DNA from: Candidatus Latescibacterota bacterium
GTDB lineage: Bacteria > Latescibacterota > UBA2968 > UBA8231
Reading direction: 5' to 3'
Assembly: GCA_965215195.1 (NCBI GenBank)
Contig: CBDCDC010000002.1
Span: forward strand, 4,672,001-4,736,000
DNA length: 64,000 nucleotides
This document shows positions 1-64,000 of this stretch, in pieces; the first letter of the stretch is position 1; every line of letters starts with the position of its first letter. Made by a program: the position numbers and the translations under genes. The notes under the pieces are model-generated. The model was given only the letters and a program-made list of their open reading frames with translations. It was not told the origin of the DNA and searched no databases.

Positions 1-26
1 GACTCCGACCGCACCGAGCACATCGA

Positions 27-2027
27 CTAATTTTCGCCGATCGCCAAGCTCGGCTGCTCGAGTGCCACCTCGGACAGCCGCCCTCCCTCCAGCTCTTCTA
101 CGGTGCCGTCGGCTAGGCCATAGAGCCGCACCAATCCCGCACCCTCCCAAGCCGCTGGGATCGCAGCCCCGGCAACCGCTGGCAACAGCAGGGCCAGTGT
201 GCGGTTCGGTCCCCGGAGCAGCCGCACGGTCGCGCCATCGCCCTCCACGCTAGTGGCCGCAAAGGGCGCGTGAAAGTGCTGTAGCAGCGCATTGAGGCAG
301 CGCAGGACGCCAAAGGCGGGCCGGGGGTTGCACAGGGGATCCAGCAGGCCTTGGCCCACATCCATGGTGCGGTCAAGGTCGATAAAAGGCTCGACAAAGA
401 GCCGCGCCCGCGGCAGCAGTGCCGTTGCAAAGAGCGCCTCCGCGGCCCGCACTGCATCCTCTTGGTCGCTTTGCCCGGGCAACTCAAAGAGCAAATCCAG
501 CCGGCCCATCGTGGCCAAGGCACTTACCTCGCGCCAAGCCAAGGCATCTTCCCAAGGGGCCGCTGCGTCCAGTCGGCACAGGGCCGCTTCTATCCAAGTA
601 TCAGCGTCTTGCAAGCGACGGTCGAGTTGGGCCATTTCCTCGGGCCGGTAGCCGATCCGGGTGCGCGGGTGCTGCTTGCCGGCCATCTGCTGGCCGGGGA
701 TCACCGGGGCCAAGGACAGCCGCAGATTGCGGTGGTAGCTCTTGAACAAATACAGACACGACGAAGAAGGCCAAGGCCCGCCCGGCGTCTGGATCTCCCA
801 AGTATCCACTTGGTCGCGGCGACGTTCCAGAATGGACTCGTAAGGCGTATCCTCGTCGTCGAGAATGGTCGCCTGCACTTGGACGCCTTGGCGGCGCAAA
901 AAGCGCAGGCGGTCGCCGGACTGGTCCAAGTCGGTCCAAGGGCAGCGCAGGGTCTGTGCGCCTAGCTCCAGACAGGCCAGTAGGGGATAGTCGTTGCGCA
1001 CCGGCTGGCGCACCACCGAGGGAAAGGTTATGGGGACTTGCGCTGCCCAGCTCAGCGGGTGGGTTGCGGTCAGTCCCAACGGGGCCCCGCCCAAGTCGGC
1101 GGTTGCCGGGGTGAGCAGCCGCCGCGCTCTGGGTGCCCCGGCCGTGCGGATCAGGTGGATGTCGAGTCGGTTGTGGCGCAAGCGGCACAGGTAGAAACCC
1201 AACTTGGGCTGGTCGTCGCGGCCCTGCTCGGATGGTGGTGGGCCGCTGAACAAGTGGCTAAAACCGGGCCGCGTAAAAGAAGTGGAGGGGACGGTGCGAT
1301 AGTCCAAGGCGCCCGCCGAGTCGCAAAAGGCAAAATGCACGTGGGCCGCAAAGAGCCAAGCCACCCGGTGGGCGGCCAACAATTTTAGCAGCCAAGCGCG
1401 GGCTGGTTCGCCGATGTTGTCGTAGTGGCCCAGATGCGGCTCGGCCGGGTTGTGCAGATAGGGCGGCAGGTGCAAAAACACGGCCATGCGCATCCCGGCG
1501 TGCGCGGCCAAGTCGGCTTCTAACCAAGCCCTTTGCTCTTCCTCGGCCGGCAGGCCGGTGTTCAGAATCTGGCTGTTGAGCACGACTAAGTGCAGGTCGC
1601 AATGGTCAAAGCTGTACCAAGATGGGCCAAAGCGCTGGTGGTATGCGGCCAGCCCCTCGGCGGTGACCGGATGGGTCGGCATGGTGGGGTCGGGTTTGTC
1701 GCCCACGTCGTGGTTGCCCGCCACCCAGCGCGGCTGTACGCCGCAGGCGGCCATCTGCGCTAGGGCTTGGTCCAAGGCCGGGCCAAAGCCCGCGCTTCCG
1801 GGGTACTCCTGCACGACATCGCCCATGTGGACGACAAAATCCGGCGCTAAGGCGGCCACCGAGCGCAACGCCGCAGCCACTCGTCGGCTCTGTTGGGCGC
1901 GGGAGGGAAACTCGTCCATCCCAACGCCCCCTTCTAGCGCATAGTGGGTATCGGCGATGACGACGAACTCGCCTAGGGCCTCGGGCAATAGGGTGCGGTC
2001 GAACAGGGTGGGCACAGCGTTATCCAA
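27..2027 (-). CDS. Calcineurin-like metallophosphoesterase with a long C-terminal domain of unknown function
   Basis: Motifs DTH, GDVV, GNHD, LH and AHVH match the metallophosphoesterase signature; the start overlaps the stop of the upstream SBP gene. Confidence 0.8.
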   Translation of the reverse strand: MDNAVPTLFDRTLLPEALGEFVVIADTHYALEGGVGMDEFPSRAQQSRRVAAALRSVAALAPDFVVHMGDVVQEYPGSAGFGPALDQALAQMAACGVQPRWVAGNHDVGDKPDPTMPTHPVTAEGLAAYHQRFGPSWYSFDHCDLHLVVLNSQILNTGLPAEEEQRAWLEADLAAHAGMRMAVFLHLPPYLHNPAEPHLGHYDNIGEPARAWLLKLLAAHRVAWLFAAHVHFAFCDSAGALDYRTVPSTSFTRPGFSHLFSGPPPSEQGRDDQPKLGFYLCRLRHNRLDIHLIRTAGAPRARRLLTPATADLGGAPLGLTATHPLSWAAQVPITFPSVVRQPVRNDYPLLACLELGAQTLRCPWTDLDQSGDRLRFLRRQGVQVQATILDDEDTPYESILERRRDQVDTWEIQTPGGPWPSSSCLYLFKSYHRNLRLSLAPVIPGQQMAGKQHPRTRIGYRPEEMAQLDRRLQDADTWIEAALCRLDAAAPWEDALAWREVSALATMGRLDLLFELPGQSDQEDAVRAAEALFATALLPRARLFVEPFIDLDRTMDVGQGLLDPLCNPRPAFGVLRCLNALLQHFHAPFAATSVEGDGATVRLLRGPNRTLALLLPAVAGAAIPAAWEGAGLVRLYGLADGTVEELEGGRLSEVALEQPSLAIGEN

Positions 2028-3771
2028 CCGGGCGCAAATTGAGCAACACCAGCAGCCAAGAACGCGCCCAATACGAAGTGTTCATATAGGGATCTTCCGC
2101 CGAAGGCCACCCGGTCCAGTACGTCTCGTTGACTGGGATCCGGTGCGGCCACTGCACAATTGGAATCGCCGGCAGCTCGGCAAGCCAGAGCGCCATTGCC
2201 CGCCGGTAAATCGCCATCATCGCGGGATCGTCGTTGGGCGTCTGCGCCATGCGATCGACTAGCGAGTCGAACTCGGCGTTCTGCCAGCGCCAGTAGTGCT
2301 CGGCCGTCTCACCTGTCGGCTTAGCGAAACGGCTGTGGTAGTGGCTCAGCACTTGGTAGGGATCGCGCATTGAGCTCAAGTTGCCAAACATAAAAGCGCG
2401 CGCCTCGCCTTGGGCCACCCGCGAAATGTAGTCCGCAGTCATGCGGAACGAGGCATCGAAACCCGCCGCTTGGAGCTGGGCGACCAAAACCGGCGTCAGG
2501 TCTTGAAAATGCGCGAAGATATCGATGACGAGCGAAAATGTCTCGCCGTCCTTCTCCCATAAGTCATCCGGTCCCCGCATCCACCCCTTGCCCGACATGA
2601 TCGCGGCCGTGCGCGCAGTGTCGTGGACGCCGATCTCGTATCGGGCCACTAGATCTGCCGCGGCGGCAAAATAGGGCTGCATCTGCGGCACGTCCGGCAG
2701 CGGCAACAGCGCGTAGTCGCCCGAGTTCTGCCAGCCGATCTCGACCAGTTGTTCGCGATTGATGGCGAAGTTGATCGCCCGTCGGATCTCGGGATCGTCG
2801 AAAGGGGCCTCCATATTGTTAAAGCCCAAGGTAATCGCCCACGGCGTCATGTAGCTGTAGGGCGGCTCGCGCCCCGTCCAAGTGCTCATTTTGTCGTGTT
2901 GTGCGAGCAAGGTGATGATGTTGGATGGCCGGAGTTCCAAACAGGTGTCGAGCTTATTGGCCAGCAGGTTCTGCACCCGCTGGTGCTCTTCCATATAGGG
3001 CAGAAAGATCAACCGCTCAACTTGGGGCAGCGCGTGGAAGCCGGTCTTGGCCGCCCACCAGTCCGGGCGCAGATCCCAGATTCGCTGCGCTGGCTCCGAC
3101 AGCGCAATGCGATACGGCCCGGTGACCACCGGCCAACCGCTGGCCAGATCGTAATTGGCAAACCGCAAGGGATCCCGACCCTCCCAGATGTGTTTGGGGA
3201 CGATGGGTACGCCGTTGCCGTGGTTGTGGGTGAAATAACTGAAGAGAAAGCGCGGGTTAGGCGATTTGAGGACGATTTTTGCCGTCAGGCTGTCGATTGC
3301 CACCGCCTCTTGGACCCAAGTTTCCATATCGGTGGAGAACACCAGTTGCGGCGCGTGTTCTTTGAGCATGTTGACCGTAAAGACAAAGTCGTGCGCCGTC
3401 CACGGCTGCCCGTCGCTCCACTCCACGCCCGGGCGTATATCCACCGCGACTTGAGTGTAGTCCGCGTTGAACCGGTGTCCGGTGGCGATCCACGGCAGCG
3501 GTTCGGCGTCGGCCTTATAGCCATTGAAGAAGTAGAGCGGCTCGTAGAGGAATTGATAGCCGATCCGCGAGATCCCGCCCGGCACGAAGGGGTTGAAGGT
3601 GTTGTAGTCTTGGATCTGGCCGCCGCAGGTGTTGCTCTCGGCGCAATCGACGATCAGCGTGCGGTTGCGCGGCACTTGCTGCAAACCGTCCGTCGCCTGT
3701 TCGCCGCAGGCTATTAGCACCGCGCTGCAGAGGAACGCCCAGTGCCCAGCGGCCCTAGACCATTTTTCCAT
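2020..3771 (-). CDS. ABC transporter substrate-binding lipoprotein, family 5 (peptide/oligosaccharide)
   Basis: Lipobox AVLIAC; GVEWSDGQPWTAHDFVFT, VTGPY and PFDDPEIRRAINFAINRE are typical of SBP_bac_5; ATG at 3771 chosen as start. Confidence 0.9.
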   Translation of the reverse strand: MEKWSRAAGHWAFLCSAVLIACGEQATDGLQQVPRNRTLIVDCAESNTCGGQIQDYNTFNPFVPGGISRIGYQFLYEPLYFFNGYKADAEPLPWIATGHRFNADYTQVAVDIRPGVEWSDGQPWTAHDFVFTVNMLKEHAPQLVFSTDMETWVQEAVAIDSLTAKIVLKSPNPRFLFSYFTHNHGNGVPIVPKHIWEGRDPLRFANYDLASGWPVVTGPYRIALSEPAQRIWDLRPDWWAAKTGFHALPQVERLIFLPYMEEHQRVQNLLANKLDTCLELRPSNIITLLAQHDKMSTWTGREPPYSYMTPWAITLGFNNMEAPFDDPEIRRAINFAINREQLVEIGWQNSGDYALLPLPDVPQMQPYFAAAADLVARYEIGVHDTARTAAIMSGKGWMRGPDDLWEKDGETFSLVIDIFAHFQDLTPVLVAQLQAAGFDASFRMTADYISRVAQGEARAFMFGNLSSMRDPYQVLSHYHSRFAKPTGETAEHYWRWQNAEFDSLVDRMAQTPNDDPAMMAIYRRAMALWLAELPAIPIVQWPHRIPVNETYWTGWPSAEDPYMNTSYWARSWLLVLLNLRPVG

Positions 3772-3809
3772 ATTCGCCGTACTTTCTTCCGCGTCCAACG
3801 TTTAGGTAA

Positions 3810-3947
3810 TTGACGTTACGCAGCTAGTGGTTCGTTGTGGTTGTCACTCCGCCGCCCTGATAGATGTCAGCGCCCGTGAAGCCTGCTTGCGCAGGAATGA
3901 CCCATTACGCACTACGAGCAGTTTTTTAGCAAAGTGCATAACGTCAG
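3810..3947. mobile_element. Putative 138-bp MITE containing a REP-like palindrome
   Basis: Ends TTGACGTTACGCA and TGCATAACGTCAG form an 11/13 inverted match; flanks TTAGGTAA (3802-3809) and TTGGGTAA (3948-3955); internal GTCACTCC...CCTGCTTGCGCAGGAATGAC. Confidence 0.6.
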
Positions 3948-4074
3948 TTGGGTAACATAACGCGCGGAGTTCTCCGTTGTCCACATCCGCTCCCGCGCCG
4001 TCCCTTGAGCGAGCGGGCCATGTGCGCTAATATGGAGAGTGTGCCTGCCCACCCTCACGCCCCGAGGTGACGCC

Positions 4075-4521
4075 ATGAACGCCCTACTCCCCTTCGCCCT
4101 ATTGTCGCTCGCCGCTTGCTCCGACCCTTGCGCCGAAGCCATCGACCAAGCCTTCCTCGACCGCGAGGCCGCCAAAGAAGGGGCCGTGCGCACCGAATCC
4201 GGCCTCATCTATCAGCAGCTAAAGGCCGGTTACGGCCCCCAACCCGGGCCTAAAGCCCGCGTCACCGTCCACTACAAGGGCATGTTTGCCGACGGCAAGG
4301 TCTTCGACAGCTCGTACGAACGGGGCCGCCCCAGTACGCTGTCGCTCAAAAGGGTCATCCCTGGCTGGACCGAGGGTTTGCAGATGATGAAGGGCGGCGG
4401 TCAGGCGCGGCTGGTGCTCCCGCCGGAGTTGGCCTACGGCAAAAAGGGCAAGCCCGGCAGCATTCCCCCGTGCGCGACCTTAATTTTTGAAATTGAGCTA
4501 TACGAGATAAAAGGGAGTTGA
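4075..4521 (+). CDS. FKBP-type peptidyl-prolyl isomerase, lipoprotein
   Basis: VHYKG, VFDSS, VIPGWTEGLQMM, PPELAYG and TLIFEIEL motifs; lipobox LAAC; RBS GAGGTG. Confidence 0.92.
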   Translation: MNALLPFALLSLAACSDPCAEAIDQAFLDREAAKEGAVRTESGLIYQQLKAGYGPQPGPKARVTVHYKGMFADGKVFDSSYERGRPSTLSLKRVIPGWTEGLQMMKGGGQARLVLPPELAYGKKGKPGSIPPCATLIFEIELYEIKGS

Positions 4522-4525
4522 ATCC

Positions 4526-5389
4526 ATGAGTACGCTACCGCGCCGCAAGATGGGGCGCACTGGCATGCAGCCCCGGGCGCTCGGCATGGGCGCAGCCTTT
4601 GTCAGCCACGTCGCCGAGGCCGAGACCATCGCCACCATTGAACGCGCCCTCGATCTAGGCATAGACTACTTCGACAGCTATGCTGGCCGCAACGAGGACC
4701 GCTGGGGCAAGGCACTCGCTGGCGTCGAGCGGTCGAGCTATTACATGCAGGCCAAGGTCGGCCCGCACCCGGAGCGTCCGAAAGACTTTTCGGCGGCCGC
4801 CACGCGCTGGAGCGTCGAACAAAGCCTGCAATCGCTCCGCGTCGATTACCTCGACGCCGTGCTGGTCCACGATCCACCCGACATCGCCGACCCGTTGGGC
4901 ACTGGTCGCGCCTTTGACGAGCTGCAAAAAATGAAGGAAGAGGGTTTGGTGCGCCACATTGGTTTGGGGGTTCGCGAGCACGAATTCCACCGCGCCGCCA
5001 TCGAAGCCGGCCACGCCGAGATCGTCCTCACCTTCCTCGACTACACGCTCCTCGACCAGTCCGTCGCCCGCACCACCATGCCCTTGGCCAAAAAGCACGG
5101 CACCGGCCTGATCTTGGCCAGCGTCTTTGGCATGGGTCGCTTGACCGGCGTTGAGCCAAACCGCGTCGCCGAGCCACGCGCTCACGCCATGTGGCAGTGG
5201 TGCCAAGAGCAAGATGTAGAGATCAAGCACTTGGCCATGCAGTTCTGCCTCGACGCGCCCATCAACGGCATTGTCATGAGCGGCCCCGCCGACCGCCATC
5301 AGCTTCAGGACGCGTACGACGCGGCGACTCGGGAAGTGCCCGCCGAAATTTGGGCCGAGTTTGAGGAGACGTTCGGGGTTGGGGTCTAA
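4526..5389 (+). CDS. Aldo/keto reductase
   Basis: RKMGRTG, GIDYFDS, SLQSLRVDYLDAVLVH, EGLVRHIGLG. Confidence 0.9.
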   Translation: MSTLPRRKMGRTGMQPRALGMGAAFVSHVAEAETIATIERALDLGIDYFDSYAGRNEDRWGKALAGVERSSYYMQAKVGPHPERPKDFSAAATRWSVEQSLQSLRVDYLDAVLVHDPPDIADPLGTGRAFDELQKMKEEGLVRHIGLGVREHEFHRAAIEAGHAEIVLTFLDYTLLDQSVARTTMPLAKKHGTGLILASVFGMGRLTGVEPNRVAEPRAHAMWQWCQEQDVEIKHLAMQFCLDAPINGIVMSGPADRHQLQDAYDAATREVPAEIWAEFEETFGVGV

Positions 5390-5403
5390 TTATGGAGTAG
5401 AAC

Positions 5404-6168
5404 ATGGATTTCTCATTACCTGAAGGTCGCAGTTACTTTGCAACTGTCGCAGATTCGTATGATCGGCTCCAGCCAGTCCTAAGTCCACCTTACAACAAGG
5501 GCTTGGACATGATTGTGGATCTGATCCCCTTCGATCTCGATGATTCATTCGAGTTTGTGGAACTCGGCTGTGGCACGGCAGAGCCGACTGCGCGCGTGTT
5601 GGAACACTTTTGCCACGCCACTGGCACCTGCATAGACAGCGAACCGGACATGCTTGTGCTCGCTAGGCGGAAACTGACGCCATATTCAGGTCGAATTGAG
5701 GTACGGGAAGCGAACATAATTAGTTGCGATATCCCGCACTGTGACGTGGTGTTCTCGTCCAAGACCATTCATCACGTTCCGCCGGCCGATTTGCCCGAAC
5801 TTTTTGCCCGGATTGTGGATGCACTCCGGCCGGGCGGTTGCTTCGTCCTGTACGACGCCATGTCGGTCGGCCCCCGTTGGGGAGCAAGTGTTCGGCGGCA
5901 GTCATTGTGCTTCCGCCAGCGCCATCTCCAAAACGCAGTTGCTGCCGGGATAGCTAGTTGGCAAGAGATTGATGCTAGGGTGGAGTACAAGCGAGCGATG
6001 AAAGCCGCTGGGAAGGATGTCGAATACGAACATAGTGCCGAGAACATGATCGACGCCCTGAGCGAGGCCGGGTTTGATGAAGTTGCTGTCGTCTGGCGCA
6101 TGTTTGCCGACGCGATCCTGCTGGCTTTCACCCTATCTCCGGTTTCCTCGCCTACGGAGCGCAACTGA
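5404..6168 (+). CDS. Class I SAM-dependent methyltransferase
   Basis: VELGCGTA motif I and LRPGGCFV. Confidence 0.85.
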   Translation: MDFSLPEGRSYFATVADSYDRLQPVLSPPYNKGLDMIVDLIPFDLDDSFEFVELGCGTAEPTARVLEHFCHATGTCIDSEPDMLVLARRKLTPYSGRIEVREANIISCDIPHCDVVFSSKTIHHVPPADLPELFARIVDALRPGGCFVLYDAMSVGPRWGASVRRQSLCFRQRHLQNAVAAGIASWQEIDARVEYKRAMKAAGKDVEYEHSAENMIDALSEAGFDEVAVVWRMFADAILLAFTLSPVSSPTERN

Positions 6169-6172
6169 TTAA

Positions 6173-6772
6173 ATGAGTACGTGGCGTGAATTGACATTTC
6201 CGACCAATTCCTTAAAGGACGCGGTACTCGTTATCGAGGATGAACGTGCGAACGTACTCGCCGATCCACTTCGCTGGCGCATCCTCGAAGTCCTTGGAGA
6301 CGGGAAGTCGGTTGCGGAAATTGCGCAGACCTTGGACGTTACCGATGCTCGGGTGCTATACCACTTGCAACGACTGGTGCAAACGGGTGTCGTACATTGG
6401 GAGGAAGATGGAGCAGAGCCCCAAGGATGGCGTTGTTTGCCAGCAGTAGGTGCGATTCGCGTTCGAGAGAGCCTTGCGGCGAATGACCAAATTGCGGAGG
6501 CCATGCCAACGGATGTCGTAAGCCAGTTCAATCAAGCATTGCGCGAAGCGGCCGAGGGTTTATATGGTTCGACCTTCCAGCAATCCGTCAATCACAATCG
6601 CGCACGACTTTCCGCAGAACAGGCCGCCGAATTTAGTCGTCGATTATTGGTGCTTATAGAAGAATACTTTCCCCCGGGGAAAGGGGATCGACAGGGCATC
6701 AAATACGGTTTCTACGGGATTCTCACGCCGATTGATCTCCATCCACTTGGGGACTCTGAAAGCGGGGAGTAG
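6173..6772 (+). CDS. ArsR-like winged-helix transcriptional regulator
   Basis: LADPLRWRILEVL...SVAEIAQTL...LYHLQRLVQTGVV. Confidence 0.85.
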   Translation: MSTWRELTFPTNSLKDAVLVIEDERANVLADPLRWRILEVLGDGKSVAEIAQTLDVTDARVLYHLQRLVQTGVVHWEEDGAEPQGWRCLPAVGAIRVRESLAANDQIAEAMPTDVVSQFNQALREAAEGLYGSTFQQSVNHNRARLSAEQAAEFSRRLLVLIEEYFPPGKGDRQGIKYGFYGILTPIDLHPLGDSESGE

Positions 6773-6865
6773 CTGTTAGGAGACTCACGAAACGCTGCAT
6801 CGAAGCATTTCCCCCGCCATGTCTTTTGTTTATTGACAACGGTTGATGTATTAGCGATTTGACGC

Positions 6866-7116
6866 ATGATCAAATCCTTTAAGGACAAGGAAACAGAGAA
6901 GATTTTTCCAAATTGCCGCAGAATATTCAACGAGTAGCTACACGCAAGCTCGAACAACTCAACGCTGCCACGGTCTTTGACACCTTGCGTGTACCGCCTA
7001 ACAACCGGCTCGAAGCGTTGACCGGTGATCGACAAGGGCAGCACAGCATTCGTGTGAACGACCAGTGGCGTGTGTGCTTTGTGTGGCGCGACGATAATGT
7101 TTTTGAGAAGCAATGA
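6866..7116 (+). pseudogene. higB: Frameshifted HigB/RelE-type toxin
   Basis: ATG at 6866 gives MIKSFKDKETEKIF; homology continues in another frame as LPQNIQRVATRKL...PPNNRLEALTGDRQGQHSIRVNDQWRVCFVW; the usual VEIVDYH end is absent. Confidence 0.85.
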
Positions 7117-7205
7117 CCAAGCGCGACTTTTCGCCAATCCATCCGGGTGAGGTTCTATTTTTGGCTGACAGGCTGAATCAAGAAGTTCGGATGCACACGG
7201 CCTAA
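7113..7205 (+). pseudogene. higA: Internally deleted HigA antitoxin (30 codons)
   Basis: MTKRDFSPIHPGEVL, the HigA N-terminal HPGE motif, is joined directly to a C-terminus-like LADRLNQEVRMHTA; the HTH is missing; ATGA overlap with higB. Confidence 0.75.
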
Positions 7206-7294
7206 GAAGCGGTCTGAAAACTCTTGGCGGTCTTCGCGTAGATGATGTATTAGGACGAAACGACAACCTGCAAGCTGTTAGGAGGCTCGCGACA

Positions 7295-7519
7295 ATGCAT
7301 AGGGCGTGGAAAGACTACATTGAGAGCACTGCGGACGTGCTGCGCGGGAAACCGCGTATCAAGAATACGCGAATACCTGTGGCTTTGGTGCTCGGCTACT
7401 TGGCGGATGGTTATTCCGCCGACCAAATCATAGCCGAATTTCCGGATCTGACGACCGAGAGCGTCGCCGCCTGCTTGGATTATGCCCGTGAATTGGCGAA
7501 TTTTGAAGTAGCTGCCTGA
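7295..7519 (+). CDS. DUF433 family antitoxin-like protein
   Basis: GKPRIKNTRIPV...IIAEFPDLT...ACLDYA. Confidence 0.9.
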   Translation: MHRAWKDYIESTADVLRGKPRIKNTRIPVALVLGYLADGYSADQIIAEFPDLTTESVAACLDYARELANFEVAA

Positions 7520-7881
7520 TGGCGGCCGTTTTCTTTGCTGACCATTGCGTACCGACGGTGGCCATAGATGATCTAAGACAAGCAGGCTATGAAGTACTTG
7601 TATTAAAGGATCACCTCCCGACTGCATCGCCTGATGAGGTCGTCATCGCTGAAGCCGGGAGGCTTGGAGCGGTGCTGCTATCGCTTGATGGAGACTTCGC
7701 AGACATAGTGCGCTTTCCGCCGAGCAACTACCGTGGAATTATTGGACTACAGGTCAAAAATCACCCAAGAGTCATCCCACACATCATGTCCCGTCTCCTC
7801 GATTTCCTTTCGAGTCAGGAAGGGTCCGATATCAATGGCAAACTGATTCTCGTAGAACCAGACAGAATCAGAATTCGCTGA
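7519..7881 (+). CDS. DUF5615 PIN-like (VapC45-type) toxin
   Basis: FFADHCVP, PDEVVI, LLSLDGDFAD and C-terminal RIRIR; coupled to the DUF433 gene. Confidence 0.85.
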   Translation: MAAVFFADHCVPTVAIDDLRQAGYEVLVLKDHLPTASPDEVVIAEAGRLGAVLLSLDGDFADIVRFPPSNYRGIIGLQVKNHPRVIPHIMSRLLDFLSSQEGSDINGKLILVEPDRIRIR

Positions 7882-8024
7882 TATACAAGACTTGAGCTTA
7901 ACCGCCTCGCCGGCTCTGTTCATGTTCGCTGGGATGCGGCCGATTGCGGACATTGTCTCCTTGACACCCTACGATAGTACCTTTCATTCACACCCTCCAT
8001 TCTTCCTTATCTCGCGGGGATACC

Positions 8025-8918
8025 ATGTCGCAGGCAACAGATGATTTGAGGGGCAGCTTGGTCGCCTTGGTGACGCCGATGACCGCATCGGGGGCCATCG
8101 ACTGGGCGGCACTGGATGGCTTGGTGGATTGGCACTTAGCGTCCGGGACCCACGGCATTGTGCCGGTGGGCACCACCGGCGAATCGGCCACCCTGACCCA
8201 CGCCGAACACAAGCAAGTGATCGCATCAGTAGTGCGCCAGGTGGACGGCCGCGTGCCGGTGGTCGCAGGCACCGGTGCCAACGCGACGGCCGAGGCCATC
8301 GAATTCACCCGGGCGGCGCAGGGCGACGGTGCCGACTATTGCCTGTCGGTGACGCCGTACTACAACAAGCCGACTCAGGAGGGCCTTTACCGGCACTATT
8401 GCGCCATCGCCGAGGCCGTGGACTTGCCGATGGTCCTCTACAATGTGCCGCCGCGCACGGCGTGCGACATGCAGGCCGAAACTGTGGCTCGGCTGTCTGC
8501 TGTCGATTCGATCGTCGGCATCAAGGAAGCGTGTGGCGACCCCAGCCGCGTCGCCGAGATCAAGGCGCTGGTGACCGACGACTTTGTCTTGCTGTCCGGC
8601 GAGGACGCACAGACGCTCACTATGGCGGGCCACGGTGCCGTCGGGGCGATTTCAGTGACCGCCAATGTCTTGCCGGCCGCCATGGTCGAATTCTGCCAAG
8701 CGTTCATCGACGGCGATGACGACAAGGCCCGCGAGTTGGATGCCAAGCTCCAGCCGATTCACGAGGCCCTGTTCATGGAGACGAGCCCCATCCCAACGAA
8801 ATGGGCGCTCAATGCCATGGGCAGGATTGACGTCGGTATCCGCCTGCCGCTGGTGGAACTGACGGCTCCCGTGCAGGACGAAGTACGCAAACGACTGGCG
8901 ACTTTGGGCGCACTTTAA
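8025..8918 (+). CDS. dapA: 4-hydroxy-tetrahydrodipicolinate synthase
   Basis: GTTGES, TPYYNKPTQEG, LYNVP, GIKEA, RLPL. Confidence 0.95.
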   Translation: MSQATDDLRGSLVALVTPMTASGAIDWAALDGLVDWHLASGTHGIVPVGTTGESATLTHAEHKQVIASVVRQVDGRVPVVAGTGANATAEAIEFTRAAQGDGADYCLSVTPYYNKPTQEGLYRHYCAIAEAVDLPMVLYNVPPRTACDMQAETVARLSAVDSIVGIKEACGDPSRVAEIKALVTDDFVLLSGEDAQTLTMAGHGAVGAISVTANVLPAAMVEFCQAFIDGDDDKARELDAKLQPIHEALFMETSPIPTKWALNAMGRIDVGIRLPLVELTAPVQDEVRKRLATLGAL

Positions 8919-9008
8919 CGACCGAATCTGAAGGGATTCGGTGAGTGCGCTTTCGACAAGTCTTGCCCGCCCCGCAATTTCGTTCTATTACTTTTATCCG
9001 AGGGAAAA

Positions 9009-10037
9009 ATGAATTTACATAACGAGAGCAATTCTTATTACCAACTCTGGAAAATTAGCGTTGGTGCTGAAGCCCAAGATGTACTGGCTTGTGCCCTTGA
9101 ACTGGGGCTATTCACTCGACTAGCTGACGGTTCCAAGACCATTGCCGAGATCGCCGAACAGATGGGTATCCAGCTACGGCCTGCCGAGGTTCTCGCTGTA
9201 ACCTGTGCAGCAATAGGCGTATTAAAAAAAGATGGGGCTCGCTATGCAAATGTTAGTGCCATGGAGGAATTTCTCGTGGAGGGCAAAGCACTCTACAATC
9301 AATATACTGCTTTTGGGCGAGCTGGTTATGTCGATCCTGAGCGCGGCGCTAAGATCAAAGAAGCCATTCTCACAGATAGACCCCAAAAAGGAGCTGGCTG
9401 GCTGGACACCGCAACGGGTAAGAACCGCCCCTCTATGGCCTTTTATCCCAAACGCCATCATCTGCGCATCATCTGGGGCGACTGTGTGGCGCAAGCGTTC
9501 GATTTTTCTACGTACAGAAAGATAGTCGATCTCGGTGGAGCCACAGGAGGGCATTTAGTGGGCATCGCGAGACGCTACCCCCACTTAGAAGCTATCATCT
9601 TCGACTTGGAATATAATCGTCAGGGGGCAGAAGAAGGTCTTGCTCAGACGGATTCTTCGGGAAAAATCGCATTCCAAACAGGTAATTTCTTTGCAGACAC
9701 CTATCCCCCAAAGACCGATGTATTTTTTATGTCGCATGTTCTACACGACTGGGGACGCGATCGCTGTATGTGTATTCTGCAGCGATGCTATGAAGCTCTA
9801 CCTGAAGGTGGTGTAGCTATTGCAACGGAGTTTCTCCTCAATGAAGAGAAGACGGGTCCTCTGCTAGCCGCATTCCAGGGACTACATGTTTTTTACAACA
9901 ACATTGAGGCCAAACAGTGGACTGGCTCCGAGATTCAACAAATGATGTCAGAAGCAGGTTTTCAAGACCTGGAGATCCGCCCTATAGATCCTGAACAGAG
10001 TATTGTTATCGGATGGAAGAGGGGATGCAGTCCATAA
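9009..10037 (+). CDS. O-methyltransferase (dimerisation domain plus Methyltransf_2)
   Basis: ELGLFTRL N-terminal HTH, VDLGGATG, GNFF, SHVLHDW; lower GC than its neighbours. Confidence 0.88.
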   Translation: MNLHNESNSYYQLWKISVGAEAQDVLACALELGLFTRLADGSKTIAEIAEQMGIQLRPAEVLAVTCAAIGVLKKDGARYANVSAMEEFLVEGKALYNQYTAFGRAGYVDPERGAKIKEAILTDRPQKGAGWLDTATGKNRPSMAFYPKRHHLRIIWGDCVAQAFDFSTYRKIVDLGGATGGHLVGIARRYPHLEAIIFDLEYNRQGAEEGLAQTDSSGKIAFQTGNFFADTYPPKTDVFFMSHVLHDWGRDRCMCILQRCYEALPEGGVAIATEFLLNEEKTGPLLAAFQGLHVFYNNIEAKQWTGSEIQQMMSEAGFQDLEIRPIDPEQSIVIGWKRGCSP

Positions 10038-10041
10038 CGCA

Positions 10042-10093
10042 ATGACACAGGACATAAGAATCTGCTTTATTGGCGATTCATTGGTTAATGGTA
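10042..10093 (+). pseudogene. 5' remnant of a GDSL/SGNH hydrolase gene, interrupted by the IS
   Basis: MTQDIRICFIGDSLVNG; after removing the IS only T-stop follows, directly abutting the convergent gene. Confidence 0.7.
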
Positions 10094-11164
10094 TAGGACT
10101 TACGCAGTTGGATAGTTTAGGATAAGATAAAGGCTATTCCCCCTCCACCGCGAGCCCGTCCGATGAACCCAGCCAAGTGTGCCGACCACGACTACATCCA
10201 CTTCCTGATCGCCGCTCAGAGTGTCTTCAGTTGTACCGAGGCCGCCCGCTGTCATCCGGAGGATGGCCCTCCTGTGTCCCATGACGCTTTCACGCGCCTG
10301 CTGACAAGACAGCCTCCCGATACCGAGGCGTTGTGGCAAGAGACCCAAGGGCTGGTTCGCCTCCAAGGCGGCGTGTTAGTGCTGGACGATTCCACCTTGG
10401 ACAAGCCCTATGCCAAGCGGATCGAACTGGTGACGCGCCATTGGAGTGGCACCCATCACCGGGTAGTCTGGGGCATCAACCTTATAAGTATGGTCTGGTC
10501 GGACGGCCATGCTTGCATTCCCTGCGACTTCCGCGTCTATGACAAGCCTATCGGGGGCCACAATAAGAACGAGCACTTCCGGGCGATGCTGGCCAGCGCC
10601 CAAGCGCGCGGCTTTCAGCCGGCGTGCGTGGTGTTCGATAGCTGGTATGCGTCCCTGGACAACCTCAAGCGGATTCGCTCCTACGAGTGGGCTTGGCTGA
10701 CGCGCCTCAAGGCCAACCGACAGGTCAACCCGGAGGGGAGCGGCAACGTGGCGATCCGCTCGGTGGCTATCGGACCGGAGGGCCGGCGGGTACATCTCAA
10801 AGGCTATGGGTTCATCAAGGTATTTCGGACGGTCTCGGCAAACGGAGACGCGCACTACTGGGCAACCAACGACCTAGAGATGGCAGTCAGCCGGTTTGAG
10901 GCATGGTCCAAGCGGGCGTGGTCCATTGAGACGTATCACCGAGGCCTCAAGCAGTGCTGCGGCGTTGAGCAGGCGCAGGTTCGGTCGGCCCGGGCGCAGA
11001 GAAATCATATCGCGTTGTCGATCCGCGCCTTCGTGCGGTTGGAGGTGCATAGACTCCAAACCGGCGTTAGTTGGTATGAAGCCAAAAGGGACATCATCCG
11101 ACAGGCCGTCCAGCGGTATCTGCAACGACCATTGCACAGGCTCAGTTCAACTGCGTAAGTCCTA
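10094..11164 (+). mobile_element. IS701-family insertion sequence (1071 bp)
   Basis: Perfect 17-bp TIR TAGGACTTACGCAGTTG / CAACTGCGTAAGTCCTA; 5-bp TSD TGGTA (10089-10093 and 11165-11169); single DDE transposase. Confidence 0.93.
10163..11158 (+). CDS. IS701-family DDE transposase
   Basis: SHDAFTRLL, LVLDDSTLDKPY, FDSWYAS, WSIETYHRGLKQCCG; the stop codon lies within the right TIR. Confidence 0.93.
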   Translation: MNPAKCADHDYIHFLIAAQSVFSCTEAARCHPEDGPPVSHDAFTRLLTRQPPDTEALWQETQGLVRLQGGVLVLDDSTLDKPYAKRIELVTRHWSGTHHRVVWGINLISMVWSDGHACIPCDFRVYDKPIGGHNKNEHFRAMLASAQARGFQPACVVFDSWYASLDNLKRIRSYEWAWLTRLKANRQVNPEGSGNVAIRSVAIGPEGRRVHLKGYGFIKVFRTVSANGDAHYWATNDLEMAVSRFEAWSKRAWSIETYHRGLKQCCGVEQAQVRSARAQRNHIALSIRAFVRLEVHRLQTGVSWYEAKRDIIRQAVQRYLQRPLHRLSSTA

Positions 11165-11170
11165 TGGTAC

Positions 11171-12334
11171 TTAATCGATCCCCAGCGCTTGGTCAATCTC
11201 GGCTTGGTAGCCCTCCAAGTCGCCGCGCTCGATCTCGGCCAAGCTCACCGGCCGGTTAAACCACTCCGACTCAAAGATCGCCATGCAAATCGCCTGCGAG
11301 CGATAGCCGTTTAGGCCGTCCACTTCGGGCGCACCCTGTCCTCGCACCGCATCGGCGAAATCCTTCAACTCGGTTGCGATGGGATTTTCCACTCCTCTGG
11401 GGAACAGCCGCTCGCGCTCGTCTTCTGCGAGGCTGCTTTGATGCGCCTCGACCAAGGCCTCGTTAGACGTGTTCTCACCGGCGCGCGTCCACAGCCCGCT
11501 CTCCCAGTCGATGCAGCCTTCGCTGCCGTAGAGGACGCGCTTGCTGAAGTCCTGTCCCGGGGCTGAACCTTGCCAAGTCCACTGCACCACCGCACCGCCA
11601 TCAAAGTCAATCAGCGCCATCGCGCAGTCCTCCACATCCACTGGCCAAGCCCCCTCGCGCTCGACTGGCTCGTCGTAGCGATACGGCTCAAAGCCATGTA
11701 CCCGCGCCACTACCTGCCGCGCCTCAGCCCCCAAGTGATAGCGGAACAAATCGGCAAAATGCACGCCCCCGTCGAGTATCCAGCCAGCCCCGGCATCGCG
11801 CTTGAAGTTGCGCCAGCCCCACTTGCCCAACCGCAAGCCCGCTTCCTGCCAATAGAAGGTGCGCGGTCGGCCAATCCGCCCGCTGGCCACGGCCCAAGCT
11901 CTGGCCCGCTCCTGCGGCGAGCGGCGGTAGTTTTCCGCTACCGCGAGCTGACAGCGGTTATCCACGGCGGCATTGAGTATTTTGCGGCCGGCGCGCAGGG
12001 TAATTGCCAGCGGCTTTTCGATTATCACGTGCTTGCCCGCCTCCAAGCAGGCCACGGCGAGGATGTGATGTTGCGAGTGCAAGGCGCAGATGTCCACCGC
12101 GTCGAGATCTTCCATGTGCGCGAGCATCCTCTGCACGTCGGTATAGATGGCCGGCTTGTGCGCTTGGAACTCGGCGATTTCTTTGGCCCGCTGTTGCGCC
12201 TGCGCCTCCACCAAGTCGCAACAGGCCACCACCTGAATGTCGTCAATCCCGGCCTGCGCCAATTCCTGCAAGCCGCGCACGTGCGCCCCGGCCATGCCTC
12301 CACAGCCCACGAGGGCCAACTGCAACTGTTCCAT
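11171..12334 (-). CDS. Gfo/Idh/MocA oxidoreductase
   Basis: GCGGMA, GKHVIIEKPLA, DGGVHFAD. Confidence 0.9.
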   Translation of the reverse strand: MEQLQLALVGCGGMAGAHVRGLQELAQAGIDDIQVVACCDLVEAQAQQRAKEIAEFQAHKPAIYTDVQRMLAHMEDLDAVDICALHSQHHILAVACLEAGKHVIIEKPLAITLRAGRKILNAAVDNRCQLAVAENYRRSPQERARAWAVASGRIGRPRTFYWQEAGLRLGKWGWRNFKRDAGAGWILDGGVHFADLFRYHLGAEARQVVARVHGFEPYRYDEPVEREGAWPVDVEDCAMALIDFDGGAVVQWTWQGSAPGQDFSKRVLYGSEGCIDWESGLWTRAGENTSNEALVEAHQSSLAEDERERLFPRGVENPIATELKDFADAVRGQGAPEVDGLNGYRSQAICMAIFESEWFNRPVSLAEIERGDLEGYQAEIDQALGID

Positions 12335-14235
12335 TATGCGGTTCTCCTAGTTGGAATAATCGGCAACACCACGTGCGAGGCCTGCGCCGCATTGTGGTGA
12401 ATTCTGTTGTCTGCTCCCTGGCGTCGTCGCTCCTGTCCGATGGGGTCGCCGGTGTTGGGATTGACGTCAAAGCGGGGAAAGTTCGAGCTGGAAATGTCGA
12501 GGCGGATCTGATGCCCGGCGGCAAACACATTGCTCGTCGGGTAGAGGGTAATCGTCAGTTTGGCGACCTCGCCCGGCGCTAGCAACTCGCCTCTTTCGCG
12601 CCCGTTGCGGTAGCGCAAGCGCGCGATGCTATCGCTCAGGTTGAGCGCGTAGCCATGCGGATACCAGCGACTCGGTGGATAGCAGTCGATCAGCTTGGCG
12701 GTAAAATCCGTATCCGGCACTGACGACGAGACCCACAACCGCACCTCAATCGGCCCGCTTACCTCCACGTCCTCGGCCAGCAGCTCAGTGGTAAAGACCA
12801 ACACATCCGGCCGCGAGCCTAGCGGTAGATAGGGCGGCGCACAGCCGTAAAACTCCGGCCCTTCCACCTGATCGAACCCGCCCGGCACCATCAATTGCTG
12901 CACCCGCGCCCGCCACGGCGCATTGGCCGCAGTGCCCACGCCCTGTGGCAGCGGGCCGATCGCGGAAAGCGACGAGACATTGCCGCCAATGGAGGGGACC
13001 GGATTGGCCGGATCGAAGCGATAGACCGTATCGCCGCCGTCCGCGGCCGGCCGTTCCTTCGACAAGGTTCCGTCGCCGTGCAGATAGTACTGGGTATAGC
13101 GCGTCCGCGCCAACGGCCACTCGGCCTCGTCGCGCCAATGCCCGCCGTGGAAAAGCCGGCCGCTACTAGTGCGATAGCCCCCGCCGCCACCCATGGCGAA
13201 GATCCGCACGGGCGGCGCGCTCGCCTCGCCGTTATCGACTCCCTTGAGTGCCCAGTCGAAGTAGCGCAGATGCAGGTCGCGGAAGTCGTCCAGCGCCGCG
13301 TCCGCGCCAAACTCCACATCGCCGGCAAAGCTCTGCTCCAGCGTTTGCGTCCCGTGCGTCCACGGCCCCATGAGCATCCGCACCGGCCCCTGCTTGCGCC
13401 CTGCCAGCCCCGCGTAATTTTTGCACGTTGAGCGCGTGTACGAATCGTACCAGCCCCCAATGAGCAAAATCGGCACGTCCGGGAAGTCGTTCCAAAAGAG
13501 CACCGGCGCGTAGCTGGGGTGCTGCCAGTACTCGTCGTAGTCGGCCTTAGTCAGCAAGTCCAGTGCCCACTTCTGGTAGGGCGGCACCAACTTGAGCTGG
13601 GTCTGTCCCTTGCGGATCGGCATCCGCGTAAGCCAGTCGGCAAAGGTCGGCGCACCTATGTTTAGGGCCGCATCAACCGCTGGGTCGGCTTTTAGTGTGC
13701 GCTGCGTGTTGGCCGCTGAATGCCAAAACGCCCACGCCAAAAACCGCAGCTCCAGTGCGCCTCCGTGCCGCACTGAAGACTCGTGCGCGTCGGCCCCACT
13801 CATGTTGACCACCATGGCCTTGAGATTTGTCGGCCCCAACGCCGCCATTGCCGTCTGCGTCCAGCCGGACCACGAGGTCCCCCACGACCCCACCTTGCCG
13901 TTGCTCCACGGCTGCTGGTCGATCCACTGCAAGGCGTCGTACCCGTCTTCGGCTTCGGGCAAGAGGAAGTTCACATCCCCCGCGGACTGGAAGGTTCCCC
14001 GGCAGTCCTGATAGACGGCCACGTACCCGCGCTGGGCGAAAAACCGGCCATAGTTACCATTGCGCTCCACGTCGCTTTTGTCGTAGGGCGTGCGGTGAAA
14101 AATTGCGGGAAATTTTCCGGGCACCGGCTGCCCAGCGCGGCCGGGGAAATACAAGTCGGTCGCTAAGCGGACGCCATCCCGCATTGCTACCATCACGTCT
14201 TTTTCCACTACCACGTCGTAACAATCGTTGGCCAT
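12334..14235 (-). CDS. CocE/NonD family serine hydrolase
   Basis: MRDGVRLATD, RTPY, QDCRG, GTSWSG nucleophile, GPWTHG, ISSSNFPRFDVN. Confidence 0.93.
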   Translation of the reverse strand: MANDCYDVVVEKDVMVAMRDGVRLATDLYFPGRAGQPVPGKFPAIFHRTPYDKSDVERNGNYGRFFAQRGYVAVYQDCRGTFQSAGDVNFLLPEAEDGYDALQWIDQQPWSNGKVGSWGTSWSGWTQTAMAALGPTNLKAMVVNMSGADAHESSVRHGGALELRFLAWAFWHSAANTQRTLKADPAVDAALNIGAPTFADWLTRMPIRKGQTQLKLVPPYQKWALDLLTKADYDEYWQHPSYAPVLFWNDFPDVPILLIGGWYDSYTRSTCKNYAGLAGRKQGPVRMLMGPWTHGTQTLEQSFAGDVEFGADAALDDFRDLHLRYFDWALKGVDNGEASAPPVRIFAMGGGGGYRTSSGRLFHGGHWRDEAEWPLARTRYTQYYLHGDGTLSKERPAADGGDTVYRFDPANPVPSIGGNVSSLSAIGPLPQGVGTAANAPWRARVQQLMVPGGFDQVEGPEFYGCAPPYLPLGSRPDVLVFTTELLAEDVEVSGPIEVRLWVSSSVPDTDFTAKLIDCYPPSRWYPHGYALNLSDSIARLRYRNGRERGELLAPGEVAKLTITLYPTSNVFAAGHQIRLDISSSNFPRFDVNPNTGDPIGQERRRQGADNRIHHNAAQASHVVLPIIPTRRTA

Positions 14236-14329
14236 GAGGCGATCTCCTGCTGTTTGTTGCCACCGTGAATGAGCGAATAAAACGAAACTTTATCGCGTGG
14301 TGCCGCAATTAAGCCCGCGTCCCTCTAAA

Positions 14330-16486
14330 TTATCCTCTGTCGGTCAAATAGTTGGCCATCTCTGCAAAAAGGACCAACTGCTCAGAGGGGTCTTGTGTAT
14401 ATAGAACCGCTCCTTGGGCTTTAATCACATCGGCTACGTAGTCGTCAATACGTCTTTCAATAGCGGAAAGGAATGTCTCTTCCTCGTCCAGGTTCCCTAG
14501 GCGGTGGGCTTCGCACAGGAAGCGTCCCATGAGAATCACCTTCGCATCTCCGAGTGAGACGGATATATTAGCCGATTTGAGGGCGCGAATCTGGTCCTCT
14601 GCACTGCGGAGAACGCGAGTAGTATTGGCGACGCGGTGGGCAGCACCGTTCTCTTCCTTGCCACAGATGAGTATTAGGTCCAAATGTATCGGCGTCCTAG
14701 CCTGTTTCAGAGGCGTGGAAACGGACATCTCAGCCTTAATCGGATAAGCCTGTTTGCACACAAATCCGGCATGTCGGATAGCTCTGTGGACACAGGTCCA
14801 CCCTTCGTGCCGAGCATGGTGATAGGAGAATACGAGAAGCCCGCTATGCTTGAGAACGCGGTGGCATTCGGCGAATACGGATGTCAGCTTGTTGGCGAAG
14901 AGAACAGAACTCGTATCTTGGACTTCGTCTTTTCGTCTCGTCGTTTTGGCTTTGGAATAGTCCAAAATCTGGTTCAGCCAGTAAAAGAAAAAATCGGCGA
15001 GCTGGGAGTAGTGAACATTGTCGAAGAATGGGGGATCCGTTACAACGACGTCCACACTGCGGTCTGGAATACTAGTGCGACTTGAATTGCCTTGAGTGAG
15101 GTAAACCGCGTCGTTTCCGTTCTCGGACGAGGCAAACTCGTTGGACACTGGAACGGCGAGCGGCCGATTAATTCCTCCAACTTTAGTGCTCTTTCCCGGT
15201 GTCATGTAGAGCTCGGTTGGATCAGCTTTGTAGGCCAGCGCATTTAGGATGCGAGAGCGGAACAAGGTGGAAAACGATCCAGACGACTTACTCGTACCCC
15301 AGACATTTGCTTCAATCGGCATTGCTTCGGGCTTGAGGACATGGTGTGAAAACATGTGCCGCACGGCTCCTGTTCCCTCTCCCTTGAAAGATGCAAATAG
15401 GTTGTTGAACTCGAGCACTCCAGAGAACAGACAGGCAAAGAGGAGTCTGTGATCGGCGTGGTCAATCTGACGAATAGCCTCTTGAAGGTGGTGAATGCAA
15501 ACGAGCTGCCTAGCGGAAAACAGCTCGTGCCAGAAGCGGTAGTTGTGCTTCAAAATCTGGTTTGTATTGTAACCCGGCGCGATTTCAATCTGAGGGAAGG
15601 AGGAGCGGATAGAAGTAAACTCTTGTGCGATGCGTTCTGCAAGGGCGTCATCAAAAGCATTCGTAGAAGCGTATCGTTTTTGCCCATCCGCGGTGAGAAT
15701 CATCTTGGCGTAGCGGCGATAACCAAGAGGACCCGGCATTGATTTCATCCGCTCGACAAGGCGGAATGTATGGCCGCATGTATAGCATTCGACTTTCGCT
15801 CCTTTTATATTGCCCTGTTGTGGGTTGTACGTCGTACCACAATCTGAGCACTGCGCGGAATCGGCATCGTAGAGCGTCGCATTGACAGCACCGCAACTAG
15901 GACAGAGTGCGCGGGCACTGGCGTCTTTGCGCGGCATGGCGTTCTTTGAGAAAATGCGAGACTTGAAGAGATCGATCTGTTTACTGCATTGTGGACACGA
16001 GACAACCTTGACGAGAAAGTAGTACAGTACGGTTGCCCGGCTGCCCTCTTCTGTACGCGTCTCGAAGTAGTTCAATAGTTTGGGACCGACCGTGCGCTCG
16101 AGGAGTTGGTATGTAGCGATGACTGCGGGCGGATCGTACTTAGTGAAGGCAGCGCGACATGCGAGATACGCGACTGGATTGATATCCTGGCCTAAAGCGG
16201 TACAACCAAGCTTAATCGCTTCTCCTATGGTAACTCCGCTTCCCATGAAAGGGTCAAAAATTACAGTTTCAGCAAAATCGTTCCTCCCGTAAAAGCGCTT
16301 CCAGAAGTCCTCTCCGTCGTCGAGACACGCGCCCAGCAAAATACCCCTAAAAACAGAACCCAACCTACGCGCCCACCATTTGTGGATGTAATAGACTGGA
16401 CGGTGGACTTCTTTTCTCCACGATTCGGCTTCTGCGATTGCAGAGAGACGGGCATAGGGAAAATTTTTCTCTATGAGACGTGGCAT
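14330..16486 (-). CDS. DUF1156-type amino-(N6A/N4C) DNA methyltransferase with Zn-ribbon insert
   Basis: HKWWARRLGSVFR, FDPFMGSG motif I, TDPPF motif IV, four CxxC pairs; lower-GC segment. Confidence 0.85.
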   Translation of the reverse strand: MPRLIEKNFPYARLSAIAEAESWRKEVHRPVYYIHKWWARRLGSVFRGILLGACLDDGEDFWKRFYGRNDFAETVIFDPFMGSGVTIGEAIKLGCTALGQDINPVAYLACRAAFTKYDPPAVIATYQLLERTVGPKLLNYFETRTEEGSRATVLYYFLVKVVSCPQCSKQIDLFKSRIFSKNAMPRKDASARALCPSCGAVNATLYDADSAQCSDCGTTYNPQQGNIKGAKVECYTCGHTFRLVERMKSMPGPLGYRRYAKMILTADGQKRYASTNAFDDALAERIAQEFTSIRSSFPQIEIAPGYNTNQILKHNYRFWHELFSARQLVCIHHLQEAIRQIDHADHRLLFACLFSGVLEFNNLFASFKGEGTGAVRHMFSHHVLKPEAMPIEANVWGTSKSSGSFSTLFRSRILNALAYKADPTELYMTPGKSTKVGGINRPLAVPVSNEFASSENGNDAVYLTQGNSSRTSIPDRSVDVVVTDPPFFDNVHYSQLADFFFYWLNQILDYSKAKTTRRKDEVQDTSSVLFANKLTSVFAECHRVLKHSGLLVFSYHHARHEGWTCVHRAIRHAGFVCKQAYPIKAEMSVSTPLKQARTPIHLDLILICGKEENGAAHRVANTTRVLRSAEDQIRALKSANISVSLGDAKVILMGRFLCEAHRLGNLDEEETFLSAIERRIDDYVADVIKAQGAVLYTQDPSEQLVLFAEMANYLTDRG

Positions 16487-16755
16487 TTTCTATTTCGGTA
16501 GATATGGCATGGCTACTGTGCGCCTTTTTGGCTTGCGTTCTTTGCACACTCTGAAAATGTCTTGACGTACTGGGAGTTTTTCCAATGGAAAAGGTCCCCT
16601 CCCTGCGCTCGTACCTTCTATCACAATATAGTGAAAGGAATTTTGATACTTATCGTCGCGAATAATTAAGTCCGTCCAGGGTACCCATCGTGCAGCAAAG
16701 GATGCCAGTTCATGCTGTTTGACAATAAGAGGGGGACTGCCTCCGTCTCACCGCC

Positions 16756-17850
16756 CTACTCCGTCGGCACCAGCCGCAAAATCCGCCCCGGGTCTTCCAC
16801 CGCGAGATAGATCGCGCCGTCCGGCCCGGTCTGCACGTCGCGCATCCGCGACTGGCCGCGATAGACGATCTCCTCGTGTACCACTTCTGTGCCCGCCAAT
16901 CGCAGCCGGTGCAGGCGGTTGAAGCGCAGCGAGGTAGCCAGCAGGTCGTTTTGCCACTTGCCGAAGCACTCGCCGGTGTAAAAGTCAATGCCGCAGACCG
17001 CTATCGACGGCACCCAATAGGTCTGTGGCTGCTCCATGCCCTCGGCGTGGGTTTGGTCGGCAATGACCGGCCAGCCGTAGTTTAGGCCGCGGCGCACGTG
17101 GTTGAGTTCGTCTCCGCCCTTGGGGTCGTGCTCGGCCGCCCACAATTGGCCAGTCTCCGGGTGCAGGGCCATTCCCTGTGGGTTGCGGTGGCCGTAGGAC
17201 CAGATTGACGCAATGGCTCCGTCGTCCCCGACAAAAGGGTTGTCGGCCGGTACGCCGCCGCTGTCGTGTAAGCGGTGGATCTTGCCGTTGGGCAGCTTCA
17301 CGTTCTGAGCGAGGGGCCGCTGACCGCGGTCGCCGATCGCAAAGTACAGGTAGCCCTCGCGGTCGAAGACGATGCGCGAGCCGTAGTGGTGGGAGTGCCG
17401 AGTGTAGAATTGGTCCGGGACGCGATAAACCACTTCCACATCGACCAACCCCTCCTCTTGCAGACGCCCACGACTAATGGCCGTATAGCTCAACATGCCG
17501 CCCAAAGGCCCGGGCAGCGGATCCGAATAACTGAGGTAAATCCAGCCGGTCTCCGCGTACTGGGGGTGCAAGGCCACGTCCATCAGCCCGCCCTGTCCCT
17601 TGGCGCGCACCTTGGGCACGCCGGCGATAGCCGGCGAAACTGCGCCGCCTGTGCCGACGATGCGCAGCCGCCCTTCGCGCTCGGTGACCAACAAGCGCCC
17701 ATCGGGCAGAAAAGCGAGCCCCCACGGTACGCCCAAGCCGGTGGCGAAAGTCTCGACGCGAAAGGTGTATTCCTCGGATTGGACGATCTGTTGGGCCGCG
17801 GCTTTTCCTGTGGCAGTGAGGATGCAAACTAGATAGACGCTGTACTGCAT
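16756..17850 (-). CDS. PQQ-dependent sugar dehydrogenase (GSDH/YliI-like)
   Basis: PWGLAFLPDG, GQGGLMDV, HYGSRIVF, SYGHRNPQG, NYGWP; N-terminal signal peptide. Confidence 0.9.
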   Translation of the reverse strand: MQYSVYLVCILTATGKAAAQQIVQSEEYTFRVETFATGLGVPWGLAFLPDGRLLVTEREGRLRIVGTGGAVSPAIAGVPKVRAKGQGGLMDVALHPQYAETGWIYLSYSDPLPGPLGGMLSYTAISRGRLQEEGLVDVEVVYRVPDQFYTRHSHHYGSRIVFDREGYLYFAIGDRGQRPLAQNVKLPNGKIHRLHDSGGVPADNPFVGDDGAIASIWSYGHRNPQGMALHPETGQLWAAEHDPKGGDELNHVRRGLNYGWPVIADQTHAEGMEQPQTYWVPSIAVCGIDFYTGECFGKWQNDLLATSLRFNRLHRLRLAGTEVVHEEIVYRGQSRMRDVQTGPDGAIYLAVEDPGRILRLVPTE

Positions 17851-17938
17851 GTTTTTTCTTCAGTAATACCCTCGCCGGCTGGGCCTAGGCTTTGCAGTCG
17901 ATGAGGACGCGCTGGTGCGGATGGCCCTCCCCTTGGCA

Positions 17939-18850
17939 CTAGGGTCGGTACGGCTCGCCCGTGCGCCGCAGCTTCTTGGTCACCGCGATCTGACAGGTCG
18001 CGTACCCGCCCATGTAGCCGGTGGCAAAGCCCGGGCGCGCGTCCCCAATGGTGCCGACGATCATGTTGGCGTATTCGTACGTGGTGTCGTAGCGGTCGCA
18101 AAGGAGGGCCACCATTTCGAGCCACGCCGCTTTGAGCGCATCGCCCCACTCGGCTGCGCGCGCACTGGTGAGGTATTCCTCGGCGTCTTCTACGACGCAG
18201 GTGGTCTCGACCACCGGGCTGCTGTTGGGAAACCCGGGCGAGCGATCCACCTTGAGGGTGATGGCCGAGTCGATCTCGACCCCGGCCCCGGTCAACTCGC
18301 CATCGCCCATGCGCGCGTGGACATCGCCCAGCGAGAGCAGACCCCCGGGCTTTTGTGCGCGGATGTGGACGGTGCTGCCGGGCTGGATGGCGTTGAAGTC
18401 CATGTTGCCGCCGTGATCTATGGCGTTGGGTGCCCACGATTCGAGCTGGACGACGCCGATCATGGGCCGCACTGGCACGACAAAATCCGGCGGAAAGTGA
18501 ATCAGCCCGTCGCGCACCGGTGCCACGCAGCGCCAATTGCCCCAATTGGGGCCGCCGTTGCGATAGAAGCCATAGGGGCCGACCTCGATAGCCGCGATCT
18601 CCATGGCCACCCAATCGTCCGGCTCAATGCCCTCGATGAGAAAGGGGCCGCCGGGGCGGGCGTAGCGGCGATGGCTCTCGCCGGAAGTGATCATGCCGGC
18701 GCGGGTCTCCCCGGCCGCTTCAAAGTCGTTGTCCGCTCCGCCAATGGTCTCGATAACGACGGTTTCTCCGAGCGCCAAAGTGCCGCGCACTTGGCCGATT
18801 TCCGGGTCGTCCGGCCCGCTGTAATGGGGGGTGCGGGTAAAGCGACGCAT
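17939..18850 (-). CDS. Acetamidase/formamidase family protein
   Basis: GPFLIEGIEPDD, PMIGVV, HGGNMD, LGDVHARMGDGE. Confidence 0.88.
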   Translation of the reverse strand: MRRFTRTPHYSGPDDPEIGQVRGTLALGETVVIETIGGADNDFEAAGETRAGMITSGESHRRYARPGGPFLIEGIEPDDWVAMEIAAIEVGPYGFYRNGGPNWGNWRCVAPVRDGLIHFPPDFVVPVRPMIGVVQLESWAPNAIDHGGNMDFNAIQPGSTVHIRAQKPGGLLSLGDVHARMGDGELTGAGVEIDSAITLKVDRSPGFPNSSPVVETTCVVEDAEEYLTSARAAEWGDALKAAWLEMVALLCDRYDTTYEYANMIVGTIGDARPGFATGYMGGYATCQIAVTKKLRRTGEPYRP

Positions 18851-18865
18851 ACGCGTTCTCCTTTG

Positions 18866-19663
18866 CTAGTGACGCCCCTCGGCAAACGGAAAGGTCCCGT
18901 TGTATCCGAGTGCAGCTATGGCCGGCAGCGGCGAGCTGACAAAGGGAATCCCCGGGAACATCGGCGTCTGCTGGTAGTGCAGCACCACGTTGCAGCGGAT
19001 TGGGGCGTCGGCTTCTTCCTTTAACTTCGCGCCTTGGTGCGGGATGTGGCTGAAAAACACCACTGCGTCGCCGGTCATGGGATGCAGGTGGATGTGCTCC
19101 TGCCGCTCGCACCACTGGTAAAAGGGGTTGTCGGAATTGTACCCGCCTAGGTGGCGGATTTCTTGCGGTAGGGCGTTGTGGCAGAAGTTGTTGATGAAGG
19201 TCAAGCGCCCGGTCTCTGGCGCGTTGTCCGTCAGGTAAAACGTGGTGTTTATACACAGTGGCCGCAGCGCGTGCCGCGCCTCGTCGGGCGCGTCCCAATA
19301 ATAGCCAAAATCCTTGTGCCATTCCTGAGTATAAGCGCCTGGATTGATGTGTGCGCGAAAGCTCCGCAACTGGCATTGCCGCCCGAGCATGGCCCGCAAA
19401 TGCGGCGCGACCGAGGGATGGCCGACCATGGGCCGGGCCAGCTCGGGTTCCTGTTCCAGCAAGTGGTCAAACGCCACATTGCCCACTTCGTTGCTAATGT
19501 CCCATTCCCGGCGCTCGTACTTCCGCACCAAGCACGCCCGCCAAGCCAGCACCACGTCCTCGGGCAGTGCGTTGCGCACCAATAGAAACCCGTGCCGGTC
19601 GAGCGCGTCGAGCTGGTCCTCCAGCTCGGGGATTTGGGCAGTATCGGCGATAATTTCGCTCAT
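18866..19663 (-). CDS. Phytanoyl-CoA dioxygenase (PhyH) family Fe/2OG protein
   Basis: GFLLVRNAL, WHKD (HxD), YLTD, GDAVVFFSHIPHQG. Confidence 0.85.
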   Translation of the reverse strand: MSEIIADTAQIPELEDQLDALDRHGFLLVRNALPEDVVLAWRACLVRKYERREWDISNEVGNVAFDHLLEQEPELARPMVGHPSVAPHLRAMLGRQCQLRSFRAHINPGAYTQEWHKDFGYYWDAPDEARHALRPLCINTTFYLTDNAPETGRLTFINNFCHNALPQEIRHLGGYNSDNPFYQWCERQEHIHLHPMTGDAVVFFSHIPHQGAKLKEEADAPIRCNVVLHYQQTPMFPGIPFVSSPLPAIAALGYNGTFPFAEGRH

Positions 19664-19770
19664 GGAAAAGCTCCTTGATCGGTGAAAAATTAGCGGCCGT
19701 TTATTGTTTTTCTGCCGGGCTGGATGTTGCGCCTAAAGGCGCGGAATGACAGCGCTCCGGCTTTTGCCTA

Positions 19771-20481
19771 CTACTCACGCCGCGCAAAATACCGCTCCCA
19801 ACGCTCGGTCGGCGCAAAGCCCAAGATGCGCCGGGCCTTATCGACATTGTACTTCCCGTGCCCCTCATAGCTAAGCAAGTTGAACTCCTGAAAGCAGTCT
19901 GGCACTTGTGGAATTTCCAAGGCCAGCCGACAGGCGTGCTGCAAGTCCTCCCACACCAGCGTAAACGGCGGAAAATCCCCGGCCCTTTGCGTCGGCCGCG
20001 GCCCCAAGCCATTGAACAAAAAGCTGATCGTCTGAATGTGGTATGCCCGCGCGTACGTCCGGCAAATCTCGCTCGCCAAGCCCTTCGTCAGGCAGTAATA
20101 ACCCGTGGTCAAAACCGGCGGCACCTCGGCAATGTCAAAGTCGTGATCGTACGTGCGGCGGACGAACTGCGGGCCGGTGTGAATCACCTTTTTGATCCCG
20201 TGCTCGGCCGCGGCCTGCATCACGTGGAGTGCCCCGCGCGTGTTGACGTGAAAGCTCTGTTCGGGATGATCGCGCACGACCGTGAAATTCGCGATCGCGT
20301 CCATGCCCGCGGCCGCGTCCCGCACCTGCGCCCGCGACGACACATCGCAATGCACGACGGCTCTGCCATCCGGGTGAGGGGCAATGTCGGCCAGCGTCAG
20401 ATCGTATATGTCTTCGAGGCCGGGCAGCAGATTGGGGGCGATCATCCCCGAAGCCCCTAACAGCAATACCTTTTTCTTCAA
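19771..20481 (-). CDS. NAD-dependent epimerase/dehydratase (uronate dehydrogenase-like)
   Basis: LLGASGMIA, VNTRG, YCLTK (YxxxK). Confidence 0.85.
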   Translation of the reverse strand: MKKKVLLLGASGMIAPNLLPGLEDIYDLTLADIAPHPDGRAVVHCDVSSRAQVRDAAAGMDAIANFTVVRDHPEQSFHVNTRGALHVMQAAAEHGIKKVIHTGPQFVRRTYDHDFDIAEVPPVLTTGYYCLTKGLASEICRTYARAYHIQTISFLFNGLGPRPTQRAGDFPPFTLVWEDLQHACRLALEIPQVPDCFQEFNLLSYEGHGKYNVDKARRILGFAPTERWERYFARRE

Positions 20482-21206
20482 GACGCGCCTCCGCGAAACT
20501 CGCGCTGCGGCCGATAGCCCATGGACTTAGCACGGTCGAGCAAAAACTTGGGATGGGCGAGGGGCGCGGCAATGTGGTACACGGCCCAGCGCGGCACCCA
20601 ATCTAAGGACGCGCTCGCGTCCCGCGCCAACGCCGCGCAAAACGCCTGCGCCGCATCGCGAATATCGACCCACATCAAATCGCGTTCCCGCCCGGCGACC
20701 TCCTCCTCCCGCACCAGCTTGCCGAGGCGCAACGCCGTGACCGAAATGGGATACTCGCGCGCAAATTCGCGGCACGTGATCTCGCCCAGATACCGCGCCA
20801 GCACCGCCAACTCGGGCGGTGGCAGTGGCTTGTAATGCTCGGTGACGTACACCGCGTCGGGGTACGCGCGGAACACTTCGAGGGTGCTGCCGTATACAAA
20901 CCGCTTGACGCCCGCTTCCACCGCCGCCTGCAACAGCACGTGCGTACCGCGCGTCGCTCGGTCGAGCAGGGCCTCTGCGCTTTCGGGCGCGGGCGGCGGC
21001 TCGCCCGTGTGGACGACGGCATCTACATGGCGCACCGCCTGCCATACCGCGTCCGAATCCGTCAGCCGGGCTTCGATCCATTCGACATCTTGCGGCCGCG
21101 CCGCCCAGTCGTCCAGCAGCCGCAGTTGCGCGTTTTCATTCGCGGCCAGCGCGGCGGCTACCTCTCGGCCCAATGCACTAGCCGCGCCCGTAATCAATAC
21201 CCGCAT
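20478..21206 (-). CDS. NAD-dependent epimerase/dehydratase-like protein, degenerate active site
   Basis: MRVLITGAASALG Rossmann fold; GVKRFVYGST; no canonical YxxxK. Confidence 0.75.
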   Translation of the reverse strand: MRVLITGAASALGREVAAALAANENAQLRLLDDWAARPQDVEWIEARLTDSDAVWQAVRHVDAVVHTGEPPPAPESAEALLDRATRGTHVLLQAAVEAGVKRFVYGSTLEVFRAYPDAVYVTEHYKPLPPPELAVLARYLGEITCREFAREYPISVTALRLGKLVREEEVAGRERDLMWVDIRDAAQAFCAALARDASASLDWVPRWAVYHIAAPLAHPKFLLDRAKSMGYRPQREFRGGAS

Positions 21207-21218
21207 CAACCGCATCCT

Positions 21219-22361
21219 CTAGCGGAACCAATCGTACGTCAGCGCCAAGCTGCGGTCGGCCAGCGGCAATTCCACCCGCTCGCCGCCCCGAGCGGCCGAC
21301 TGCTTCAGCCCCAGTTCCACCTCCAGCGCGACCGCGACCCGGCGGCCGGAATTTTTCGGCTCGTCCAACCGCCCCTCCATGCAGGCGATCAGGTCGTCGA
21401 GGCAATACACCGTCCGCATGCCCGGCAAAAACTGCGGCGCCGGCCACGGCATTTCCACCCGCCCGGCGGCCGGCGTTTCCACGTCTTGATAGAGCCGCCA
21501 CCGATTGTGCTCAAAGACGACCTCCCCCCGACTCCCGGAAATCCGCACTTCGGGCGCACCAGCGCGGATGTGGACCACCAAGCCATCGCGGCACGCGATC
21601 ATCCCCTGCCCCATGAACTCAGTGCTGCCGCGCTCCCGGCGCGGCTGATCGCCCGTGCCGCACACCCAGATCGGATCGCCGGTCAAAAAGTAGGTCCAGT
21701 CCTGATGCTGAGCCAAAACTGGGACCCGCGCTTCGAGCGACCGCACCTTGCCAATCGCCCCCGCCTGCACCAGCGACTTGGCCCGCGCAAACGACGGATG
21801 CGAGACGCTCGTCGCCCCGCCCACCAGCGGCACGCCGGCCTCGGCGCACGCTCCGACCATGGCGTCGGCCTCGGCCAGCGAGAACGCCATCGGTTTATCT
21901 ACCAACACGCCCCGCACCCCGGCGGCGACCGCTGCCACCGTCAGTGCGGACCGCCCCTCCGTATTCGTGGCAATTGCTGCGATGTCCAGCCGCTCCTCGT
22001 CCAACATCGCCAGCGCATCCGCGTACAAGGCTGCAATGCCGTAGCGCTCCCCGAATAGGACCCGCCGCCGCGGATCTCGGTCGGCCCCGGCCACCAATTC
22101 CACTTCGGGCCGGTCGCAAAGGGCCGCAGCATACGAAGTAGCCAACCCCTCCCGCCCGGGGTGATCGTACAGGTGAAACGTCCGCTTGACATCGAGCCCG
22201 TCCGGCAGGGGTCGGTCGGCACTTTCGACATCGTACACGGGGTTTTCGTGCGGCCCGAGGATGCGCTCGTAATCGCGCTTCCCCAAGTCGTAGAGCATCC
22301 CCATCCACCCCAAGCCAATGACGCCGGCGCGATACTTTTTTGGTTCTGTCGCTAAGGACAC
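21219..22361 (-). CDS. Gfo/Idh/MocA oxidoreductase
   Basis: GVIGLGWMG, VDKPMA; GTG start. Confidence 0.85.
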   Translation of the reverse strand: MSLATEPKKYRAGVIGLGWMGMLYDLGKRDYERILGPHENPVYDVESADRPLPDGLDVKRTFHLYDHPGREGLATSYAAALCDRPEVELVAGADRDPRRRVLFGERYGIAALYADALAMLDEERLDIAAIATNTEGRSALTVAAVAAGVRGVLVDKPMAFSLAEADAMVGACAEAGVPLVGGATSVSHPSFARAKSLVQAGAIGKVRSLEARVPVLAQHQDWTYFLTGDPIWVCGTGDQPRRERGSTEFMGQGMIACRDGLVVHIRAGAPEVRISGSRGEVVFEHNRWRLYQDVETPAAGRVEMPWPAPQFLPGMRTVYCLDDLIACMEGRLDEPKNSGRRVAVALEVELGLKQSAARGGERVELPLADRSLALTYDWFR

Positions 22362-22441
22362 GACCCCTCCTGTGGGTACGTTCGTGCTTGATGTAGGACG
22401 CCCTTGAATGCGAATGCGTTATCAATCATATAGGCGTAAAC

Positions 22442-22593
22442 CTTAGTACACGACCCCTAAAGTAAGCGACCCTTACTTTGAGTACGCCTTTTCTGCGGTT
22501 TCCGCTGGGTGCGGGATCGAGGGCGTCCCGTCCTCGCCGAGGGCAAGATGCCCTCGATCCTTGGCCGGCTGAAGGCTGGTGGCGTGTAGTAAG
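22442..22593. mobile_element. 152-bp MITE with a REP-like double palindrome
   Basis: TIR CTTAGTACACGAC / GGCGTGTAGTAAG (11/13); perfect 9-bp TSD GGCGTAAAC (22433-22441 and 22594-22602); internal GGATCGAGGGCGTCCCGTCCTCG-CC-GAGGGCAAGATGCCCTCGATCC. Confidence 0.85.
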
Positions 22594-22626
22594 GGCGTAA
22601 ACTATTGATAAAATTGATAAACATTG

Positions 22627-22643
22627 GCGGGCAAGCTGCCCGC
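22627..22643. repeat. REP-like palindrome
   Basis: GCGGGCA-AGC-TGCCCGC has the same architecture as the MITE-internal GAGGGCA-AGA-TGCCCTC. Confidence 0.55.
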
Positions 22644-22700
22644 GCCCCCGGCGGAAACCTTAGAGTTAGGGCTTTCCACTGGGCTGCGGGTGGGGTGCGG

Positions 22701-22928
22701 TCAGAGTTTGATGACGGCGATGAGGACGCCGGTGATGGCCACCAACGTGCCCATTATCCAAAGGAAATAGGTGTCCATGCGCTTGTTGGTTTCGTCGATG
22801 CGGTCATGTCCGGCTCTTATTTGGACTCGCAGGTCTTGAATGTCGTCGCGCAGGTAGCTAATGACCCAAGGCATTTCTCCGGGGGTGGGGGGGACCGCAC
22901 GGGTTGGAGGATCGGTGCTTTCGCTCAT
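22701..22928 (-). CDS. Small coiled-coil protein with a C-terminal TM anchor (DUF1640/XhlA-like)
   Basis: RBS AGGAG; heptad LRDDIQDLRVQI...RIDETNKRMD followed by FLWIMGTLVAITGVLIAVIKL. Confidence 0.7.
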   Translation of the reverse strand: MSESTDPPTRAVPPTPGEMPWVISYLRDDIQDLRVQIRAGHDRIDETNKRMDTYFLWIMGTLVAITGVLIAVIKL

Positions 22929-23224
22929 GGCGGGGCTCCTGTGTTAGGGGCAATATAAACCGAGTGCTAAAAACCACCAAGCGGCGGCTTTCGTGCGCGT
23001 ACCCTGCAATATCCATCCAGTGCCGACGGTCTGATAGGGCGGCTCGTGGTCGGCGCAAGCTGTGTCGAATAGTACCCATGTGTTACATGGTTGGATAGCA
23101 TATCGCAGCAAGACGAGCTTGCGCGTCAAGACGCCCTCGGCGGAGGTACATGCCGCTGGCCAAGGGGCGGCTCTGTTTCTGTGCAGCCCGATAGATTTGC
23201 TGTCTCAAACCTTTAATGGCTTTT

Positions 23225-23328
23225 CTAACTACACGACACCAATAACTTGTCGTTGATGGGCGATGCGTCCGGGATCGAGGGCAAGATGCCCTCGATCCGA
23301 GGGTAAGGCCCTACTGTCGTGTACTTAG
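23225..23328. mobile_element. 104-bp MITE, same family as 22442-22593
   Basis: TIR CTAACTACACGAC / GTCGTGTACTTAG (12/13); 8-bp TSD TGGCTTTT; perfect 12-bp hairpin GGATCGAGGGCA-AGA-TGCCCTCGATCC (23272-23298). Confidence 0.85.
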
Positions 23329-23342
23329 TGGCTTTTTTTAGT

Positions 23343-23371
23343 TTGACACCAGTCGATGTCTCGCCCATTTT
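23343..23371 (+). promoter_or_regulatory. Possible sigma70 promoter of the envelope operon
   Basis: TTGACA-N17-CATTTT, preceded by a T-tract. Confidence 0.35.
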
Positions 23372-23462
23372 GCCATCTCTCAGGTCTGTTCGCTGTTCGC
23401 ATCGCCTGTCGATTCGGGGTTCTTACAGCTATCCTGTGGCACGTCAGCCCTCTTGATTGCTC

Positions 23463-25160
23463 ATGCGCAACCTGCTCGCCGCCTGTCTAGCTCGCATCTC
23501 GCTCCAGACCGCAGTGAAATCCCTCATTGCACTCGTCCTCCTAGCCCTGCTCGGCTGTGCGCCCGACGAGGTGGTCCTCGCCAAGATCGCAGATTCCGAG
23601 ATAACGGAGGCCGAGTTGGCGGAATTTGTCGCCCGGTTGCCCAAACATCTGCGCAGCGACGAGCAGGGAATTGAGGCGGACCGAGAACACCTCGAGTCCA
23701 TGGTTGACCAAGAGTTGCTCCTGCTAGAGGCGAGGAGCCGGGGGCTGGACACGGCCGCAGCGCTAGTCCAGCAAATGGAGGACGCCGTGCGGCGACGCCT
23801 GTCCATGCGCTACCAGCGCGAGGTGATCGCGTCGAAGATAGACATCGGCCCCAAGGAGATTGAACGCGCCTTCCGCGACATGGGCTTCGACCGAGAGCGC
23901 CTGCTGAACCGCATCGTCGTAAGCGGAAGCCAACGGGACGCACAGGCCGTGCTCGAGCAGCTCGAAGCCGGAAGAGAGTTCTCCGACCTAGCGAGAGAGC
24001 ATTCCGCAAACGACGCCAAGGCCGACTCAAACGGCGCGATCGGCTGGATTGGGTTGACCCAGCTCAAGCGCTTCCTGATTCCGCAGCGCGAGTTCCTCTC
24101 GCTCCCGGTCGACAAACCGGCGCTGATGCGCCTTTCGCCCGGGGCCTATCAGATCATCCAGTTCGCAGCAGACCGGGAGGCCCAGATCCAAACCTACCAA
24201 GAGGAGATTCTCAAACTACTTCACATGGAGCAGTGGTGGCGCCGCACCGAAGAGGAGGTCGAACTCCTCGGCCGAGCGCACGGCGTCCAGTTCCATGCGC
24301 AAGGGGTGCAGGCGTTGATCCAACGCGTCGAGAAACGCCAGAGCGAGTTGTCGGAGGAACAAGCGCGGCAACCCCTTTTCACGTTTGCCGACGGAAGCGT
24401 TATTACAGCGGCTGACTTCTTGACGCGGCTGCGAAAACTGGGCCGCAACTCGGCGGTGAAAGATAGTGCGCGGATCGTCGCCATGGCCGAGCAAGAGCTC
24501 CTCCATCCCTATTTGTTTAGCCTCGCGGCTCGCGAACGCGAGTGGCACGAGGAGGAGGGCTTTGTCGACTGGCGATCCCACACCCACACCGGACTGTTGC
24601 TGGACCGTCTGATGCAGCTCGAAGTGGAGGACCACCTTTCTCTTGCGGAAGCCGACTTGCAGGCCTACTACAATGCCAACCGCGAGAGTTTCCGCACGGC
24701 CGAAACGGTCCGCATCGAGGAAGTACACGTGCAGGACGAGGCCGCCGCCATGCAGTTGCGCGACGAAATAGAGCGGGGAGCGGAGTTTGCCGCAATCCTT
24801 CAGCGTCCCGGGGTGGCTTCGCACGGCATCCATAAAAGGGGCGGCGAGATGATCGTTCAGCCCCACCTCACGGGCGGTTTTCCAGAATTGGTTGAGGCTG
24901 CATTCGCCGCGCAAGAGGGCGAGTTGGTTGGTCCGGTTTACCTAGAGAAGCCGGATAGTTATGCCATTCTCCGGGTCCTCGAGCGGCAGCAGAGCCGCAG
25001 CAAATCCTTTGCAGAGGCCCGGAAGTCGGTCGAGTACGCGTTGCGTTTGCAGCAGCGAGACACCCTAATCTCCGGCTTCTTCCGGTCGCTGCGGGAGCAA
25101 TACGAGGACCGCATCGTCATCTTCGCCGACCGCTTGGAGCAGCGGCACCAGGGTCAGTAA
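23463..25160 (+). CDS. PpiC/SurA/PrsA-like peptidylprolyl isomerase chaperone, lipoprotein, two rotamase-like domains
   Basis: Lipobox LLGC (an alternative GTG start lies at 23514); VLAKIADSEIT, GREFSDLAREHS, GAEFAAI, AFAAQEGELVGPV, FAEARKSV. Confidence 0.8.
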   Translation: MRNLLAACLARISLQTAVKSLIALVLLALLGCAPDEVVLAKIADSEITEAELAEFVARLPKHLRSDEQGIEADREHLESMVDQELLLLEARSRGLDTAAALVQQMEDAVRRRLSMRYQREVIASKIDIGPKEIERAFRDMGFDRERLLNRIVVSGSQRDAQAVLEQLEAGREFSDLAREHSANDAKADSNGAIGWIGLTQLKRFLIPQREFLSLPVDKPALMRLSPGAYQIIQFAADREAQIQTYQEEILKLLHMEQWWRRTEEEVELLGRAHGVQFHAQGVQALIQRVEKRQSELSEEQARQPLFTFADGSVITAADFLTRLRKLGRNSAVKDSARIVAMAEQELLHPYLFSLAAREREWHEEEGFVDWRSHTHTGLLLDRLMQLEVEDHLSLAEADLQAYYNANRESFRTAETVRIEEVHVQDEAAAMQLRDEIERGAEFAAILQRPGVASHGIHKRGGEMIVQPHLTGGFPELVEAAFAAQEGELVGPVYLEKPDSYAILRVLERQQSRSKSFAEARKSVEYALRLQQRDTLISGFFRSLREQYEDRIVIFADRLEQRHQGQ

Positions 25161-25201
25161 CAGGTGGAGTCCGGCTCGCGCTTCATCAGCGAGGGAGCCA
25201 A

Positions 25202-27877
25202 TTGATAAACCTGCACGACAATACAGCTAAGGGGCTCATCGTCCTAGGGCTTTTGAGCACCAGCCTCCTACCAGCGGCCGGGCAGCAGGACTACGGCGCG
25301 CGCCTGGGCTGGGGCCAAGGGGACGAGTATAGCTATGCCCCCCAAGGGCCGGGGGTGATGCTCAACGCCATTGACCCGGCCATACGCAAGTGGTACGTGC
25401 CCCAAGAGCTCTACCTAGACTACCGCTGGCACCAGTGGGAGTACACGAACTATGCGCGGGATCACTACCAGCGCTACATCGACACCTCGCTAGAGGGCGA
25501 ATACTTCTACGACATCTACGGCAACTCGCTCCCCCGCGGCTGGTTGATCTACAACAATTCGCAGACCACGCCGGGGCAGTTCGGCAACTCCCTGTTCAAA
25601 TCCAATCGCTTCAGAGACTGGTTCTCCGGCGTGGTCGTCACCCACGACCAGAAGGGTCAATACTATTTCTCGCTGACCGTGAGCAATCAGCTATACACGA
25701 CCCTGACGCCCATGGTGTTCTCCAAGCCGCGCTTCGACGGGCTGCAGTTCGACCTAGCCACGGACCGCGTCGAGGCCACGCTGCTCTATTCCCGCATAAG
25801 CAATCCCGGCGCCAGCAGCACCCTCAACAGGGAATCCTTGAGCACCAACAACACGAGCTTGATCGGTGGGCGGCTGACCGGGGAGATCGGCGATTATGCC
25901 AAGGTGGGGCTACACGCCGTCAACGCCCACCAGTCCAACACGTTGCGCGACAGGACGAGCTGGAACCCCTTAGCCGGCGAGCTGACCGTGGCGCAGAACA
26001 AACCCATCGGTTTCATCCAGCTCGTACTGCGCGACGACTCGCCCGAGGACGGCGAGGGGGGCGCGGCGTACTTTCCGGCCGGATCAGACATCTTCATCAC
26101 CTATCAGGACGGCACCCGGGAGCGGGGTAGGGAGATCGGCTTCCTGCCGCTCGTGGAGGGCGGGATTGTCCGCCAGGGCTTCATCGCCGCTGACGGCGCG
26201 GAAGAGGTGCGGCTGGTCTACGACTTCGACAGTCCCGGTTTTCTCGACCAAGCGAAATTTACCAAGGCCGAGATCGTCGAGGTAGAATTCCGGCTGCAGA
26301 TGGGCAACGACTACCAAGTTTGGGTAACCTCCGATCAGCAGACCGATTTCGACGGCCAGCCGGTCCTGCTGCTCGTGGCCCAAGCCGAGGGCAACGTCCG
26401 CGACATCACCAATCTGCGCACGGTGCGCTTCCACTACGGGCTGCCCACCGCAACCCATATCGCCGGAGGCAGTCTCGAGATTCGCGCCCCGTTCGGCTTC
26501 GACTTCTACGGCGAGTACGACCGCAGCTGGACCTACCGCAAATACCCCAACGTCGCAGAGGAAACGCACCACTCCTCCTCTGGCATCCGAGGCGCGGCGA
26601 GCGCGCCGGCCTGGATGGTGAACGTTTCCCAGAGCAGGGCACCGTGGTTTTTCTTCGGCGAAGCCTACAGCATGGACCCGTTCTACAACACGCGCACCTT
26701 CCTCACCTCCGGCGTCGGAGAGATCGACTACGGCGATACGCGCCGCAGCGGGTTTGAACTGGTTGAGGACAACGACGACCACGACCGCGTCCCGGATACG
26801 GTGCGGGCCGATTGGCTGGAAGGCGACAAGGAGGTCTTCCCCAACTGGGACCAGAACAACGACTTCGTGCCCGATTTCAACCAGAACGACAACAGGGTAC
26901 GCGCCAATGCCATCCCCGACTACGAGGAAGCCTTCCTGCGCTTCGGCGTGGACCGCCCCCAGTTCCTCTTCGGCGTCGATATGAACCACAACTTCTGGAT
27001 CGATCAGTATGAGAACGACGAAGCCCCCGACTTCCCGTACCGCCGAGACCACGAGGGGTTCAACCTCTATGCCGGGGCCGCTATCACCCCCGCAGTGAAG
27101 GTGATAGCGGGCGTCCTGCGGGAGGCGTTGATCTCGAGCGACAAGAGGAATCACAGCAACTACGCCTTGCTGACTATTGATTCGGATACGCCCCGTTTTG
27201 GCCGGCTGCGCACCTACTGGATGGCCCAATGGGTTGAGGACGATATCCCCGATCCCCTGTTGCAGTGGGCGCCCGACAACTCCCTGCGCGGCGGGGAGCT
27301 CATCCGCATCGAAGATCCGCTCCTCGCGCGGGACACCTATATCAACCAACTCTTCGTCGGCTACTCCCTGCAAACAGGCCCTTGGCTGGTTGTCAACAAG
27401 GTCCGCCACGTCCTCTACGACCAGCGGATGTCCGACGAGCGCCGGCAGAAACTGGGCCTTTCTAACAAGGACTACTTCTTCGGTTTGACCAACAAGGCGA
27501 GCTACCGTCGCTGGGTCGGGCCTTTCCTGCTGGAACCGCGCTGGAAGAGCGAGTACATCCGCCAGACCCGCGGCCTGTTCGACGCCGGCCGGCGATCGAG
27601 CCTCACCGAGATGGTCGCGGCCATAGCGGAGACTCCGCTCTTGAGTGCATCCAAGGTCCAGACCGGAGTCGAGTACCTATACTTCAATGATCTGGACGAT
27701 GACCAGCGGGATTTCAACGCCCTAACCGTGGCGATACAGTTCACCACCGATTCCACCTATCTGGGTTACGGCCTGCGCTCGCTGCTCGGGGTTTCCGTAG
27801 AACACCGGGACTTCAAGCAGCGGAAGTCGCGGACGACCAATCAGTTTTTCATTACGCTCTACGCCGGTCTGGAGTAG
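25202..27877 (+). CDS. Uncharacterised ~890-aa exported protein, putative outer-membrane beta-barrel with Asp-rich Ca-binding-like repeats (paralog A)
   Basis: Signal peptide; alternating amphipathic strands in the C-terminal third ending QFFITLYAGLE; DNDDHDRVPD, DQNNDFVPD and DMNHN repeats; extensive identity to 31957-34704. Confidence 0.6.
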   Translation: MINLHDNTAKGLIVLGLLSTSLLPAAGQQDYGARLGWGQGDEYSYAPQGPGVMLNAIDPAIRKWYVPQELYLDYRWHQWEYTNYARDHYQRYIDTSLEGEYFYDIYGNSLPRGWLIYNNSQTTPGQFGNSLFKSNRFRDWFSGVVVTHDQKGQYYFSLTVSNQLYTTLTPMVFSKPRFDGLQFDLATDRVEATLLYSRISNPGASSTLNRESLSTNNTSLIGGRLTGEIGDYAKVGLHAVNAHQSNTLRDRTSWNPLAGELTVAQNKPIGFIQLVLRDDSPEDGEGGAAYFPAGSDIFITYQDGTRERGREIGFLPLVEGGIVRQGFIAADGAEEVRLVYDFDSPGFLDQAKFTKAEIVEVEFRLQMGNDYQVWVTSDQQTDFDGQPVLLLVAQAEGNVRDITNLRTVRFHYGLPTATHIAGGSLEIRAPFGFDFYGEYDRSWTYRKYPNVAEETHHSSSGIRGAASAPAWMVNVSQSRAPWFFFGEAYSMDPFYNTRTFLTSGVGEIDYGDTRRSGFELVEDNDDHDRVPDTVRADWLEGDKEVFPNWDQNNDFVPDFNQNDNRVRANAIPDYEEAFLRFGVDRPQFLFGVDMNHNFWIDQYENDEAPDFPYRRDHEGFNLYAGAAITPAVKVIAGVLREALISSDKRNHSNYALLTIDSDTPRFGRLRTYWMAQWVEDDIPDPLLQWAPDNSLRGGELIRIEDPLLARDTYINQLFVGYSLQTGPWLVVNKVRHVLYDQRMSDERRQKLGLSNKDYFFGLTNKASYRRWVGPFLLEPRWKSEYIRQTRGLFDAGRRSSLTEMVAAIAETPLLSASKVQTGVEYLYFNDLDDDQRDFNALTVAIQFTTDSTYLGYGLRSLLGVSVEHRDFKQRKSRTTNQFFITLYAGLE

Positions 27878-27885
27878 AGAGGTCC

Positions 27886-29880
27886 ATGCGGGACAACGGC
27901 TACAGGGCCGTCGGCGAGGCGGCCGCCATCTTTGCACTCGCTTTGTCAACGCGGTGGCTCTACGTCCACCAGACCGGCGACCACCCCCTGCGGGATATTC
28001 CCATTGGTGCCGCCATCGCCCATGTCGAGCGAGCTGCTGGAGAAGCGGCCGGTTTCGCGTCGCTGTACGATGCCTTTCTCGCAGGCACCTTGGGCATGGC
28101 CGGCGGGGACTACCAGCTAGCCCGGGGAGTCCAAGTCGCGCTGGGCACCGCCAACTGCGTCCTCGCTTGGTCGCTGGCGCGGGCCGCCTTCTCGCCCGGA
28201 ATAGCCGTCGCCGCCGGCCTAGCCGCTGCTGTCTACAGTCCGGCGATCTACTTCGCTGGTGCGCTCTTGCCGCCGGTCTTGGCTACGTGTCTAGTGCTGC
28301 TCAGTCTGATCGCCCTAGCGCAAGCCCTAACCGCAACGAGGGCCTCGCTCTTCTCGCTGCCGGGCTTGCTGCTCGGACTGGCCGTGCTGGCCGAATGGTG
28401 GGTGTCGCTGTTCGCCTTAGTCATGCTCGTCTGGTTGCTGCAGCGGAAAAAGCGGGGAGCGGCTGCCTCGCTGGCCTTGGGGATCTGCGCGCTGCTGCTG
28501 CCCGCCCTCCTGTGGTCGGCTTGGACGCCGGGATTTGCAGAGCTTGGGCTGGCCGAGGGCTTCCGCCGGATCTACGCCCTCTGGCAAGGGATTGAGTTCC
28601 TGCCAGACCTCGATCCCTACTATGCGCGCCAGCATTCCAGTCTGCTTGCGGCCTTGTTGTGGAAAGCCGGGCTGGCCTTTCCCTTCGGCCTAGTGGCCCC
28701 GCTGGCCCTAGTGGGCATCCTCTCGCGCCTCCGCGTCGAGCGCCAGCCGCTGGAGACCGCGCTACTCCTGTTCGCTGGATGTTTCGCGGTGCAGGCCCTG
28801 CTCTTCGCGCCGGCCGACTCGGGCACGCGGTCCCCGGCCGCACCGGCCTTGCTGATCTTTGCCGCCGTCGGGGTGGCGGCTATGGGTGCCCGGCCGCGCC
28901 GGCCCGCGCTGGCCCTCGGTGCGGTTGGCCTTCTCCTAGGCGTTGGTCTCAACATGGGCGATATGGGCGCGGCCGGCCGCGCCCGCCAGCACTACTGGCT
29001 CGGCTATGGCTTTGAGCAACTCGGCCTGCGCGCCAATGCGGTGCGGGAGTACGAGTTGGCCCTTGCGCTGGACGCCGGAAGCCTAGAGACCTACTACGCG
29101 CTGGCCGAGCACTACCTAGCCCAGAGCGACAATATCCGCGCCGCTGGCCTCTACGAGAGCCTGCTCCAGCACTGGCCCGATCAGGACCGGGCACGCCGGG
29201 CCCTCGGCGAGGTGTACATGGCCTCCGGGCGTGCTCCCGCAGCAGCGAAGTTGTACCGGGCGCTGCTCAACGCGGAGGCCGATGCGAAGGCCGAGGTGCT
29301 ACCCATGCTGGGCGAGGCGCTGGTCCGCAGCGGCGACATGGAAGGAGGCATCAGGGCCTACCGCGAGGCGCTAGATGTTCTGCCGAGCAACGGCGCGGTA
29401 CGCGGCAAGCTGGCCTTGTTGTACTCGGCGACCGGCCAGCTCGCCGCGGCGGTGGACGCCTACCGCATCCTGTTCGAGGAGGGACAAGTGGCCGAATTCG
29501 GTCCGCCGCTGGCCGAGGTGCTAATCCGCAGTCAGCGGGACGAGGATGCGGCGGCCGTGCTCGAGCGGGTCCTGCAGGTCGCGCCCGAATCAACCGCGGC
29601 CCTAGCGCTGCGGGGCAAGCAACTGTTTGAGCAGGGCCGCCACCGCGCCGCCGCGGTCCACTTCGAGCGGTTGCGCCGGCTTTGGCCGCAGGACTACCGC
29701 GTCTATTTCTACCTAGCCAAGCTCTACGAGCATCTCGGCGAAGATACCAAGGCCGACGATGCCCACGCGCTCTACATCCGCTATCGGCGGCACAAAGCGC
29801 GCGCGGCCATGCAGGGGCACATGCAGCTAGTAGGAGAAACGATGGCGGAGAAGTTGCAATCCCATCTGGAGCAGAGATAG
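27886..29880 (+). CDS. GT-C (ArnT/PMT-like) membrane protein with C-terminal TPRs, degenerate (paralog A)
   Basis: About 10 hydrophobic helices followed by TPR-like helical repeats; shares LDPYYAR..SSLL.ALLW..GLAFPFGLV.PLAL with 41104-42915. Confidence 0.7.
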   Translation: MRDNGYRAVGEAAAIFALALSTRWLYVHQTGDHPLRDIPIGAAIAHVERAAGEAAGFASLYDAFLAGTLGMAGGDYQLARGVQVALGTANCVLAWSLARAAFSPGIAVAAGLAAAVYSPAIYFAGALLPPVLATCLVLLSLIALAQALTATRASLFSLPGLLLGLAVLAEWWVSLFALVMLVWLLQRKKRGAAASLALGICALLLPALLWSAWTPGFAELGLAEGFRRIYALWQGIEFLPDLDPYYARQHSSLLAALLWKAGLAFPFGLVAPLALVGILSRLRVERQPLETALLLFAGCFAVQALLFAPADSGTRSPAAPALLIFAAVGVAAMGARPRRPALALGAVGLLLGVGLNMGDMGAAGRARQHYWLGYGFEQLGLRANAVREYELALALDAGSLETYYALAEHYLAQSDNIRAAGLYESLLQHWPDQDRARRALGEVYMASGRAPAAAKLYRALLNAEADAKAEVLPMLGEALVRSGDMEGGIRAYREALDVLPSNGAVRGKLALLYSATGQLAAAVDAYRILFEEGQVAEFGPPLAEVLIRSQRDEDAAAVLERVLQVAPESTAALALRGKQLFEQGRHRAAAVHFERLRRLWPQDYRVYFYLAKLYEHLGEDTKADDAHALYIRYRRHKARAAMQGHMQLVGETMAEKLQSHLEQR

Positions 29881-31946
29881 TGCGGAGACCTGTTCTGATT
29901 CTGCTGGCACTCGCTGGGCCGCTCGGGCTTTCCACCGCTAACAGCCAAGAGGTGCGGTTTGGCCAAGGGGGCAACATCACCTGGGAAGGAGAGGTCTCCG
30001 GGTTGCAGGGCGTCTCCACCATCCAGCCCGAATTCCGCCCTTCCCTCAATCCGCACACCACCGCCCTCGGCGTCGCCCCGGACGACCAGATCGAGCTGGC
30101 GCATTCCGACTACCCCGGCGCCATTCTGCCCATCCAGCTAGACGAGGGCGAGAACCTGTCCGCGCGTCTCGTCGCCGAGGGCGGCAGCATCGTCTCGGAA
30201 ACGGCCGTGGAGATCAACAACGACGAGCTGGCGGCGATCCTGCAGGGGCTCCTTTCTCCCAAATCGACGGGCACGGCTTTCGAGCGCAAGGGCACCAATA
30301 TCCTCGGCACGCTGCTGACCGTGGACCTCGGCACCATCGTCGGCGTCAACCGCATCCGCTTCTTTCCGCGCAACACCTTCCTCCCCGCTCCGACCACGCC
30401 GTTTCAGAACGACTTTCTGAGGAACTTTGAACTGCGCATCCACGATGGCTTGCACCTGAACGAAGCCGGGTTGCCGGCCTTGGGGACCTGGGAGTCCTTC
30501 CTGACCGTTAAGGACAGCACCGAGCCAGTGACCGTCGTCGAAATCGATCCGCCCCGCTATCTGCGCTTTGTCCGCCTGCGCGCCTCATCGTCCATACCCT
30601 TCGAGATCGAGAAGCTACAGATTTTCGGCGAAGGCTTTTTTCCGACCGCCCAGTATCTCTCGCCCATCGTCGATTTGGGCACCCCCAGCAACTGGGGACA
30701 GATTCGCTGGACGAGGAACGTGCTGGGCGAGGAGGCCCTTACCGATCTCATCGTCCGCACCCGCACCGGCAGCGACGACACCCCCTTCGTCTATAACCGC
30801 AGGGAGGTGGGCAACCCCAACGCCGAGGATATACCCTTCTCCAGCGAAAACCCGGGCCAACCTCTTTCCCGGGCGGAGTTCCTCGACCTTCCCGTCAAGG
30901 GGACCGCGGCCGATGCCTATGAGCGCGGGTCCATACGGGACGACCTAGACAACTGGAGCCCGTGGTCGCCGCCTTACTCGGGCGCGGACGGCGCCCGCAA
31001 TACTTCTCCGGCACCCCGCACCTATATCCAGTTCCGGGTCGACTTTCTGAGCCGAGGGCTGCACTCTAGCCAAGTCCTCGACGGCGTCGCCTTTGAGTTC
31101 ACTAGGCCGGCTCTGGCCGATGCCCTCATCGCCGAGGTCTTTCCGCGCACCGTGGAGGCCGCTCGGTCCACTGCCTTTGCGTATGCGGTGCGGGCCGAAA
31201 TGGAGCGCAGCGAGCTTCAGGGCTTCAACGGTTTTGAACTATTCACTCAAGGACGGGTCGAGCGGATCGCCCGCCTGGAGATCGTCGCCGCCGACGGCCA
31301 GAGCATCTTAGATCACACCTTTGAGACGCAGGATAGCGTCGCGGATGAGGGCGACGCAGCCATCACTTCCATCACCGACGAGAGTTTCGCCGTGCGCTTC
31401 CCGCGCATTGAAACGCACGGCACCATACTCAAGATCCACTTCGTCAACCGCGTTCTTGCCTACAGCAGCGATTTCGGCGGTCGGGCCCTGGTACAGGGAA
31501 CCGAGGCCTTTCAATGGGTACAAGCCGGCAACGCGGCCGCCTTAGACGAGAGCGATGCCGGCTTCGATTCGGGCATCACCGTCTTGAGTCCGGCCGTGAC
31601 CCGCACCGGACTGATCGGCAACTTCGCCTTGGACACACCCGTTTTCACGCCCAACGGCGACGGCGTACGCGACGGCCTGCGGCTGCGTTTCGAGGTGCTC
31701 ACGGTCGTGGGAGAGGCCGATATCCGGGTGGCCCTGTTCGATGTTAGCGGCCGGCCGCAGGCAACGATCTTCGAACACCGGGGCGGCAACGGCACCTACA
31801 CTGGAGCCCGTTTCTCCCGCCTCCATTGGGACGGCCGCGACGACCGAGGCGAGCTGCTGCCGCCCGGGGTCTATCTCGTGCGCCTGGAGGTGGGCGGCGA
31901 CGCCCGGGCCACCGCGGCCGTCCGCTTAGTGGGGATTGCGTATTAA
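29880..31946 (+). CDS. Secreted protein with a C-terminal FlgD-Ig-like domain (paralog A)
   Basis: GTG start overlapping the upstream TAG; signal peptide; VDLG...VNRIRFFPR discoidin-like segment; FTPNGDGVRD, WDGRDDRG, PGVY; ends GIAY. Confidence 0.75.
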   Translation: MRRPVLILLALAGPLGLSTANSQEVRFGQGGNITWEGEVSGLQGVSTIQPEFRPSLNPHTTALGVAPDDQIELAHSDYPGAILPIQLDEGENLSARLVAEGGSIVSETAVEINNDELAAILQGLLSPKSTGTAFERKGTNILGTLLTVDLGTIVGVNRIRFFPRNTFLPAPTTPFQNDFLRNFELRIHDGLHLNEAGLPALGTWESFLTVKDSTEPVTVVEIDPPRYLRFVRLRASSSIPFEIEKLQIFGEGFFPTAQYLSPIVDLGTPSNWGQIRWTRNVLGEEALTDLIVRTRTGSDDTPFVYNRREVGNPNAEDIPFSSENPGQPLSRAEFLDLPVKGTAADAYERGSIRDDLDNWSPWSPPYSGADGARNTSPAPRTYIQFRVDFLSRGLHSSQVLDGVAFEFTRPALADALIAEVFPRTVEAARSTAFAYAVRAEMERSELQGFNGFELFTQGRVERIARLEIVAADGQSILDHTFETQDSVADEGDAAITSITDESFAVRFPRIETHGTILKIHFVNRVLAYSSDFGGRALVQGTEAFQWVQAGNAAALDESDAGFDSGITVLSPAVTRTGLIGNFALDTPVFTPNGDGVRDGLRLRFEVLTVVGEADIRVALFDVSGRPQATIFEHRGGNGTYTGARFSRLHWDGRDDRGELLPPGVYLVRLEVGGDARATAAVRLVGIAY

Positions 31947-31956
31947 CAGGCGTTTT

Positions 31957-34704
31957 ATGGGTCATTGCACGAAAAAACGAGGCCGGGGCGGACGCAGAAG
32001 GCCGAAGGCCATACCGCGACTTGTTTGTGTCTTGCTCGCGGCAAGTTCCGGCATCTGTCTCGAGACGGCGGATGGTCAGAGCGACTACGGCAGTCGTCTC
32101 GGCCAAGTGCAGGCCGGCAAGCGGAGCTTCGTACCGCATGGGCCCATGACCCTGATGGAGGCTGTTGATCCGGCCGTGCGAAAATGGTACGTGCCGCAGG
32201 AGTTGTACTCGCAGTCCGGGTTCTGGCAGTGGGAGACCACCAACTACGCCCGCGAGCCGTACCAAGGCTATGTCAACAACACCCTCGAAGGCGACTTCTT
32301 CTACGATCTCTACGGCAATCTGCTCACGCGGGGATGGCTGCTTTACAACACCAACCAGACGAATCCGGTAGAACGCGGACACGTCGTGTTTGAATCCCGC
32401 AACCTGAGCGACTGGTTTTCCAACATCGCCGTCGCATCCGAGGAGAAGGGTCAGTATCGCTACGCCCTGACCGTGGGCCGCGATCTGCGCACGACCCTGA
32501 CCCCGATGGTCTTTTCAAAACCGAGGTTCAACGGGGTGCAGCTCGATCTCGCTACCGACAAGTACAAGGGGACCATAATCTACTCACAGGGCGGCATCGG
32601 CGGTCAGGCGGACGTGCGGCCCCGCACCGACGTCACCACGATCATGGGAGGCCGCTTTGTGACTCAGGTGGGCGATTTCGTGGAAGTGGGGGTCCACATG
32701 GCCAACGCCCATCAGTCCAACAGCCTGAACGACCGGCTGATGGACAACCTGCTCTCCGGCTCGCTACCGGAATCCAAGAACGAGCTGGTTTCCAGCATTG
32801 AGATCGTCCTGCGCGACGACTCGCCCGAAGACCTGACGAGCGGAGCGGCCTACTTTCCAGCCGGATCCGATGTCATCATCACCTACCTCGACGGCACCAA
32901 AGATGCCGGCCAGGATATTCGCTTTGCGCCCGTAGTGCAGGGAGGAATTCCCGGCAAGGGTTTTCTCACCGCCACCGGCAACGACGCGATCCGCCTGACC
33001 TACGACTTCACGGACCCCTCGTTTGTCTCCCGGGCCCGAGCGGACCGCAGCGAAATTGTCAAGGTCGAATTCCGCCTGACCCTAGCCAACGACTACCAGA
33101 TATGGATGACCTCGGATCGACAAACCAGCCGCAGCGGCGAGCCCGTGCTGCTGATCGTGGAGCGGGCGGCAGGCAATGTCAGTGACGGCTCCAATCTACG
33201 CGTCGTGCAGTTCGAGTACGGTCTGCCCACCGCCACGCACCTGATCGGCAGCAGCTTGAAGGTGAACGACGTGTGGGGCTTTGACCTCTACGGCGAATAC
33301 GACCTCGGGTGGACCTACCGCAAATACCCCAATCCGCTGGCCGAGAGCCACGAGGTCTCGTCCGGCGTCCGCGGCAAGCGCGCCCGGCCGGCCTATATGT
33401 TGAACCTAAGCAAGCAGGCCCATCCGTTCTTCTTCTTCGGCGAGGCCTATGCCATCGATCCCCTGTACAATACCCAGACCTTCGTCGTAGATGCAGACGG
33501 CACCATGTTCTACGATGAGGACCGCTTGAAGCTGGAGCTGGTGGACGACAACGACGATCAGGACCGCCTCCCCGACCTATACCGCCTCGACACGGTAGCC
33601 CAAGGCACGGCCGATCCCTTTGCCGCAGAACTGGGTGCCGTCGACTTCCGCGTTTTTCCCGGCTGGGATCGCAACAACGATTTCATCCCCGACTTCAATC
33701 AAAACGACAATCGGGCCCAGCCCAATACCATCCCCGACTACGAGGAGCCGTTTCTGCGGTTTGGCAGCGACCGTCCCGAGTTCCTGCTCGGGGTCGACAT
33801 GAACCACAACTACTGGGTCGATCGCTTTGAGAACGACGAGGAGCCGGACTACCCCTACCGCCGGGATCGCCGCGGCTTCAACCTGTTCGGGGGGGTCCAT
33901 CTGACCCCGTATCTAGAGGTCAAAGTCGGTGCGCTCCGCGAGGAAGCGATCGCCTCCGAACAGCGCAATCACAGCGACTACGCAGTGCTGGAATGCAATC
34001 GCACCTCGCCGCGTTGGGGGCGGTTGCGCCTCTTGCAAATGTTGGAGTTGGTCCACGACGATATCGCCGATCCGCTGCTGCAATGGGCCCCCAACAATTC
34101 CCTCGCCGGCGGACGGGTCGTGCGCCTAGCCGATCCGCTGCTGGCCCGGGACGCCTCGGTCAACCGTTCCTTCGTCGGCCACCACTGGCAGGTGGGGCCT
34201 TGGTTCGTGCAGAGCAAGTTGAGTTATCTCCGCTTCGCCCAGCGGCTGGACGAGCAGGAAAGGCTGCGCCACGGCCTCGACGAGTCCGACTTCTTCTTCG
34301 GCCTCATCAACAAGGCCGCCTACCGCTATCGTTTGGGCCCAGTGGAACTCGTGCCGCGGTGGAAGAGCGAATACATAAACCAGAGTCGCAATCTGTTCAG
34401 CGACGAGGAACGCACCACGTTGACAGAGATGTTTTCCGGCTTGGTGATCGTGCCGCTGCTGTACGCTACCACCCTGCAGGGAGGGGTCGAATACCTCCTT
34501 TCCCGAGACTTGGACGGCCGCACAGCCGATTTCACCACCGCGTCCTACGGCTTGCAGATCACCAGCACCTCGGCCTATCAGGGCTACGAGATGTGGCTCG
34601 TCACGAGGTTCGTGGTGGAGCGCACCGACCCGCGAGGGGAGGATGCCTTCACGAGGGTGCAATCGTTCATCAGCATATACGCTGGACTGGAAAAGCCGCA
34701 ATGA
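31957..34704 (+). CDS. Uncharacterised ~915-aa exported protein, putative outer-membrane barrel (paralog B)
   Basis: Shares RKWYVPQELY, TLTPMVFSKPRF, LRDDSPED, GAAYFPAGSD, PDFNQNDNR, GVDMNHN, PRWKSEYI and YAGLE with 25202-27877; start uncertain. Confidence 0.6.
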   Translation: MGHCTKKRGRGGRRRPKAIPRLVCVLLAASSGICLETADGQSDYGSRLGQVQAGKRSFVPHGPMTLMEAVDPAVRKWYVPQELYSQSGFWQWETTNYAREPYQGYVNNTLEGDFFYDLYGNLLTRGWLLYNTNQTNPVERGHVVFESRNLSDWFSNIAVASEEKGQYRYALTVGRDLRTTLTPMVFSKPRFNGVQLDLATDKYKGTIIYSQGGIGGQADVRPRTDVTTIMGGRFVTQVGDFVEVGVHMANAHQSNSLNDRLMDNLLSGSLPESKNELVSSIEIVLRDDSPEDLTSGAAYFPAGSDVIITYLDGTKDAGQDIRFAPVVQGGIPGKGFLTATGNDAIRLTYDFTDPSFVSRARADRSEIVKVEFRLTLANDYQIWMTSDRQTSRSGEPVLLIVERAAGNVSDGSNLRVVQFEYGLPTATHLIGSSLKVNDVWGFDLYGEYDLGWTYRKYPNPLAESHEVSSGVRGKRARPAYMLNLSKQAHPFFFFGEAYAIDPLYNTQTFVVDADGTMFYDEDRLKLELVDDNDDQDRLPDLYRLDTVAQGTADPFAAELGAVDFRVFPGWDRNNDFIPDFNQNDNRAQPNTIPDYEEPFLRFGSDRPEFLLGVDMNHNYWVDRFENDEEPDYPYRRDRRGFNLFGGVHLTPYLEVKVGALREEAIASEQRNHSDYAVLECNRTSPRWGRLRLLQMLELVHDDIADPLLQWAPNNSLAGGRVVRLADPLLARDASVNRSFVGHHWQVGPWFVQSKLSYLRFAQRLDEQERLRHGLDESDFFFGLINKAAYRYRLGPVELVPRWKSEYINQSRNLFSDEERTTLTEMFSGLVIVPLLYATTLQGGVEYLLSRDLDGRTADFTTASYGLQITSTSAYQGYEMWLVTRFVVERTDPRGEDAFTRVQSFISIYAGLEKPQ

Positions 34705-37700
34705 CTAGACGAGCAGACCGCGCCCTGTGCGGCATTCTCTTGCTGATCGGCGGCAGCCCGCTGTGGGCGCAGCAGGGCTACGACCTGCGCAACGATCAGA
34801 TCGTCGTCGACCAAGCGCGACACTGGGAGGCGTGGACGATGCCCGTCCACCTCGTCCGCGTCGAGAGGGATGGCGCGGTGCGAGCGCGGGACTTTCGCAC
34901 GGTCTATGAGCTGCTGTCCGACCGCTCCTTCGCCCGGCCGGTGACCCTCACCCGCTCCGCTGCGCGCATAGCCAACATGGACAGCACCCTCAGGCTGGAT
35001 TTCCAAGGCAATGCGGTCAGGGACCTGAGCGGCAATCTCGTCTACGACTACTTAGTCCGACCCGGCGTGAGCCGCGCTGGGTCCAATCCCCACCTGATGC
35101 AGCACATCGCCGACGGAGATCCGCACACCTTCTGGGAACCCGACCTTGACGACCCCCCCGAGGACTGGTGGGTCGAAGTGGACTTGGGCCGTCCGGTGCC
35201 CCTAGAGAGAGTTCGGCTGTCCTTCGCCGAGGAGGCGTTGGGGGATCCCTTTTACCGGTTTATCCTCCTCCTCGGGCCAACCCAAGGCAACTACACCGAT
35301 GAGACGCCCGGCAACGCGGAGACCTTCATTCCCTTTGAAGGAGTGAACGCAGACCAGCGCACCTTCGTCTTTGACGCGGAACGGGTCAGCGACGACCTGC
35401 CCGCAGACGACCGGGCGGCACAGAATAGACGGCTGCCCGTCGCGGACAGCAACAAGAACTCCAGCGCGTACTACGGAGTTGCCGAACCGAGTCCAGAGTG
35501 GAACGGCAAGCTGGTCGAAATCATCCGCATCGTGGTCACGGACACTCGCGGGCGCCGCGCCGAGCAAATCAGCGAGGAGCAATGGCAGGTCCTGCCGGCG
35601 GATGAGCGCGGCGACCTCGTCTATTTTCTGCAGGACGGGGACTTCGAGGAGCCCGTGGATGAAGACACCTATTTCGCCCTCCCTGAAGACCGGCAGGGAA
35701 GGCGGGTCCACTATCGCCGCGAGTTGCCGCGCCTCGCCGAGGTAGAGGCCTGGGGTCGGGGGGACGAGATCGGTATTGAGATACTAGCCGGCGGCGGCGC
35801 GGTGGAGCAGACTTCGACCGGCGGCGCTCCGGCTGCAATGTTCGATGGGAGTTATGGCAGCGCTAATCAGCTCAGCACCTACCTCATCTCCGCTCCGGGA
35901 CAGAATACCCTGACCATCGATATCGGCGGCACCGTTTGGTTGAAAGAGATCCGCACCATCAGCCAAAACCCGCCGCGCGGCTACATCTTGCGCGGCTCGA
36001 ACGGCACGAGGGACGCGCAGGGGAACCTCCAGTGGGAGCAACTCTCCTCGGTTGAGCGCGAGACCAACGTCGATAACGGCTATTTCCGCCTCCTCGCGGA
36101 TGTACTGGCGCCGGCCCGCCGCGTCCGCTTCCTCGATATGATCGCCTTTGCTCTCCAAGAGGACAGCACCGAACTCACCAGCCGCGTCTGGCCGCGGATT
36201 CGGCTGATGTGGCTCTTCTCCGCGGGCCCTCCGGCCGAAGCGGTACTGGAATCGGACCTGATCGAATTGCCCGGCGTGGTCGCCCTCGGCGCGGTTCGCT
36301 GGGAGGCCGAGGCCCCCCCCGGCTCCGAGGTGCAGATCCGCACCCGCACCGGCGACCAGCTAGTGGAGCGCATCCGCTACTTCGACAAGACCGGCAACGA
36401 AAAGACCAAGTCCCAGCACAGAAGGCTGTCCTTTACCCAGAAAGGCCCTATCGACACGTCGAACGTGGCAGGGCCGGGATGGAGTGCTTGGAGCAGGAAG
36501 TACGAGCGTTCCGGCGATCCGGCCACCTCGCCAGGGCTGCGCCGCTTCCTGAAGATCCAGGTGCGCCTCGTCAATCGCGACCGCAAGGCGGTGCCGGGCA
36601 TTGAGCAGATCAGCGTCGATTTGCGGACGCCGGTGGCCCAGCGACTGGGCGCTGAGGTCTGGCCCGAGCTAGCGACCGCCGGCCGTCTCGATACCTTTGA
36701 GGTCTTCGTGCAGCCCAGTTTCCTCGAGCAGCCCTCCAGTAGCCACAGCCCGGGTTTCGACGAGGTCCTCGTCAGGGCCGATCCGCCAATCGATCTCCGC
36801 GTACTAGACCTAGCGGTGGGCACCGAGTCCGAACTGTCGCGGAGCGAGCCGGCGCGGCTCTTTGAGCGGCCCCACGCCGAAGGACTCGCAGGTGCCGATG
36901 GTCAAGTCCTTCAGGTATTCAGCGAGGGAGATTCGCTCTGGTTGCGCCTGCCCGCACCGCTGCGGAGCGTCCCCGCGGGGTTGCTCCCCCGCCTCTACTA
37001 CCGCCAGCTCGACCCCGGCGACGAAGTACCCACCGGGCTAGACGGCCGGCTGCTAACCGCAAACAGCCACAGCCGATTGCCCGAAGACGAGCGGGGAGCA
37101 ATTCGCCATTTCCGACGAGACGGAGCAGAACTGGAGGAGGTAGCTAGCAACACCTACCAGAGCTTACCCGAGGGGGAGAAGGGCCCGGTGCGCTACTTCC
37201 GAGTCGTGACGAGCTTGGGGGAACAGACGGCGTTCACCGCGCTCGGGGACTCCCTGAGCGATAGCCAGTACGCTCGCTTGAGCGCCAACGAGCGCGGCCG
37301 GGTGGTCGGCCCTGGGCGGCTGTTGCGCCTGCGCTTCTGCTCTGCGGTGTACCTGCCGAGCACCCAGTTGGAAGTAGCCGTGCGCCACAGCAGTCTGGCG
37401 GCGCTTTGGCAGGGCGCTGCGGACCAAGATGTCACCGCCCTGCGCCCGGCAAGCTCCTTGGTCATCCAAGCTGGGGAAATAGGCGACGTCGTCGCCGATC
37501 TCTCCATCACTCCCAATCCCTTTACGCCCAACGGCGACGGGGTCAACGACGAGGCCCAGATCAGTTTCTCCCTGTTCGCAGTCGCCGCCTCTCGTGCGGT
37601 CGTGGTGCGGATTTACTCCCTAAGCGGCGCTCCCGTCCGCCGCCTAGAGAGCCAGTTGGTGGGTGGTCCACAGGTTGTCGCGTGGAATGGCCGCGACGAT

Positions 37701-37808
37701 AGCGGTGCCCCAGTGGCCCCCGGTCTCTACCTCTGCCAGGTCGGCGCGGCAGCGGATGCCGAGGCCGGAAGGCGGAAGCGTTTTCGCGTGATCGCCGTAG
37801 CGTATTGA
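34701..37808 (+). CDS. Secreted 1035-aa protein with discoidin-like and C-terminal FlgD-Ig-like domains (paralog B)
   Basis: ATGA overlap with the upstream stop; signal peptide ending LWA-QQ; DGDPHTFW...WWVEVDLG; PNPFTPNGDGVND, WNGRDDSG, PGLY; ends AVAY. Confidence 0.78.
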   Translation: MTRRADRALCGILLLIGGSPLWAQQGYDLRNDQIVVDQARHWEAWTMPVHLVRVERDGAVRARDFRTVYELLSDRSFARPVTLTRSAARIANMDSTLRLDFQGNAVRDLSGNLVYDYLVRPGVSRAGSNPHLMQHIADGDPHTFWEPDLDDPPEDWWVEVDLGRPVPLERVRLSFAEEALGDPFYRFILLLGPTQGNYTDETPGNAETFIPFEGVNADQRTFVFDAERVSDDLPADDRAAQNRRLPVADSNKNSSAYYGVAEPSPEWNGKLVEIIRIVVTDTRGRRAEQISEEQWQVLPADERGDLVYFLQDGDFEEPVDEDTYFALPEDRQGRRVHYRRELPRLAEVEAWGRGDEIGIEILAGGGAVEQTSTGGAPAAMFDGSYGSANQLSTYLISAPGQNTLTIDIGGTVWLKEIRTISQNPPRGYILRGSNGTRDAQGNLQWEQLSSVERETNVDNGYFRLLADVLAPARRVRFLDMIAFALQEDSTELTSRVWPRIRLMWLFSAGPPAEAVLESDLIELPGVVALGAVRWEAEAPPGSEVQIRTRTGDQLVERIRYFDKTGNEKTKSQHRRLSFTQKGPIDTSNVAGPGWSAWSRKYERSGDPATSPGLRRFLKIQVRLVNRDRKAVPGIEQISVDLRTPVAQRLGAEVWPELATAGRLDTFEVFVQPSFLEQPSSSHSPGFDEVLVRADPPIDLRVLDLAVGTESELSRSEPARLFERPHAEGLAGADGQVLQVFSEGDSLWLRLPAPLRSVPAGLLPRLYYRQLDPGDEVPTGLDGRLLTANSHSRLPEDERGAIRHFRRDGAELEEVASNTYQSLPEGEKGPVRYFRVVTSLGEQTAFTALGDSLSDSQYARLSANERGRVVGPGRLLRLRFCSAVYLPSTQLEVAVRHSSLAALWQGAADQDVTALRPASSLVIQAGEIGDVVADLSITPNPFTPNGDGVNDEAQISFSLFAVAASRAVVVRIYSLSGAPVRRLESQLVGGPQVVAWNGRDDSGAPVAPGLYLCQVGAAADAEAGRRKRFRVIAVAY

Positions 37809-37825
37809 GGGATCTGGTGCAGACT

Positions 37826-39997
37826 ATGCTCGTCCGCAGCGGATTCGCGACTGGTGCCCTGCTGTTGGCTCTGGCCAGCACACTGGGTGCCCGTGCCGAA
37901 TTTCATCTGGGATCTGGCCCGAACTCTTGGGAACGCTTTGTCGTCCCCGACGAGGGAGAGGCGGCAGGGGTTTATGGGGTCGTGGACGCGGCCGGCACTG
38001 TGCTGCGGGAGCATCCGGTCCACTCCGTCGAGGAGGTGGGGGGCGGGACCTTCTTGGCCGAGTACAACTATCGCGGACCCGACCGGCCTGCCATGGAAGC
38101 CGGTGCGCTCGCGGCAATCCGGGTCGATCCTCTGGTGAATCTGTCCCTCGACAGCCTCCTGTTCGCCCGCGGCGGCAGTATTTTTCACGGTCACAACACC
38201 AACGCACACCCGACCGAGGATCTGCTGCGGCTCATCGATGGGGATCCCACCACCGCCCGCCTGATACTGATCGCGCAGAATCCGCTAGAGGCTGTGCCAT
38301 TGATCCGCGGCGGCGTATTCTGGGGGGCCTATGCCTCGGCCGTCATCGTCAACCTCGGAGCGGAAATGCCCATCAACCGCGTCCGCGTCTATCCGCGGCT
38401 GGGCCGCCTAGACGACGCTGCCGCTATCGCGGCGATGGAGGTGCCGCAGCCCGATCCAGAGCGGTTTGGGGAGACCAGCTTTGCCGACAATTATCTCGAG
38501 TGGTACGAGATCGCGGTGACCGATAATGCCGCTCCCATCGAAGAGCGCCCCGGAGGGGGCGGCAGCGACCGGCCGGGGCAGGTGCAGTTCAAGCGTTTCT
38601 CCGAAACCACCGGTTACGTCGATTCGTCGGCCACGGACCCCAACTTCAAAGCCCTGATCCAGACCCGGGAGAATCTGGACCCGGTGATCGATTTTCGCTT
38701 CCCCGTCCGCCACGAGCGATTCGTTTCGGTCCGGCCCTACATTCCCGAACGGACTTGGGAGATGGCCGCAATCGAGATTTACGGCGAGGGGTATGTGCGC
38801 CGCTCGGTCTATCGCTCGCAGATCCTCGATTTCGGCCAGCCCATGGCTTGGAGCAAGATCCGTTGGACCGGGGACCGGCCCCTCGGCACCCAGATAGAGG
38901 TACACACTCGCACCGGGAATACCCCGCAGCCAGACCTCTTCCAGCGGCGTGCGTTGAGCGGAAAGTTCCAGCCGATCGACTTTGTCGCGTACCAGCAAAA
39001 GCTCACGTCGGACGAAGTCAAACGCACTACGGATCTAGACAACTGGAGCTTCTGGTCTGCCACTTACGATTTTGCGGCCGGCGAACGCGTTGCCGGCTCA
39101 TCTGCTGCTGCTTGGACGGACGGCACCCCGTTGCTCTCTCCCGGCCCGAGCCGGTATCTTCAGTTCGAGATTGTCCTGCTAGCGACCCGTACGCGGACGC
39201 CGCGCCTAGACGAATTGTCCCTGCTGTTTTCCGAGACCCTCGCCGCGGCCGAACTCATCGGCGAAATCTGGCCCATTGAGGTGGACAGTTTCGCGCCTCA
39301 TCTCTTCACGTATGTGGTCAAGCCCATCCTCCGCGATGGCAATCGCGGCTTCGACCGCCTAGAGATATTCACCGGCGGACCGGCCGCCGGGGTCCGCTCG
39401 GTGCGCGTGGGCGGGGAAGAAATCGCGGAGCGGTTCCCGCCCGAAATCCAGCAGGATCGCATCGTCGTCTCCTTCGACCGGCTGGAGGATCCCCAGCGGG
39501 ACAGCGAAAAGCGGATCGAAGTGGAATTCAGTGCCCGCGTGCTGCGTTTCGGCACCGAATTCAGCGGCTGGGTTTACGACAGCCGGGAGCCGGATCTGCA
39601 GCAGAACATCACCCCTGGAAACGCCACGATCCGTTTCGTCGGCGATGGCCTCTCCGTGCGCACGCCCACTGGGGGCGACCTCGTGCAACGGCTCGAGCTC
39701 GGCCCCAAAGTCTTCACGCCCAACGGGGACGGAGTCAACGACGAGGTCAGCGTCTCCTTCGACCTGCGCGACCTGACCGCGGCGCGCCCGGTTGAGGTGC
39801 AGATATGGACGCTGGACGGGGACCGGGTGTGGCACTTGCCGCCGGCCGCGATGGCCAGCGGCAGCTTCACCCACCGCTGGAACGGCCGCGATGATGCCGG
39901 CCGCTTGGCCCGGCCCGGGATCTATGTAGTACAGGTTGAGTTGGACAGCGATGACGGACGAAAAACGGCCATCGGGATCGTCTCCCTCGCCTATTAA
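37826..39997 (+). CDS. Secreted protein with a C-terminal FlgD-Ig-like domain (paralog C)
   Basis: Signal peptide ending ARA-E; LIDGDPTT, VNLG...INRVRVYPR; FTPNGDGVND, WNGRDDAG, PGIY; ends SLAY. Confidence 0.78.
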   Translation: MLVRSGFATGALLLALASTLGARAEFHLGSGPNSWERFVVPDEGEAAGVYGVVDAAGTVLREHPVHSVEEVGGGTFLAEYNYRGPDRPAMEAGALAAIRVDPLVNLSLDSLLFARGGSIFHGHNTNAHPTEDLLRLIDGDPTTARLILIAQNPLEAVPLIRGGVFWGAYASAVIVNLGAEMPINRVRVYPRLGRLDDAAAIAAMEVPQPDPERFGETSFADNYLEWYEIAVTDNAAPIEERPGGGGSDRPGQVQFKRFSETTGYVDSSATDPNFKALIQTRENLDPVIDFRFPVRHERFVSVRPYIPERTWEMAAIEIYGEGYVRRSVYRSQILDFGQPMAWSKIRWTGDRPLGTQIEVHTRTGNTPQPDLFQRRALSGKFQPIDFVAYQQKLTSDEVKRTTDLDNWSFWSATYDFAAGERVAGSSAAAWTDGTPLLSPGPSRYLQFEIVLLATRTRTPRLDELSLLFSETLAAAELIGEIWPIEVDSFAPHLFTYVVKPILRDGNRGFDRLEIFTGGPAAGVRSVRVGGEEIAERFPPEIQQDRIVVSFDRLEDPQRDSEKRIEVEFSARVLRFGTEFSGWVYDSREPDLQQNITPGNATIRFVGDGLSVRTPTGGDLVQRLELGPKVFTPNGDGVNDEVSVSFDLRDLTAARPVEVQIWTLDGDRVWHLPPAAMASGSFTHRWNGRDDAGRLARPGIYVVQVELDSDDGRKTAIGIVSLAY

Positions 39998-40038
39998 TTT
40001 TTTATTTTTTTGGCGTTTATGGCACAGCAAAATTTTAG

Positions 40039-40067
40039 TTGCATTGCACAAATTTAGTTCGTACCAT
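40039..40067 (+). promoter_or_regulatory. Putative sigma70 promoter with tandem AAATT(T)TAGTT repeats
   Basis: TTGCAT-N17-TACCAT in an AT-rich intergenic region; repeats at ~40030 and ~40050; strong RBS AAGGAGAGG before 40115. Confidence 0.4.
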
Positions 40068-40114
40068 CTGTACACTTTCCCACTAACCCGCACTTCACAT
40101 AAGGAGAGGTAATC

Positions 40115-41032
40115 ATGCGTAAAATACAGATGATTGCCATAGGCGTACTTGCAGTTTCGACGGCCGTTTGGGCCCACGATCCTCCGGATGAGGTCCGCAA
40201 CGCGGTCCAGTTCCCGGCCGGCCTCGAGCCCACGATCGACGGCGACTGTTCCGACTGGGCCGTCGTCCCAGGCGATCAGTACTGGGTGTTCACCGAAGAC
40301 CTCTTCCCGCTGGGCGAATTCCATCCCACCGAGGGACTCGGCCGCGGCGAGAACGATGCCAGTTCTTTCCAAACCACGTACCGGGTCGGCTGGAGCGCCA
40401 GCACCGGCCAGCTCTACTACTGCAACTCCGTGTTTGACGATGTCCACAACATCGATCGCCCCGATTCCTACGACTGGTACCTCGACGACTCAAACGAGTA
40501 CTTCTTCACGACCCGACACCTTTCGGAGCAGGAAGTGAGGGACCTGCTCGAGACGAACGTCGCCGCCTATTGGGGCTTCAATTATGCCCTGCCGAAGTTG
40601 CCCGAGGGTGGCTTCTGGATGGTGATCGGCATGTGCATCGGCTGCGAATGGTTGGATAACGGCGACAACGAATGGTACACGCTAGTACACGGGTTCGAAG
40701 GCGAGGAGTTTGGCGAGAGCACCTATCACTACGAGCACCGGATCCAACCTATCGACTCTTGGACTACCGGCTTGGGCGAAGACTTCGGGCCCAGCGACAT
40801 TACCCCCGCAACGCTCAGCGAGGGGCAGACCATCCACATCACCTTCGGGACCAACGACGACGACGGCGGCGAGCGCGGTGGCCATTGGAGCAGCGGTAGC
40901 GGCCTCGTCGGAGGCACTTGGCTGGGCCAAGGCGACTACTTCCTAGAGCCGATCAACCCGTCCATTAACTGGCCCGAGGTGCCCACCTCGGTCGAGTCGG
41001 AGAGTTGGGGCCGGATCAAGGCTCAATTCTAA
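40115..41032 (+). CDS. Secreted acidic protein, CBM9/DOMON-like fold, with a C-terminal SVESESWGRIKAQF motif
   Basis: Signal peptide ending VWA-H; PTIDGDCSDW, VFDDVH and YEHRI resemble CBM9-like sugar-binding proteins; terminal WGxIK motif. Confidence 0.7.
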   Translation: MRKIQMIAIGVLAVSTAVWAHDPPDEVRNAVQFPAGLEPTIDGDCSDWAVVPGDQYWVFTEDLFPLGEFHPTEGLGRGENDASSFQTTYRVGWSASTGQLYYCNSVFDDVHNIDRPDSYDWYLDDSNEYFFTTRHLSEQEVRDLLETNVAAYWGFNYALPKLPEGGFWMVIGMCIGCEWLDNGDNEWYTLVHGFEGEEFGESTYHYEHRIQPIDSWTTGLGEDFGPSDITPATLSEGQTIHITFGTNDDDGGERGGHWSSGSGLVGGTWLGQGDYFLEPINPSINWPEVPTSVESESWGRIKAQF

Positions 41033-41062
41033 GCCCCCTAGAAGAGTCTCTTGCAAAGCTCG

Positions 41063-41098
41063 CGCTGGACAGGTTAGTTCGCCTGTCCAGCGTTTTTT
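41063..41098 (+). terminator. Intrinsic terminator
   Basis: Perfect 11-bp stem CGCTGGACAGG-N8-CCTGTCCAGCG followed by TTTTTT. Confidence 0.88.
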
Positions 41099-41103
41099 AT
41101 TTT

Positions 41104-42915
41104 ATGGAACGTCGGCACCAAATCGGCTTGGCCCTGCTGGCTCTGTCGTCCTTCACCCTGCGGTTGCTCTACCTACTTCAGGCCGATGACAGCCCGCTCT
41201 TCGCCCATCCCATCGTCGACGCCCGAACCTATGTGCGCACGGCCCTGCACCTGTCCGCGGGCGAGTGGCTCGGGGCCGCGCAGCCGTTTTGGCAGCCGCC
41301 GCTGTATCCCTATTTTCTCGGCGGCTTGTTCGCCCTGTTCGGCGAGGATTACCACTTGCCCCGGCTCGTGCAGGCAGTCTCCGGGGCCGCGGTCTGCCTC
41401 CTAGTCTTCTCCTTGGGCCGCCGTGCGTTCTCCTCTCCCGCAGTGGGCTGGTTGGCCGCGGGCGCGGCCGCGCTGTACGGCCCTTTCCTCTACTTCGAAG
41501 GTGAGCTGTTACCCGCCAGCTTGGCGGTGTTCCTCAACACCCTAGCGCTGCTGGCCCTGATCTGGGCAGCCGCTGGCCGCAGCGGTCGCGGGCTGGTCGC
41601 GGGCCTTCTCCTCGGAGTGACTGCGCTGACCGTCGCCAGCGTGCTCCTCTTCGTTCCCGTTGCCCTCCTGTGGGCACGACGCCAAGCGCGGGCACCGGTC
41701 GGCGCACTGATTCTCGGCTTTGCACTGGTCATCGCGCCGGTCACCCTGCGCAACCGCGTCGTCGGGGGCGAGTGGGTGCCGATCTCCTATAACGCCGGCA
41801 TCAATTTCTACCTAGGCAACAATCCCGACTACGACCGCACGACGAACATCCGCCCCGGGCGCGACTGGCGGGAACTGACCGACATGCCTGAGCGGGAGGC
41901 CGGCATCACCGCCAAGGGGGCCTCCTCGAGATACTTTCTCGGCCGCTCCTGTGATTATATCGCCGCTGATCCGGCAGGCTATGTCCTCCTGCAGCTGCGC
42001 AAGCTCTATCTCTTCTGGCGCGGCGACGAGATTCCGCGCAACCTGAATCCCTATTACGCCCGCCGCGAGTCCTCCCTGCTGCAGGCCCTGTTGTGGATCC
42101 ACGGCCTCGCTTTCCCCTTTGGCCTCGTGGGGCCGCTCGCCCTGACGGGGCTGTTTCTCTACCTGCGGGATCCCCAAGCCCGCTCACCCGCCGCTGACTT
42201 GCTGCTGCTGTTTACCGCCGCCTACGCGCTAGCGGTAGTCCTGTTTTTCGTCACCGGCCGCTATCGTCTCCCGGTCATTCCTCCCCTGCTCCTGTTCGCC
42301 GGCTACGCACTGACGCGGTTGCGCCTGTTGCGGGGGCGGCAACTGGCCGGGGGGCTGGCCTTGCCGGCCGCATTGGTGGTGGGCCTCAACGCCGGCATCC
42401 CGGCCATGGATGTGAAGGGCGACAGCCAAGAGCACGTCTATTTGGCAGCGGCCTACGCCGCAGAGGGCTTGCTGGCCAATGCGCTTAGGCACTACGAGCA
42501 GGCGCTAGAGCTGGAACCGACGCACGAGATCGCCCTCGACGCCGCCGGTGCCGTGCGGGCGCGGCGCGGGGATTTCCGCCGGGCCGCGGCGAGCTGGGAG
42601 CGCCTGCTGCATCACTATCCCGACCGCATCGACGTCCGCTTCCGGCTGGCCGCGATGAGCCTCGACACGGGCGACTATGCGCGGGCGGAACGGCACTTCA
42701 AGCATCTGACGGCCGAGGAACCCGGGCGCGCCATCTTCCACGCCCGCCTGGCCCAAGCCCGCCGCCATCTGGGCGATCTCGACGGGGCCGCCGCCGCCTA
42801 CCGCCGCGCCCTCGAACTGGATCGGCCGCTCCAGCGGGGCAACCAACAGGCCGGCGAGGTGGAAGAATTCTACCGACGCCTAGGCAGAGGGCGCGAACCA
42901 GCGGCCGGCCCGTGA
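41104..42915 (+). CDS. GT-C (ArnT/PMT, GT39/GT83-like) glycosyltransferase with C-terminal TPRs (paralog B)
   Basis: PIVDARTY, FWQPPLYPYFL, NAGINFYLGNNP, FFVTGRYRLP; TPRs such as ALRHYEQALELEP and AAYRRALELD. Confidence 0.82.
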   Translation: MERRHQIGLALLALSSFTLRLLYLLQADDSPLFAHPIVDARTYVRTALHLSAGEWLGAAQPFWQPPLYPYFLGGLFALFGEDYHLPRLVQAVSGAAVCLLVFSLGRRAFSSPAVGWLAAGAAALYGPFLYFEGELLPASLAVFLNTLALLALIWAAAGRSGRGLVAGLLLGVTALTVASVLLFVPVALLWARRQARAPVGALILGFALVIAPVTLRNRVVGGEWVPISYNAGINFYLGNNPDYDRTTNIRPGRDWRELTDMPEREAGITAKGASSRYFLGRSCDYIAADPAGYVLLQLRKLYLFWRGDEIPRNLNPYYARRESSLLQALLWIHGLAFPFGLVGPLALTGLFLYLRDPQARSPAADLLLLFTAAYALAVVLFFVTGRYRLPVIPPLLLFAGYALTRLRLLRGRQLAGGLALPAALVVGLNAGIPAMDVKGDSQEHVYLAAAYAAEGLLANALRHYEQALELEPTHEIALDAAGAVRARRGDFRRAAASWERLLHHYPDRIDVRFRLAAMSLDTGDYARAERHFKHLTAEEPGRAIFHARLAQARRHLGDLDGAAAAYRRALELDRPLQRGNQQAGEVEEFYRRLGRGREPAAGP

Positions 42916-44816
42916 GTTCTTCGAGCCCAACCTATCGAGCCTTGTTTCTGGGCACCCTCGGCTGCCTGCTGGTCGGGGCCGGTTCCCAGTACACCGACAT
43001 GATGCTCAAGCGCTCCGGGTTCACCGGGTGGTACTACACGCCGGGTGCTCTGATCATACTATTCCTCGTACTGCTGGTCGCCAACCCGATCGCGGGTCTC
43101 ATGCGCCGGCGCTGGATGTTGACCTCGGCCGAATTGGCGCAGATGTACGTGATGTGGATCGTCGGCTCAGCGGTGGCCACCTGCGGCATCGTCTCCTATC
43201 TGCTGCCCATGCTGACCAGCGCCGTCTACTACGCCAGTGCGGAAAATAACTGGACCTACGAACTGCTGCCGTTGATCCCGGACTGGGTCATTCCCAGCAA
43301 GGAATTCGGCGAGATCAAGGATTTCTACGAGGGCGGGGCCGACGGCGTGCCCTGGCGGATGTGGCTCCCTCCCCTACTCCACTGGTTGCCTTTCGCCCTC
43401 TCGCTGCACATTGCCATGATCGCCATCATGGTCATCCTGCGAAGGCAATGGGTGGACCACGAACGCCTGATCTTCCCCATGACCCAGCTGCCGATCGCCA
43501 TGATCCAAGACGGGAAATCCCCTGAACTGATCAAACCGTTGTTCAAGAATTGGCTGTTCTGGCTCGGGTTCGCCATTCCCTTCTTCATCCAGAGTTACAA
43601 CGGCGTCAACCGCCACTTTCCCTTCCTGCCCCAGATCGCCATCGGGGGGTATTATCTCTATTTCCTCGAGGACCAGCTGCGCCTGCGGATCGGCATCAAT
43701 TTTATGATGATCGGCTTCACGTACCTAGTGCGGCGCGAAGTTTCGCTCGGGTTCTGGGTCTTCGCGATTGTCAACTTTGCCCAAGAAGCAGTGATGATCA
43801 CCTTGGGGGTCGAGCGCCACGAACCCCTGTTCAGCCACTTCTCCCGCGGGGGCACCATTGCCTCGCACCAAGGTTTTGGGGCCTTTGTCGTGCTGGCACT
43901 GTTCAGCCTGTGGAACGGGCGCGGCCACATCGCCCAGGTGGTGCGACAGGCGTTCGGGCGCGGCCAGCGCGTGGACGACAGCGACGAAATTCTCTCCTAC
44001 CGGGCAGCCGTGCTGCTGCTGTTGGGTTGTGTGAGCTTCATGGGCTTCTGGCTGTGGCAAGCGGGCCTGCCGGCGTGGATCGCGGTGATCTTTCTCGCTC
44101 TGGCCTTCATCCTGTTTCTCGGCATCACCCGGATTATCTCCGAAGGGGGCTTACCCTACCTGCTGGCCCCGATGGTCGCGTCTGACGTAGTCGTTGGCGG
44201 GATCGGCACCCGGGCCTTGGGAGCAACCGGCATCGCCGCTTTGTCCCTCACCTACATGTGGGCCAGCGACATCATCACCTTCGTAATGGTCTCCTGCGCC
44301 AACGGGCTCAAGGTGATCGAAGAGCACGTCAAGCTAGGCCGGCGGTTCATCTTCCCGAGTCTGGTGGTGGCCCTGATCGCGACCATGTGCAGTTCGGCTT
44401 GGGTGCTGCTGACCATTGCCTACGAGCACGGCGGGCACAACACCTCCCACTATTTCGCCGGGCAGTCCCAGTATCCCTTTGAGGACGCCTTGGTCCGATT
44501 GCGCACCCCTGTGGGGCCCCAGTGGGAATACTGGGGGTATATGGCCATCGGCGGTGGAATCATGGGCGGGCTGCTGCTGCTGCGCCAGCAATTCGTCTGG
44601 TGGCCGCTGCACCCGATCGGTTTTCCCATCAGTTTGGTGATTCACAAGATGTTCTTCACGGTGCTGGTGGCTTGGCTCCTAAAGACCGCGATACTTCAGT
44701 ACGGCGGTCCTAGGCTGTTCAGCCGGCTGCGGCCGTTTTTCCTCGGACTCATCCTCGGGGATTTCTTCCCGTTGGCTTTCCTGTTGCTGCTCGACCAATT
44801 GGCGGTGCGCTTGTAA
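42912..44816 (+). CDS. DUF6785/DUF6784-like polytopic membrane protein (paralog A)
   Basis: YYASAENNW, FYEG, PWRMWLPP, ILRRQWVDHERLIFP, WWPLHPIGF, YGG..L...LRPFFLGLILG; GTGA overlap with the upstream gene. Confidence 0.7.
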   Translation: MSSSSPTYRALFLGTLGCLLVGAGSQYTDMMLKRSGFTGWYYTPGALIILFLVLLVANPIAGLMRRRWMLTSAELAQMYVMWIVGSAVATCGIVSYLLPMLTSAVYYASAENNWTYELLPLIPDWVIPSKEFGEIKDFYEGGADGVPWRMWLPPLLHWLPFALSLHIAMIAIMVILRRQWVDHERLIFPMTQLPIAMIQDGKSPELIKPLFKNWLFWLGFAIPFFIQSYNGVNRHFPFLPQIAIGGYYLYFLEDQLRLRIGINFMMIGFTYLVRREVSLGFWVFAIVNFAQEAVMITLGVERHEPLFSHFSRGGTIASHQGFGAFVVLALFSLWNGRGHIAQVVRQAFGRGQRVDDSDEILSYRAAVLLLLGCVSFMGFWLWQAGLPAWIAVIFLALAFILFLGITRIISEGGLPYLLAPMVASDVVVGGIGTRALGATGIAALSLTYMWASDIITFVMVSCANGLKVIEEHVKLGRRFIFPSLVVALIATMCSSAWVLLTIAYEHGGHNTSHYFAGQSQYPFEDALVRLRTPVGPQWEYWGYMAIGGGIMGGLLLLRQQFVWWPLHPIGFPISLVIHKMFFTVLVAWLLKTAILQYGGPRLFSRLRPFFLGLILGDFFPLAFLLLLDQLAVRL

Positions 44817-44861
44817 CGGCAGGCCCGGCAGGGCGCGGGCCGAACAGCGAACGCAATCGGG

Positions 44862-46853
44862 CTAGTAGTGGTGGGAGAAGACCGGGACTTTGTTGCCGGT
44901 GCCACCGGCCAGCAAGTCGACGCCGAGCCAGAACGCCGAGCAGGTAATCTGCCCTAGTATAAAACCGAGAAAGAGGGGTCGCAGGGCGCGGTAGAGCCGG
45001 ACCCCACCGTACTTGAGGACAAAAGCCTTCAGGACCGATCCCAAGAAGATGCTGAACCAGCTCGCCGAGGTCATGTTGGTGGCACTGACGGCGAAGCCGA
45101 TATAGTGTATGGGCCACCACAGGAAATGGTGCCGGGCCCAGATGAGGGCGGTCATAACCGCACCGCCGAGGCCGGTGAACAACAACCGCGGGCCCATCAC
45201 GTCAAAAGGCGCCAACAGGCTGACGGGGTTCAGCATTTTGTAGGCGGTGAAGTTAGCGGGTCCCTTGGCCATGGCCTGATACGCCCACAGCTCCAGATTG
45301 ATGCCGCCGTGCTCGTAGGCCAGATAGATGACGAGCCAGACCGAGGAGAGCAGGCTGACGAGCATGGCGACGACCATTGCCCACAAAAGGGGACGCCGCA
45401 GCGCACCAACGCTCTCGGCCAACTTCATGCCGTTGATGGCCGAGGCCATGAGCAGGATGCGCAGGTTGCCGGCCCAGCTAAAGGTCATGGCCAAGCTGAA
45501 GATGCCGGACGGCGTGACGGAACCCGTGCCGAGAAAGTTGATGACGATGGTCTGGGACGTCATCTGGGGCCGGATGAAGCCCAAGCCGCTCTCGGCGATG
45601 AGGCGGGCCATAAACAGGAAGACGCCGAACGCCACCAGTAGGAAGACGATGGTCACCCACAGCGGCACCCCCGACAAGGTGAGCCAAGCTGTCGCGTAAA
45701 GGCCGCAGACGCCCAGCAGCAGGGCGGCCGCCCGGTAGGAGAGCATCTCACCGCTATCGTCGGGGGCGTTGGGACCGGAACCCCAGACTTTGCAGGCGAC
45801 CGCCTTGAGGTGATCGCGGGCCGTCCAGATGCCGTACGCGATGAGGGCCAGCATGGCCCCCATGCCTTGGTGCGCCAGCATCAGGGTCCCCTCCATGAAC
45901 TTTTCGATTTCCCCCGACAGCCGGTAGCCGATGATGTACTGGAGCCCCATCTGCAGGTTGGCCAGCAAGTGGAACAGCCAGAGGCTGGAAGCCAACGCGA
46001 AGCTGAGGAAGTAGGCCAAGCCGAGGACGGTAAAGCTGAGGAGGATTTCGAGGGCCCCGAAGTCGCGAAAGGGTACGATGACGGTGTACAGCTCGACCTT
46101 GGGAATGACCGGGAAATAGAAATTCAGTCCGTGGGTACTCATCAGGCAGAACGGCACCAAGAAGCCAACCCACATGAGCGGGCTCTTCAGGAATGGGCCG
46201 AAGCGATCGCCGGGCCGGCCCTCCTCGATCATCTGCAAAGGTAGCTGCACTAGCGGGAAGAGCAGGCGCTCGTGGTCCACCCACTGCCGGCGCAGCAGCA
46301 CCATCAGCGCGATCATCATCAGGTATATGGCCACGATGAAGGTGAGCCAAGCGACCAGCGGCACGACCCAAGCACTCCAAGGGATGGCCGCGCCTTCGGG
46401 CAGGCCCTCAAAGAAATAGGTGACGGCATCGCGGTCGTGAACCACCATCCAGCGGTGGATGTAGGGGTGAATGAGCGCGGACCAGTCGTTCTCGGCCGTG
46501 GCGAAGTAGTAAACCGCCGGGAGCATCGGGATGAGGTTGGCCGAAAAGCCCCAAGTGGGAATGGTCGAGGCGATGATGAGCATCACGTAGACCACGGCCA
46601 GCTCGCCGCGATTGAAGCCCCAAGGCCGATGCACCAGCTTGAGCAACGGATTGAGAAAAGCGGTGAGAAGAAAGAAGACGGCCACGGCCCCGGCGGTGAT
46701 GTAGTCCGAGGACATACCGGCCGTGGACAGGGCCAGCCGGCAGTAGGCAAAGCCGACGCTGATGAGCAGGGACAACAAGGTCCCGGCGATGATGCTGCGG
46801 GCAAAGCGCAGGTGGGTCTCGCCGGCGGCTTGTGGGGTGCGGGAAGTGGCCAT
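44862..46853 (-). CDS. DUF6785/DUF6784-like polytopic membrane protein (paralog B)
   Basis: YYFATAENDW, FFEGLP, LLRRQWVDHERLLFP, WWPIHYIGF, YGGVRLYRALRPLFLGFILG; convergent with paralog A. Confidence 0.7.
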   Translation of the reverse strand: MATSRTPQAAGETHLRFARSIIAGTLLSLLISVGFAYCRLALSTAGMSSDYITAGAVAVFFLLTAFLNPLLKLVHRPWGFNRGELAVVYVMLIIASTIPTWGFSANLIPMLPAVYYFATAENDWSALIHPYIHRWMVVHDRDAVTYFFEGLPEGAAIPWSAWVVPLVAWLTFIVAIYLMMIALMVLLRRQWVDHERLLFPLVQLPLQMIEEGRPGDRFGPFLKSPLMWVGFLVPFCLMSTHGLNFYFPVIPKVELYTVIVPFRDFGALEILLSFTVLGLAYFLSFALASSLWLFHLLANLQMGLQYIIGYRLSGEIEKFMEGTLMLAHQGMGAMLALIAYGIWTARDHLKAVACKVWGSGPNAPDDSGEMLSYRAAALLLGVCGLYATAWLTLSGVPLWVTIVFLLVAFGVFLFMARLIAESGLGFIRPQMTSQTIVINFLGTGSVTPSGIFSLAMTFSWAGNLRILLMASAINGMKLAESVGALRRPLLWAMVVAMLVSLLSSVWLVIYLAYEHGGINLELWAYQAMAKGPANFTAYKMLNPVSLLAPFDVMGPRLLFTGLGGAVMTALIWARHHFLWWPIHYIGFAVSATNMTSASWFSIFLGSVLKAFVLKYGGVRLYRALRPLFLGFILGQITCSAFWLGVDLLAGGTGNKVPVFSHHY

Positions 46854-46931
46854 TGTGCTCCGCGGCACCGGAATTTGCATGGGACGAGCTGACACTTGTC
46901 GGAAAACTACCCGGAGTTCGCCAACTCCGCC

Positions 46932-47828
46932 CTACGCAACACTCGCTGGAGACAAGGTTGCAAACGCCAGCCGGCTGATGTCGCCGATGGCGTCCATGCC
47001 CTTCTGCGATTCCTCGCGCACGTCAGTAGTGGCAAGGGCGGCGATGACTAGGGGCCCCGAGGGCAGATAGACCACGCCGGCGTCGGCCTTGATGCGGCCG
47101 CTGCCGCCGTTTTTCCGCGCCACCTCGATTGTGGGCTTGAGATACTGCCGGATGCGATTCGGCTGCGTCGATTTCTTCATCATCTCCAGCATCTGCCCAC
47201 AGGCCTCGGCGTTGATGATTTCGCCCCGCTGCATCATCTCCAGCATCCGGCCCAGATCGCGGGCAGAGGCGACGTTGTTATCGAGGGAACTGGCAAAGGG
47301 CAGGTCCCGGTCGCCATCGCCCGTGAGCTTGCCCGCTCTTTTCAACTCGTCGTTCTCCCGCGACGGCGTCGCGGTAATCCCGTCCATGAGGTAATGCCAG
47401 ACTCCGATCGGCATCGGAAAGCGGGTGTGGTGGAAGCCCATTGACTCCATAGTGGCGTTGATGGCCTCGGGCGTCACGAGGCCGACGAGCGTGTCGGTGG
47501 CGACGTTGTCGCTGACGGCCATCATCAGCCGGCAGTAGTCCCGCACCGTCAGCTCTGGATCGTCCCGGGTCCAGCTCAACACGCCGGTGCCATGGGTGGA
47601 GACGTTTGGAGGAACGCGATGGCGGTCGTCAAGCGACAACCGGCCATTCTCGGCTTGGCGAAAAACCTCGATCAAGGCCGCCACCTTGATGGTGCTGGCC
47701 GTCGGCAACGGTTCGTCGGCATTGTATTCGTGACTCAGGCCGGTTTCAAGGCACTTGACGAAGAACCCGACGCGGCCCGGGACCGCACGGGCGATGGCGT
47801 CCATTTCGGCGGTGGGAAAAGAGGGCAT
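46932..47828 (-). CDS. Class A beta-lactamase-like serine hydrolase (Beta-lactamase2 family)
   Basis: PTASTIK (SxxK), SDN, KNG in place of KTG; no signal peptide. Confidence 0.82.
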   Translation of the reverse strand: MPSFPTAEMDAIARAVPGRVGFFVKCLETGLSHEYNADEPLPTASTIKVAALIEVFRQAENGRLSLDDRHRVPPNVSTHGTGVLSWTRDDPELTVRDYCRLMMAVSDNVATDTLVGLVTPEAINATMESMGFHHTRFPMPIGVWHYLMDGITATPSRENDELKRAGKLTGDGDRDLPFASSLDNNVASARDLGRMLEMMQRGEIINAEACGQMLEMMKKSTQPNRIRQYLKPTIEVARKNGGSGRIKADAGVVYLPSGPLVIAALATTDVREESQKGMDAIGDISRLAFATLSPASVA

Positions 47829-48039
47829 GGTGGCAAACGATAATCCAGCTCCTCGATCGCGTCCAGACCGTTGGGTCGAAAAGTGAGTTTTCTCGGTTTG
47901 GCTTAGACTCTATATTCCACGCCTGCTCCTGCACGTCGGCTCGCCTTGGTCCGCCGCTTTTGCGAAAAGGGGCCATCGGCGGCGCGGTCTAGGTGAAGCA
48001 GATGGGCGGGCAGAAACGAAATCGATCAAGGAGGCTGCT

Positions 48040-50064
48040 GTGACCGATATGAGTGCATTGCCGCAGATCACCGCCACCCGGGTGGGTGCGCCGCCGGCCT
48101 GGGCCCTACTAGAGCGCAATCTCATCGCCCAGATGGAAGAGGGGGCTCGGTTCAGGTTTCGCCAGTGTACGGAGCGCGGTGGGGCCATCCTCTACGCCGA
48201 GGATTTCGACGATCTCTTCGAGCAATTCTACAACTGGGGCCTGTTCTACGCCATGGGGGCGGACGACAGCTTGCTAGAGATGGCGGCGACCGCGTGGAAC
48301 GCGACAGTCCGCATCAGCGATGAGAACATCGTCCATCGCACCCGGTTTAACGACCACAAGAAGGTCTTCCGGCCCTCGGCCCGGCGGGAGTTCTGGAATA
48401 TCGAGCAGGCCATGGAGTGGCATCATCTGGGAGAGGGCATGATGGCCTTCTACGACTTCGGCGTCGCCGACCCGACGATCTCGGAGATGGCCCGGCGCGC
48501 CCAGCTATTCGCCGGATTCTACACGGGCGAGGATCCAGAGGCACCCAACTACGATCCAGAGCACAAAATTCTGCGATCCCCCTTCCAGTCGAGCGAGGGG
48601 CCGTTGCTAAAAGTGGGGGCCGAGACCGCCCACGCCATGCTCCTCGCGGGGCGCTGGCTGGGCGGCGACGTCAACTACTATGGCGTCCGCGCCAGTCTCT
48701 ACCCGATCGTGGAAGACCTCGAGCTCGACTGGTGGGAGGACCCGGCGCGACGGGAGGAGATCGTCGACCTGTTCAACAAGCTGATTCTGCAGTCGGACAC
48801 GCCCAACAACCTAGGTGCCACGGCGCTGGTGACCCACGCCTACCTGTACACGGGGGACGAGAAGTACAAACGCTGGGTGCTGGAGTACACCGAGGCGTGG
48901 ATGGAGCGGGCCGCGCAAAACGGCGGCATCATGCCCGACAACGTGGGTCCCCACGGCATCATCGGCGAGCGTCGCAACGGCAACTTCTGGGGCGGCCAGT
49001 ACGGTTGGAACCACTATCAGGGCTTCAACATCATGTTTCACAGCCTCAACATCGCCGCCGAATGCGCCCTGCTGCTAACCGGCGACTTCGGCTACCTCGA
49101 TCTGCTCCGCGATCAGGTCAAAATCCTCCTCGACGCCTCCATCACCAGAGAGGATGGTCAGCTAATTATGCCGACGCGCTACGGACCCTCTGGCTGGCAG
49201 TACGACCCACCCCTGCCGCGGCGGGAAGACACAATCGTGCCGATGCGCCATGTTTACACCGGCCCGATTCCCTGGCGCATGCAGGAGCTGGCCCACCTGT
49301 ACCACGCCTCCATGGCGCGGGAGGACTACGAGCTGATTGAGCGGGTGCGCGAGGGGGAGGTTGAGCGCGACTGGAATGCCGTTGGCGCGTTTGCCGGCGA
49401 AAAGAACGGGGGACAGACCGAGTTCGCCCGGTTCCAGTACTACGACGGCAAGAACCCGCAGTGGCCCGAGCAGATTCTTGCGGCCGAGTCGGAGTGGTCA
49501 ATGCAGGCCATCGACCGGATGCGCCAGGACCAGCGCACTGTGATCGAAAGACTACGGGAAAACGCCATTCCCGAGAACCCGGTCTTTACCAAGGGCCTGA
49601 CCCAAGTGACGATGGGGGCCCCTCAGTCCATCTACAACGGCGGGTTGCTGTGCGCCGCGGTTCGCTACTACGACCGAGACGAGCAACGCCCCGGGTTACC
49701 GCCCGACGTCGCCGCCCTCGTCGACCATCTCGCAGCCGACGCCGTGGGGGTCCAGCTCGTGAACTGCAGCCGGGAAGAGGAGCGACGGTTGATCGTGCAG
49801 GCGGGTGCCTTCGGGGAGCACACCTTCACGGAGGTGAGGACGGACAATGCGGCGGCAGCGGCCACAACGCACGTAAACGGCCGCTATGTCGCCGTCAATC
49901 TGCCGCCCGCGACGCAGGTGCGCCTCAACGCCGGTCTCTCCCGGTTCAGCAACAAGCCGAGTTACGCTTTCCCTTGGCACGGCGGTGAGATCCCGATCCC
50001 GTTTCCCGTAAACGCGGGTGCAACCGGCAGATCGGGTTCGGCGTACGTGGCACCGTCCCGTTGA
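48040..50064 (+). CDS. Conserved hypothetical 674-aa cytoplasmic protein, possibly an alpha/alpha-barrel carbohydrate-acting enzyme
   Basis: RBS AAGGAGG; coding-like composition; AYLYTGDEKYKRW and LLTGDFGYLD helical hairpins; no recognised family. Confidence 0.6.
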   Translation: MTDMSALPQITATRVGAPPAWALLERNLIAQMEEGARFRFRQCTERGGAILYAEDFDDLFEQFYNWGLFYAMGADDSLLEMAATAWNATVRISDENIVHRTRFNDHKKVFRPSARREFWNIEQAMEWHHLGEGMMAFYDFGVADPTISEMARRAQLFAGFYTGEDPEAPNYDPEHKILRSPFQSSEGPLLKVGAETAHAMLLAGRWLGGDVNYYGVRASLYPIVEDLELDWWEDPARREEIVDLFNKLILQSDTPNNLGATALVTHAYLYTGDEKYKRWVLEYTEAWMERAAQNGGIMPDNVGPHGIIGERRNGNFWGGQYGWNHYQGFNIMFHSLNIAAECALLLTGDFGYLDLLRDQVKILLDASITREDGQLIMPTRYGPSGWQYDPPLPRREDTIVPMRHVYTGPIPWRMQELAHLYHASMAREDYELIERVREGEVERDWNAVGAFAGEKNGGQTEFARFQYYDGKNPQWPEQILAAESEWSMQAIDRMRQDQRTVIERLRENAIPENPVFTKGLTQVTMGAPQSIYNGGLLCAAVRYYDRDEQRPGLPPDVAALVDHLAADAVGVQLVNCSREEERRLIVQAGAFGEHTFTEVRTDNAAAAATTHVNGRYVAVNLPPATQVRLNAGLSRFSNKPSYAFPWHGGEIPIPFPVNAGATGRSGSAYVAPSR

Positions 50065-50196
50065 ACAGCGCTCAGCCGAAAGCACCCGCACGACGTTTTC
50101 CCTCGTGATTCTCGGGCAGGCTGCCCACGCACCCGGCGGAAACAAGCCGATCACCGACGGGCCGATGGTCGATAAAGTATGCCGCGGCCGGTACGG

Positions 50197-51252
50197 CTAG
50201 GCCGGGCCGCCGCTTTCGTTGTTGACGGCCTGCACCAGCGCCCGCATATAGGCGATGGAGTACGCGACGCCTACGCGGCTTCCTCCGAGCAGCTCGGGAA
50301 TGTGGTCCGGGATGATGGCGCCGTCGAATTCAACGGCGCGCAGGGCCTGCATCACGCGGTGCATGTCCTGATAGCCGTCGTCCATCAGGGTTTCGCTCCA
50401 CGGGTCGGGCATGGGGTTGGAGACGTTGCGGAAGTGGATTTTGAAGAGCTTTTTGCGCGCGCCAAAGTAGTGTATCGCTTCTTCGACCGACGCCCCCATG
50501 CCCTGCTTGCCCCCCTCCAGCCAGCAGCCGACGCACAGACAGACGCCGATGTTGGGGCTGTCGGCGATGTCCATGGCCCGCTTGTACCCAGCGAAGTTGC
50601 CGAAGATGCAGCGCGGTATTCCGCCTAGGGCATAGACCGGCGGATCGTCGGGATGGATGCCGATATAGACGCCAGCTTCCTCGGCGACCGGCCCGACCTT
50701 GCGGATCATGTACTCGTAGTTTTCCCACAGTTCGTCTTCGCTGTACTCGCGGCCGTGCGTCAAGTCGCCGGCAAAGGTCTCGCCGCTCCAGCGACCTTTG
50801 GCATTTTTAATGTCGAGGGTCCGTGCGCTCATGCGGCCGCGGCGAGTGGTGCGGCCGGTGCTCCAGATGCCGTTGCCCATGTGGGCGTACGTGTGGTAGC
50901 GGATGCCGGCCGTGCCGAGGTCGCGGATAAACTGGATTAGCTCTGCGACTTTCTCGTCGCGGCCGGGCAGATTGAGCGTGATCTGCGGGACGTTGTGGAC
51001 CGCGTGATTGGCGATGCGGTAGATCTGAAAGCCGTATTGGGCAAAGCGCGCCGCGAACTGCTTGTAGTGTTCGACGCTGTGCAAGGCTGGGTCGTCGATC
51101 CCGAGCATGACCCACTCGACGCCGAGCTGTTGGAAGAATTGCAAATCCTCGTCGCTGGCCTTGTGCGAGGTCTGGACGGCGACTTGGATTCCCGGCTCGC
51201 TGGCGTACAGGCCGGGGACAGCGCGCAGGGCGTAGGGTTTGTTGGCGGTCAT
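50197..51252 (-). CDS. uxuA: Mannonate dehydratase family protein
   Basis: PVAEEAGVYIGIHPDDPP, IHFRNV, IIPDHIP, AYMRAL; ATG at 51252 with RBS AAGGAAGG. Confidence 0.85.
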   Translation of the reverse strand: MTANKPYALRAVPGLYASEPGIQVAVQTSHKASDEDLQFFQQLGVEWVMLGIDDPALHSVEHYKQFAARFAQYGFQIYRIANHAVHNVPQITLNLPGRDEKVAELIQFIRDLGTAGIRYHTYAHMGNGIWSTGRTTRRGRMSARTLDIKNAKGRWSGETFAGDLTHGREYSEDELWENYEYMIRKVGPVAEEAGVYIGIHPDDPPVYALGGIPRCIFGNFAGYKRAMDIADSPNIGVCLCVGCWLEGGKQGMGASVEEAIHYFGARKKLFKIHFRNVSNPMPDPWSETLMDDGYQDMHRVMQALRAVEFDGAIIPDHIPELLGGSRVGVAYSIAYMRALVQAVNNESGGPA

Positions 51253-51265
51253 GGAGTGCCTTCCT

Positions 51266-52288
51266 TTAGTAATCAACCACCACTTTGATGGTTTGGGGCT
51301 GGAGCGCTGCGTCGAAACCGGCGACCAAGTCGGGAAAAGCGACGCACTGCGAGATGAGGGGCCCCACGTTGAGTTGCTGCCGCGCCAACAGGTCGAGGGC
51401 CTCGGGAAATACGTGGGCAAAGCGGAACGAACCGCGGACGGTCAGTTCCTTTTGCATGACCAAGTTGACCGGCAGTTCAATCGGGCCGCCTTGGACGCCC
51501 AACTGCACGATGGTGCCACCGGCCTTGCAGTGCGCGTACGCGGCTTGCAGGGCAGCCGGAGCACCAGAGGCTTCCACTACTACATCGAATCCCGCGCCCG
51601 CCGCCCGCGCCATGGCCGCCGAATCGTCGGCGCACACCGGCTGATCGGCCCACAGCGACGTGGCCAAGTCGAGCGCACTTTGGCGAATATCGCTGACCGC
51701 GAGATGGGCTGCTCCGTAGTGCCGAGCGACTAGGCCAATGAGCTGGCCGATGGGACCAGCACCGGTCACCAACGCGCGCTTGCCAGCGATCCCCCCGGCT
51801 TGGCCGACGCCGTGGACCGCAATGGATAGCGGCTCGAGTAGGGCCGCTTGGCGATAGTCCATCGCAGCGGGCAGCGGATGGCAGTTGTGTGCATGGACTT
51901 GCACGCATTCGCGGAACGAGCCGTCTTGGGGTGGGCTACAGGCAGCGGAGCCAAAGTAGCGCATCTGCGGGCAGAGGTTGTAGCGGCCTTGGCGGCAGGG
52001 GGCGCACGTGCGACAGGGGTGGGACGGGTCGATGGCCACTCGGCTGCCCGCCGGCAGCACGTCCGCGAACGCGCCCGCATCGACGACTTCCCCGGCGGCC
52101 TCGTGTCCGAGGACAAAGGGACGCTCTGGAACGAAATCGCCGTTTCTGCCGTGTACATAGTAGTGCAGATCCGACCCACAGATGCCGGTGGCGCGGATTT
52201 GCACCAAGACCTCGTCCGCGGCAATCTGCGGCCGGTCGATTTCCGCGGCGCGCAGATCGCGAGCGCCGTGTAGGTAAAAGGCTTGCAC
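51266..52288 (-). CDS. Zn-dependent sugar-acid dehydrogenase (L-idonate 5-dehydrogenase-like)
   Basis: GICGSDLHY, LGHE, structural Zn cysteines, GAGPIG, GSFRF; GTG start at 52288. Confidence 0.85.
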   Translation of the reverse strand: MQAFYLHGARDLRAAEIDRPQIAADEVLVQIRATGICGSDLHYYVHGRNGDFVPERPFVLGHEAAGEVVDAGAFADVLPAGSRVAIDPSHPCRTCAPCRQGRYNLCPQMRYFGSAACSPPQDGSFRECVQVHAHNCHPLPAAMDYRQAALLEPLSIAVHGVGQAGGIAGKRALVTGAGPIGQLIGLVARHYGAAHLAVSDIRQSALDLATSLWADQPVCADDSAAMARAAGAGFDVVVEASGAPAALQAAYAHCKAGGTIVQLGVQGGPIELPVNLVMQKELTVRGSFRFAHVFPEALDLLARQQLNVGPLISQCVAFPDLVAGFDAALQPQTIKVVVDY

Positions 52289-52330
52289 GAAGCGGATAGT
52301 AGCGGCCAAAGTACAGCGCGTCAAGGGAAA

Positions 52331-52682
52331 GGGGTCAAACTCGCCGCCCACCAAGACGATCCCCCGGCCGAAACCCTTTTCGGCACGGGCCGGCTCCTGA
52401 CCAATCACGACGCCATGCAGCGGTTGATCGACCTCGTGCCCAGTCCGAGCAATGGGCTGGAGTTTTGCCAGGGAACAGTGGCGGAGATGGGGCCGGACAA
52501 GACGATCGCAGCCGTGCGCCGCTTCGCCGCACCGGGCAGTGCATTTCCGCAATGTGCGCGGCGGCTTCCCCGGGCCACGTCAACATGATCGCCGCGCTCG
52601 CGACGCTGGCGGAGTCATCACGCCCGACCACACGCCTCGCGTAATCGGCGACGAGTCGTACGGACATTGAGGCCGAGCTTTT
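52331..52682 (+). pseudogene. Fragmented second mannonate dehydratase-family gene
   Basis: Blocks in three frames: GVKLAAHQDDPP...NGLEFCQGTVAEM, VHFRNVRGGFP, VNMIAALATL and GVITPDHTPRVIGD..YGH*GRAF. Confidence 0.8.
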
Positions 52683-52711
52683 CGCGCTGGAATTGCTGGA
52701 TTAGTGGGAAG

Positions 52712-52799
52712 TGGTGCCGAGGGCCGGACTCGAACCGGCACGTCCTAAGCGGACAGTGGATTTTAAGTCCACCGCGTCTACCAATTCCGCCACCCCGGC
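52712..52799 (-). tRNA. tRNA-Leu(TAA)
   Basis: GCCGGGGTGGCGGAATTGGTAGACGC...CTTAAAA...GGTTCGAGTCC...CACCA; long variable arm. Confidence 0.96.
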
Positions 52800-52814
52800 G
52801 CATAAACAAAAAAA

Positions 52815-52888
52815 TGGAGGCGACGCCCGGAATCGAACCGGGGATAAGGGCTTTGCAGGCCCCTGCCTTACCACTTGGCCACGTCGCC
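52815..52888 (-). tRNA. tRNA-Cys(GCA)
   Basis: GGCGACGTGGCCAAGTGGTAAGGC...CTGCAAA...GGTTCGATTCC...CTCCA. Confidence 0.96.
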
Positions 52889-52903
52889 TCAAACAGGAAT
52901 TTG

Positions 52904-52932
52904 AAAGTACGCGACCCGCAGGCTCCTGTCAA
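52904..52932 (-). promoter_or_regulatory. Sigma70 promoter of the tRNA pair
   Basis: TTGACA-N17-TACTTT ending about 15 nt upstream of tRNA-Cys. Confidence 0.7.
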
Positions 52933-53083
52933 CCTGCCTGCCGCCTGCTTGCGCCATGTGTTCTGCGCCGAGAATAGATTAAAGATGTGATGGTATCTCG
53001 ACCGCCTCTTTGACGTGGTTCACAAAATCCATAACATAAAAAGAGCATTGCTACAAATGTCGTGACGCATTAAGGAGGGAGAA

Positions 53084-53297
53084 ATGACTACTACTGAAGA
53101 GCGCGTCAGCAGGCTCGAGGGCACCCATGAACACTTTGCCACTAAAGCCGATGTAGCCGACGTCAAAACCGAACTCGCCAATGTCAAAACCGACGTGCAG
53201 GAACTCAGAAGCGAACTCAAGGCCATGGAGACGCGCCTCTGGACTATTGATAGCCAGCGCCGGCGCGACAGTAGCCATATTGCGTTTCCTGTCTTAG
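53084..53297 (+). pseudogene. Frameshifted DUF1640-like coiled-coil/TM protein
   Basis: RBS AAGGAGG; FATKADVADVK coiled coil to METRL; the TM tail [18 protein letters not shown] is in the +1 frame from 53241. Confidence 0.7.
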
Positions 53298-53325
53298 CGG
53301 TCGGCTGCACCCGTCAGCTTTCACC

Positions 53326-54117
53326 ATGCGACAATACCTCGACCTAGTAAGCCATTGCCTCGACCGCGGCGCGGCCAAAGCCGACCGCACGGGCGTCGGC
53401 ACCCTCGCCATCTTCGGCTATCAGATGCGCTTTGATCTCGCGGCCGGGTTCCCCTGCCTGACCACCAAGAAGCTGCATTTGCGTTCCATCATCCACGAAC
53501 TCTTGTGGTTCCTCAAGGGCGACACCAACGCGGCCTATTTGCAAAAGAAAAACGTCCGCATCTGGGACGAATGGGCCGACGAAAGCGGCGACCTCGGCCC
53601 CATCTACGGCAAGCAGTGGCGCAACTGGACCACCCCGGACGGCCCCATCGACCAAATTCAACGCGCCGTTGACCTCATTAAGACCGATCCCGATTCGCGC
53701 CGCATCCTCGTCAGCGCGTGGAACGTCGGCGAGTTGGAGCAAATGGCCCTCATGCCCTGCCACTGCCTGTTCCAGTTTTTCGTCGCCCGCGGCCAGCTTT
53801 CCTGCCAGCTCTATCAACGCTCTTGCGACGTGGGCCTTGGCGTGCCGTTCAACATCGCCAGCTACAGCCTGCTGACCATGATGATGGCCCAAGTCTGCGG
53901 CTTGCAGCCCGGGGAATTCGTCTGGACCGGCGGCGACGTCCACATCTATCAGAACCACGTCGCCGCACTGCGCCAACAACTCACCCGCACCCCCCGGCCG
54001 CAGCCGGTGATGACCATTAAAAATCGCGGCCAGTCGATTTCCAACTTCCGCTACGACGATTTCCAACTGCTCAACTACCATCCCCATCCCTCCATCCCCA
54101 TGGAAATCGCCGTCTGA
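53326..54117 (+). CDS. thyA: Thymidylate synthase
   Basis: [42 protein letters not shown]. Confidence 0.97.
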
Positions 54118-54162
54118 CGGGCCTGTTTGCACCGGCCTCTCGGTCGGCGGGTACTCCTGTTA

Positions 54163-54519
54163 TCAGTCTTGGTTCAGGACAATCACTTGGGCATGTGCCG
54201 CATCTATGGTCCAAGCCCCAACCTGTCCGTCCTCGTCCAAGTCGGCCCGCACCACCAACCAGAATCCGTCGGTGACGAGCCACAACTCCCAAGCATAGCC
54301 CTCTACCCGCCACCAAGCGCGCCGCACCTTCTCGTCATTCGGGTCGAGGTAGCGGCCGTGCTCGGCAAAATAGGCCCTTTCGACCAAGTAGAGCTGCTCC
54401 AACCGCGCCTCCAATTGGATCAAGCGCCGCTCAGCAGGGGTCAAGCGAGAGAAATGCACGATCCCCAGCCCTATGAGCACCGCCAGCAAAAGTGCCAACT
54501 CGAGCAGTCTCAGCGACAT
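54163..54519 (-). CDS. Small membrane-anchored pilin-like protein
   Basis: LLELALLLAVLIGL N-terminal helix, ERAYFAEHGRY, ADLDEDG...WTID; no G|F prepilin site. Confidence 0.5.
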   Translation of the reverse strand: MSLRLLELALLLAVLIGLGIVHFSRLTPAERRLIQLEARLEQLYLVERAYFAEHGRYLDPNDEKVRRAWWRVEGYAWELWLVTDGFWLVVRADLDEDGQVGAWTIDAAHAQVIVLNQD

Positions 54520-56072
54520 GGGATAACGACCTCTTCGACGACTTGGGCCGCGTCTAAGTCAATCGGCTCGCCATAGCGTCCATAAGGCTCGGCATAGCGA
54601 AAGGGGTTGAGCGAGCCGCGGCCGTGCTCTTTGTCGCCATCGCGATCTACAAACGCCCACAGCGCGTACGTGCCGGCTAGCAGGCCGTCCAGCGCAAACC
54701 GTCCCTCTTCGTCGGCCCACTCGGCGTACGTCCGCCCGTCCTCGTTGATGGCCGCGACCCGGACGCGACCCATTTCCCCGGCCTGTACCTGCCCCCGAAT
54801 CGCCGCGGTCTCCGCGCTGACCGCAAACGAGAGCGCAAGGAGGCTGTCGGCGAGGCCGTTGCCGGCCCGGTCCACGAGCTGAGCGGCCGGCCCGGCGAGC
54901 CGATATGCACCCGGCACCAGCGGTTCGGCGGGCGCAAAGCGGGCGCAGTTGGGCGCTGGCCACAGCCAATCCCCAGCTAGTGCTTGCGTCGAATCGCTCT
55001 CCGTCCACAATTTTTCCAGCGCGACCGGCTGCATGGCCTCAGAAAAAAGCAAGTCCAGCGCGTCCCCTGGCGCCAGTTGATCCCGCGCTAGTGCGACGAA
55101 AGAGGGCGGCTTGTGGTCGGGCCGCCCACTGCCGCGGACGGGCGCGTCCCACTGCACGGGCGCACCGGCGAGCGCGAGCTGCACGGCATAGCGCCGGCCC
55201 GGCTCTTGCGCTGCCGTCTCCACGTAAATTTTCTCCTCTGCATCCGGGGCCGCGTACAGCGACTCCATCGCCAGCCCGGCGACCTCCAGTTCTAAGTCTT
55301 GCGGATCCACAGCCTCGGCAAACAGCAACATCAGCCGCTCGGCGTGTATGGCCTGGACCCGCTTGAGCGCGGGCGCGGGCACCTGCTGACGCACGAGGGC
55401 CAAATCGCCAGCCAGCACCTCTTCTTCCCCCACTTCCACAGAGGACGCCGGCAGGGCCAGCCACTCGTCGGCATCTGGCAGGACGTTGCGGTTTGCGTCC
55501 CTAAAGGCCAGCACCCGATAAGGGCCTGGAGCGAGGCGGGCAAATTCGTAGCCCCCATCGGTACCGCTCTGAGTCTGATAGGACGGTTCGTCCAATCCCA
55601 CCCGCCCGCTAAAGGTTCCCAAGTCATAGGCCCAAACATGGGCGCTGGCTATGGGTTGATGGTCTTGGTACACCCGGCCCCGCATCAAGCCTTGGTCGAG
55701 TTGTAAGCCGGTGGCAAAAGCCAAGGTAAAGGATTTCGTCAAGGCATTGCCCCGCAGATCGCGCGCCCCAGTACCTACCGTCAGCACGTAGGTCCGCTCC
55801 TCGGCCAAGGGCATGGCAATGCGCAGCCGCCGGCCGCGCCACGCCAGTTGCAGCGGCCCGGTCGGCGAGGTGAAAATAGCGGCTTCGGTCTGCTCGCGAT
55901 TCATGGGTTCGCTGAAGACGATTTCTACTTTGGTATCCCGCGCCACTGCCAAGGCGTCGCTCTCCGGGTAGTGAGACAGAATGCGGGGCGGTTCTTTGTC
56001 CACCGGCCCGCCGGTGGGCGGCCCGACTTTGGCGCAACCCAAGAACAGCGCGACCAAGACGCTAATCAGCAC
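54510..56072 (-). CDS. Lipoprotein with bacterial Ig-like (Big_5) domains
   Basis: FLGC-AKVGPPTGGPVDKEPP; FSEPMN, DLRGNAL, FATG; DxNxN and DxDxD motifs. Confidence 0.85.
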   Translation of the reverse strand: MLISVLVALFLGCAKVGPPTGGPVDKEPPRILSHYPESDALAVARDTKVEIVFSEPMNREQTEAAIFTSPTGPLQLAWRGRRLRIAMPLAEERTYVLTVGTGARDLRGNALTKSFTLAFATGLQLDQGLMRGRVYQDHQPIASAHVWAYDLGTFSGRVGLDEPSYQTQSGTDGGYEFARLAPGPYRVLAFRDANRNVLPDADEWLALPASSVEVGEEEVLAGDLALVRQQVPAPALKRVQAIHAERLMLLFAEAVDPQDLELEVAGLAMESLYAAPDAEEKIYVETAAQEPGRRYAVQLALAGAPVQWDAPVRGSGRPDHKPPSFVALARDQLAPGDALDLLFSEAMQPVALEKLWTESDSTQALAGDWLWPAPNCARFAPAEPLVPGAYRLAGPAAQLVDRAGNGLADSLLALSFAVSAETAAIRGQVQAGEMGRVRVAAINEDGRTYAEWADEEGRFALDGLLAGTYALWAFVDRDGDKEHGRGSLNPFRYAEPYGRYGEPIDLDAAQVVEEVVIPCR

Positions 56073-57018
56073 CGTGCGGGTGGGCCTCGGCGTACATGGC
56101 TTGCAGGTGCTCCAAGCTCACTTCGGTATAGCTCTGAGTCGCGGCCAAGGTTGCGTGGCCGAGGAGCTCCTTGACGGCCACCAAGTCGGCGCCAGCGTCG
56201 AGGAGATGGGCGGCAAAGGAGTGGCGCAGGCGATGCGGGCTAAGCGAATCGTCTTCTGATACGGTGCGCAGATGGCGCTCGACGATGCGCTGCACGGTGC
56301 GGCGGCTCAAGCGCTTGCCGCGTCCGTTGAGGAAGAGGGCACCGGCTTCTACTTGGGACATATCGCATTCGAGCAGGACCTCGGCGCGGCGGTGCAAGTA
56401 CGCTTTGAGCGCCTCTTGCGCTTTTGCACCAATGGGGGCGATGCGCTCCTTGCGGCCCTTGCCCATCACCTTGATGGTGCCTTCGGCCAAATCCAGCGAC
56501 GAGAGGTTGAGCGCCACCAACTCGCCGAGGCGAATGCCCCCTCCGTAGAATACCTCTAGGATGGCCCGGTCCCGCACGCCGCTGAACCGCTCGGTAGCAG
56601 GGGCTTCCATGGCCTCGGCGACCTGCTCTACGGGCAGGTGCCGCGGCAATGCCCGCTCGACTAAGGGCGATGCCACTGCACCCGCCGGATTGGCGACGAG
56701 TGCGCCCTCGCGACAGAGATAGCGAAAGAGCGAGCGCAGGGCCGCCAATTTGCGGGCGACAGTGCTGGCCTTGAGGCCCTTTTCCTCTAGGTCGGCGACA
56801 AAGGACTGCACCTGCTCGCGCTGCACTGCCCGCAGCGGCAATTGCAACTCATCGACGCGCGGGTAGAGAAAGCGGGCAAATTGCTGCAAGTCGCAGCTAT
56901 ATGAACTGAGGGTGTACTCGGCGTAGTTGCGCTCTTTGTGCAGGTATTCCAAGAAGCGGGCAATGCCCTCTTCAAGGCTGGTTCCAGGGTGCAGAGCGCT
57001 CTGCGGTGCATCGGCCAT
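56062..57018 (-). CDS. xerC: Tyrosine recombinase XerC
   Basis: RDRAILE.FYGGGIR, GKGRKER, HRLRHSFA, LLGH, TQSY; lies downstream of topA. Confidence 0.85.
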   Translation of the reverse strand: MADAPQSALHPGTSLEEGIARFLEYLHKERNYAEYTLSSYSCDLQQFARFLYPRVDELQLPLRAVQREQVQSFVADLEEKGLKASTVARKLAALRSLFRYLCREGALVANPAGAVASPLVERALPRHLPVEQVAEAMEAPATERFSGVRDRAILEVFYGGGIRLGELVALNLSSLDLAEGTIKVMGKGRKERIAPIGAKAQEALKAYLHRRAEVLLECDMSQVEAGALFLNGRGKRLSRRTVQRIVERHLRTVSEDDSLSPHRLRHSFAAHLLDAGADLVAVKELLGHATLAATQSYTEVSLEHLQAMYAEAHPHGAD

Positions 57019-57047
57019 GGCGTAGCCAGCCAAAAAGAAAAGAGTAC

Positions 57048-59333
57048 TCAGGCCGCTTGGGCGCTTTTGTCTTTTTCGCCCTCTTCGCTTTCGTACTCGG
57101 TGCCGCAGACCCGGCAGTACACGGCTGGGGTGCCCGAGCGGCTACTCTTTTCGTAAAGCAAGGCGGCGTCGCAATGCGTGCATTTGCGGTCTATGGGGCG
57201 GTCCCAACTGGCGAACTTGCACTGGGGATAGGTACTGCAACCAAAGAAGACCTTGCCCTTGCGCGACCGCTTCTCCGCGATCTGGCCCTCGCAGCCATCC
57301 TCTGGACATTGGATCCCGAGGACGTAGGGCTTGACGTTTTTGCAAGCTGGATAGCCGCTACAAGCCAAGAAGCGACCATAGCGACCCGTCTTGACGACCA
57401 TGGGCGCACTGCACTGATCGCAGGTCTCGTCGGTCTCCACCTCGCTTTGCTCTTCGAGGGGTTTGGTATTTTTGCACTTGGGATAACCAGAGCAGGCGAG
57501 GAAGCGGCCGTTGCGACCCCACTTGACGACCATGTCGGCCCCGCACTCTTCGCAGTCCTCGTCCGACGCCTCTTGCAGTGCCAGCTTTAGCTCTTTGCGG
57601 CGGTTGTTGGCCGCGTCTAAGTCGCCCTTCCACGAGTCGTAGAACTGCTGCACGATCGCCACCCAGTTGGTGCCCCCCTCCTCAACCTGATCGAGCTTGT
57701 CCTCCATGTTGGCCGTGAAAGCCACGTTGAAGAGGTGCGGAAAGGTATCGACGAGTAGTTTGTTGACGGTTTGGCCGCGCTCGGTGGCCACGAAGTAGCG
57801 GTTATCGACCTTTTCGACGTACTGGCGCTCGAGGATGGTAGTGATGATTTGCGCGTAGGTCGAGGGACGGCCAATGCCCTCGGACTCTAGTTGCTTGACG
57901 AGAGACGCCTCGGTAAAGCGCGGCGGTGGCTTGGTAAAGTGCTGCTCGGGCGCGATCTCCTCTAGCTTCAGCACCTCGCCTTGGGCAATGTCAGCGGGCA
58001 TTGAGTCGTCCTCTTCTTCCCCTTGGGCCATGCCGTTAGACACGGCCTTTGACTTGTCCTCTTCTTCCTTGCTCTCGCTGTAGAGCAGAGTAAAGCCCGG
58101 AAACTTGACGACGCTCCCCGTGGCGCGGAGCAAATAGGGGCCGGCCTCGACATTGGCCGTCGTGATGCTGAGCACCTGCGGCTTCATTTGCGAGGCCACG
58201 AATCGCTTCCAGATCAGGGAGTACACCCGCGCCTGATCCGGCTTGAGCAAGTGCTTGATCTCGTCTGGATGCAGGGCCACCGAGGTGGGGCGTATGGCCT
58301 CGTGGGCGTCTTGGGCACTGTTTTTGGTCCGGTAGTGCTTGGGCGTTTTGGGCACGTACTCGCGACCGTAGAGGGCGTCGATCCGCTCGCGCACTTCGGC
58401 GATGGCGTCGGCTGCAACGCGTACCGAATCCGTGCGCATATAGGTAATCAGGCCACGGGTCTCGCCCTCAACTTCAATGCCTTCGTATAGCTGCTGAGCT
58501 ACAGCCATGGTGCGCTTGACCGAAAAGCGCATCCGCCGAGCACATTCTTGCTGCAAGGTGCTGGTCGTGAAGGGCGGGGCCGGGCGACGCACTTGGTCGC
58601 GCTTCTTGACCTCTTTGACCGCTATATCCTGCGCGGCGAGCTCGGCGGCGATGCGAGCGGCCTGCTCCTGATTGACGATGTCGAGCTTCTCGCCGTCTTT
58701 GGCCAAAAGGCGCGCCCAGAACGAACCTCGGTTCTCGCGGCCCAAACGGGCCTCGATCGACCAGTACTCCTGAGAGTCGAATGCCTTGATCTCGCGGTCG
58801 CGCTCGCAGATTAGCCGCACGGCTACGGACTGCACCCGACCGGCTGAAAGACCGGAGTGTATGACCTTCCACAAGAGCGGGCTGATCTCGTAACCGACCA
58901 AGCGGTCGAGTACGCGCCGCGCCTGTTGGGCATCGATCTTGTGGAGGTCTAGTGCGCCCGAGTGCGCCAGCGACTCGCGCACGGCCTTGGGCGTGATCTC
59001 GTTGAAGAGGATCCGCTTGACGTCGTCGTCCTTGCGGGCGATGGCTTGGGCCACGTGCCAAGCAATGGCCTCGCCCTCGCGGTCGGGGTCAGTGGCCAAA
59101 TAAGTGGTATCGGCGGCTTGGGCTGCTTTGCGGAGGCCGCTGAGGATCTTGCCCTTGCCCCGAATCGTTACGTAGCGCGGCTTGAAGCCGTCTTCAATGT
59201 CGATGCCCAGCTCTTTCGGCGGCAGGTCCCGCACGTGCCCCATACAGGGTTTGACTACAAAATTTTTGCCTAAAATTTTGTTGATTGTCTTGGCCTTGGC
59301 CGGCGATTCGACAACCACCAATGATTTGCCCAT
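57048..59333 (-). CDS. topA: DNA topoisomerase I
   Basis: VESPAK, DPDREGE, SAGRVQ, ITYMRTD, GIGRPSTY, C-terminal Zn ribbons. Confidence 0.97.
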   Translation of the reverse strand: MGKSLVVVESPAKAKTINKILGKNFVVKPCMGHVRDLPPKELGIDIEDGFKPRYVTIRGKGKILSGLRKAAQAADTTYLATDPDREGEAIAWHVAQAIARKDDDVKRILFNEITPKAVRESLAHSGALDLHKIDAQQARRVLDRLVGYEISPLLWKVIHSGLSAGRVQSVAVRLICERDREIKAFDSQEYWSIEARLGRENRGSFWARLLAKDGEKLDIVNQEQAARIAAELAAQDIAVKEVKKRDQVRRPAPPFTTSTLQQECARRMRFSVKRTMAVAQQLYEGIEVEGETRGLITYMRTDSVRVAADAIAEVRERIDALYGREYVPKTPKHYRTKNSAQDAHEAIRPTSVALHPDEIKHLLKPDQARVYSLIWKRFVASQMKPQVLSITTANVEAGPYLLRATGSVVKFPGFTLLYSESKEEEDKSKAVSNGMAQGEEEDDSMPADIAQGEVLKLEEIAPEQHFTKPPPRFTEASLVKQLESEGIGRPSTYAQIITTILERQYVEKVDNRYFVATERGQTVNKLLVDTFPHLFNVAFTANMEDKLDQVEEGGTNWVAIVQQFYDSWKGDLDAANNRRKELKLALQEASDEDCEECGADMVVKWGRNGRFLACSGYPKCKNTKPLEEQSEVETDETCDQCSAPMVVKTGRYGRFLACSGYPACKNVKPYVLGIQCPEDGCEGQIAEKRSRKGKVFFGCSTYPQCKFASWDRPIDRKCTHCDAALLYEKSSRSGTPAVYCRVCGTEYESEEGEKDKSAQAA

Positions 59334-59492
59334 CTGCTCCCTCGGTTGATAGTACTGAAGCCGTAAGTTGTGTAATTTGCTGAATATATAGACGCCCTAA
59401 AACAACCGCAAGACGCGCTCTTGACAAACCAGAGCCGCTGCCTTTTTGTAACGCACTTGGTATTGCGCACTGCATTTTCTGGGGTTTGCACC

Positions 59493-60248
59493 TTGGTCCA
59501 CCGCAAGAAATTGAGCGAAATAGAGCACATTGCCGCTAGCTGCGAAATCGTCTGTGCCGTCCAGCAGAAGCTCGAAGCACTCGTCGCGCCTGGCGTCAGC
59601 ACCCTCGAGCTGGACCAAGTCGCCGAGACCGAAATCCGCTCCTTAGGGGCTGTGCCCGCCTTTAAGGGCTACCACGGCTTCCCCTACTCAATTTGCGCTT
59701 CAGTAAACTCCGCAATCGCGCATGGGTTCCCCGACAAAACCCCGCTGCAACAAGGCGACATCGTCAGCATTGACGTGGGTGCCCGCCTCAACGGCTACTA
59801 TGGCGACGGGGCCTTTACCGCCGCGGTCGGCGCGATCAGTGCGCCGGCCCAGCACCTCATCAAGGGCACTCTCGCCTGCCTCGCGCGGGGCATTGACCGA
59901 GCGCGATCCGGCGGGCGACTCTCCGACATCTCGCATGCCATCCAGTGCCACGCCGAGAGCCAAGGGCTGGCCGTAGTGCGCGAGTACGGGGGCCACGGCA
60001 TTGGCCGCGAGCTGCACGAGTCGCCCCATATCGACAACTATGGCCCACCCGGCAAAGGCCCTCGGCTCAAGCCTGGACACGTATTCTGCATCGAGCCGAT
60101 TCTCTGCCTGGGCAACCCCCAAATCGACCACCTTGACGACTGGACCACCCTTACCGCCGACCGCTCGCTCGCCGCCCACGCCGAGCACACCGTCGCCATT
60201 ACTGAGGACGGTCCGCGAATTCTGACCCTGCCCGCTGTGCTGGCATGA
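59493..60248 (+). CDS. map: Type I methionine aminopeptidase
   Basis: ICASVN...HG, DVG...GD, GHGIG...HE, IEP, HAEHT; TTG start inferred. Confidence 0.93.
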   Translation: MVHRKKLSEIEHIAASCEIVCAVQQKLEALVAPGVSTLELDQVAETEIRSLGAVPAFKGYHGFPYSICASVNSAIAHGFPDKTPLQQGDIVSIDVGARLNGYYGDGAFTAAVGAISAPAQHLIKGTLACLARGIDRARSGGRLSDISHAIQCHAESQGLAVVREYGGHGIGRELHESPHIDNYGPPGKGPRLKPGHVFCIEPILCLGNPQIDHLDDWTTLTADRSLAAHAEHTVAITEDGPRILTLPAVLA

Positions 60249-61003
60249 AGGTCACCTTCCTCGGCACCGGCACCTCCATTGGAGTGCCGCGCATCGGCTG
60301 CTACTGCCCGGTTTGTACCTCGGACGACCCGAAAAACAAGCGCTTGCGCTGCGCCTTACACCTAGCACATCAAGGTCGGTCCATCCTCGTAGATACCGGC
60401 CCGGATCTCAGAACCCAAGCCCTGCGCTATCGGATCGACCGCGTCGATTGCATACTGTTGACCCACGGCCACGCCGATCACTTGCACGGGCTCGACGACG
60501 TGCGCCCCTATTGCTTTGACCGCGACCAGCCGCTGCCCTGCTATGCAGATCCGCACACCATTGCACGCATCGAACGCGTCTTTGACTACGCCTTTGACAA
60601 AGACGCCCCCAGCGCGACGCCGCAGATTGCCCTGCGTCCGATTGCCGGGCCGTTCACGGCCTGTGGGCTCGCCATTGAGCCACTCACCATCTATCACGGC
60701 CGCGCCCCGGTCCTCGCCTTCCGCATCGGCGACTTCGCCTACGCCACGGACACCAACTACATCCCAGAGGCGGCCATGGCGCGGCTGCGCGGCCTAGAGG
60801 TCTTGGTCCTCGACGCACTGCGCCACAAAGAACATCCCACCCATTTCAACGTTGAGCAGGCGTTGGCCATTGTCGCCGAGCTCCGGCCCGCTCGCACGTA
60901 CTTCACGCATATAGCCCACGACCTCGACCACCAGCAGACCAATGCCGAGCTCCCCCTAGGCGTACAACTCGCCTACGACGGATTGGTGCTGGAGTTACAA
61001 TAA
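60245..61003 (+). CDS. MBL-fold metallo-hydrolase (PhnP/YcfH-neighbour type)
   Basis: FLGTGTS.GVP.IGC.C.VC, THGHADHLHG, FTHIAH, AYDG. Confidence 0.9.
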   Translation: MKVTFLGTGTSIGVPRIGCYCPVCTSDDPKNKRLRCALHLAHQGRSILVDTGPDLRTQALRYRIDRVDCILLTHGHADHLHGLDDVRPYCFDRDQPLPCYADPHTIARIERVFDYAFDKDAPSATPQIALRPIAGPFTACGLAIEPLTIYHGRAPVLAFRIGDFAYATDTNYIPEAAMARLRGLEVLVLDALRHKEHPTHFNVEQALAIVAELRPARTYFTHIAHDLDHQQTNAELPLGVQLAYDGLVLELQ

Positions 61004-61041
61004 AAAACGAGGACGCCGCCGGTCTCCCGACGACATCCTCG
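61002..61041 (-). terminator. Intrinsic terminator after nrdJ
   Basis: Minus strand reads CGAGGATGTCGTCGG-GAGA-CCGGCGGCGTCCTCG-TTTTTT (G-U pairs, GNRA loop). Confidence 0.8.
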
Positions 61042-61072
61042 CCTCAGGCAAAAAGCGCGGTCCGGCTTTAGT

Positions 61073-63391
61073 TCAACACTTGGACCACCCGCAGTGCTTG
61101 CACATCAGACAGCTACTCTCATACGCTACCGTCGCCCCGCACTCTGGACAGGTCGTCAGCGCCTTCGGCCCGCGGCTCTCGACGGAAGGGGTGACAGCAT
61201 CGTGCTGCTCGCCCGCCTTCCGCTGCAAATAGCGCTCCATCGCCTTGCCGATGGCATCGGGCGTGGACAAGATCAACTCGCCGCCTTCCCACACCGGAGT
61301 CGGGCCCGAAATGCCCTTTAACTGGCTGATGACTTCCTGCGGGTCAACCCCCGAGCGCAGGGCGAGCGAAATGAGCCGACTGATGGCCTCGGACTGGGCG
61401 GCCGCATTGCCGCCGGCCTTGCCGATGGTGCTAAAGACCTCGCAGACCCCGTACTCGTCTTCGTTGATCGTCACGTAGATCTTGCCCTCGCCGGTGTTGA
61501 TCCGCTCGGTAATGCCCGTGGTGACGGCCGGCCGGTGGCGGCGGTGGCGAAAGCCATCCGGCCCCAGAGAATCGGGGAGCTCCACAGCCGGGGCGGCTTG
61601 GCCTTCGGTCTGTAGAATGCCCTCGCGGCTGCCCTCGCGGTACACGGTCACTCCCTTGAGGCCCTCCTTGTACGCGGTGATGTAGATGTCGGCTACCGTC
61701 TCTAGCGCGATGTCTTCGGGCAGGTTGATCGTCGAAGAAATGCTGCTATCGGTGTACTTCTGGATCACGCCCTGCATCTTGACTCGGAAGTAGGGATCGA
61801 TTTCGTGGGCCGTCACGACGTAATCGGGCAGGTCCTCGTCGCCGCCGAAGACGCGCTGGACGAGCGGGTGATAGACCTTGTATTCGCGGAAACTCTCGCC
61901 GTCGTCCTGCTTTACCCGGCGGGTGTAGCTAGTGCAGAAGATCGGCTCAATCCCCGAACTGATCTGCGCCACAATCGAACCCGTGCCCACCGGCGGCATG
62001 GTAATCAAGGTGCTATTGCGCAGGCCGTGCGCGGCGATTTTCTCTTGCAGTGCTTGGGGCAGGTGCTGGATGAATTTGCTCTGCTTGATGCCCGCCCAGT
62101 CGAAAAGCGGAAAGGCCCCTTTCTCCCGGGCCAATTCGACGGACATCTCATAGGCGTTGTGGCAGATGGTGGCCATAATGCGGTCGATGATCGCTAGGGC
62201 CTCGTCCGAATCGTACTTGCTTTGCATCAGGACCAACGCGTCGGCCATGCCGGTGATGCCCAAACCCACTCGGCGATCAGAGGCTACGGCTTCGCGAATT
62301 TTGGGCAAGGCATGGTTGTCCACGTTGTAATCAATGACGTCGTCCAAAAAGCGGGTCGCCACGCCAGCGGCCTGCCCCAACGCCTCGTAGTCGAGCGCGC
62401 CATCGGCCCGGACGAAGCTCGCCAAATTGAGATTGCCTAGGTTGCAGGCCGTGTACGAGGCCAGCGGCTGCTCGCCGCAGGGATTGGTGCTGGTGAGCGG
62501 ATTGGCGTATTCGACGTTGTGATACTCGCGCATCGTGTCCCAAAAAATAATCCCCGGCTCGGCGCTGGCGTGGGCATTGGCGATGATCTTGTCCCACAGT
62601 AGGCGCGCCTTGACCGTGCGGAACACCTTGCCGTCCCAGCGCAAGTCAAAGTCCGAGTCGGCCAACACGGCTTGCATGAACTCGTGAGTAATTAGCACGC
62701 TGACGTTGGCGTACTGCACTTTGGTGCGGTTGGCGTCGTTTTTGATGGTGATGAAGTCTTCGATATCGGGATGATCGACCCGCAAGGTCAGCATCAGGGC
62801 ACCGCGACGGCCGGCTTGGGAGACGGCGTTGGTGCTCTCGGAGAGCAAGTTCATAAAGGCGGTGCAGCCCGGCGAGACATCCACCGTGGCATTGACCGAG
62901 GCCCCTTGGGGCCTGAGAATCGACAAATCCGTGCCGACGCCGCCGCCCGTGCGGTACACCATCGCCGACTCGCTCAGGCAGCGATAGATGCCCTCTAGGC
63001 TATCCTCTTCGATGGGAATGACATAGCAGTTGGACAGCGTCGGTTTGCGCCTCGCCTCGTCGCGGCCGGCACCGTGCATGACGCGCCCGCCGGGAATGAA
63101 CTTGAAGTCCATCAATAGCGAGAAGAAGCGGTCGTACCAGTATTGGGAATCCTCCTCCACCGAAGCCACGGCTCGGGCAATGCGGTCCCAGATGTGCAGC
63201 GGCCCGGTCTCGCCGGGGGCCAAGTACTTGTTGCGCAAAACGTCGATGGCGAGGTCGTTGTCCGCGTAATAGGTCTCGGCATCGGCGGCGCGGGCCAACA
63301 GAGCGTCGTGGCCGTTGCACTTGAAGCCGTGGCCTTCGAGTTGCGCCAACATATCTTCAAAGCGGTGTGCGACTGCGCGTTCGGACTCCAT
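61073..63391 (-). CDS. nrdJ: Adenosylcobalamin-dependent (class II) ribonucleotide reductase
   Basis: LSNC, RRGALM, TNPCGEQ, ACNLG, PVGT; C-terminal TSCPD-like domain (STPDA) and Zn ribbon; no nrdB adjacent. Confidence 0.9.
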   Translation of the reverse strand: MESERAVAHRFEDMLAQLEGHGFKCNGHDALLARAADAETYYADNDLAIDVLRNKYLAPGETGPLHIWDRIARAVASVEEDSQYWYDRFFSLLMDFKFIPGGRVMHGAGRDEARRKPTLSNCYVIPIEEDSLEGIYRCLSESAMVYRTGGGVGTDLSILRPQGASVNATVDVSPGCTAFMNLLSESTNAVSQAGRRGALMLTLRVDHPDIEDFITIKNDANRTKVQYANVSVLITHEFMQAVLADSDFDLRWDGKVFRTVKARLLWDKIIANAHASAEPGIIFWDTMREYHNVEYANPLTSTNPCGEQPLASYTACNLGNLNLASFVRADGALDYEALGQAAGVATRFLDDVIDYNVDNHALPKIREAVASDRRVGLGITGMADALVLMQSKYDSDEALAIIDRIMATICHNAYEMSVELAREKGAFPLFDWAGIKQSKFIQHLPQALQEKIAAHGLRNSTLITMPPVGTGSIVAQISSGIEPIFCTSYTRRVKQDDGESFREYKVYHPLVQRVFGGDEDLPDYVVTAHEIDPYFRVKMQGVIQKYTDSSISSTINLPEDIALETVADIYITAYKEGLKGVTVYREGSREGILQTEGQAAPAVELPDSLGPDGFRHRRHRPAVTTGITERINTGEGKIYVTINEDEYGVCEVFSTIGKAGGNAAAQSEAISRLISLALRSGVDPQEVISQLKGISGPTPVWEGGELILSTPDAIGKAMERYLQRKAGEQHDAVTPSVESRGPKALTTCPECGATVAYESSCLMCKHCGWSKC

Positions 63392-63489
63392 TGATGCCCT
63401 CCCTTTGAAGCAAAAAAGGTCCATAGGCGACGTGGTAAAACATCGCCAAAATTCGGGTTAACTAGCTGTTAGGATTAGAGAAAAGAACA

Positions 63490-63530
63490 AACGTATAGCC
63501 CTGAAATATACTATCTCAGGGCTATACGTT
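63490..63530 (-). terminator. Perfect 15-bp hairpin with U-rich tail in the nrdJ leader
   Basis: AACGTATAGCCCTGA-N11-TCAGGGCTATACGTT; followed on the minus strand by TGTTCTTTTCT. Confidence 0.6.
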
Positions 63531-63554
63531 CTTATGACATACAAGATATTGTGT
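63508..63554. promoter_or_regulatory. Tandem NrdR boxes
   Basis: ATACAAGATATTGTGT (63539-63554) matches acaCwAtATaTwGtgt; a degenerate copy lies 31 bp away (63508-63523). Confidence 0.75.
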
Positions 63555-63562
63555 CTGGCTTC

Positions 63563-63591
63563 AAAGTAGAAACAACGCACTTGTTTGTCAA
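63563..63591 (-). promoter_or_regulatory. Sigma70 promoter of nrdJ
   Basis: TTGACA-N17-TACTTT, the same hexamers as the tRNA promoter, directly upstream of the NrdR box. Confidence 0.72.
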
Positions 63592-63668
63592 GGTAAATTA
63601 TCTATCCAGCCAGAGCAATTTCTAATGCGCGAAAAACAGTGGGCCGAGGGGAGTTGGCTAACCACTAC

Positions 63669-64000
63669 TCAATTATTAGCCAATTGCTCCAATTCGCGCA
63701 TGAAATCGCTCTTGTCTTTGAACTGGCGATAGACCGAGGCAAAGCGCACATACGCCACGTCGTTGAGCTGGCGCAGGTGTTCCATGACGCGCTCGCCGAG
63801 CTGCTTGGAGGGAATTTCCTTCACGTTGAGACTGCCCACTTCGGCCTCAACCTGATCGACGAGCTGCTCAATCGCCTCGGCCGATATAGTCGTCTTATAA
63901 CAGGCTATCTGTATCTTGTCGAGCAGTTTGCTGCGATCGAAAGGCTCGCGCCGGCCGTCGGCCTTGACGACGGATAGGGGCACGTTTTCGATGTATTCAT
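63669..64000 (-). CDS. nrdR: Transcriptional repressor NrdR (5' end outside the window)
   Basis: VVKADGRREPFDRSKL ATP-cone and VAYVRFASVYRQF. Confidence 0.95.
   Translation of the reverse strand, partial: EYIENVPLSVVKADGRREPFDRSKLLDKIQIACYKTTISAEAIEQLVDQVEAEVGSLNVKEIPSKQLGERVMEHLRQLNDVAYVRFASVYRQFKDKSDFMRELEQLANN

What the first reader, a model, noticed from the sequence alone, without database searches (positions are those of the whole stretch)
23463..46853. Candidate undescribed cell-envelope machine: barrel / FlgD-Ig / GT-C-TPR / PPIase / DUF6785 locus
Seen: ten co-directional genes over ~21 kb, with stop/start overlaps (TAGTG at 29880, ATGA at 34701, GTGA at 42912) or gaps mostly under 45 bp, plus a convergent eleventh gene. 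The locus is built from recurring paralog families: 2 putative OM barrels, 3 FlgD-Ig-tailed secreted proteins, 2 GT-C+TPR proteins, 2 DUF6785-like membrane proteins, 1 SurA/PrsA-like chaperone and 1 WGxIK-tailed protein. It has no ATPase, no TonB box, no SusC/D and no Por/Gld/Bam gene. Inference: it is a dedicated export/assembly/glycosylation system for a surface complex, or a non-TonB barrel-plus-lid uptake system feeding a DUF6785 inner-membrane transporter. I know no described system with this composition.
Basis: partly seen in the sequence, partly recalled or inferred. Interest (0 to 1): 0.9.

Follow-up and report, generated by a model that had tools for sequence, protein, structure and literature searches.

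The report
Repeated Latescibacterial surface-capture uptake module
This locus is one of about 35 related gene modules in one Latescibacterota-type genome, each pairing secreted lectin-like surface proteins and an unclassified outer-membrane barrel with an OPT-like inner-membrane carrier, and it probably serves nutrient capture in a way not yet described.

Summary
All eleven genes, the paralog pairs and the three start/stop overlaps are real. The locus is not a single machine. It is one copy of a heavily multiplied module. The same genome holds 52 barrels (B), 127 tailed proteins (T), 45 DUF6785 carriers (D), 35 PPIase lipoproteins (P) and 18 WGxIK proteins (W). Together with 14 GT-C+TPR proteins (G) these make 291 of 4,876 genes and 11% of residues. 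They are clustered far beyond chance and syntenic across Latescibacterota MAGs. The T tails resemble the T9SS type-B sorting domain, and the genome encodes SprA and PorU. A confident model of D has the OPT/Yellow-Stripe transporter fold. B is a large barrel with no Pfam or PDB relative. In relatives that lack B, D lies beside SusC-like TonB-dependent operons. Best reading, about 0.5: a PUL-like capture and uptake module built from non-SusCD parts. The function is inferred, not shown. I found no description of it in the literature I searched.

The parts
23457..25160 (+). P: lipoprotein parvulin-type PPIase, SurA/PrsA-like (G1)
   Evidence: Rotamase_2 55.6 bits, Rotamase 39.2 bits, SurA_N_3 20.1 bits (below its cut-off). 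A lipobox ...LLGC lies at the N-terminus. There are 35 paralogs in the genome, most with a Cys after the signal sequence.
25202..27877 (+). B1: large outer-membrane beta-barrel of an unclassified family (G2)
   Evidence: No Pfam or NCBIfam hit; 0 of 44 family members hit Pfam. The AF2 model is a barrel over residues ~144-891 with pTM 0.67. Only generic OM-barrel fold matches were found. There are 52 paralogs.
27886..29880 (+). G: GT-C-like membrane protein with C-terminal TPR repeats (G3)
   Evidence: TPR families are strong; PMT_2 scores 19.8 bits, below its 26.1 cut-off. It is a paralog of G9.
29880..31946 (+). T (subfamily Ta): secreted protein with a T9SS type-B-like C-terminal domain (G4)
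   Evidence: CHU_C 18.9 bits, below its cut-off. PorU C-terminal region match. Family membership and subfamily. The start GTG overlaps the stop of G3.
31936..34704 (+). B2: second barrel, paralog of G2 (G5). The start is uncertain (31936, 31957 or 32032).
   Evidence: 52-53% identical to G2. No Pfam hit.
34701..37808 (+). T (subfamily Td): long tailed protein with an N-terminal discoidin/F5-8 type C-like domain (G6)
   Evidence: F5_F8_type_C 27.4 bits (cut-off 28.2), FlgD_ig 27.3 bits, CHU_C 21.6 bits.
37805..39997 (+). T (subfamily Ta): tailed protein (G7)
   Evidence: CHU_C 27.1 bits (cut-off 27), FlgD_ig 25.9 bits. The family has 2047 cluster representatives at E<=1e-3. The family profile matches CBM32/F5-8C lectin domains and FlgD-Ig/PorU tail domains in the PDB.
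40115..41032 (+). W: ~300-aa secreted CBM9-like protein ending in TSVESESWGRIKAQF (G8)
   Evidence: No Pfam hit for G8 itself. CBM9_1 is hit by 10 of 39 family members, and the Atlas gives a CBM9 lead. The C-terminal motif is shared by ~60 proteins of the genome. An AT-rich upstream region with a strong AAGGAG lies before the ATG.
41062..41103 (+). Intrinsic-terminator-like hairpin (13-bp stem, T-run) after W
   Evidence: sequence checked.
41104..42915 (+). G: GT-C (PMT_2) plus TPR protein (G9). The ORF is open from 41005; the probable start is ATG 41104, after the terminator.
   Evidence: PMT_2 29.4 bits (cut-off 26.1) plus TPR families. Terminator position.
42912..44816 (+). D1: DUF6785+DUF6784 polytopic inner-membrane protein with the OPT/Yellow-Stripe transporter fold (G10)
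   Evidence: DUF6785 393.8 bits, DUF6784 85.8 bits. AF2 pLDDT 89.4, pTM 0.91. Foldseek 7wsr/7wst E 1.4e-8, TM 0.64-0.70.
44862..46895 (-). D2: convergent second DUF6785+DUF6784 protein (G11)
   Evidence: DUF6785 408.6 bits, DUF6784 91.8 bits. 35% identical to G10.

Best explanation
The locus is one copy, in fact a fused double copy (P-B-G-T / B-T-T-W, then G-D and D), of a module multiplied about 35-fold and specific to part of the Latescibacterota.

Proposed working (inferred):
1. The T proteins are exported by the Sec system. They are then moved across the outer membrane by the genome's type IX secretion system, through their type-B-like C-terminal domain.
2. They stay on the cell surface bound to the cognate barrel B encoded next to them. 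This is how type-B cargo binds PorP/SprF-like barrels in Bacteroidota.
3. Their variable N-terminal CBM32/discoidin-like domains, together with the CBM9-like W protein, capture a glycan or glycoconjugate.
4. Fragments pass through the large barrel B into the periplasm.
5. The OPT-fold carrier D takes them across the inner membrane.
6. The lipoprotein PPIase P is a module-specific periplasmic chaperone for B or T.
7. In the sub-type seen here, the GT-C/TPR proteins glycosylate module proteins on the periplasmic side.

Shown: gene content, massive paralogy, clustering, synteny, co-diversification, the barrel fold of B, the OPT fold of D, the lectin-like and T9SS-like domains of T, and the presence of SprA and PorU.

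Inferred: surface anchoring of T on B, passage of substrate through B, the direction and substrate of D, and the roles of P, W and G.
For: (1) Multiplicity and clustering. In my 4,876-gene call there are 52 B, 127 T, 45 D, 35 P, 18 W and 14 G. 34 loci hold both B and T. The gene just upstream of B is a co-oriented T in 31 of 52 cases. Proximity exceeds all 1000 random placements.

(2) Position-specific T subfamilies (Tc-Tc-Tb-B; W-Ta-Tb-Ta-B; P-Td-B-G-Ta-Ta-B-W) suggest distinct subunits rather than interchangeable copies.

(3) Modules diversify as units. Mantel r between B and adjacent T is 0.55 (0 of 2000 permutations reach it), B and P 0.55 (0 of 2000), B and D 0.38 (2 of 2000).

(4) Synteny in other genomes. 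Of 55 barrel-centred loci of at least 20 kb from named Latescibacterota-type MAGs, T is present in 55, G in 54, P in 52, W in 44 and D in 22.

(5) T is T9SS-cargo-like. CHU_C hits 69 of 72 and FlgD_ig 69 of 72 family representatives. All 74 genome matches to TIGR04131 lie in T genes. SprA scores 605.8 bits and PorU 628.6 bits, both over their cut-offs, and a PorV-like gene lies next to PorU.

(6) Type-B cargo binding an adjacent PorP-like barrel has experimental precedent (PMC9143113, abstract read).

(7) The T profile matches CBM32/F5-8C/fucolectin domains in the PDB, best E 5.8e-7. W is CBM9-like.

(8) D has the OPT/YSL fold and nothing else comes close: TM 0.64-0.70 against about 0.12 for the next hits.

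(9) In two B-less relatives with 54 and 23 D copies, 7 of 20 D-centred loci carry a SusC-like TonB-dependent transporter operon next to D (CarboxypepD_reg+Plug, ~1000 aa). D is thus linked to outer-membrane uptake gear in a second, independent context.
Against: - No energy source or gate for B is evident. There is no Plug or TonB-dependent domain. Its conserved N-terminal ~130 residues and its Asp-rich segment are unmodelled.
- Unlike PULs, no degradative enzyme family recurs in the modules. 205 neighbouring proteins spread over more than 150 Pfam families in each half, with no dominant glycoside hydrolase or peptidase.
- D lies in the same locus in only 17 of the 34 B+T loci.
- B and D can be separated across the phylum. 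Family f10 has B-like hits in 12 of 13 genomes and D in 0 of 13. Families f2 and f3 have D in 42 of 42 and B in 0 of 42.
- The OPT Pfam model does not hit D by sequence.
- The T tails stay under the curated TIGR04131 cut-off, best 34.3 against 35 bits.
- GldK and GldM orthologs were not detected with the Bacteroidota-trained models. The GldM control was silent, so that result is inconclusive.
- All functional steps are inferred. There are no expression-by-substrate or localisation data.
Confidence: 0.5

Rival explanations
1. Surface display only. Each module encodes T9SS type-B cargo (adhesins or lectins) plus its own anchor barrel B, an oversized functional analog of PorP/SprF. It serves attachment to particles, hosts or prey, or gliding. 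B conducts nothing, and the nearby D carriers are ordinary co-regulated transporters.
For: The T-B adjacency and the type-B-like tails mirror the SprB-SprF and PG1035-PorP pairs (PMC9143113). There are no plug, TonB or degradative genes in the modules. D is missing from half of the B+T loci. Family f10 has B-like genes without D.
Against: D lies closer to B than in any of 1000 random placements and co-diversifies with it (r 0.38, 2 of 2000 permutations). Several modules have D directly adjacent and co-oriented with B or T. A barrel of about 750 residues is far larger than an anchor needs; PorP/SprF has 273 Pfam positions. In relatives D also sits by TonB-dependent uptake operons.
Confidence: 0.22
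2. Export and assembly machine for a glycosylated surface layer. B is a module-specific secretion or usher-like pore for T and W. P is the chaperone, the GT-C/TPR proteins glycosylate the cargo, and D recycles or supplies a precursor.
For: GT-C+TPR genes lie inside this locus and in 54 of 55 related loci of this sub-type. A lipoprotein PPIase accompanies the barrel. From memory, a PPIase also co-purifies with the SprA translocon; I did not check this here. FimD/PapC ushers and SprA appear among the fold matches of B, with Z 9.5-11.7 and no clear gap to unrelated barrels.
Against: GT-C genes occur in only a minority of modules genome-wide: 14 G against 52 B. The T tails point to the general T9SS rather than a private pore, and SprA and PorU are present. 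As far as I recall, characterised OPT-fold proteins are importers. The fold matches of B are generic.
Confidence: 0.1
3. Metal-chelate or peptide scavenging. D, like plant Yellow-Stripe carriers, imports a metal-chelator complex or oligopeptides. B with its invariant Asp/Asn-rich segment is a cation-dependent channel, and T and W bind the carrier or protein substrate rather than glycans.
For: The only structural relatives of D are Fe(III)-phytosiderophore carriers of the OPT superfamily. The most conserved stretch of B is an acidic D/N-rich cluster, with invariant columns at residues 521-613. Published analyses of Latescibacteria predict protein and oligopeptide use (PMC4454575, passages read).
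Against: About 45 paralogous carriers is far more than metal uptake would need. The domains recognised in T and W are carbohydrate-binding types. No peptidase or siderophore-synthesis gene recurs in the modules.
Confidence: 0.08

Closest known systems
Bacteroidota polysaccharide utilization loci (SusC/SusD with surface glycan-binding proteins)
   Same: Many paralogous loci per genome. Each combines surface-exposed carbohydrate-binding-type proteins, a large outer-membrane barrel and, nearby, an inner-membrane carrier. The loci diversify as units. The general PUL architecture is recalled knowledge.
   Different: There is no SusC (no Plug or TonB-dependent barrel domain in B) and no SusD. The surface proteins are T9SS-tailed rather than lipoproteins. 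No glycoside hydrolases or regulators recur. The inner-membrane partner has the OPT fold.
T9SS type-B cargo with an adjacent PorP/SprF-like anchor barrel (SprB-SprF, PG1035-PorP)
   Same: Cargo with a type-B-like C-terminal domain is encoded directly upstream of a cognate outer-membrane barrel. The precedent for binding is in PMC9143113 (abstract read).
   Different: B is about three times longer and shows no PorP_SprF match. That search found nothing in the genome, but its control genomes were silent too. There are two or three different cargo subfamilies per barrel. The modules also carry a PPIase, a CBM9-like protein and an OPT-like carrier.
OPT / Yellow-Stripe-like transporter superfamily (barley YS1, PDB 7wsr/7wst)
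   Same: The whole-chain fold of D matches: TM 0.64-0.70, E 1.4e-8, about 660 aligned columns.
   Different: Sequence identity is only 12-14%. The Pfam OPT model does not hit D. D belongs to DUF6785/DUF6784. Its substrate is unknown.
SusC-like TonB-dependent operons next to DUF6785 in sister Latescibacterota families
   Same: The same D family, also in tens of copies, lies next to outer-membrane uptake gear.
   Different: There the outer-membrane component is a CarboxypepD_reg+Plug transporter with a ~750-aa unknown protein and a PorV/FadL-like barrel. B, T, W and P are not found in those loci.

Membership tests
DUF6785/DUF6784 (Pfam PF20581/PF20580), for G10 and G11 | Score over the Pfam gathering cut-offs (25 and 26.4 bits) | tested here: met
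   G10 393.8 and 85.8 bits; G11 408.6 and 91.8 bits.
OPT superfamily (PF03169), for D | Sequence match to the OPT model | tested here: not met
   The OPT model gave two weak hits in the genome, neither at a D gene. A profile of D found no PDB sequence relative.
OPT superfamily, for D | Shared whole-chain transporter fold | tested here: met
   The model (pLDDT 89.4) against 7wsr/7wst: TM 0.64-0.70, E 1.4e-8; next hits TM about 0.12.
T9SS type-B sorting domain (TIGR04131 / Pfam CHU_C), for T tails | Score over the curated cut-off (35 bits / 27 bits) | tested here: inconclusive
   TIGR04131 gave 74 matches, all in T genes, best 34.3 bits, none over 35. CHU_C: G7 27.1 (cut-off 27), G6 21.6, G4 18.9; 69 of 72 family representatives hit at E<=1e-3.
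T9SS (machinery present in the genome) | SprA translocon, PorU and PorV, plus the GldK/L/M/N motor and ring | tested here: inconclusive
   SprA 605.8 bits and PorU 628.6 bits are over their cut-offs. PorV-like scores 147.6 bits, under 250. GldM gave no match with a silent control. GldK gave only partial FGE-domain matches of at most 74 bits against a cut-off of 350. GldL and GldN were not searched.
PorP/SprF (PF11751), for B | Match to the PorP_SprF model | tested here: inconclusive
   No match in the genome, but the control genomes were silent too. 0 of 44 B family members hit any Pfam family at E<=0.01.
TonB-dependent / SusC-like transporter, for B | Plug domain and TonB_dep_Rec barrel domain | tested here: not met
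   No Pfam hit in G2 or G5, or in 44 family members. The same genome's true TonB-dependent receptors are found by PF00593 at 16 other places. A TonB box as such could not be tested.
Polysaccharide utilization locus (strict definition) | Adjacent susC-like and susD-like gene pair | tested here: not met
   None of the 11 genes hits a SusC or SusD family.
Parvulin PPIase, SurA/PrsA-like, for G1 | PPIC-type rotamase domain over the cut-off; SurA N-terminal chaperone domain | tested here: met
   Rotamase_2 55.6 bits (cut-off 27) and Rotamase 39.2 bits (cut-off 21.7). SurA_N_3 scores only 20.1 bits (cut-off 27.2), so the chaperone domain is not established.
GT-C glycosyltransferase (PMT_2), for G3 and G9 | PMT_2 over 26.1 bits | tested here: inconclusive
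   G9 29.4 bits (met); G3 19.8 bits (below). Catalytic residues were not examined.
CBM9 (PF06452), for W | Match to CBM9_1 | tested here: inconclusive
   G8 itself has no hit. 10 of 39 family members hit at E<=0.01, best 4.2e-6. The nearest Atlas clusters carry CBM9_1 in 13%, 37% and 100% of members.
F5/8 type C / CBM32, for the N-terminal domain of T | Match to F5_F8_type_C over 28.2 bits | tested here: inconclusive
   G6 27.4 bits. 4 of 72 representatives hit. The family profile matches CBM32/fucolectin/F5-8C chains in the PDB at E 5.8e-7 to 1e-3 over profile positions ~90-231.

The most novel reading that the evidence does not exclude
Part of the Latescibacterota has evolved its own high-multiplicity nutrient-acquisition platform. 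It is independent of SusC/SusD and possibly of TonB. Two or three T9SS type-B-like lectin proteins are anchored on a barrel of a wholly new family, together with a CBM9-like cap protein that carries a new C-terminal sorting tag. These feed an OPT-fold inner-membrane importer. The platform takes up 11% of the proteome. It would be a third architecture for envelope-spanning macromolecule capture, beside TonB-dependent SusCD utilisomes and ABC-based systems.
Probability: 0.35. Interest if true: 0.9.

Novelty: new variant of a known kind. Interest (0 to 1): 0.8.

Why it matters
Latescibacterota are widespread and uncultured, and their way of feeding is inferred only from enzyme inventories. Here about 6% of the genes and 11% of the residues of one genome belong to a single repeated module. 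Its barrel has no Pfam or PDB relative, and its carrier is a domain of unknown function.

If the module is an uptake system, three things follow:
- It reveals how this phylum captures substrates without SusCD.
- It gives DUF6785/DUF6784 a fold and a probable role.
- It extends T9SS type-B cargo and anchor pairing outside Bacteroidota.

It would also provide a marker set (B, T, W, D) for reading substrate-specific loci in metagenomes. Even under the more modest reading, surface display only, it is the largest paralogous envelope family of the genome and it is undescribed in the literature I searched.

Tried and rejected
- Complex prediction of barrel G5 (residues 13-890) with the C-terminal domain of G4 (residues 570-688): verdict 'no answer', score 0.00 in both runs, controls not run. 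This is no evidence either way.
- Sequence searches of D and of a D profile against the PDB found nothing useful. The Pfam OPT model did not hit D.
- The B profile against the PDB and Pfam found nothing. Foldseek and VIA matches of the B model are generic outer-membrane barrels (SlpA, MtrB, LptD, FimD, FhaC, porins) with TM<=0.30 or Z<=13.4 and no clear gap to unrelated barrels. No family is assigned.
- I looked for recurring degradative enzymes around the modules. I batch-scanned 205 neighbouring proteins, and no dominant CAZyme or peptidase family emerged.
- The 674-aa G13-like family (U) downstream is not linked to barrels: 1 of 10 within 10 kb against a random mean of 1.3. I dropped it from the module, together with the beta-lactamase-like gene.
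- Rfam found no regulatory RNA in the window, only two tRNAs. The sigma-70 consensus scan found no more promoter-like sites than shuffles do.
- My first two home-made gene callers mis-called overlapping genes and were discarded. The codon log-odds caller was used.
- RNA-library contigs were laid on the locus. Stretches without cover (for example 27568-30235) say nothing. Contig depth cannot rank genes.
- Literature: no paper holds 'DUF6785', 'DUF6784', 'PF20581' or 'PF20580'. No paper holds both 'Latescibacter*' and 'type IX secretion'. Two genome papers on the phylum do not mention such loci in the passages searched.

Full report
**Observation.** The window holds ten co-directional genes from 23457 to 44816 and a convergent eleventh at 44862-46895. 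They are a shared base at 29880, ATGA at 34701 and GTGA at 42912. There is also TTGA at 37805 and an 11-base overlap at 31936-31946.

- G1 is a parvulin PPIase (Rotamase_2, 55.6 bits).
- G3 and G9 are PMT_2+TPR proteins. PMT_2 is over its cut-off only in G9.
- G4, G6 and G7 carry CHU_C/FlgD_ig tails. G6 also has a near-threshold F5/8 type C domain.
- G10 and G11 are DUF6785+DUF6784.
- G2, G5 and G8 match nothing.

One correction. A 13-bp-stem terminator-like site with a T-run lies at 41062-41103, right after G8. G9 therefore probably starts at 41104, and the array is probably at least two transcription units. The flanks are unrelated sugar-metabolism genes, a class-A beta-lactamase-like gene and a 674-aa unknown protein.

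**The locus is one of many.** Searching the window's own genome (6.13 Mb, 2 contigs, 95.2% complete, 8.5% contamination) gave 67 matches to barrel G2. It gave 47 matches to DUF6785, 46 of them over the cut-off.

I laid the genome in the Python box and called 4,876 genes with a codon log-odds caller. I then classified them by blastp against the window's proteins:

| Family | Label | Genes |
|---|---|---|
| Tailed proteins | T | 127 |
| Barrels | B | 52 |
| DUF6785 carriers | D | 45 |
| PPIases | P | 35 |
| G8-like | W | 18 |
| GT-C+TPR | G | 14 |

That is 291 genes, or 6.0% of genes and 11.0% of residues. 34 loci hold both B and T. 23 of these also hold P and 17 also hold D. The gene just upstream of a barrel is a co-oriented T in 31 of 52 cases, and another barrel in 9.

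Proximity to a barrel exceeds every one of 1000 random placements for T, P, W, G and D. It does not for the G13-like family.

T falls into subfamilies that hold fixed positions:
- '(W2)(lipoprotein) Tc Tc Tb B P'
- 'W Ta Tb Ta B (B) P'
- 'P Td B G Ta Ta B W'

The window reads P B G Ta B Td Ta W G D D<. Distances among barrels correlate with distances among their neighbouring genes. For T, r is 0.55 (0 of 2000 permutations reach it). For P it is 0.55 (0 of 2000). For D it is 0.38 (2 of 2000). The modules therefore diversify as units. This by itself does not show physical contact.

**Relatives elsewhere.** G2 has 748 homologs at E<=1e-5 among the 8000 candidates scored. None has a Pfam domain. 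The few that carry a name are 'hypothetical protein' from Candidatus Latescibacteria.

A scan of one genome per species returned 77 loci. Nearly all come from MAGs labelled Latescibacterota, and some are labelled Gemmatimonadetes or otherwise. Of the 55 loci that are at least 20 kb long, T is present in 55, G in 54, P in 52, W in 44 and D in 22. The order is nearly constant: 'D P T B G T T B W'. L022-L024 share the window's own order, and the shorter L021 shares its start (U P B).

In a sample of 121 genomes of the phylum, B was found in 70:
- own family f1: 40 of 40
- f2: 0 of 29
- f3: 0 of 13

D was found in 107:
- f1: 40 of 40
- f2: 29 of 29
- f3: 13 of 13
- f10: 0 of 13, although 12 of 13 f10 genomes have weak B-like hits

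So B and D can be separated.

**What the parts are.**

*D.* An AlphaFold2 model of G10 was built from 32 paralogs and orthologs. It is confident, with pLDDT 89.4 and pTM 0.91. In the PDB it matches only the barley Yellow Stripe 1 transporter, 7wsr/7wst, at E 1.4e-8 and TM 0.64-0.70. Every other hit has E>=0.03 and TM about 0.1. Yellow Stripe 1 belongs to the OPT superfamily; that assignment is recalled. Sequence methods do not see the link. The Atlas gives only a lead: OPT on 11% of one DUF6785 cluster.

*B.* The model has pLDDT 65.9 and pTM 0.67. It is a large beta-barrel over residues ~144-891 with an inserted beta domain. The strongly conserved N-terminal ~130 residues and an invariant Asp/Asn-rich stretch (~521-613) are not modelled. 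Fold searches give only generic outer-membrane barrels. None of 44 family members hits Pfam, and a family profile hits no PDB sequence.

*T.* The family is large, with 2047 cluster representatives at E<=1e-3. The conserved core is the C-terminal ~450 residues and the N-terminus is variable. A family profile matches F5/8 type C, CBM32 and fucolectin domains near the N-terminus. It matches FlgD-Ig, C5a-peptidase and PorU tail domains near the C-terminus. CHU_C and FlgD_ig each hit 69 of 72 representatives.

*W.* This is a ~300-aa secreted protein. 10 of 39 relatives hit CBM9_1, and the Atlas points the same way. It ends in TAVExxSWGxIKxxF. A loose version of that motif sits within 15 residues of the C-terminus in 65 proteins of the genome, against 18 matches elsewhere in proteins. 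Those 65 include a second ~304-aa family (W2). W2 accompanies the Tc-Tc-Tb-B modules together with a ~240-aa lipoprotein family.

*P.* Most of its 35 copies have a lipobox cysteine.

**Link to type IX secretion.** The locus has no Por/Gld gene, but the genome does:
- SprA: 605.8 bits against a cut-off of 200.
- PorU: 628.6 bits against 420.
- A PorV-like gene next to PorU: 147.6 bits, below its cut-off.

The curated type-B sorting-domain model TIGR04131 gives 74 matches at E<=0.01. None is over the cut-off (best 34.3 against 35 bits). All 74 lie in T genes. GldM gave no match, but its control was silent. GldK gave only partial FGE-domain matches.

In Bacteroidota, type-B cargo binds an adjacent PorP/SprF-like barrel for surface anchorage (PMC9143113, abstract read). 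A T-next-to-B arrangement is the same logic with a different, much larger barrel.

**Independent context for D.** Two B-less relatives carry 54 and 23 D copies. I took 20 D-centred 20-kb stretches from them. Seven hold the operon '~240 aa, ~1000-aa CarboxypepD_reg+Plug (SusC-like TonB-dependent transporter), ~750-aa unknown, ~316-aa PorV/FadL-like barrel' beside D. D is thus recurrently tied to outer-membrane uptake gear in two different forms.

**Interpretation.** The best-supported reading, at about 0.5, is a capture-and-uptake module that works like a PUL without being one. T9SS-exported lectin-like T proteins and CBM9-like W sit on the cognate barrel B. Substrate passes through B, and the OPT-fold carrier D imports it. 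P is a dedicated chaperone. The GT-C/TPR proteins modify module proteins in this sub-type.

The evidence against it is real:
- No plug or TonB element.
- No recurring hydrolases among 205 neighbouring proteins.
- D is absent from half of the B+T loci.
- B and D can be separated across the phylum.
- The T tails are sub-threshold.
- The barrel model is incomplete.

The rivals are:
- surface display or adhesion only (0.22)
- an export, assembly and glycosylation machine (0.10)
- peptide or metal-chelate scavenging (0.08)

**Expression hints.** Two RNA-library runs from one study hold contigs about 91-95% identical to the locus, so they come from a relative. The contigs span the G1/G2, G4/G5 and G5/G6 junctions. 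A separate contig covers 40073-41104 and nothing else. That is W, from its AT-rich upstream region to the terminator. The tool warns that DNA may be present in such libraries and that contigs show neither transcripts nor levels. This is only a weak hint that W is a separate unit.

**Novelty.** I found no paper naming DUF6785, DUF6784 or their Pfam accessions. None combines Latescibacteria with type IX secretion. Two genome papers on the phylum do not mention such loci in the passages I searched. Supplements were closed.

The parts resemble known kinds: T9SS type-B cargo with an anchor barrel, an OPT-fold carrier, and PUL-like paralogy. I therefore rate it a new variant of a known kind. The bolder reading, a new uptake architecture, stays open at about 0.35.

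Noticed in passing
window 40988-41032 (C-terminus of G8), and about 60 other genes of the genome: A conserved C-terminal tail, TAVExxSWGxIKxxF, ends 65 proteins of 140-530 aa in this genome. The same loose pattern occurs only 18 times elsewhere in proteins. It looks like an undescribed C-terminal sorting or docking signal. The motif name is my own.
   Followed up: partly
window 39998-41104: W is set apart from its neighbours. Upstream lies a 117-bp AT-rich spacer with AAGGAG before the ATG. Downstream lies a strong terminator-like hairpin. In two RNA-library runs of a relative, a separate contig covers 40073-41104 only.
   Followed up: partly
loci L174-L193 (genomes G039 and G058): In Latescibacterota families without the barrel, DUF6785 genes (54 and 23 copies) often sit beside a repeated operon. 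It comprises a ~240-aa protein, a SusC-like CarboxypepD_reg+Plug transporter, a ~750-aa protein with no Pfam family and a PorV/FadL-like ~316-aa barrel. GWxTD-domain proteins are sometimes present too.
   Followed up: partly
genome G000, many sites (e.g. C2:1085829-1087460; C2:4779600-4781414, which is window 107600-109414 and so outside the window): FG-GAP_3+UnbV_ASPIC (CRTAC1-like) and TPR proteins form a linked group of 97 genes genome-wide. 42 of them lie in or within three genes of the module loci.
   Followed up: partly
window 22513-22560 and 23262-23300: The 1.1-kb upstream spacer holds two copies of a GC-rich hairpin-forming repeat (GGATCGAGGGC...GCCCTCGATCC). It also holds a 75-aa ORF on the minus strand (22701-22928) that my blast clustering grouped with two other ORFs near module loci and seven genome-wide.
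   Followed up: no
window 48040-50064: A 674-aa protein with no Pfam family has about 9 paralogs in the genome. They are not associated with the barrels (1 of 10 within 10 kb).
   Followed up: partly
genome G000 C2:2146090-2191329: At least eight ~715-755-aa ORFs in a 45-kb stretch have C-terminal regions matching the PorU tail. This may be another tandem family of T9SS-type cargo, distinct from T.
   Followed up: no
window 52715-52888 (-), 14330-16486 (-), 46932-47828 (-): Two adjacent tRNA genes, a DNA methylase (N6_N4_Mtase) and a class-A beta-lactamase-family gene lie in the window outside the locus.
   Followed up: no
G2 residues ~521-613 (window ~26762-27040): The most invariant stretch of the barrel family is an Asp/Asn-rich segment (DNDDxDxxPD ... 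NDFxPDFNQNDN ... PDYEEPF ... ENDEEPDYPY). AlphaFold2 does not model it. It may be a cation-binding loop.
   Followed up: no
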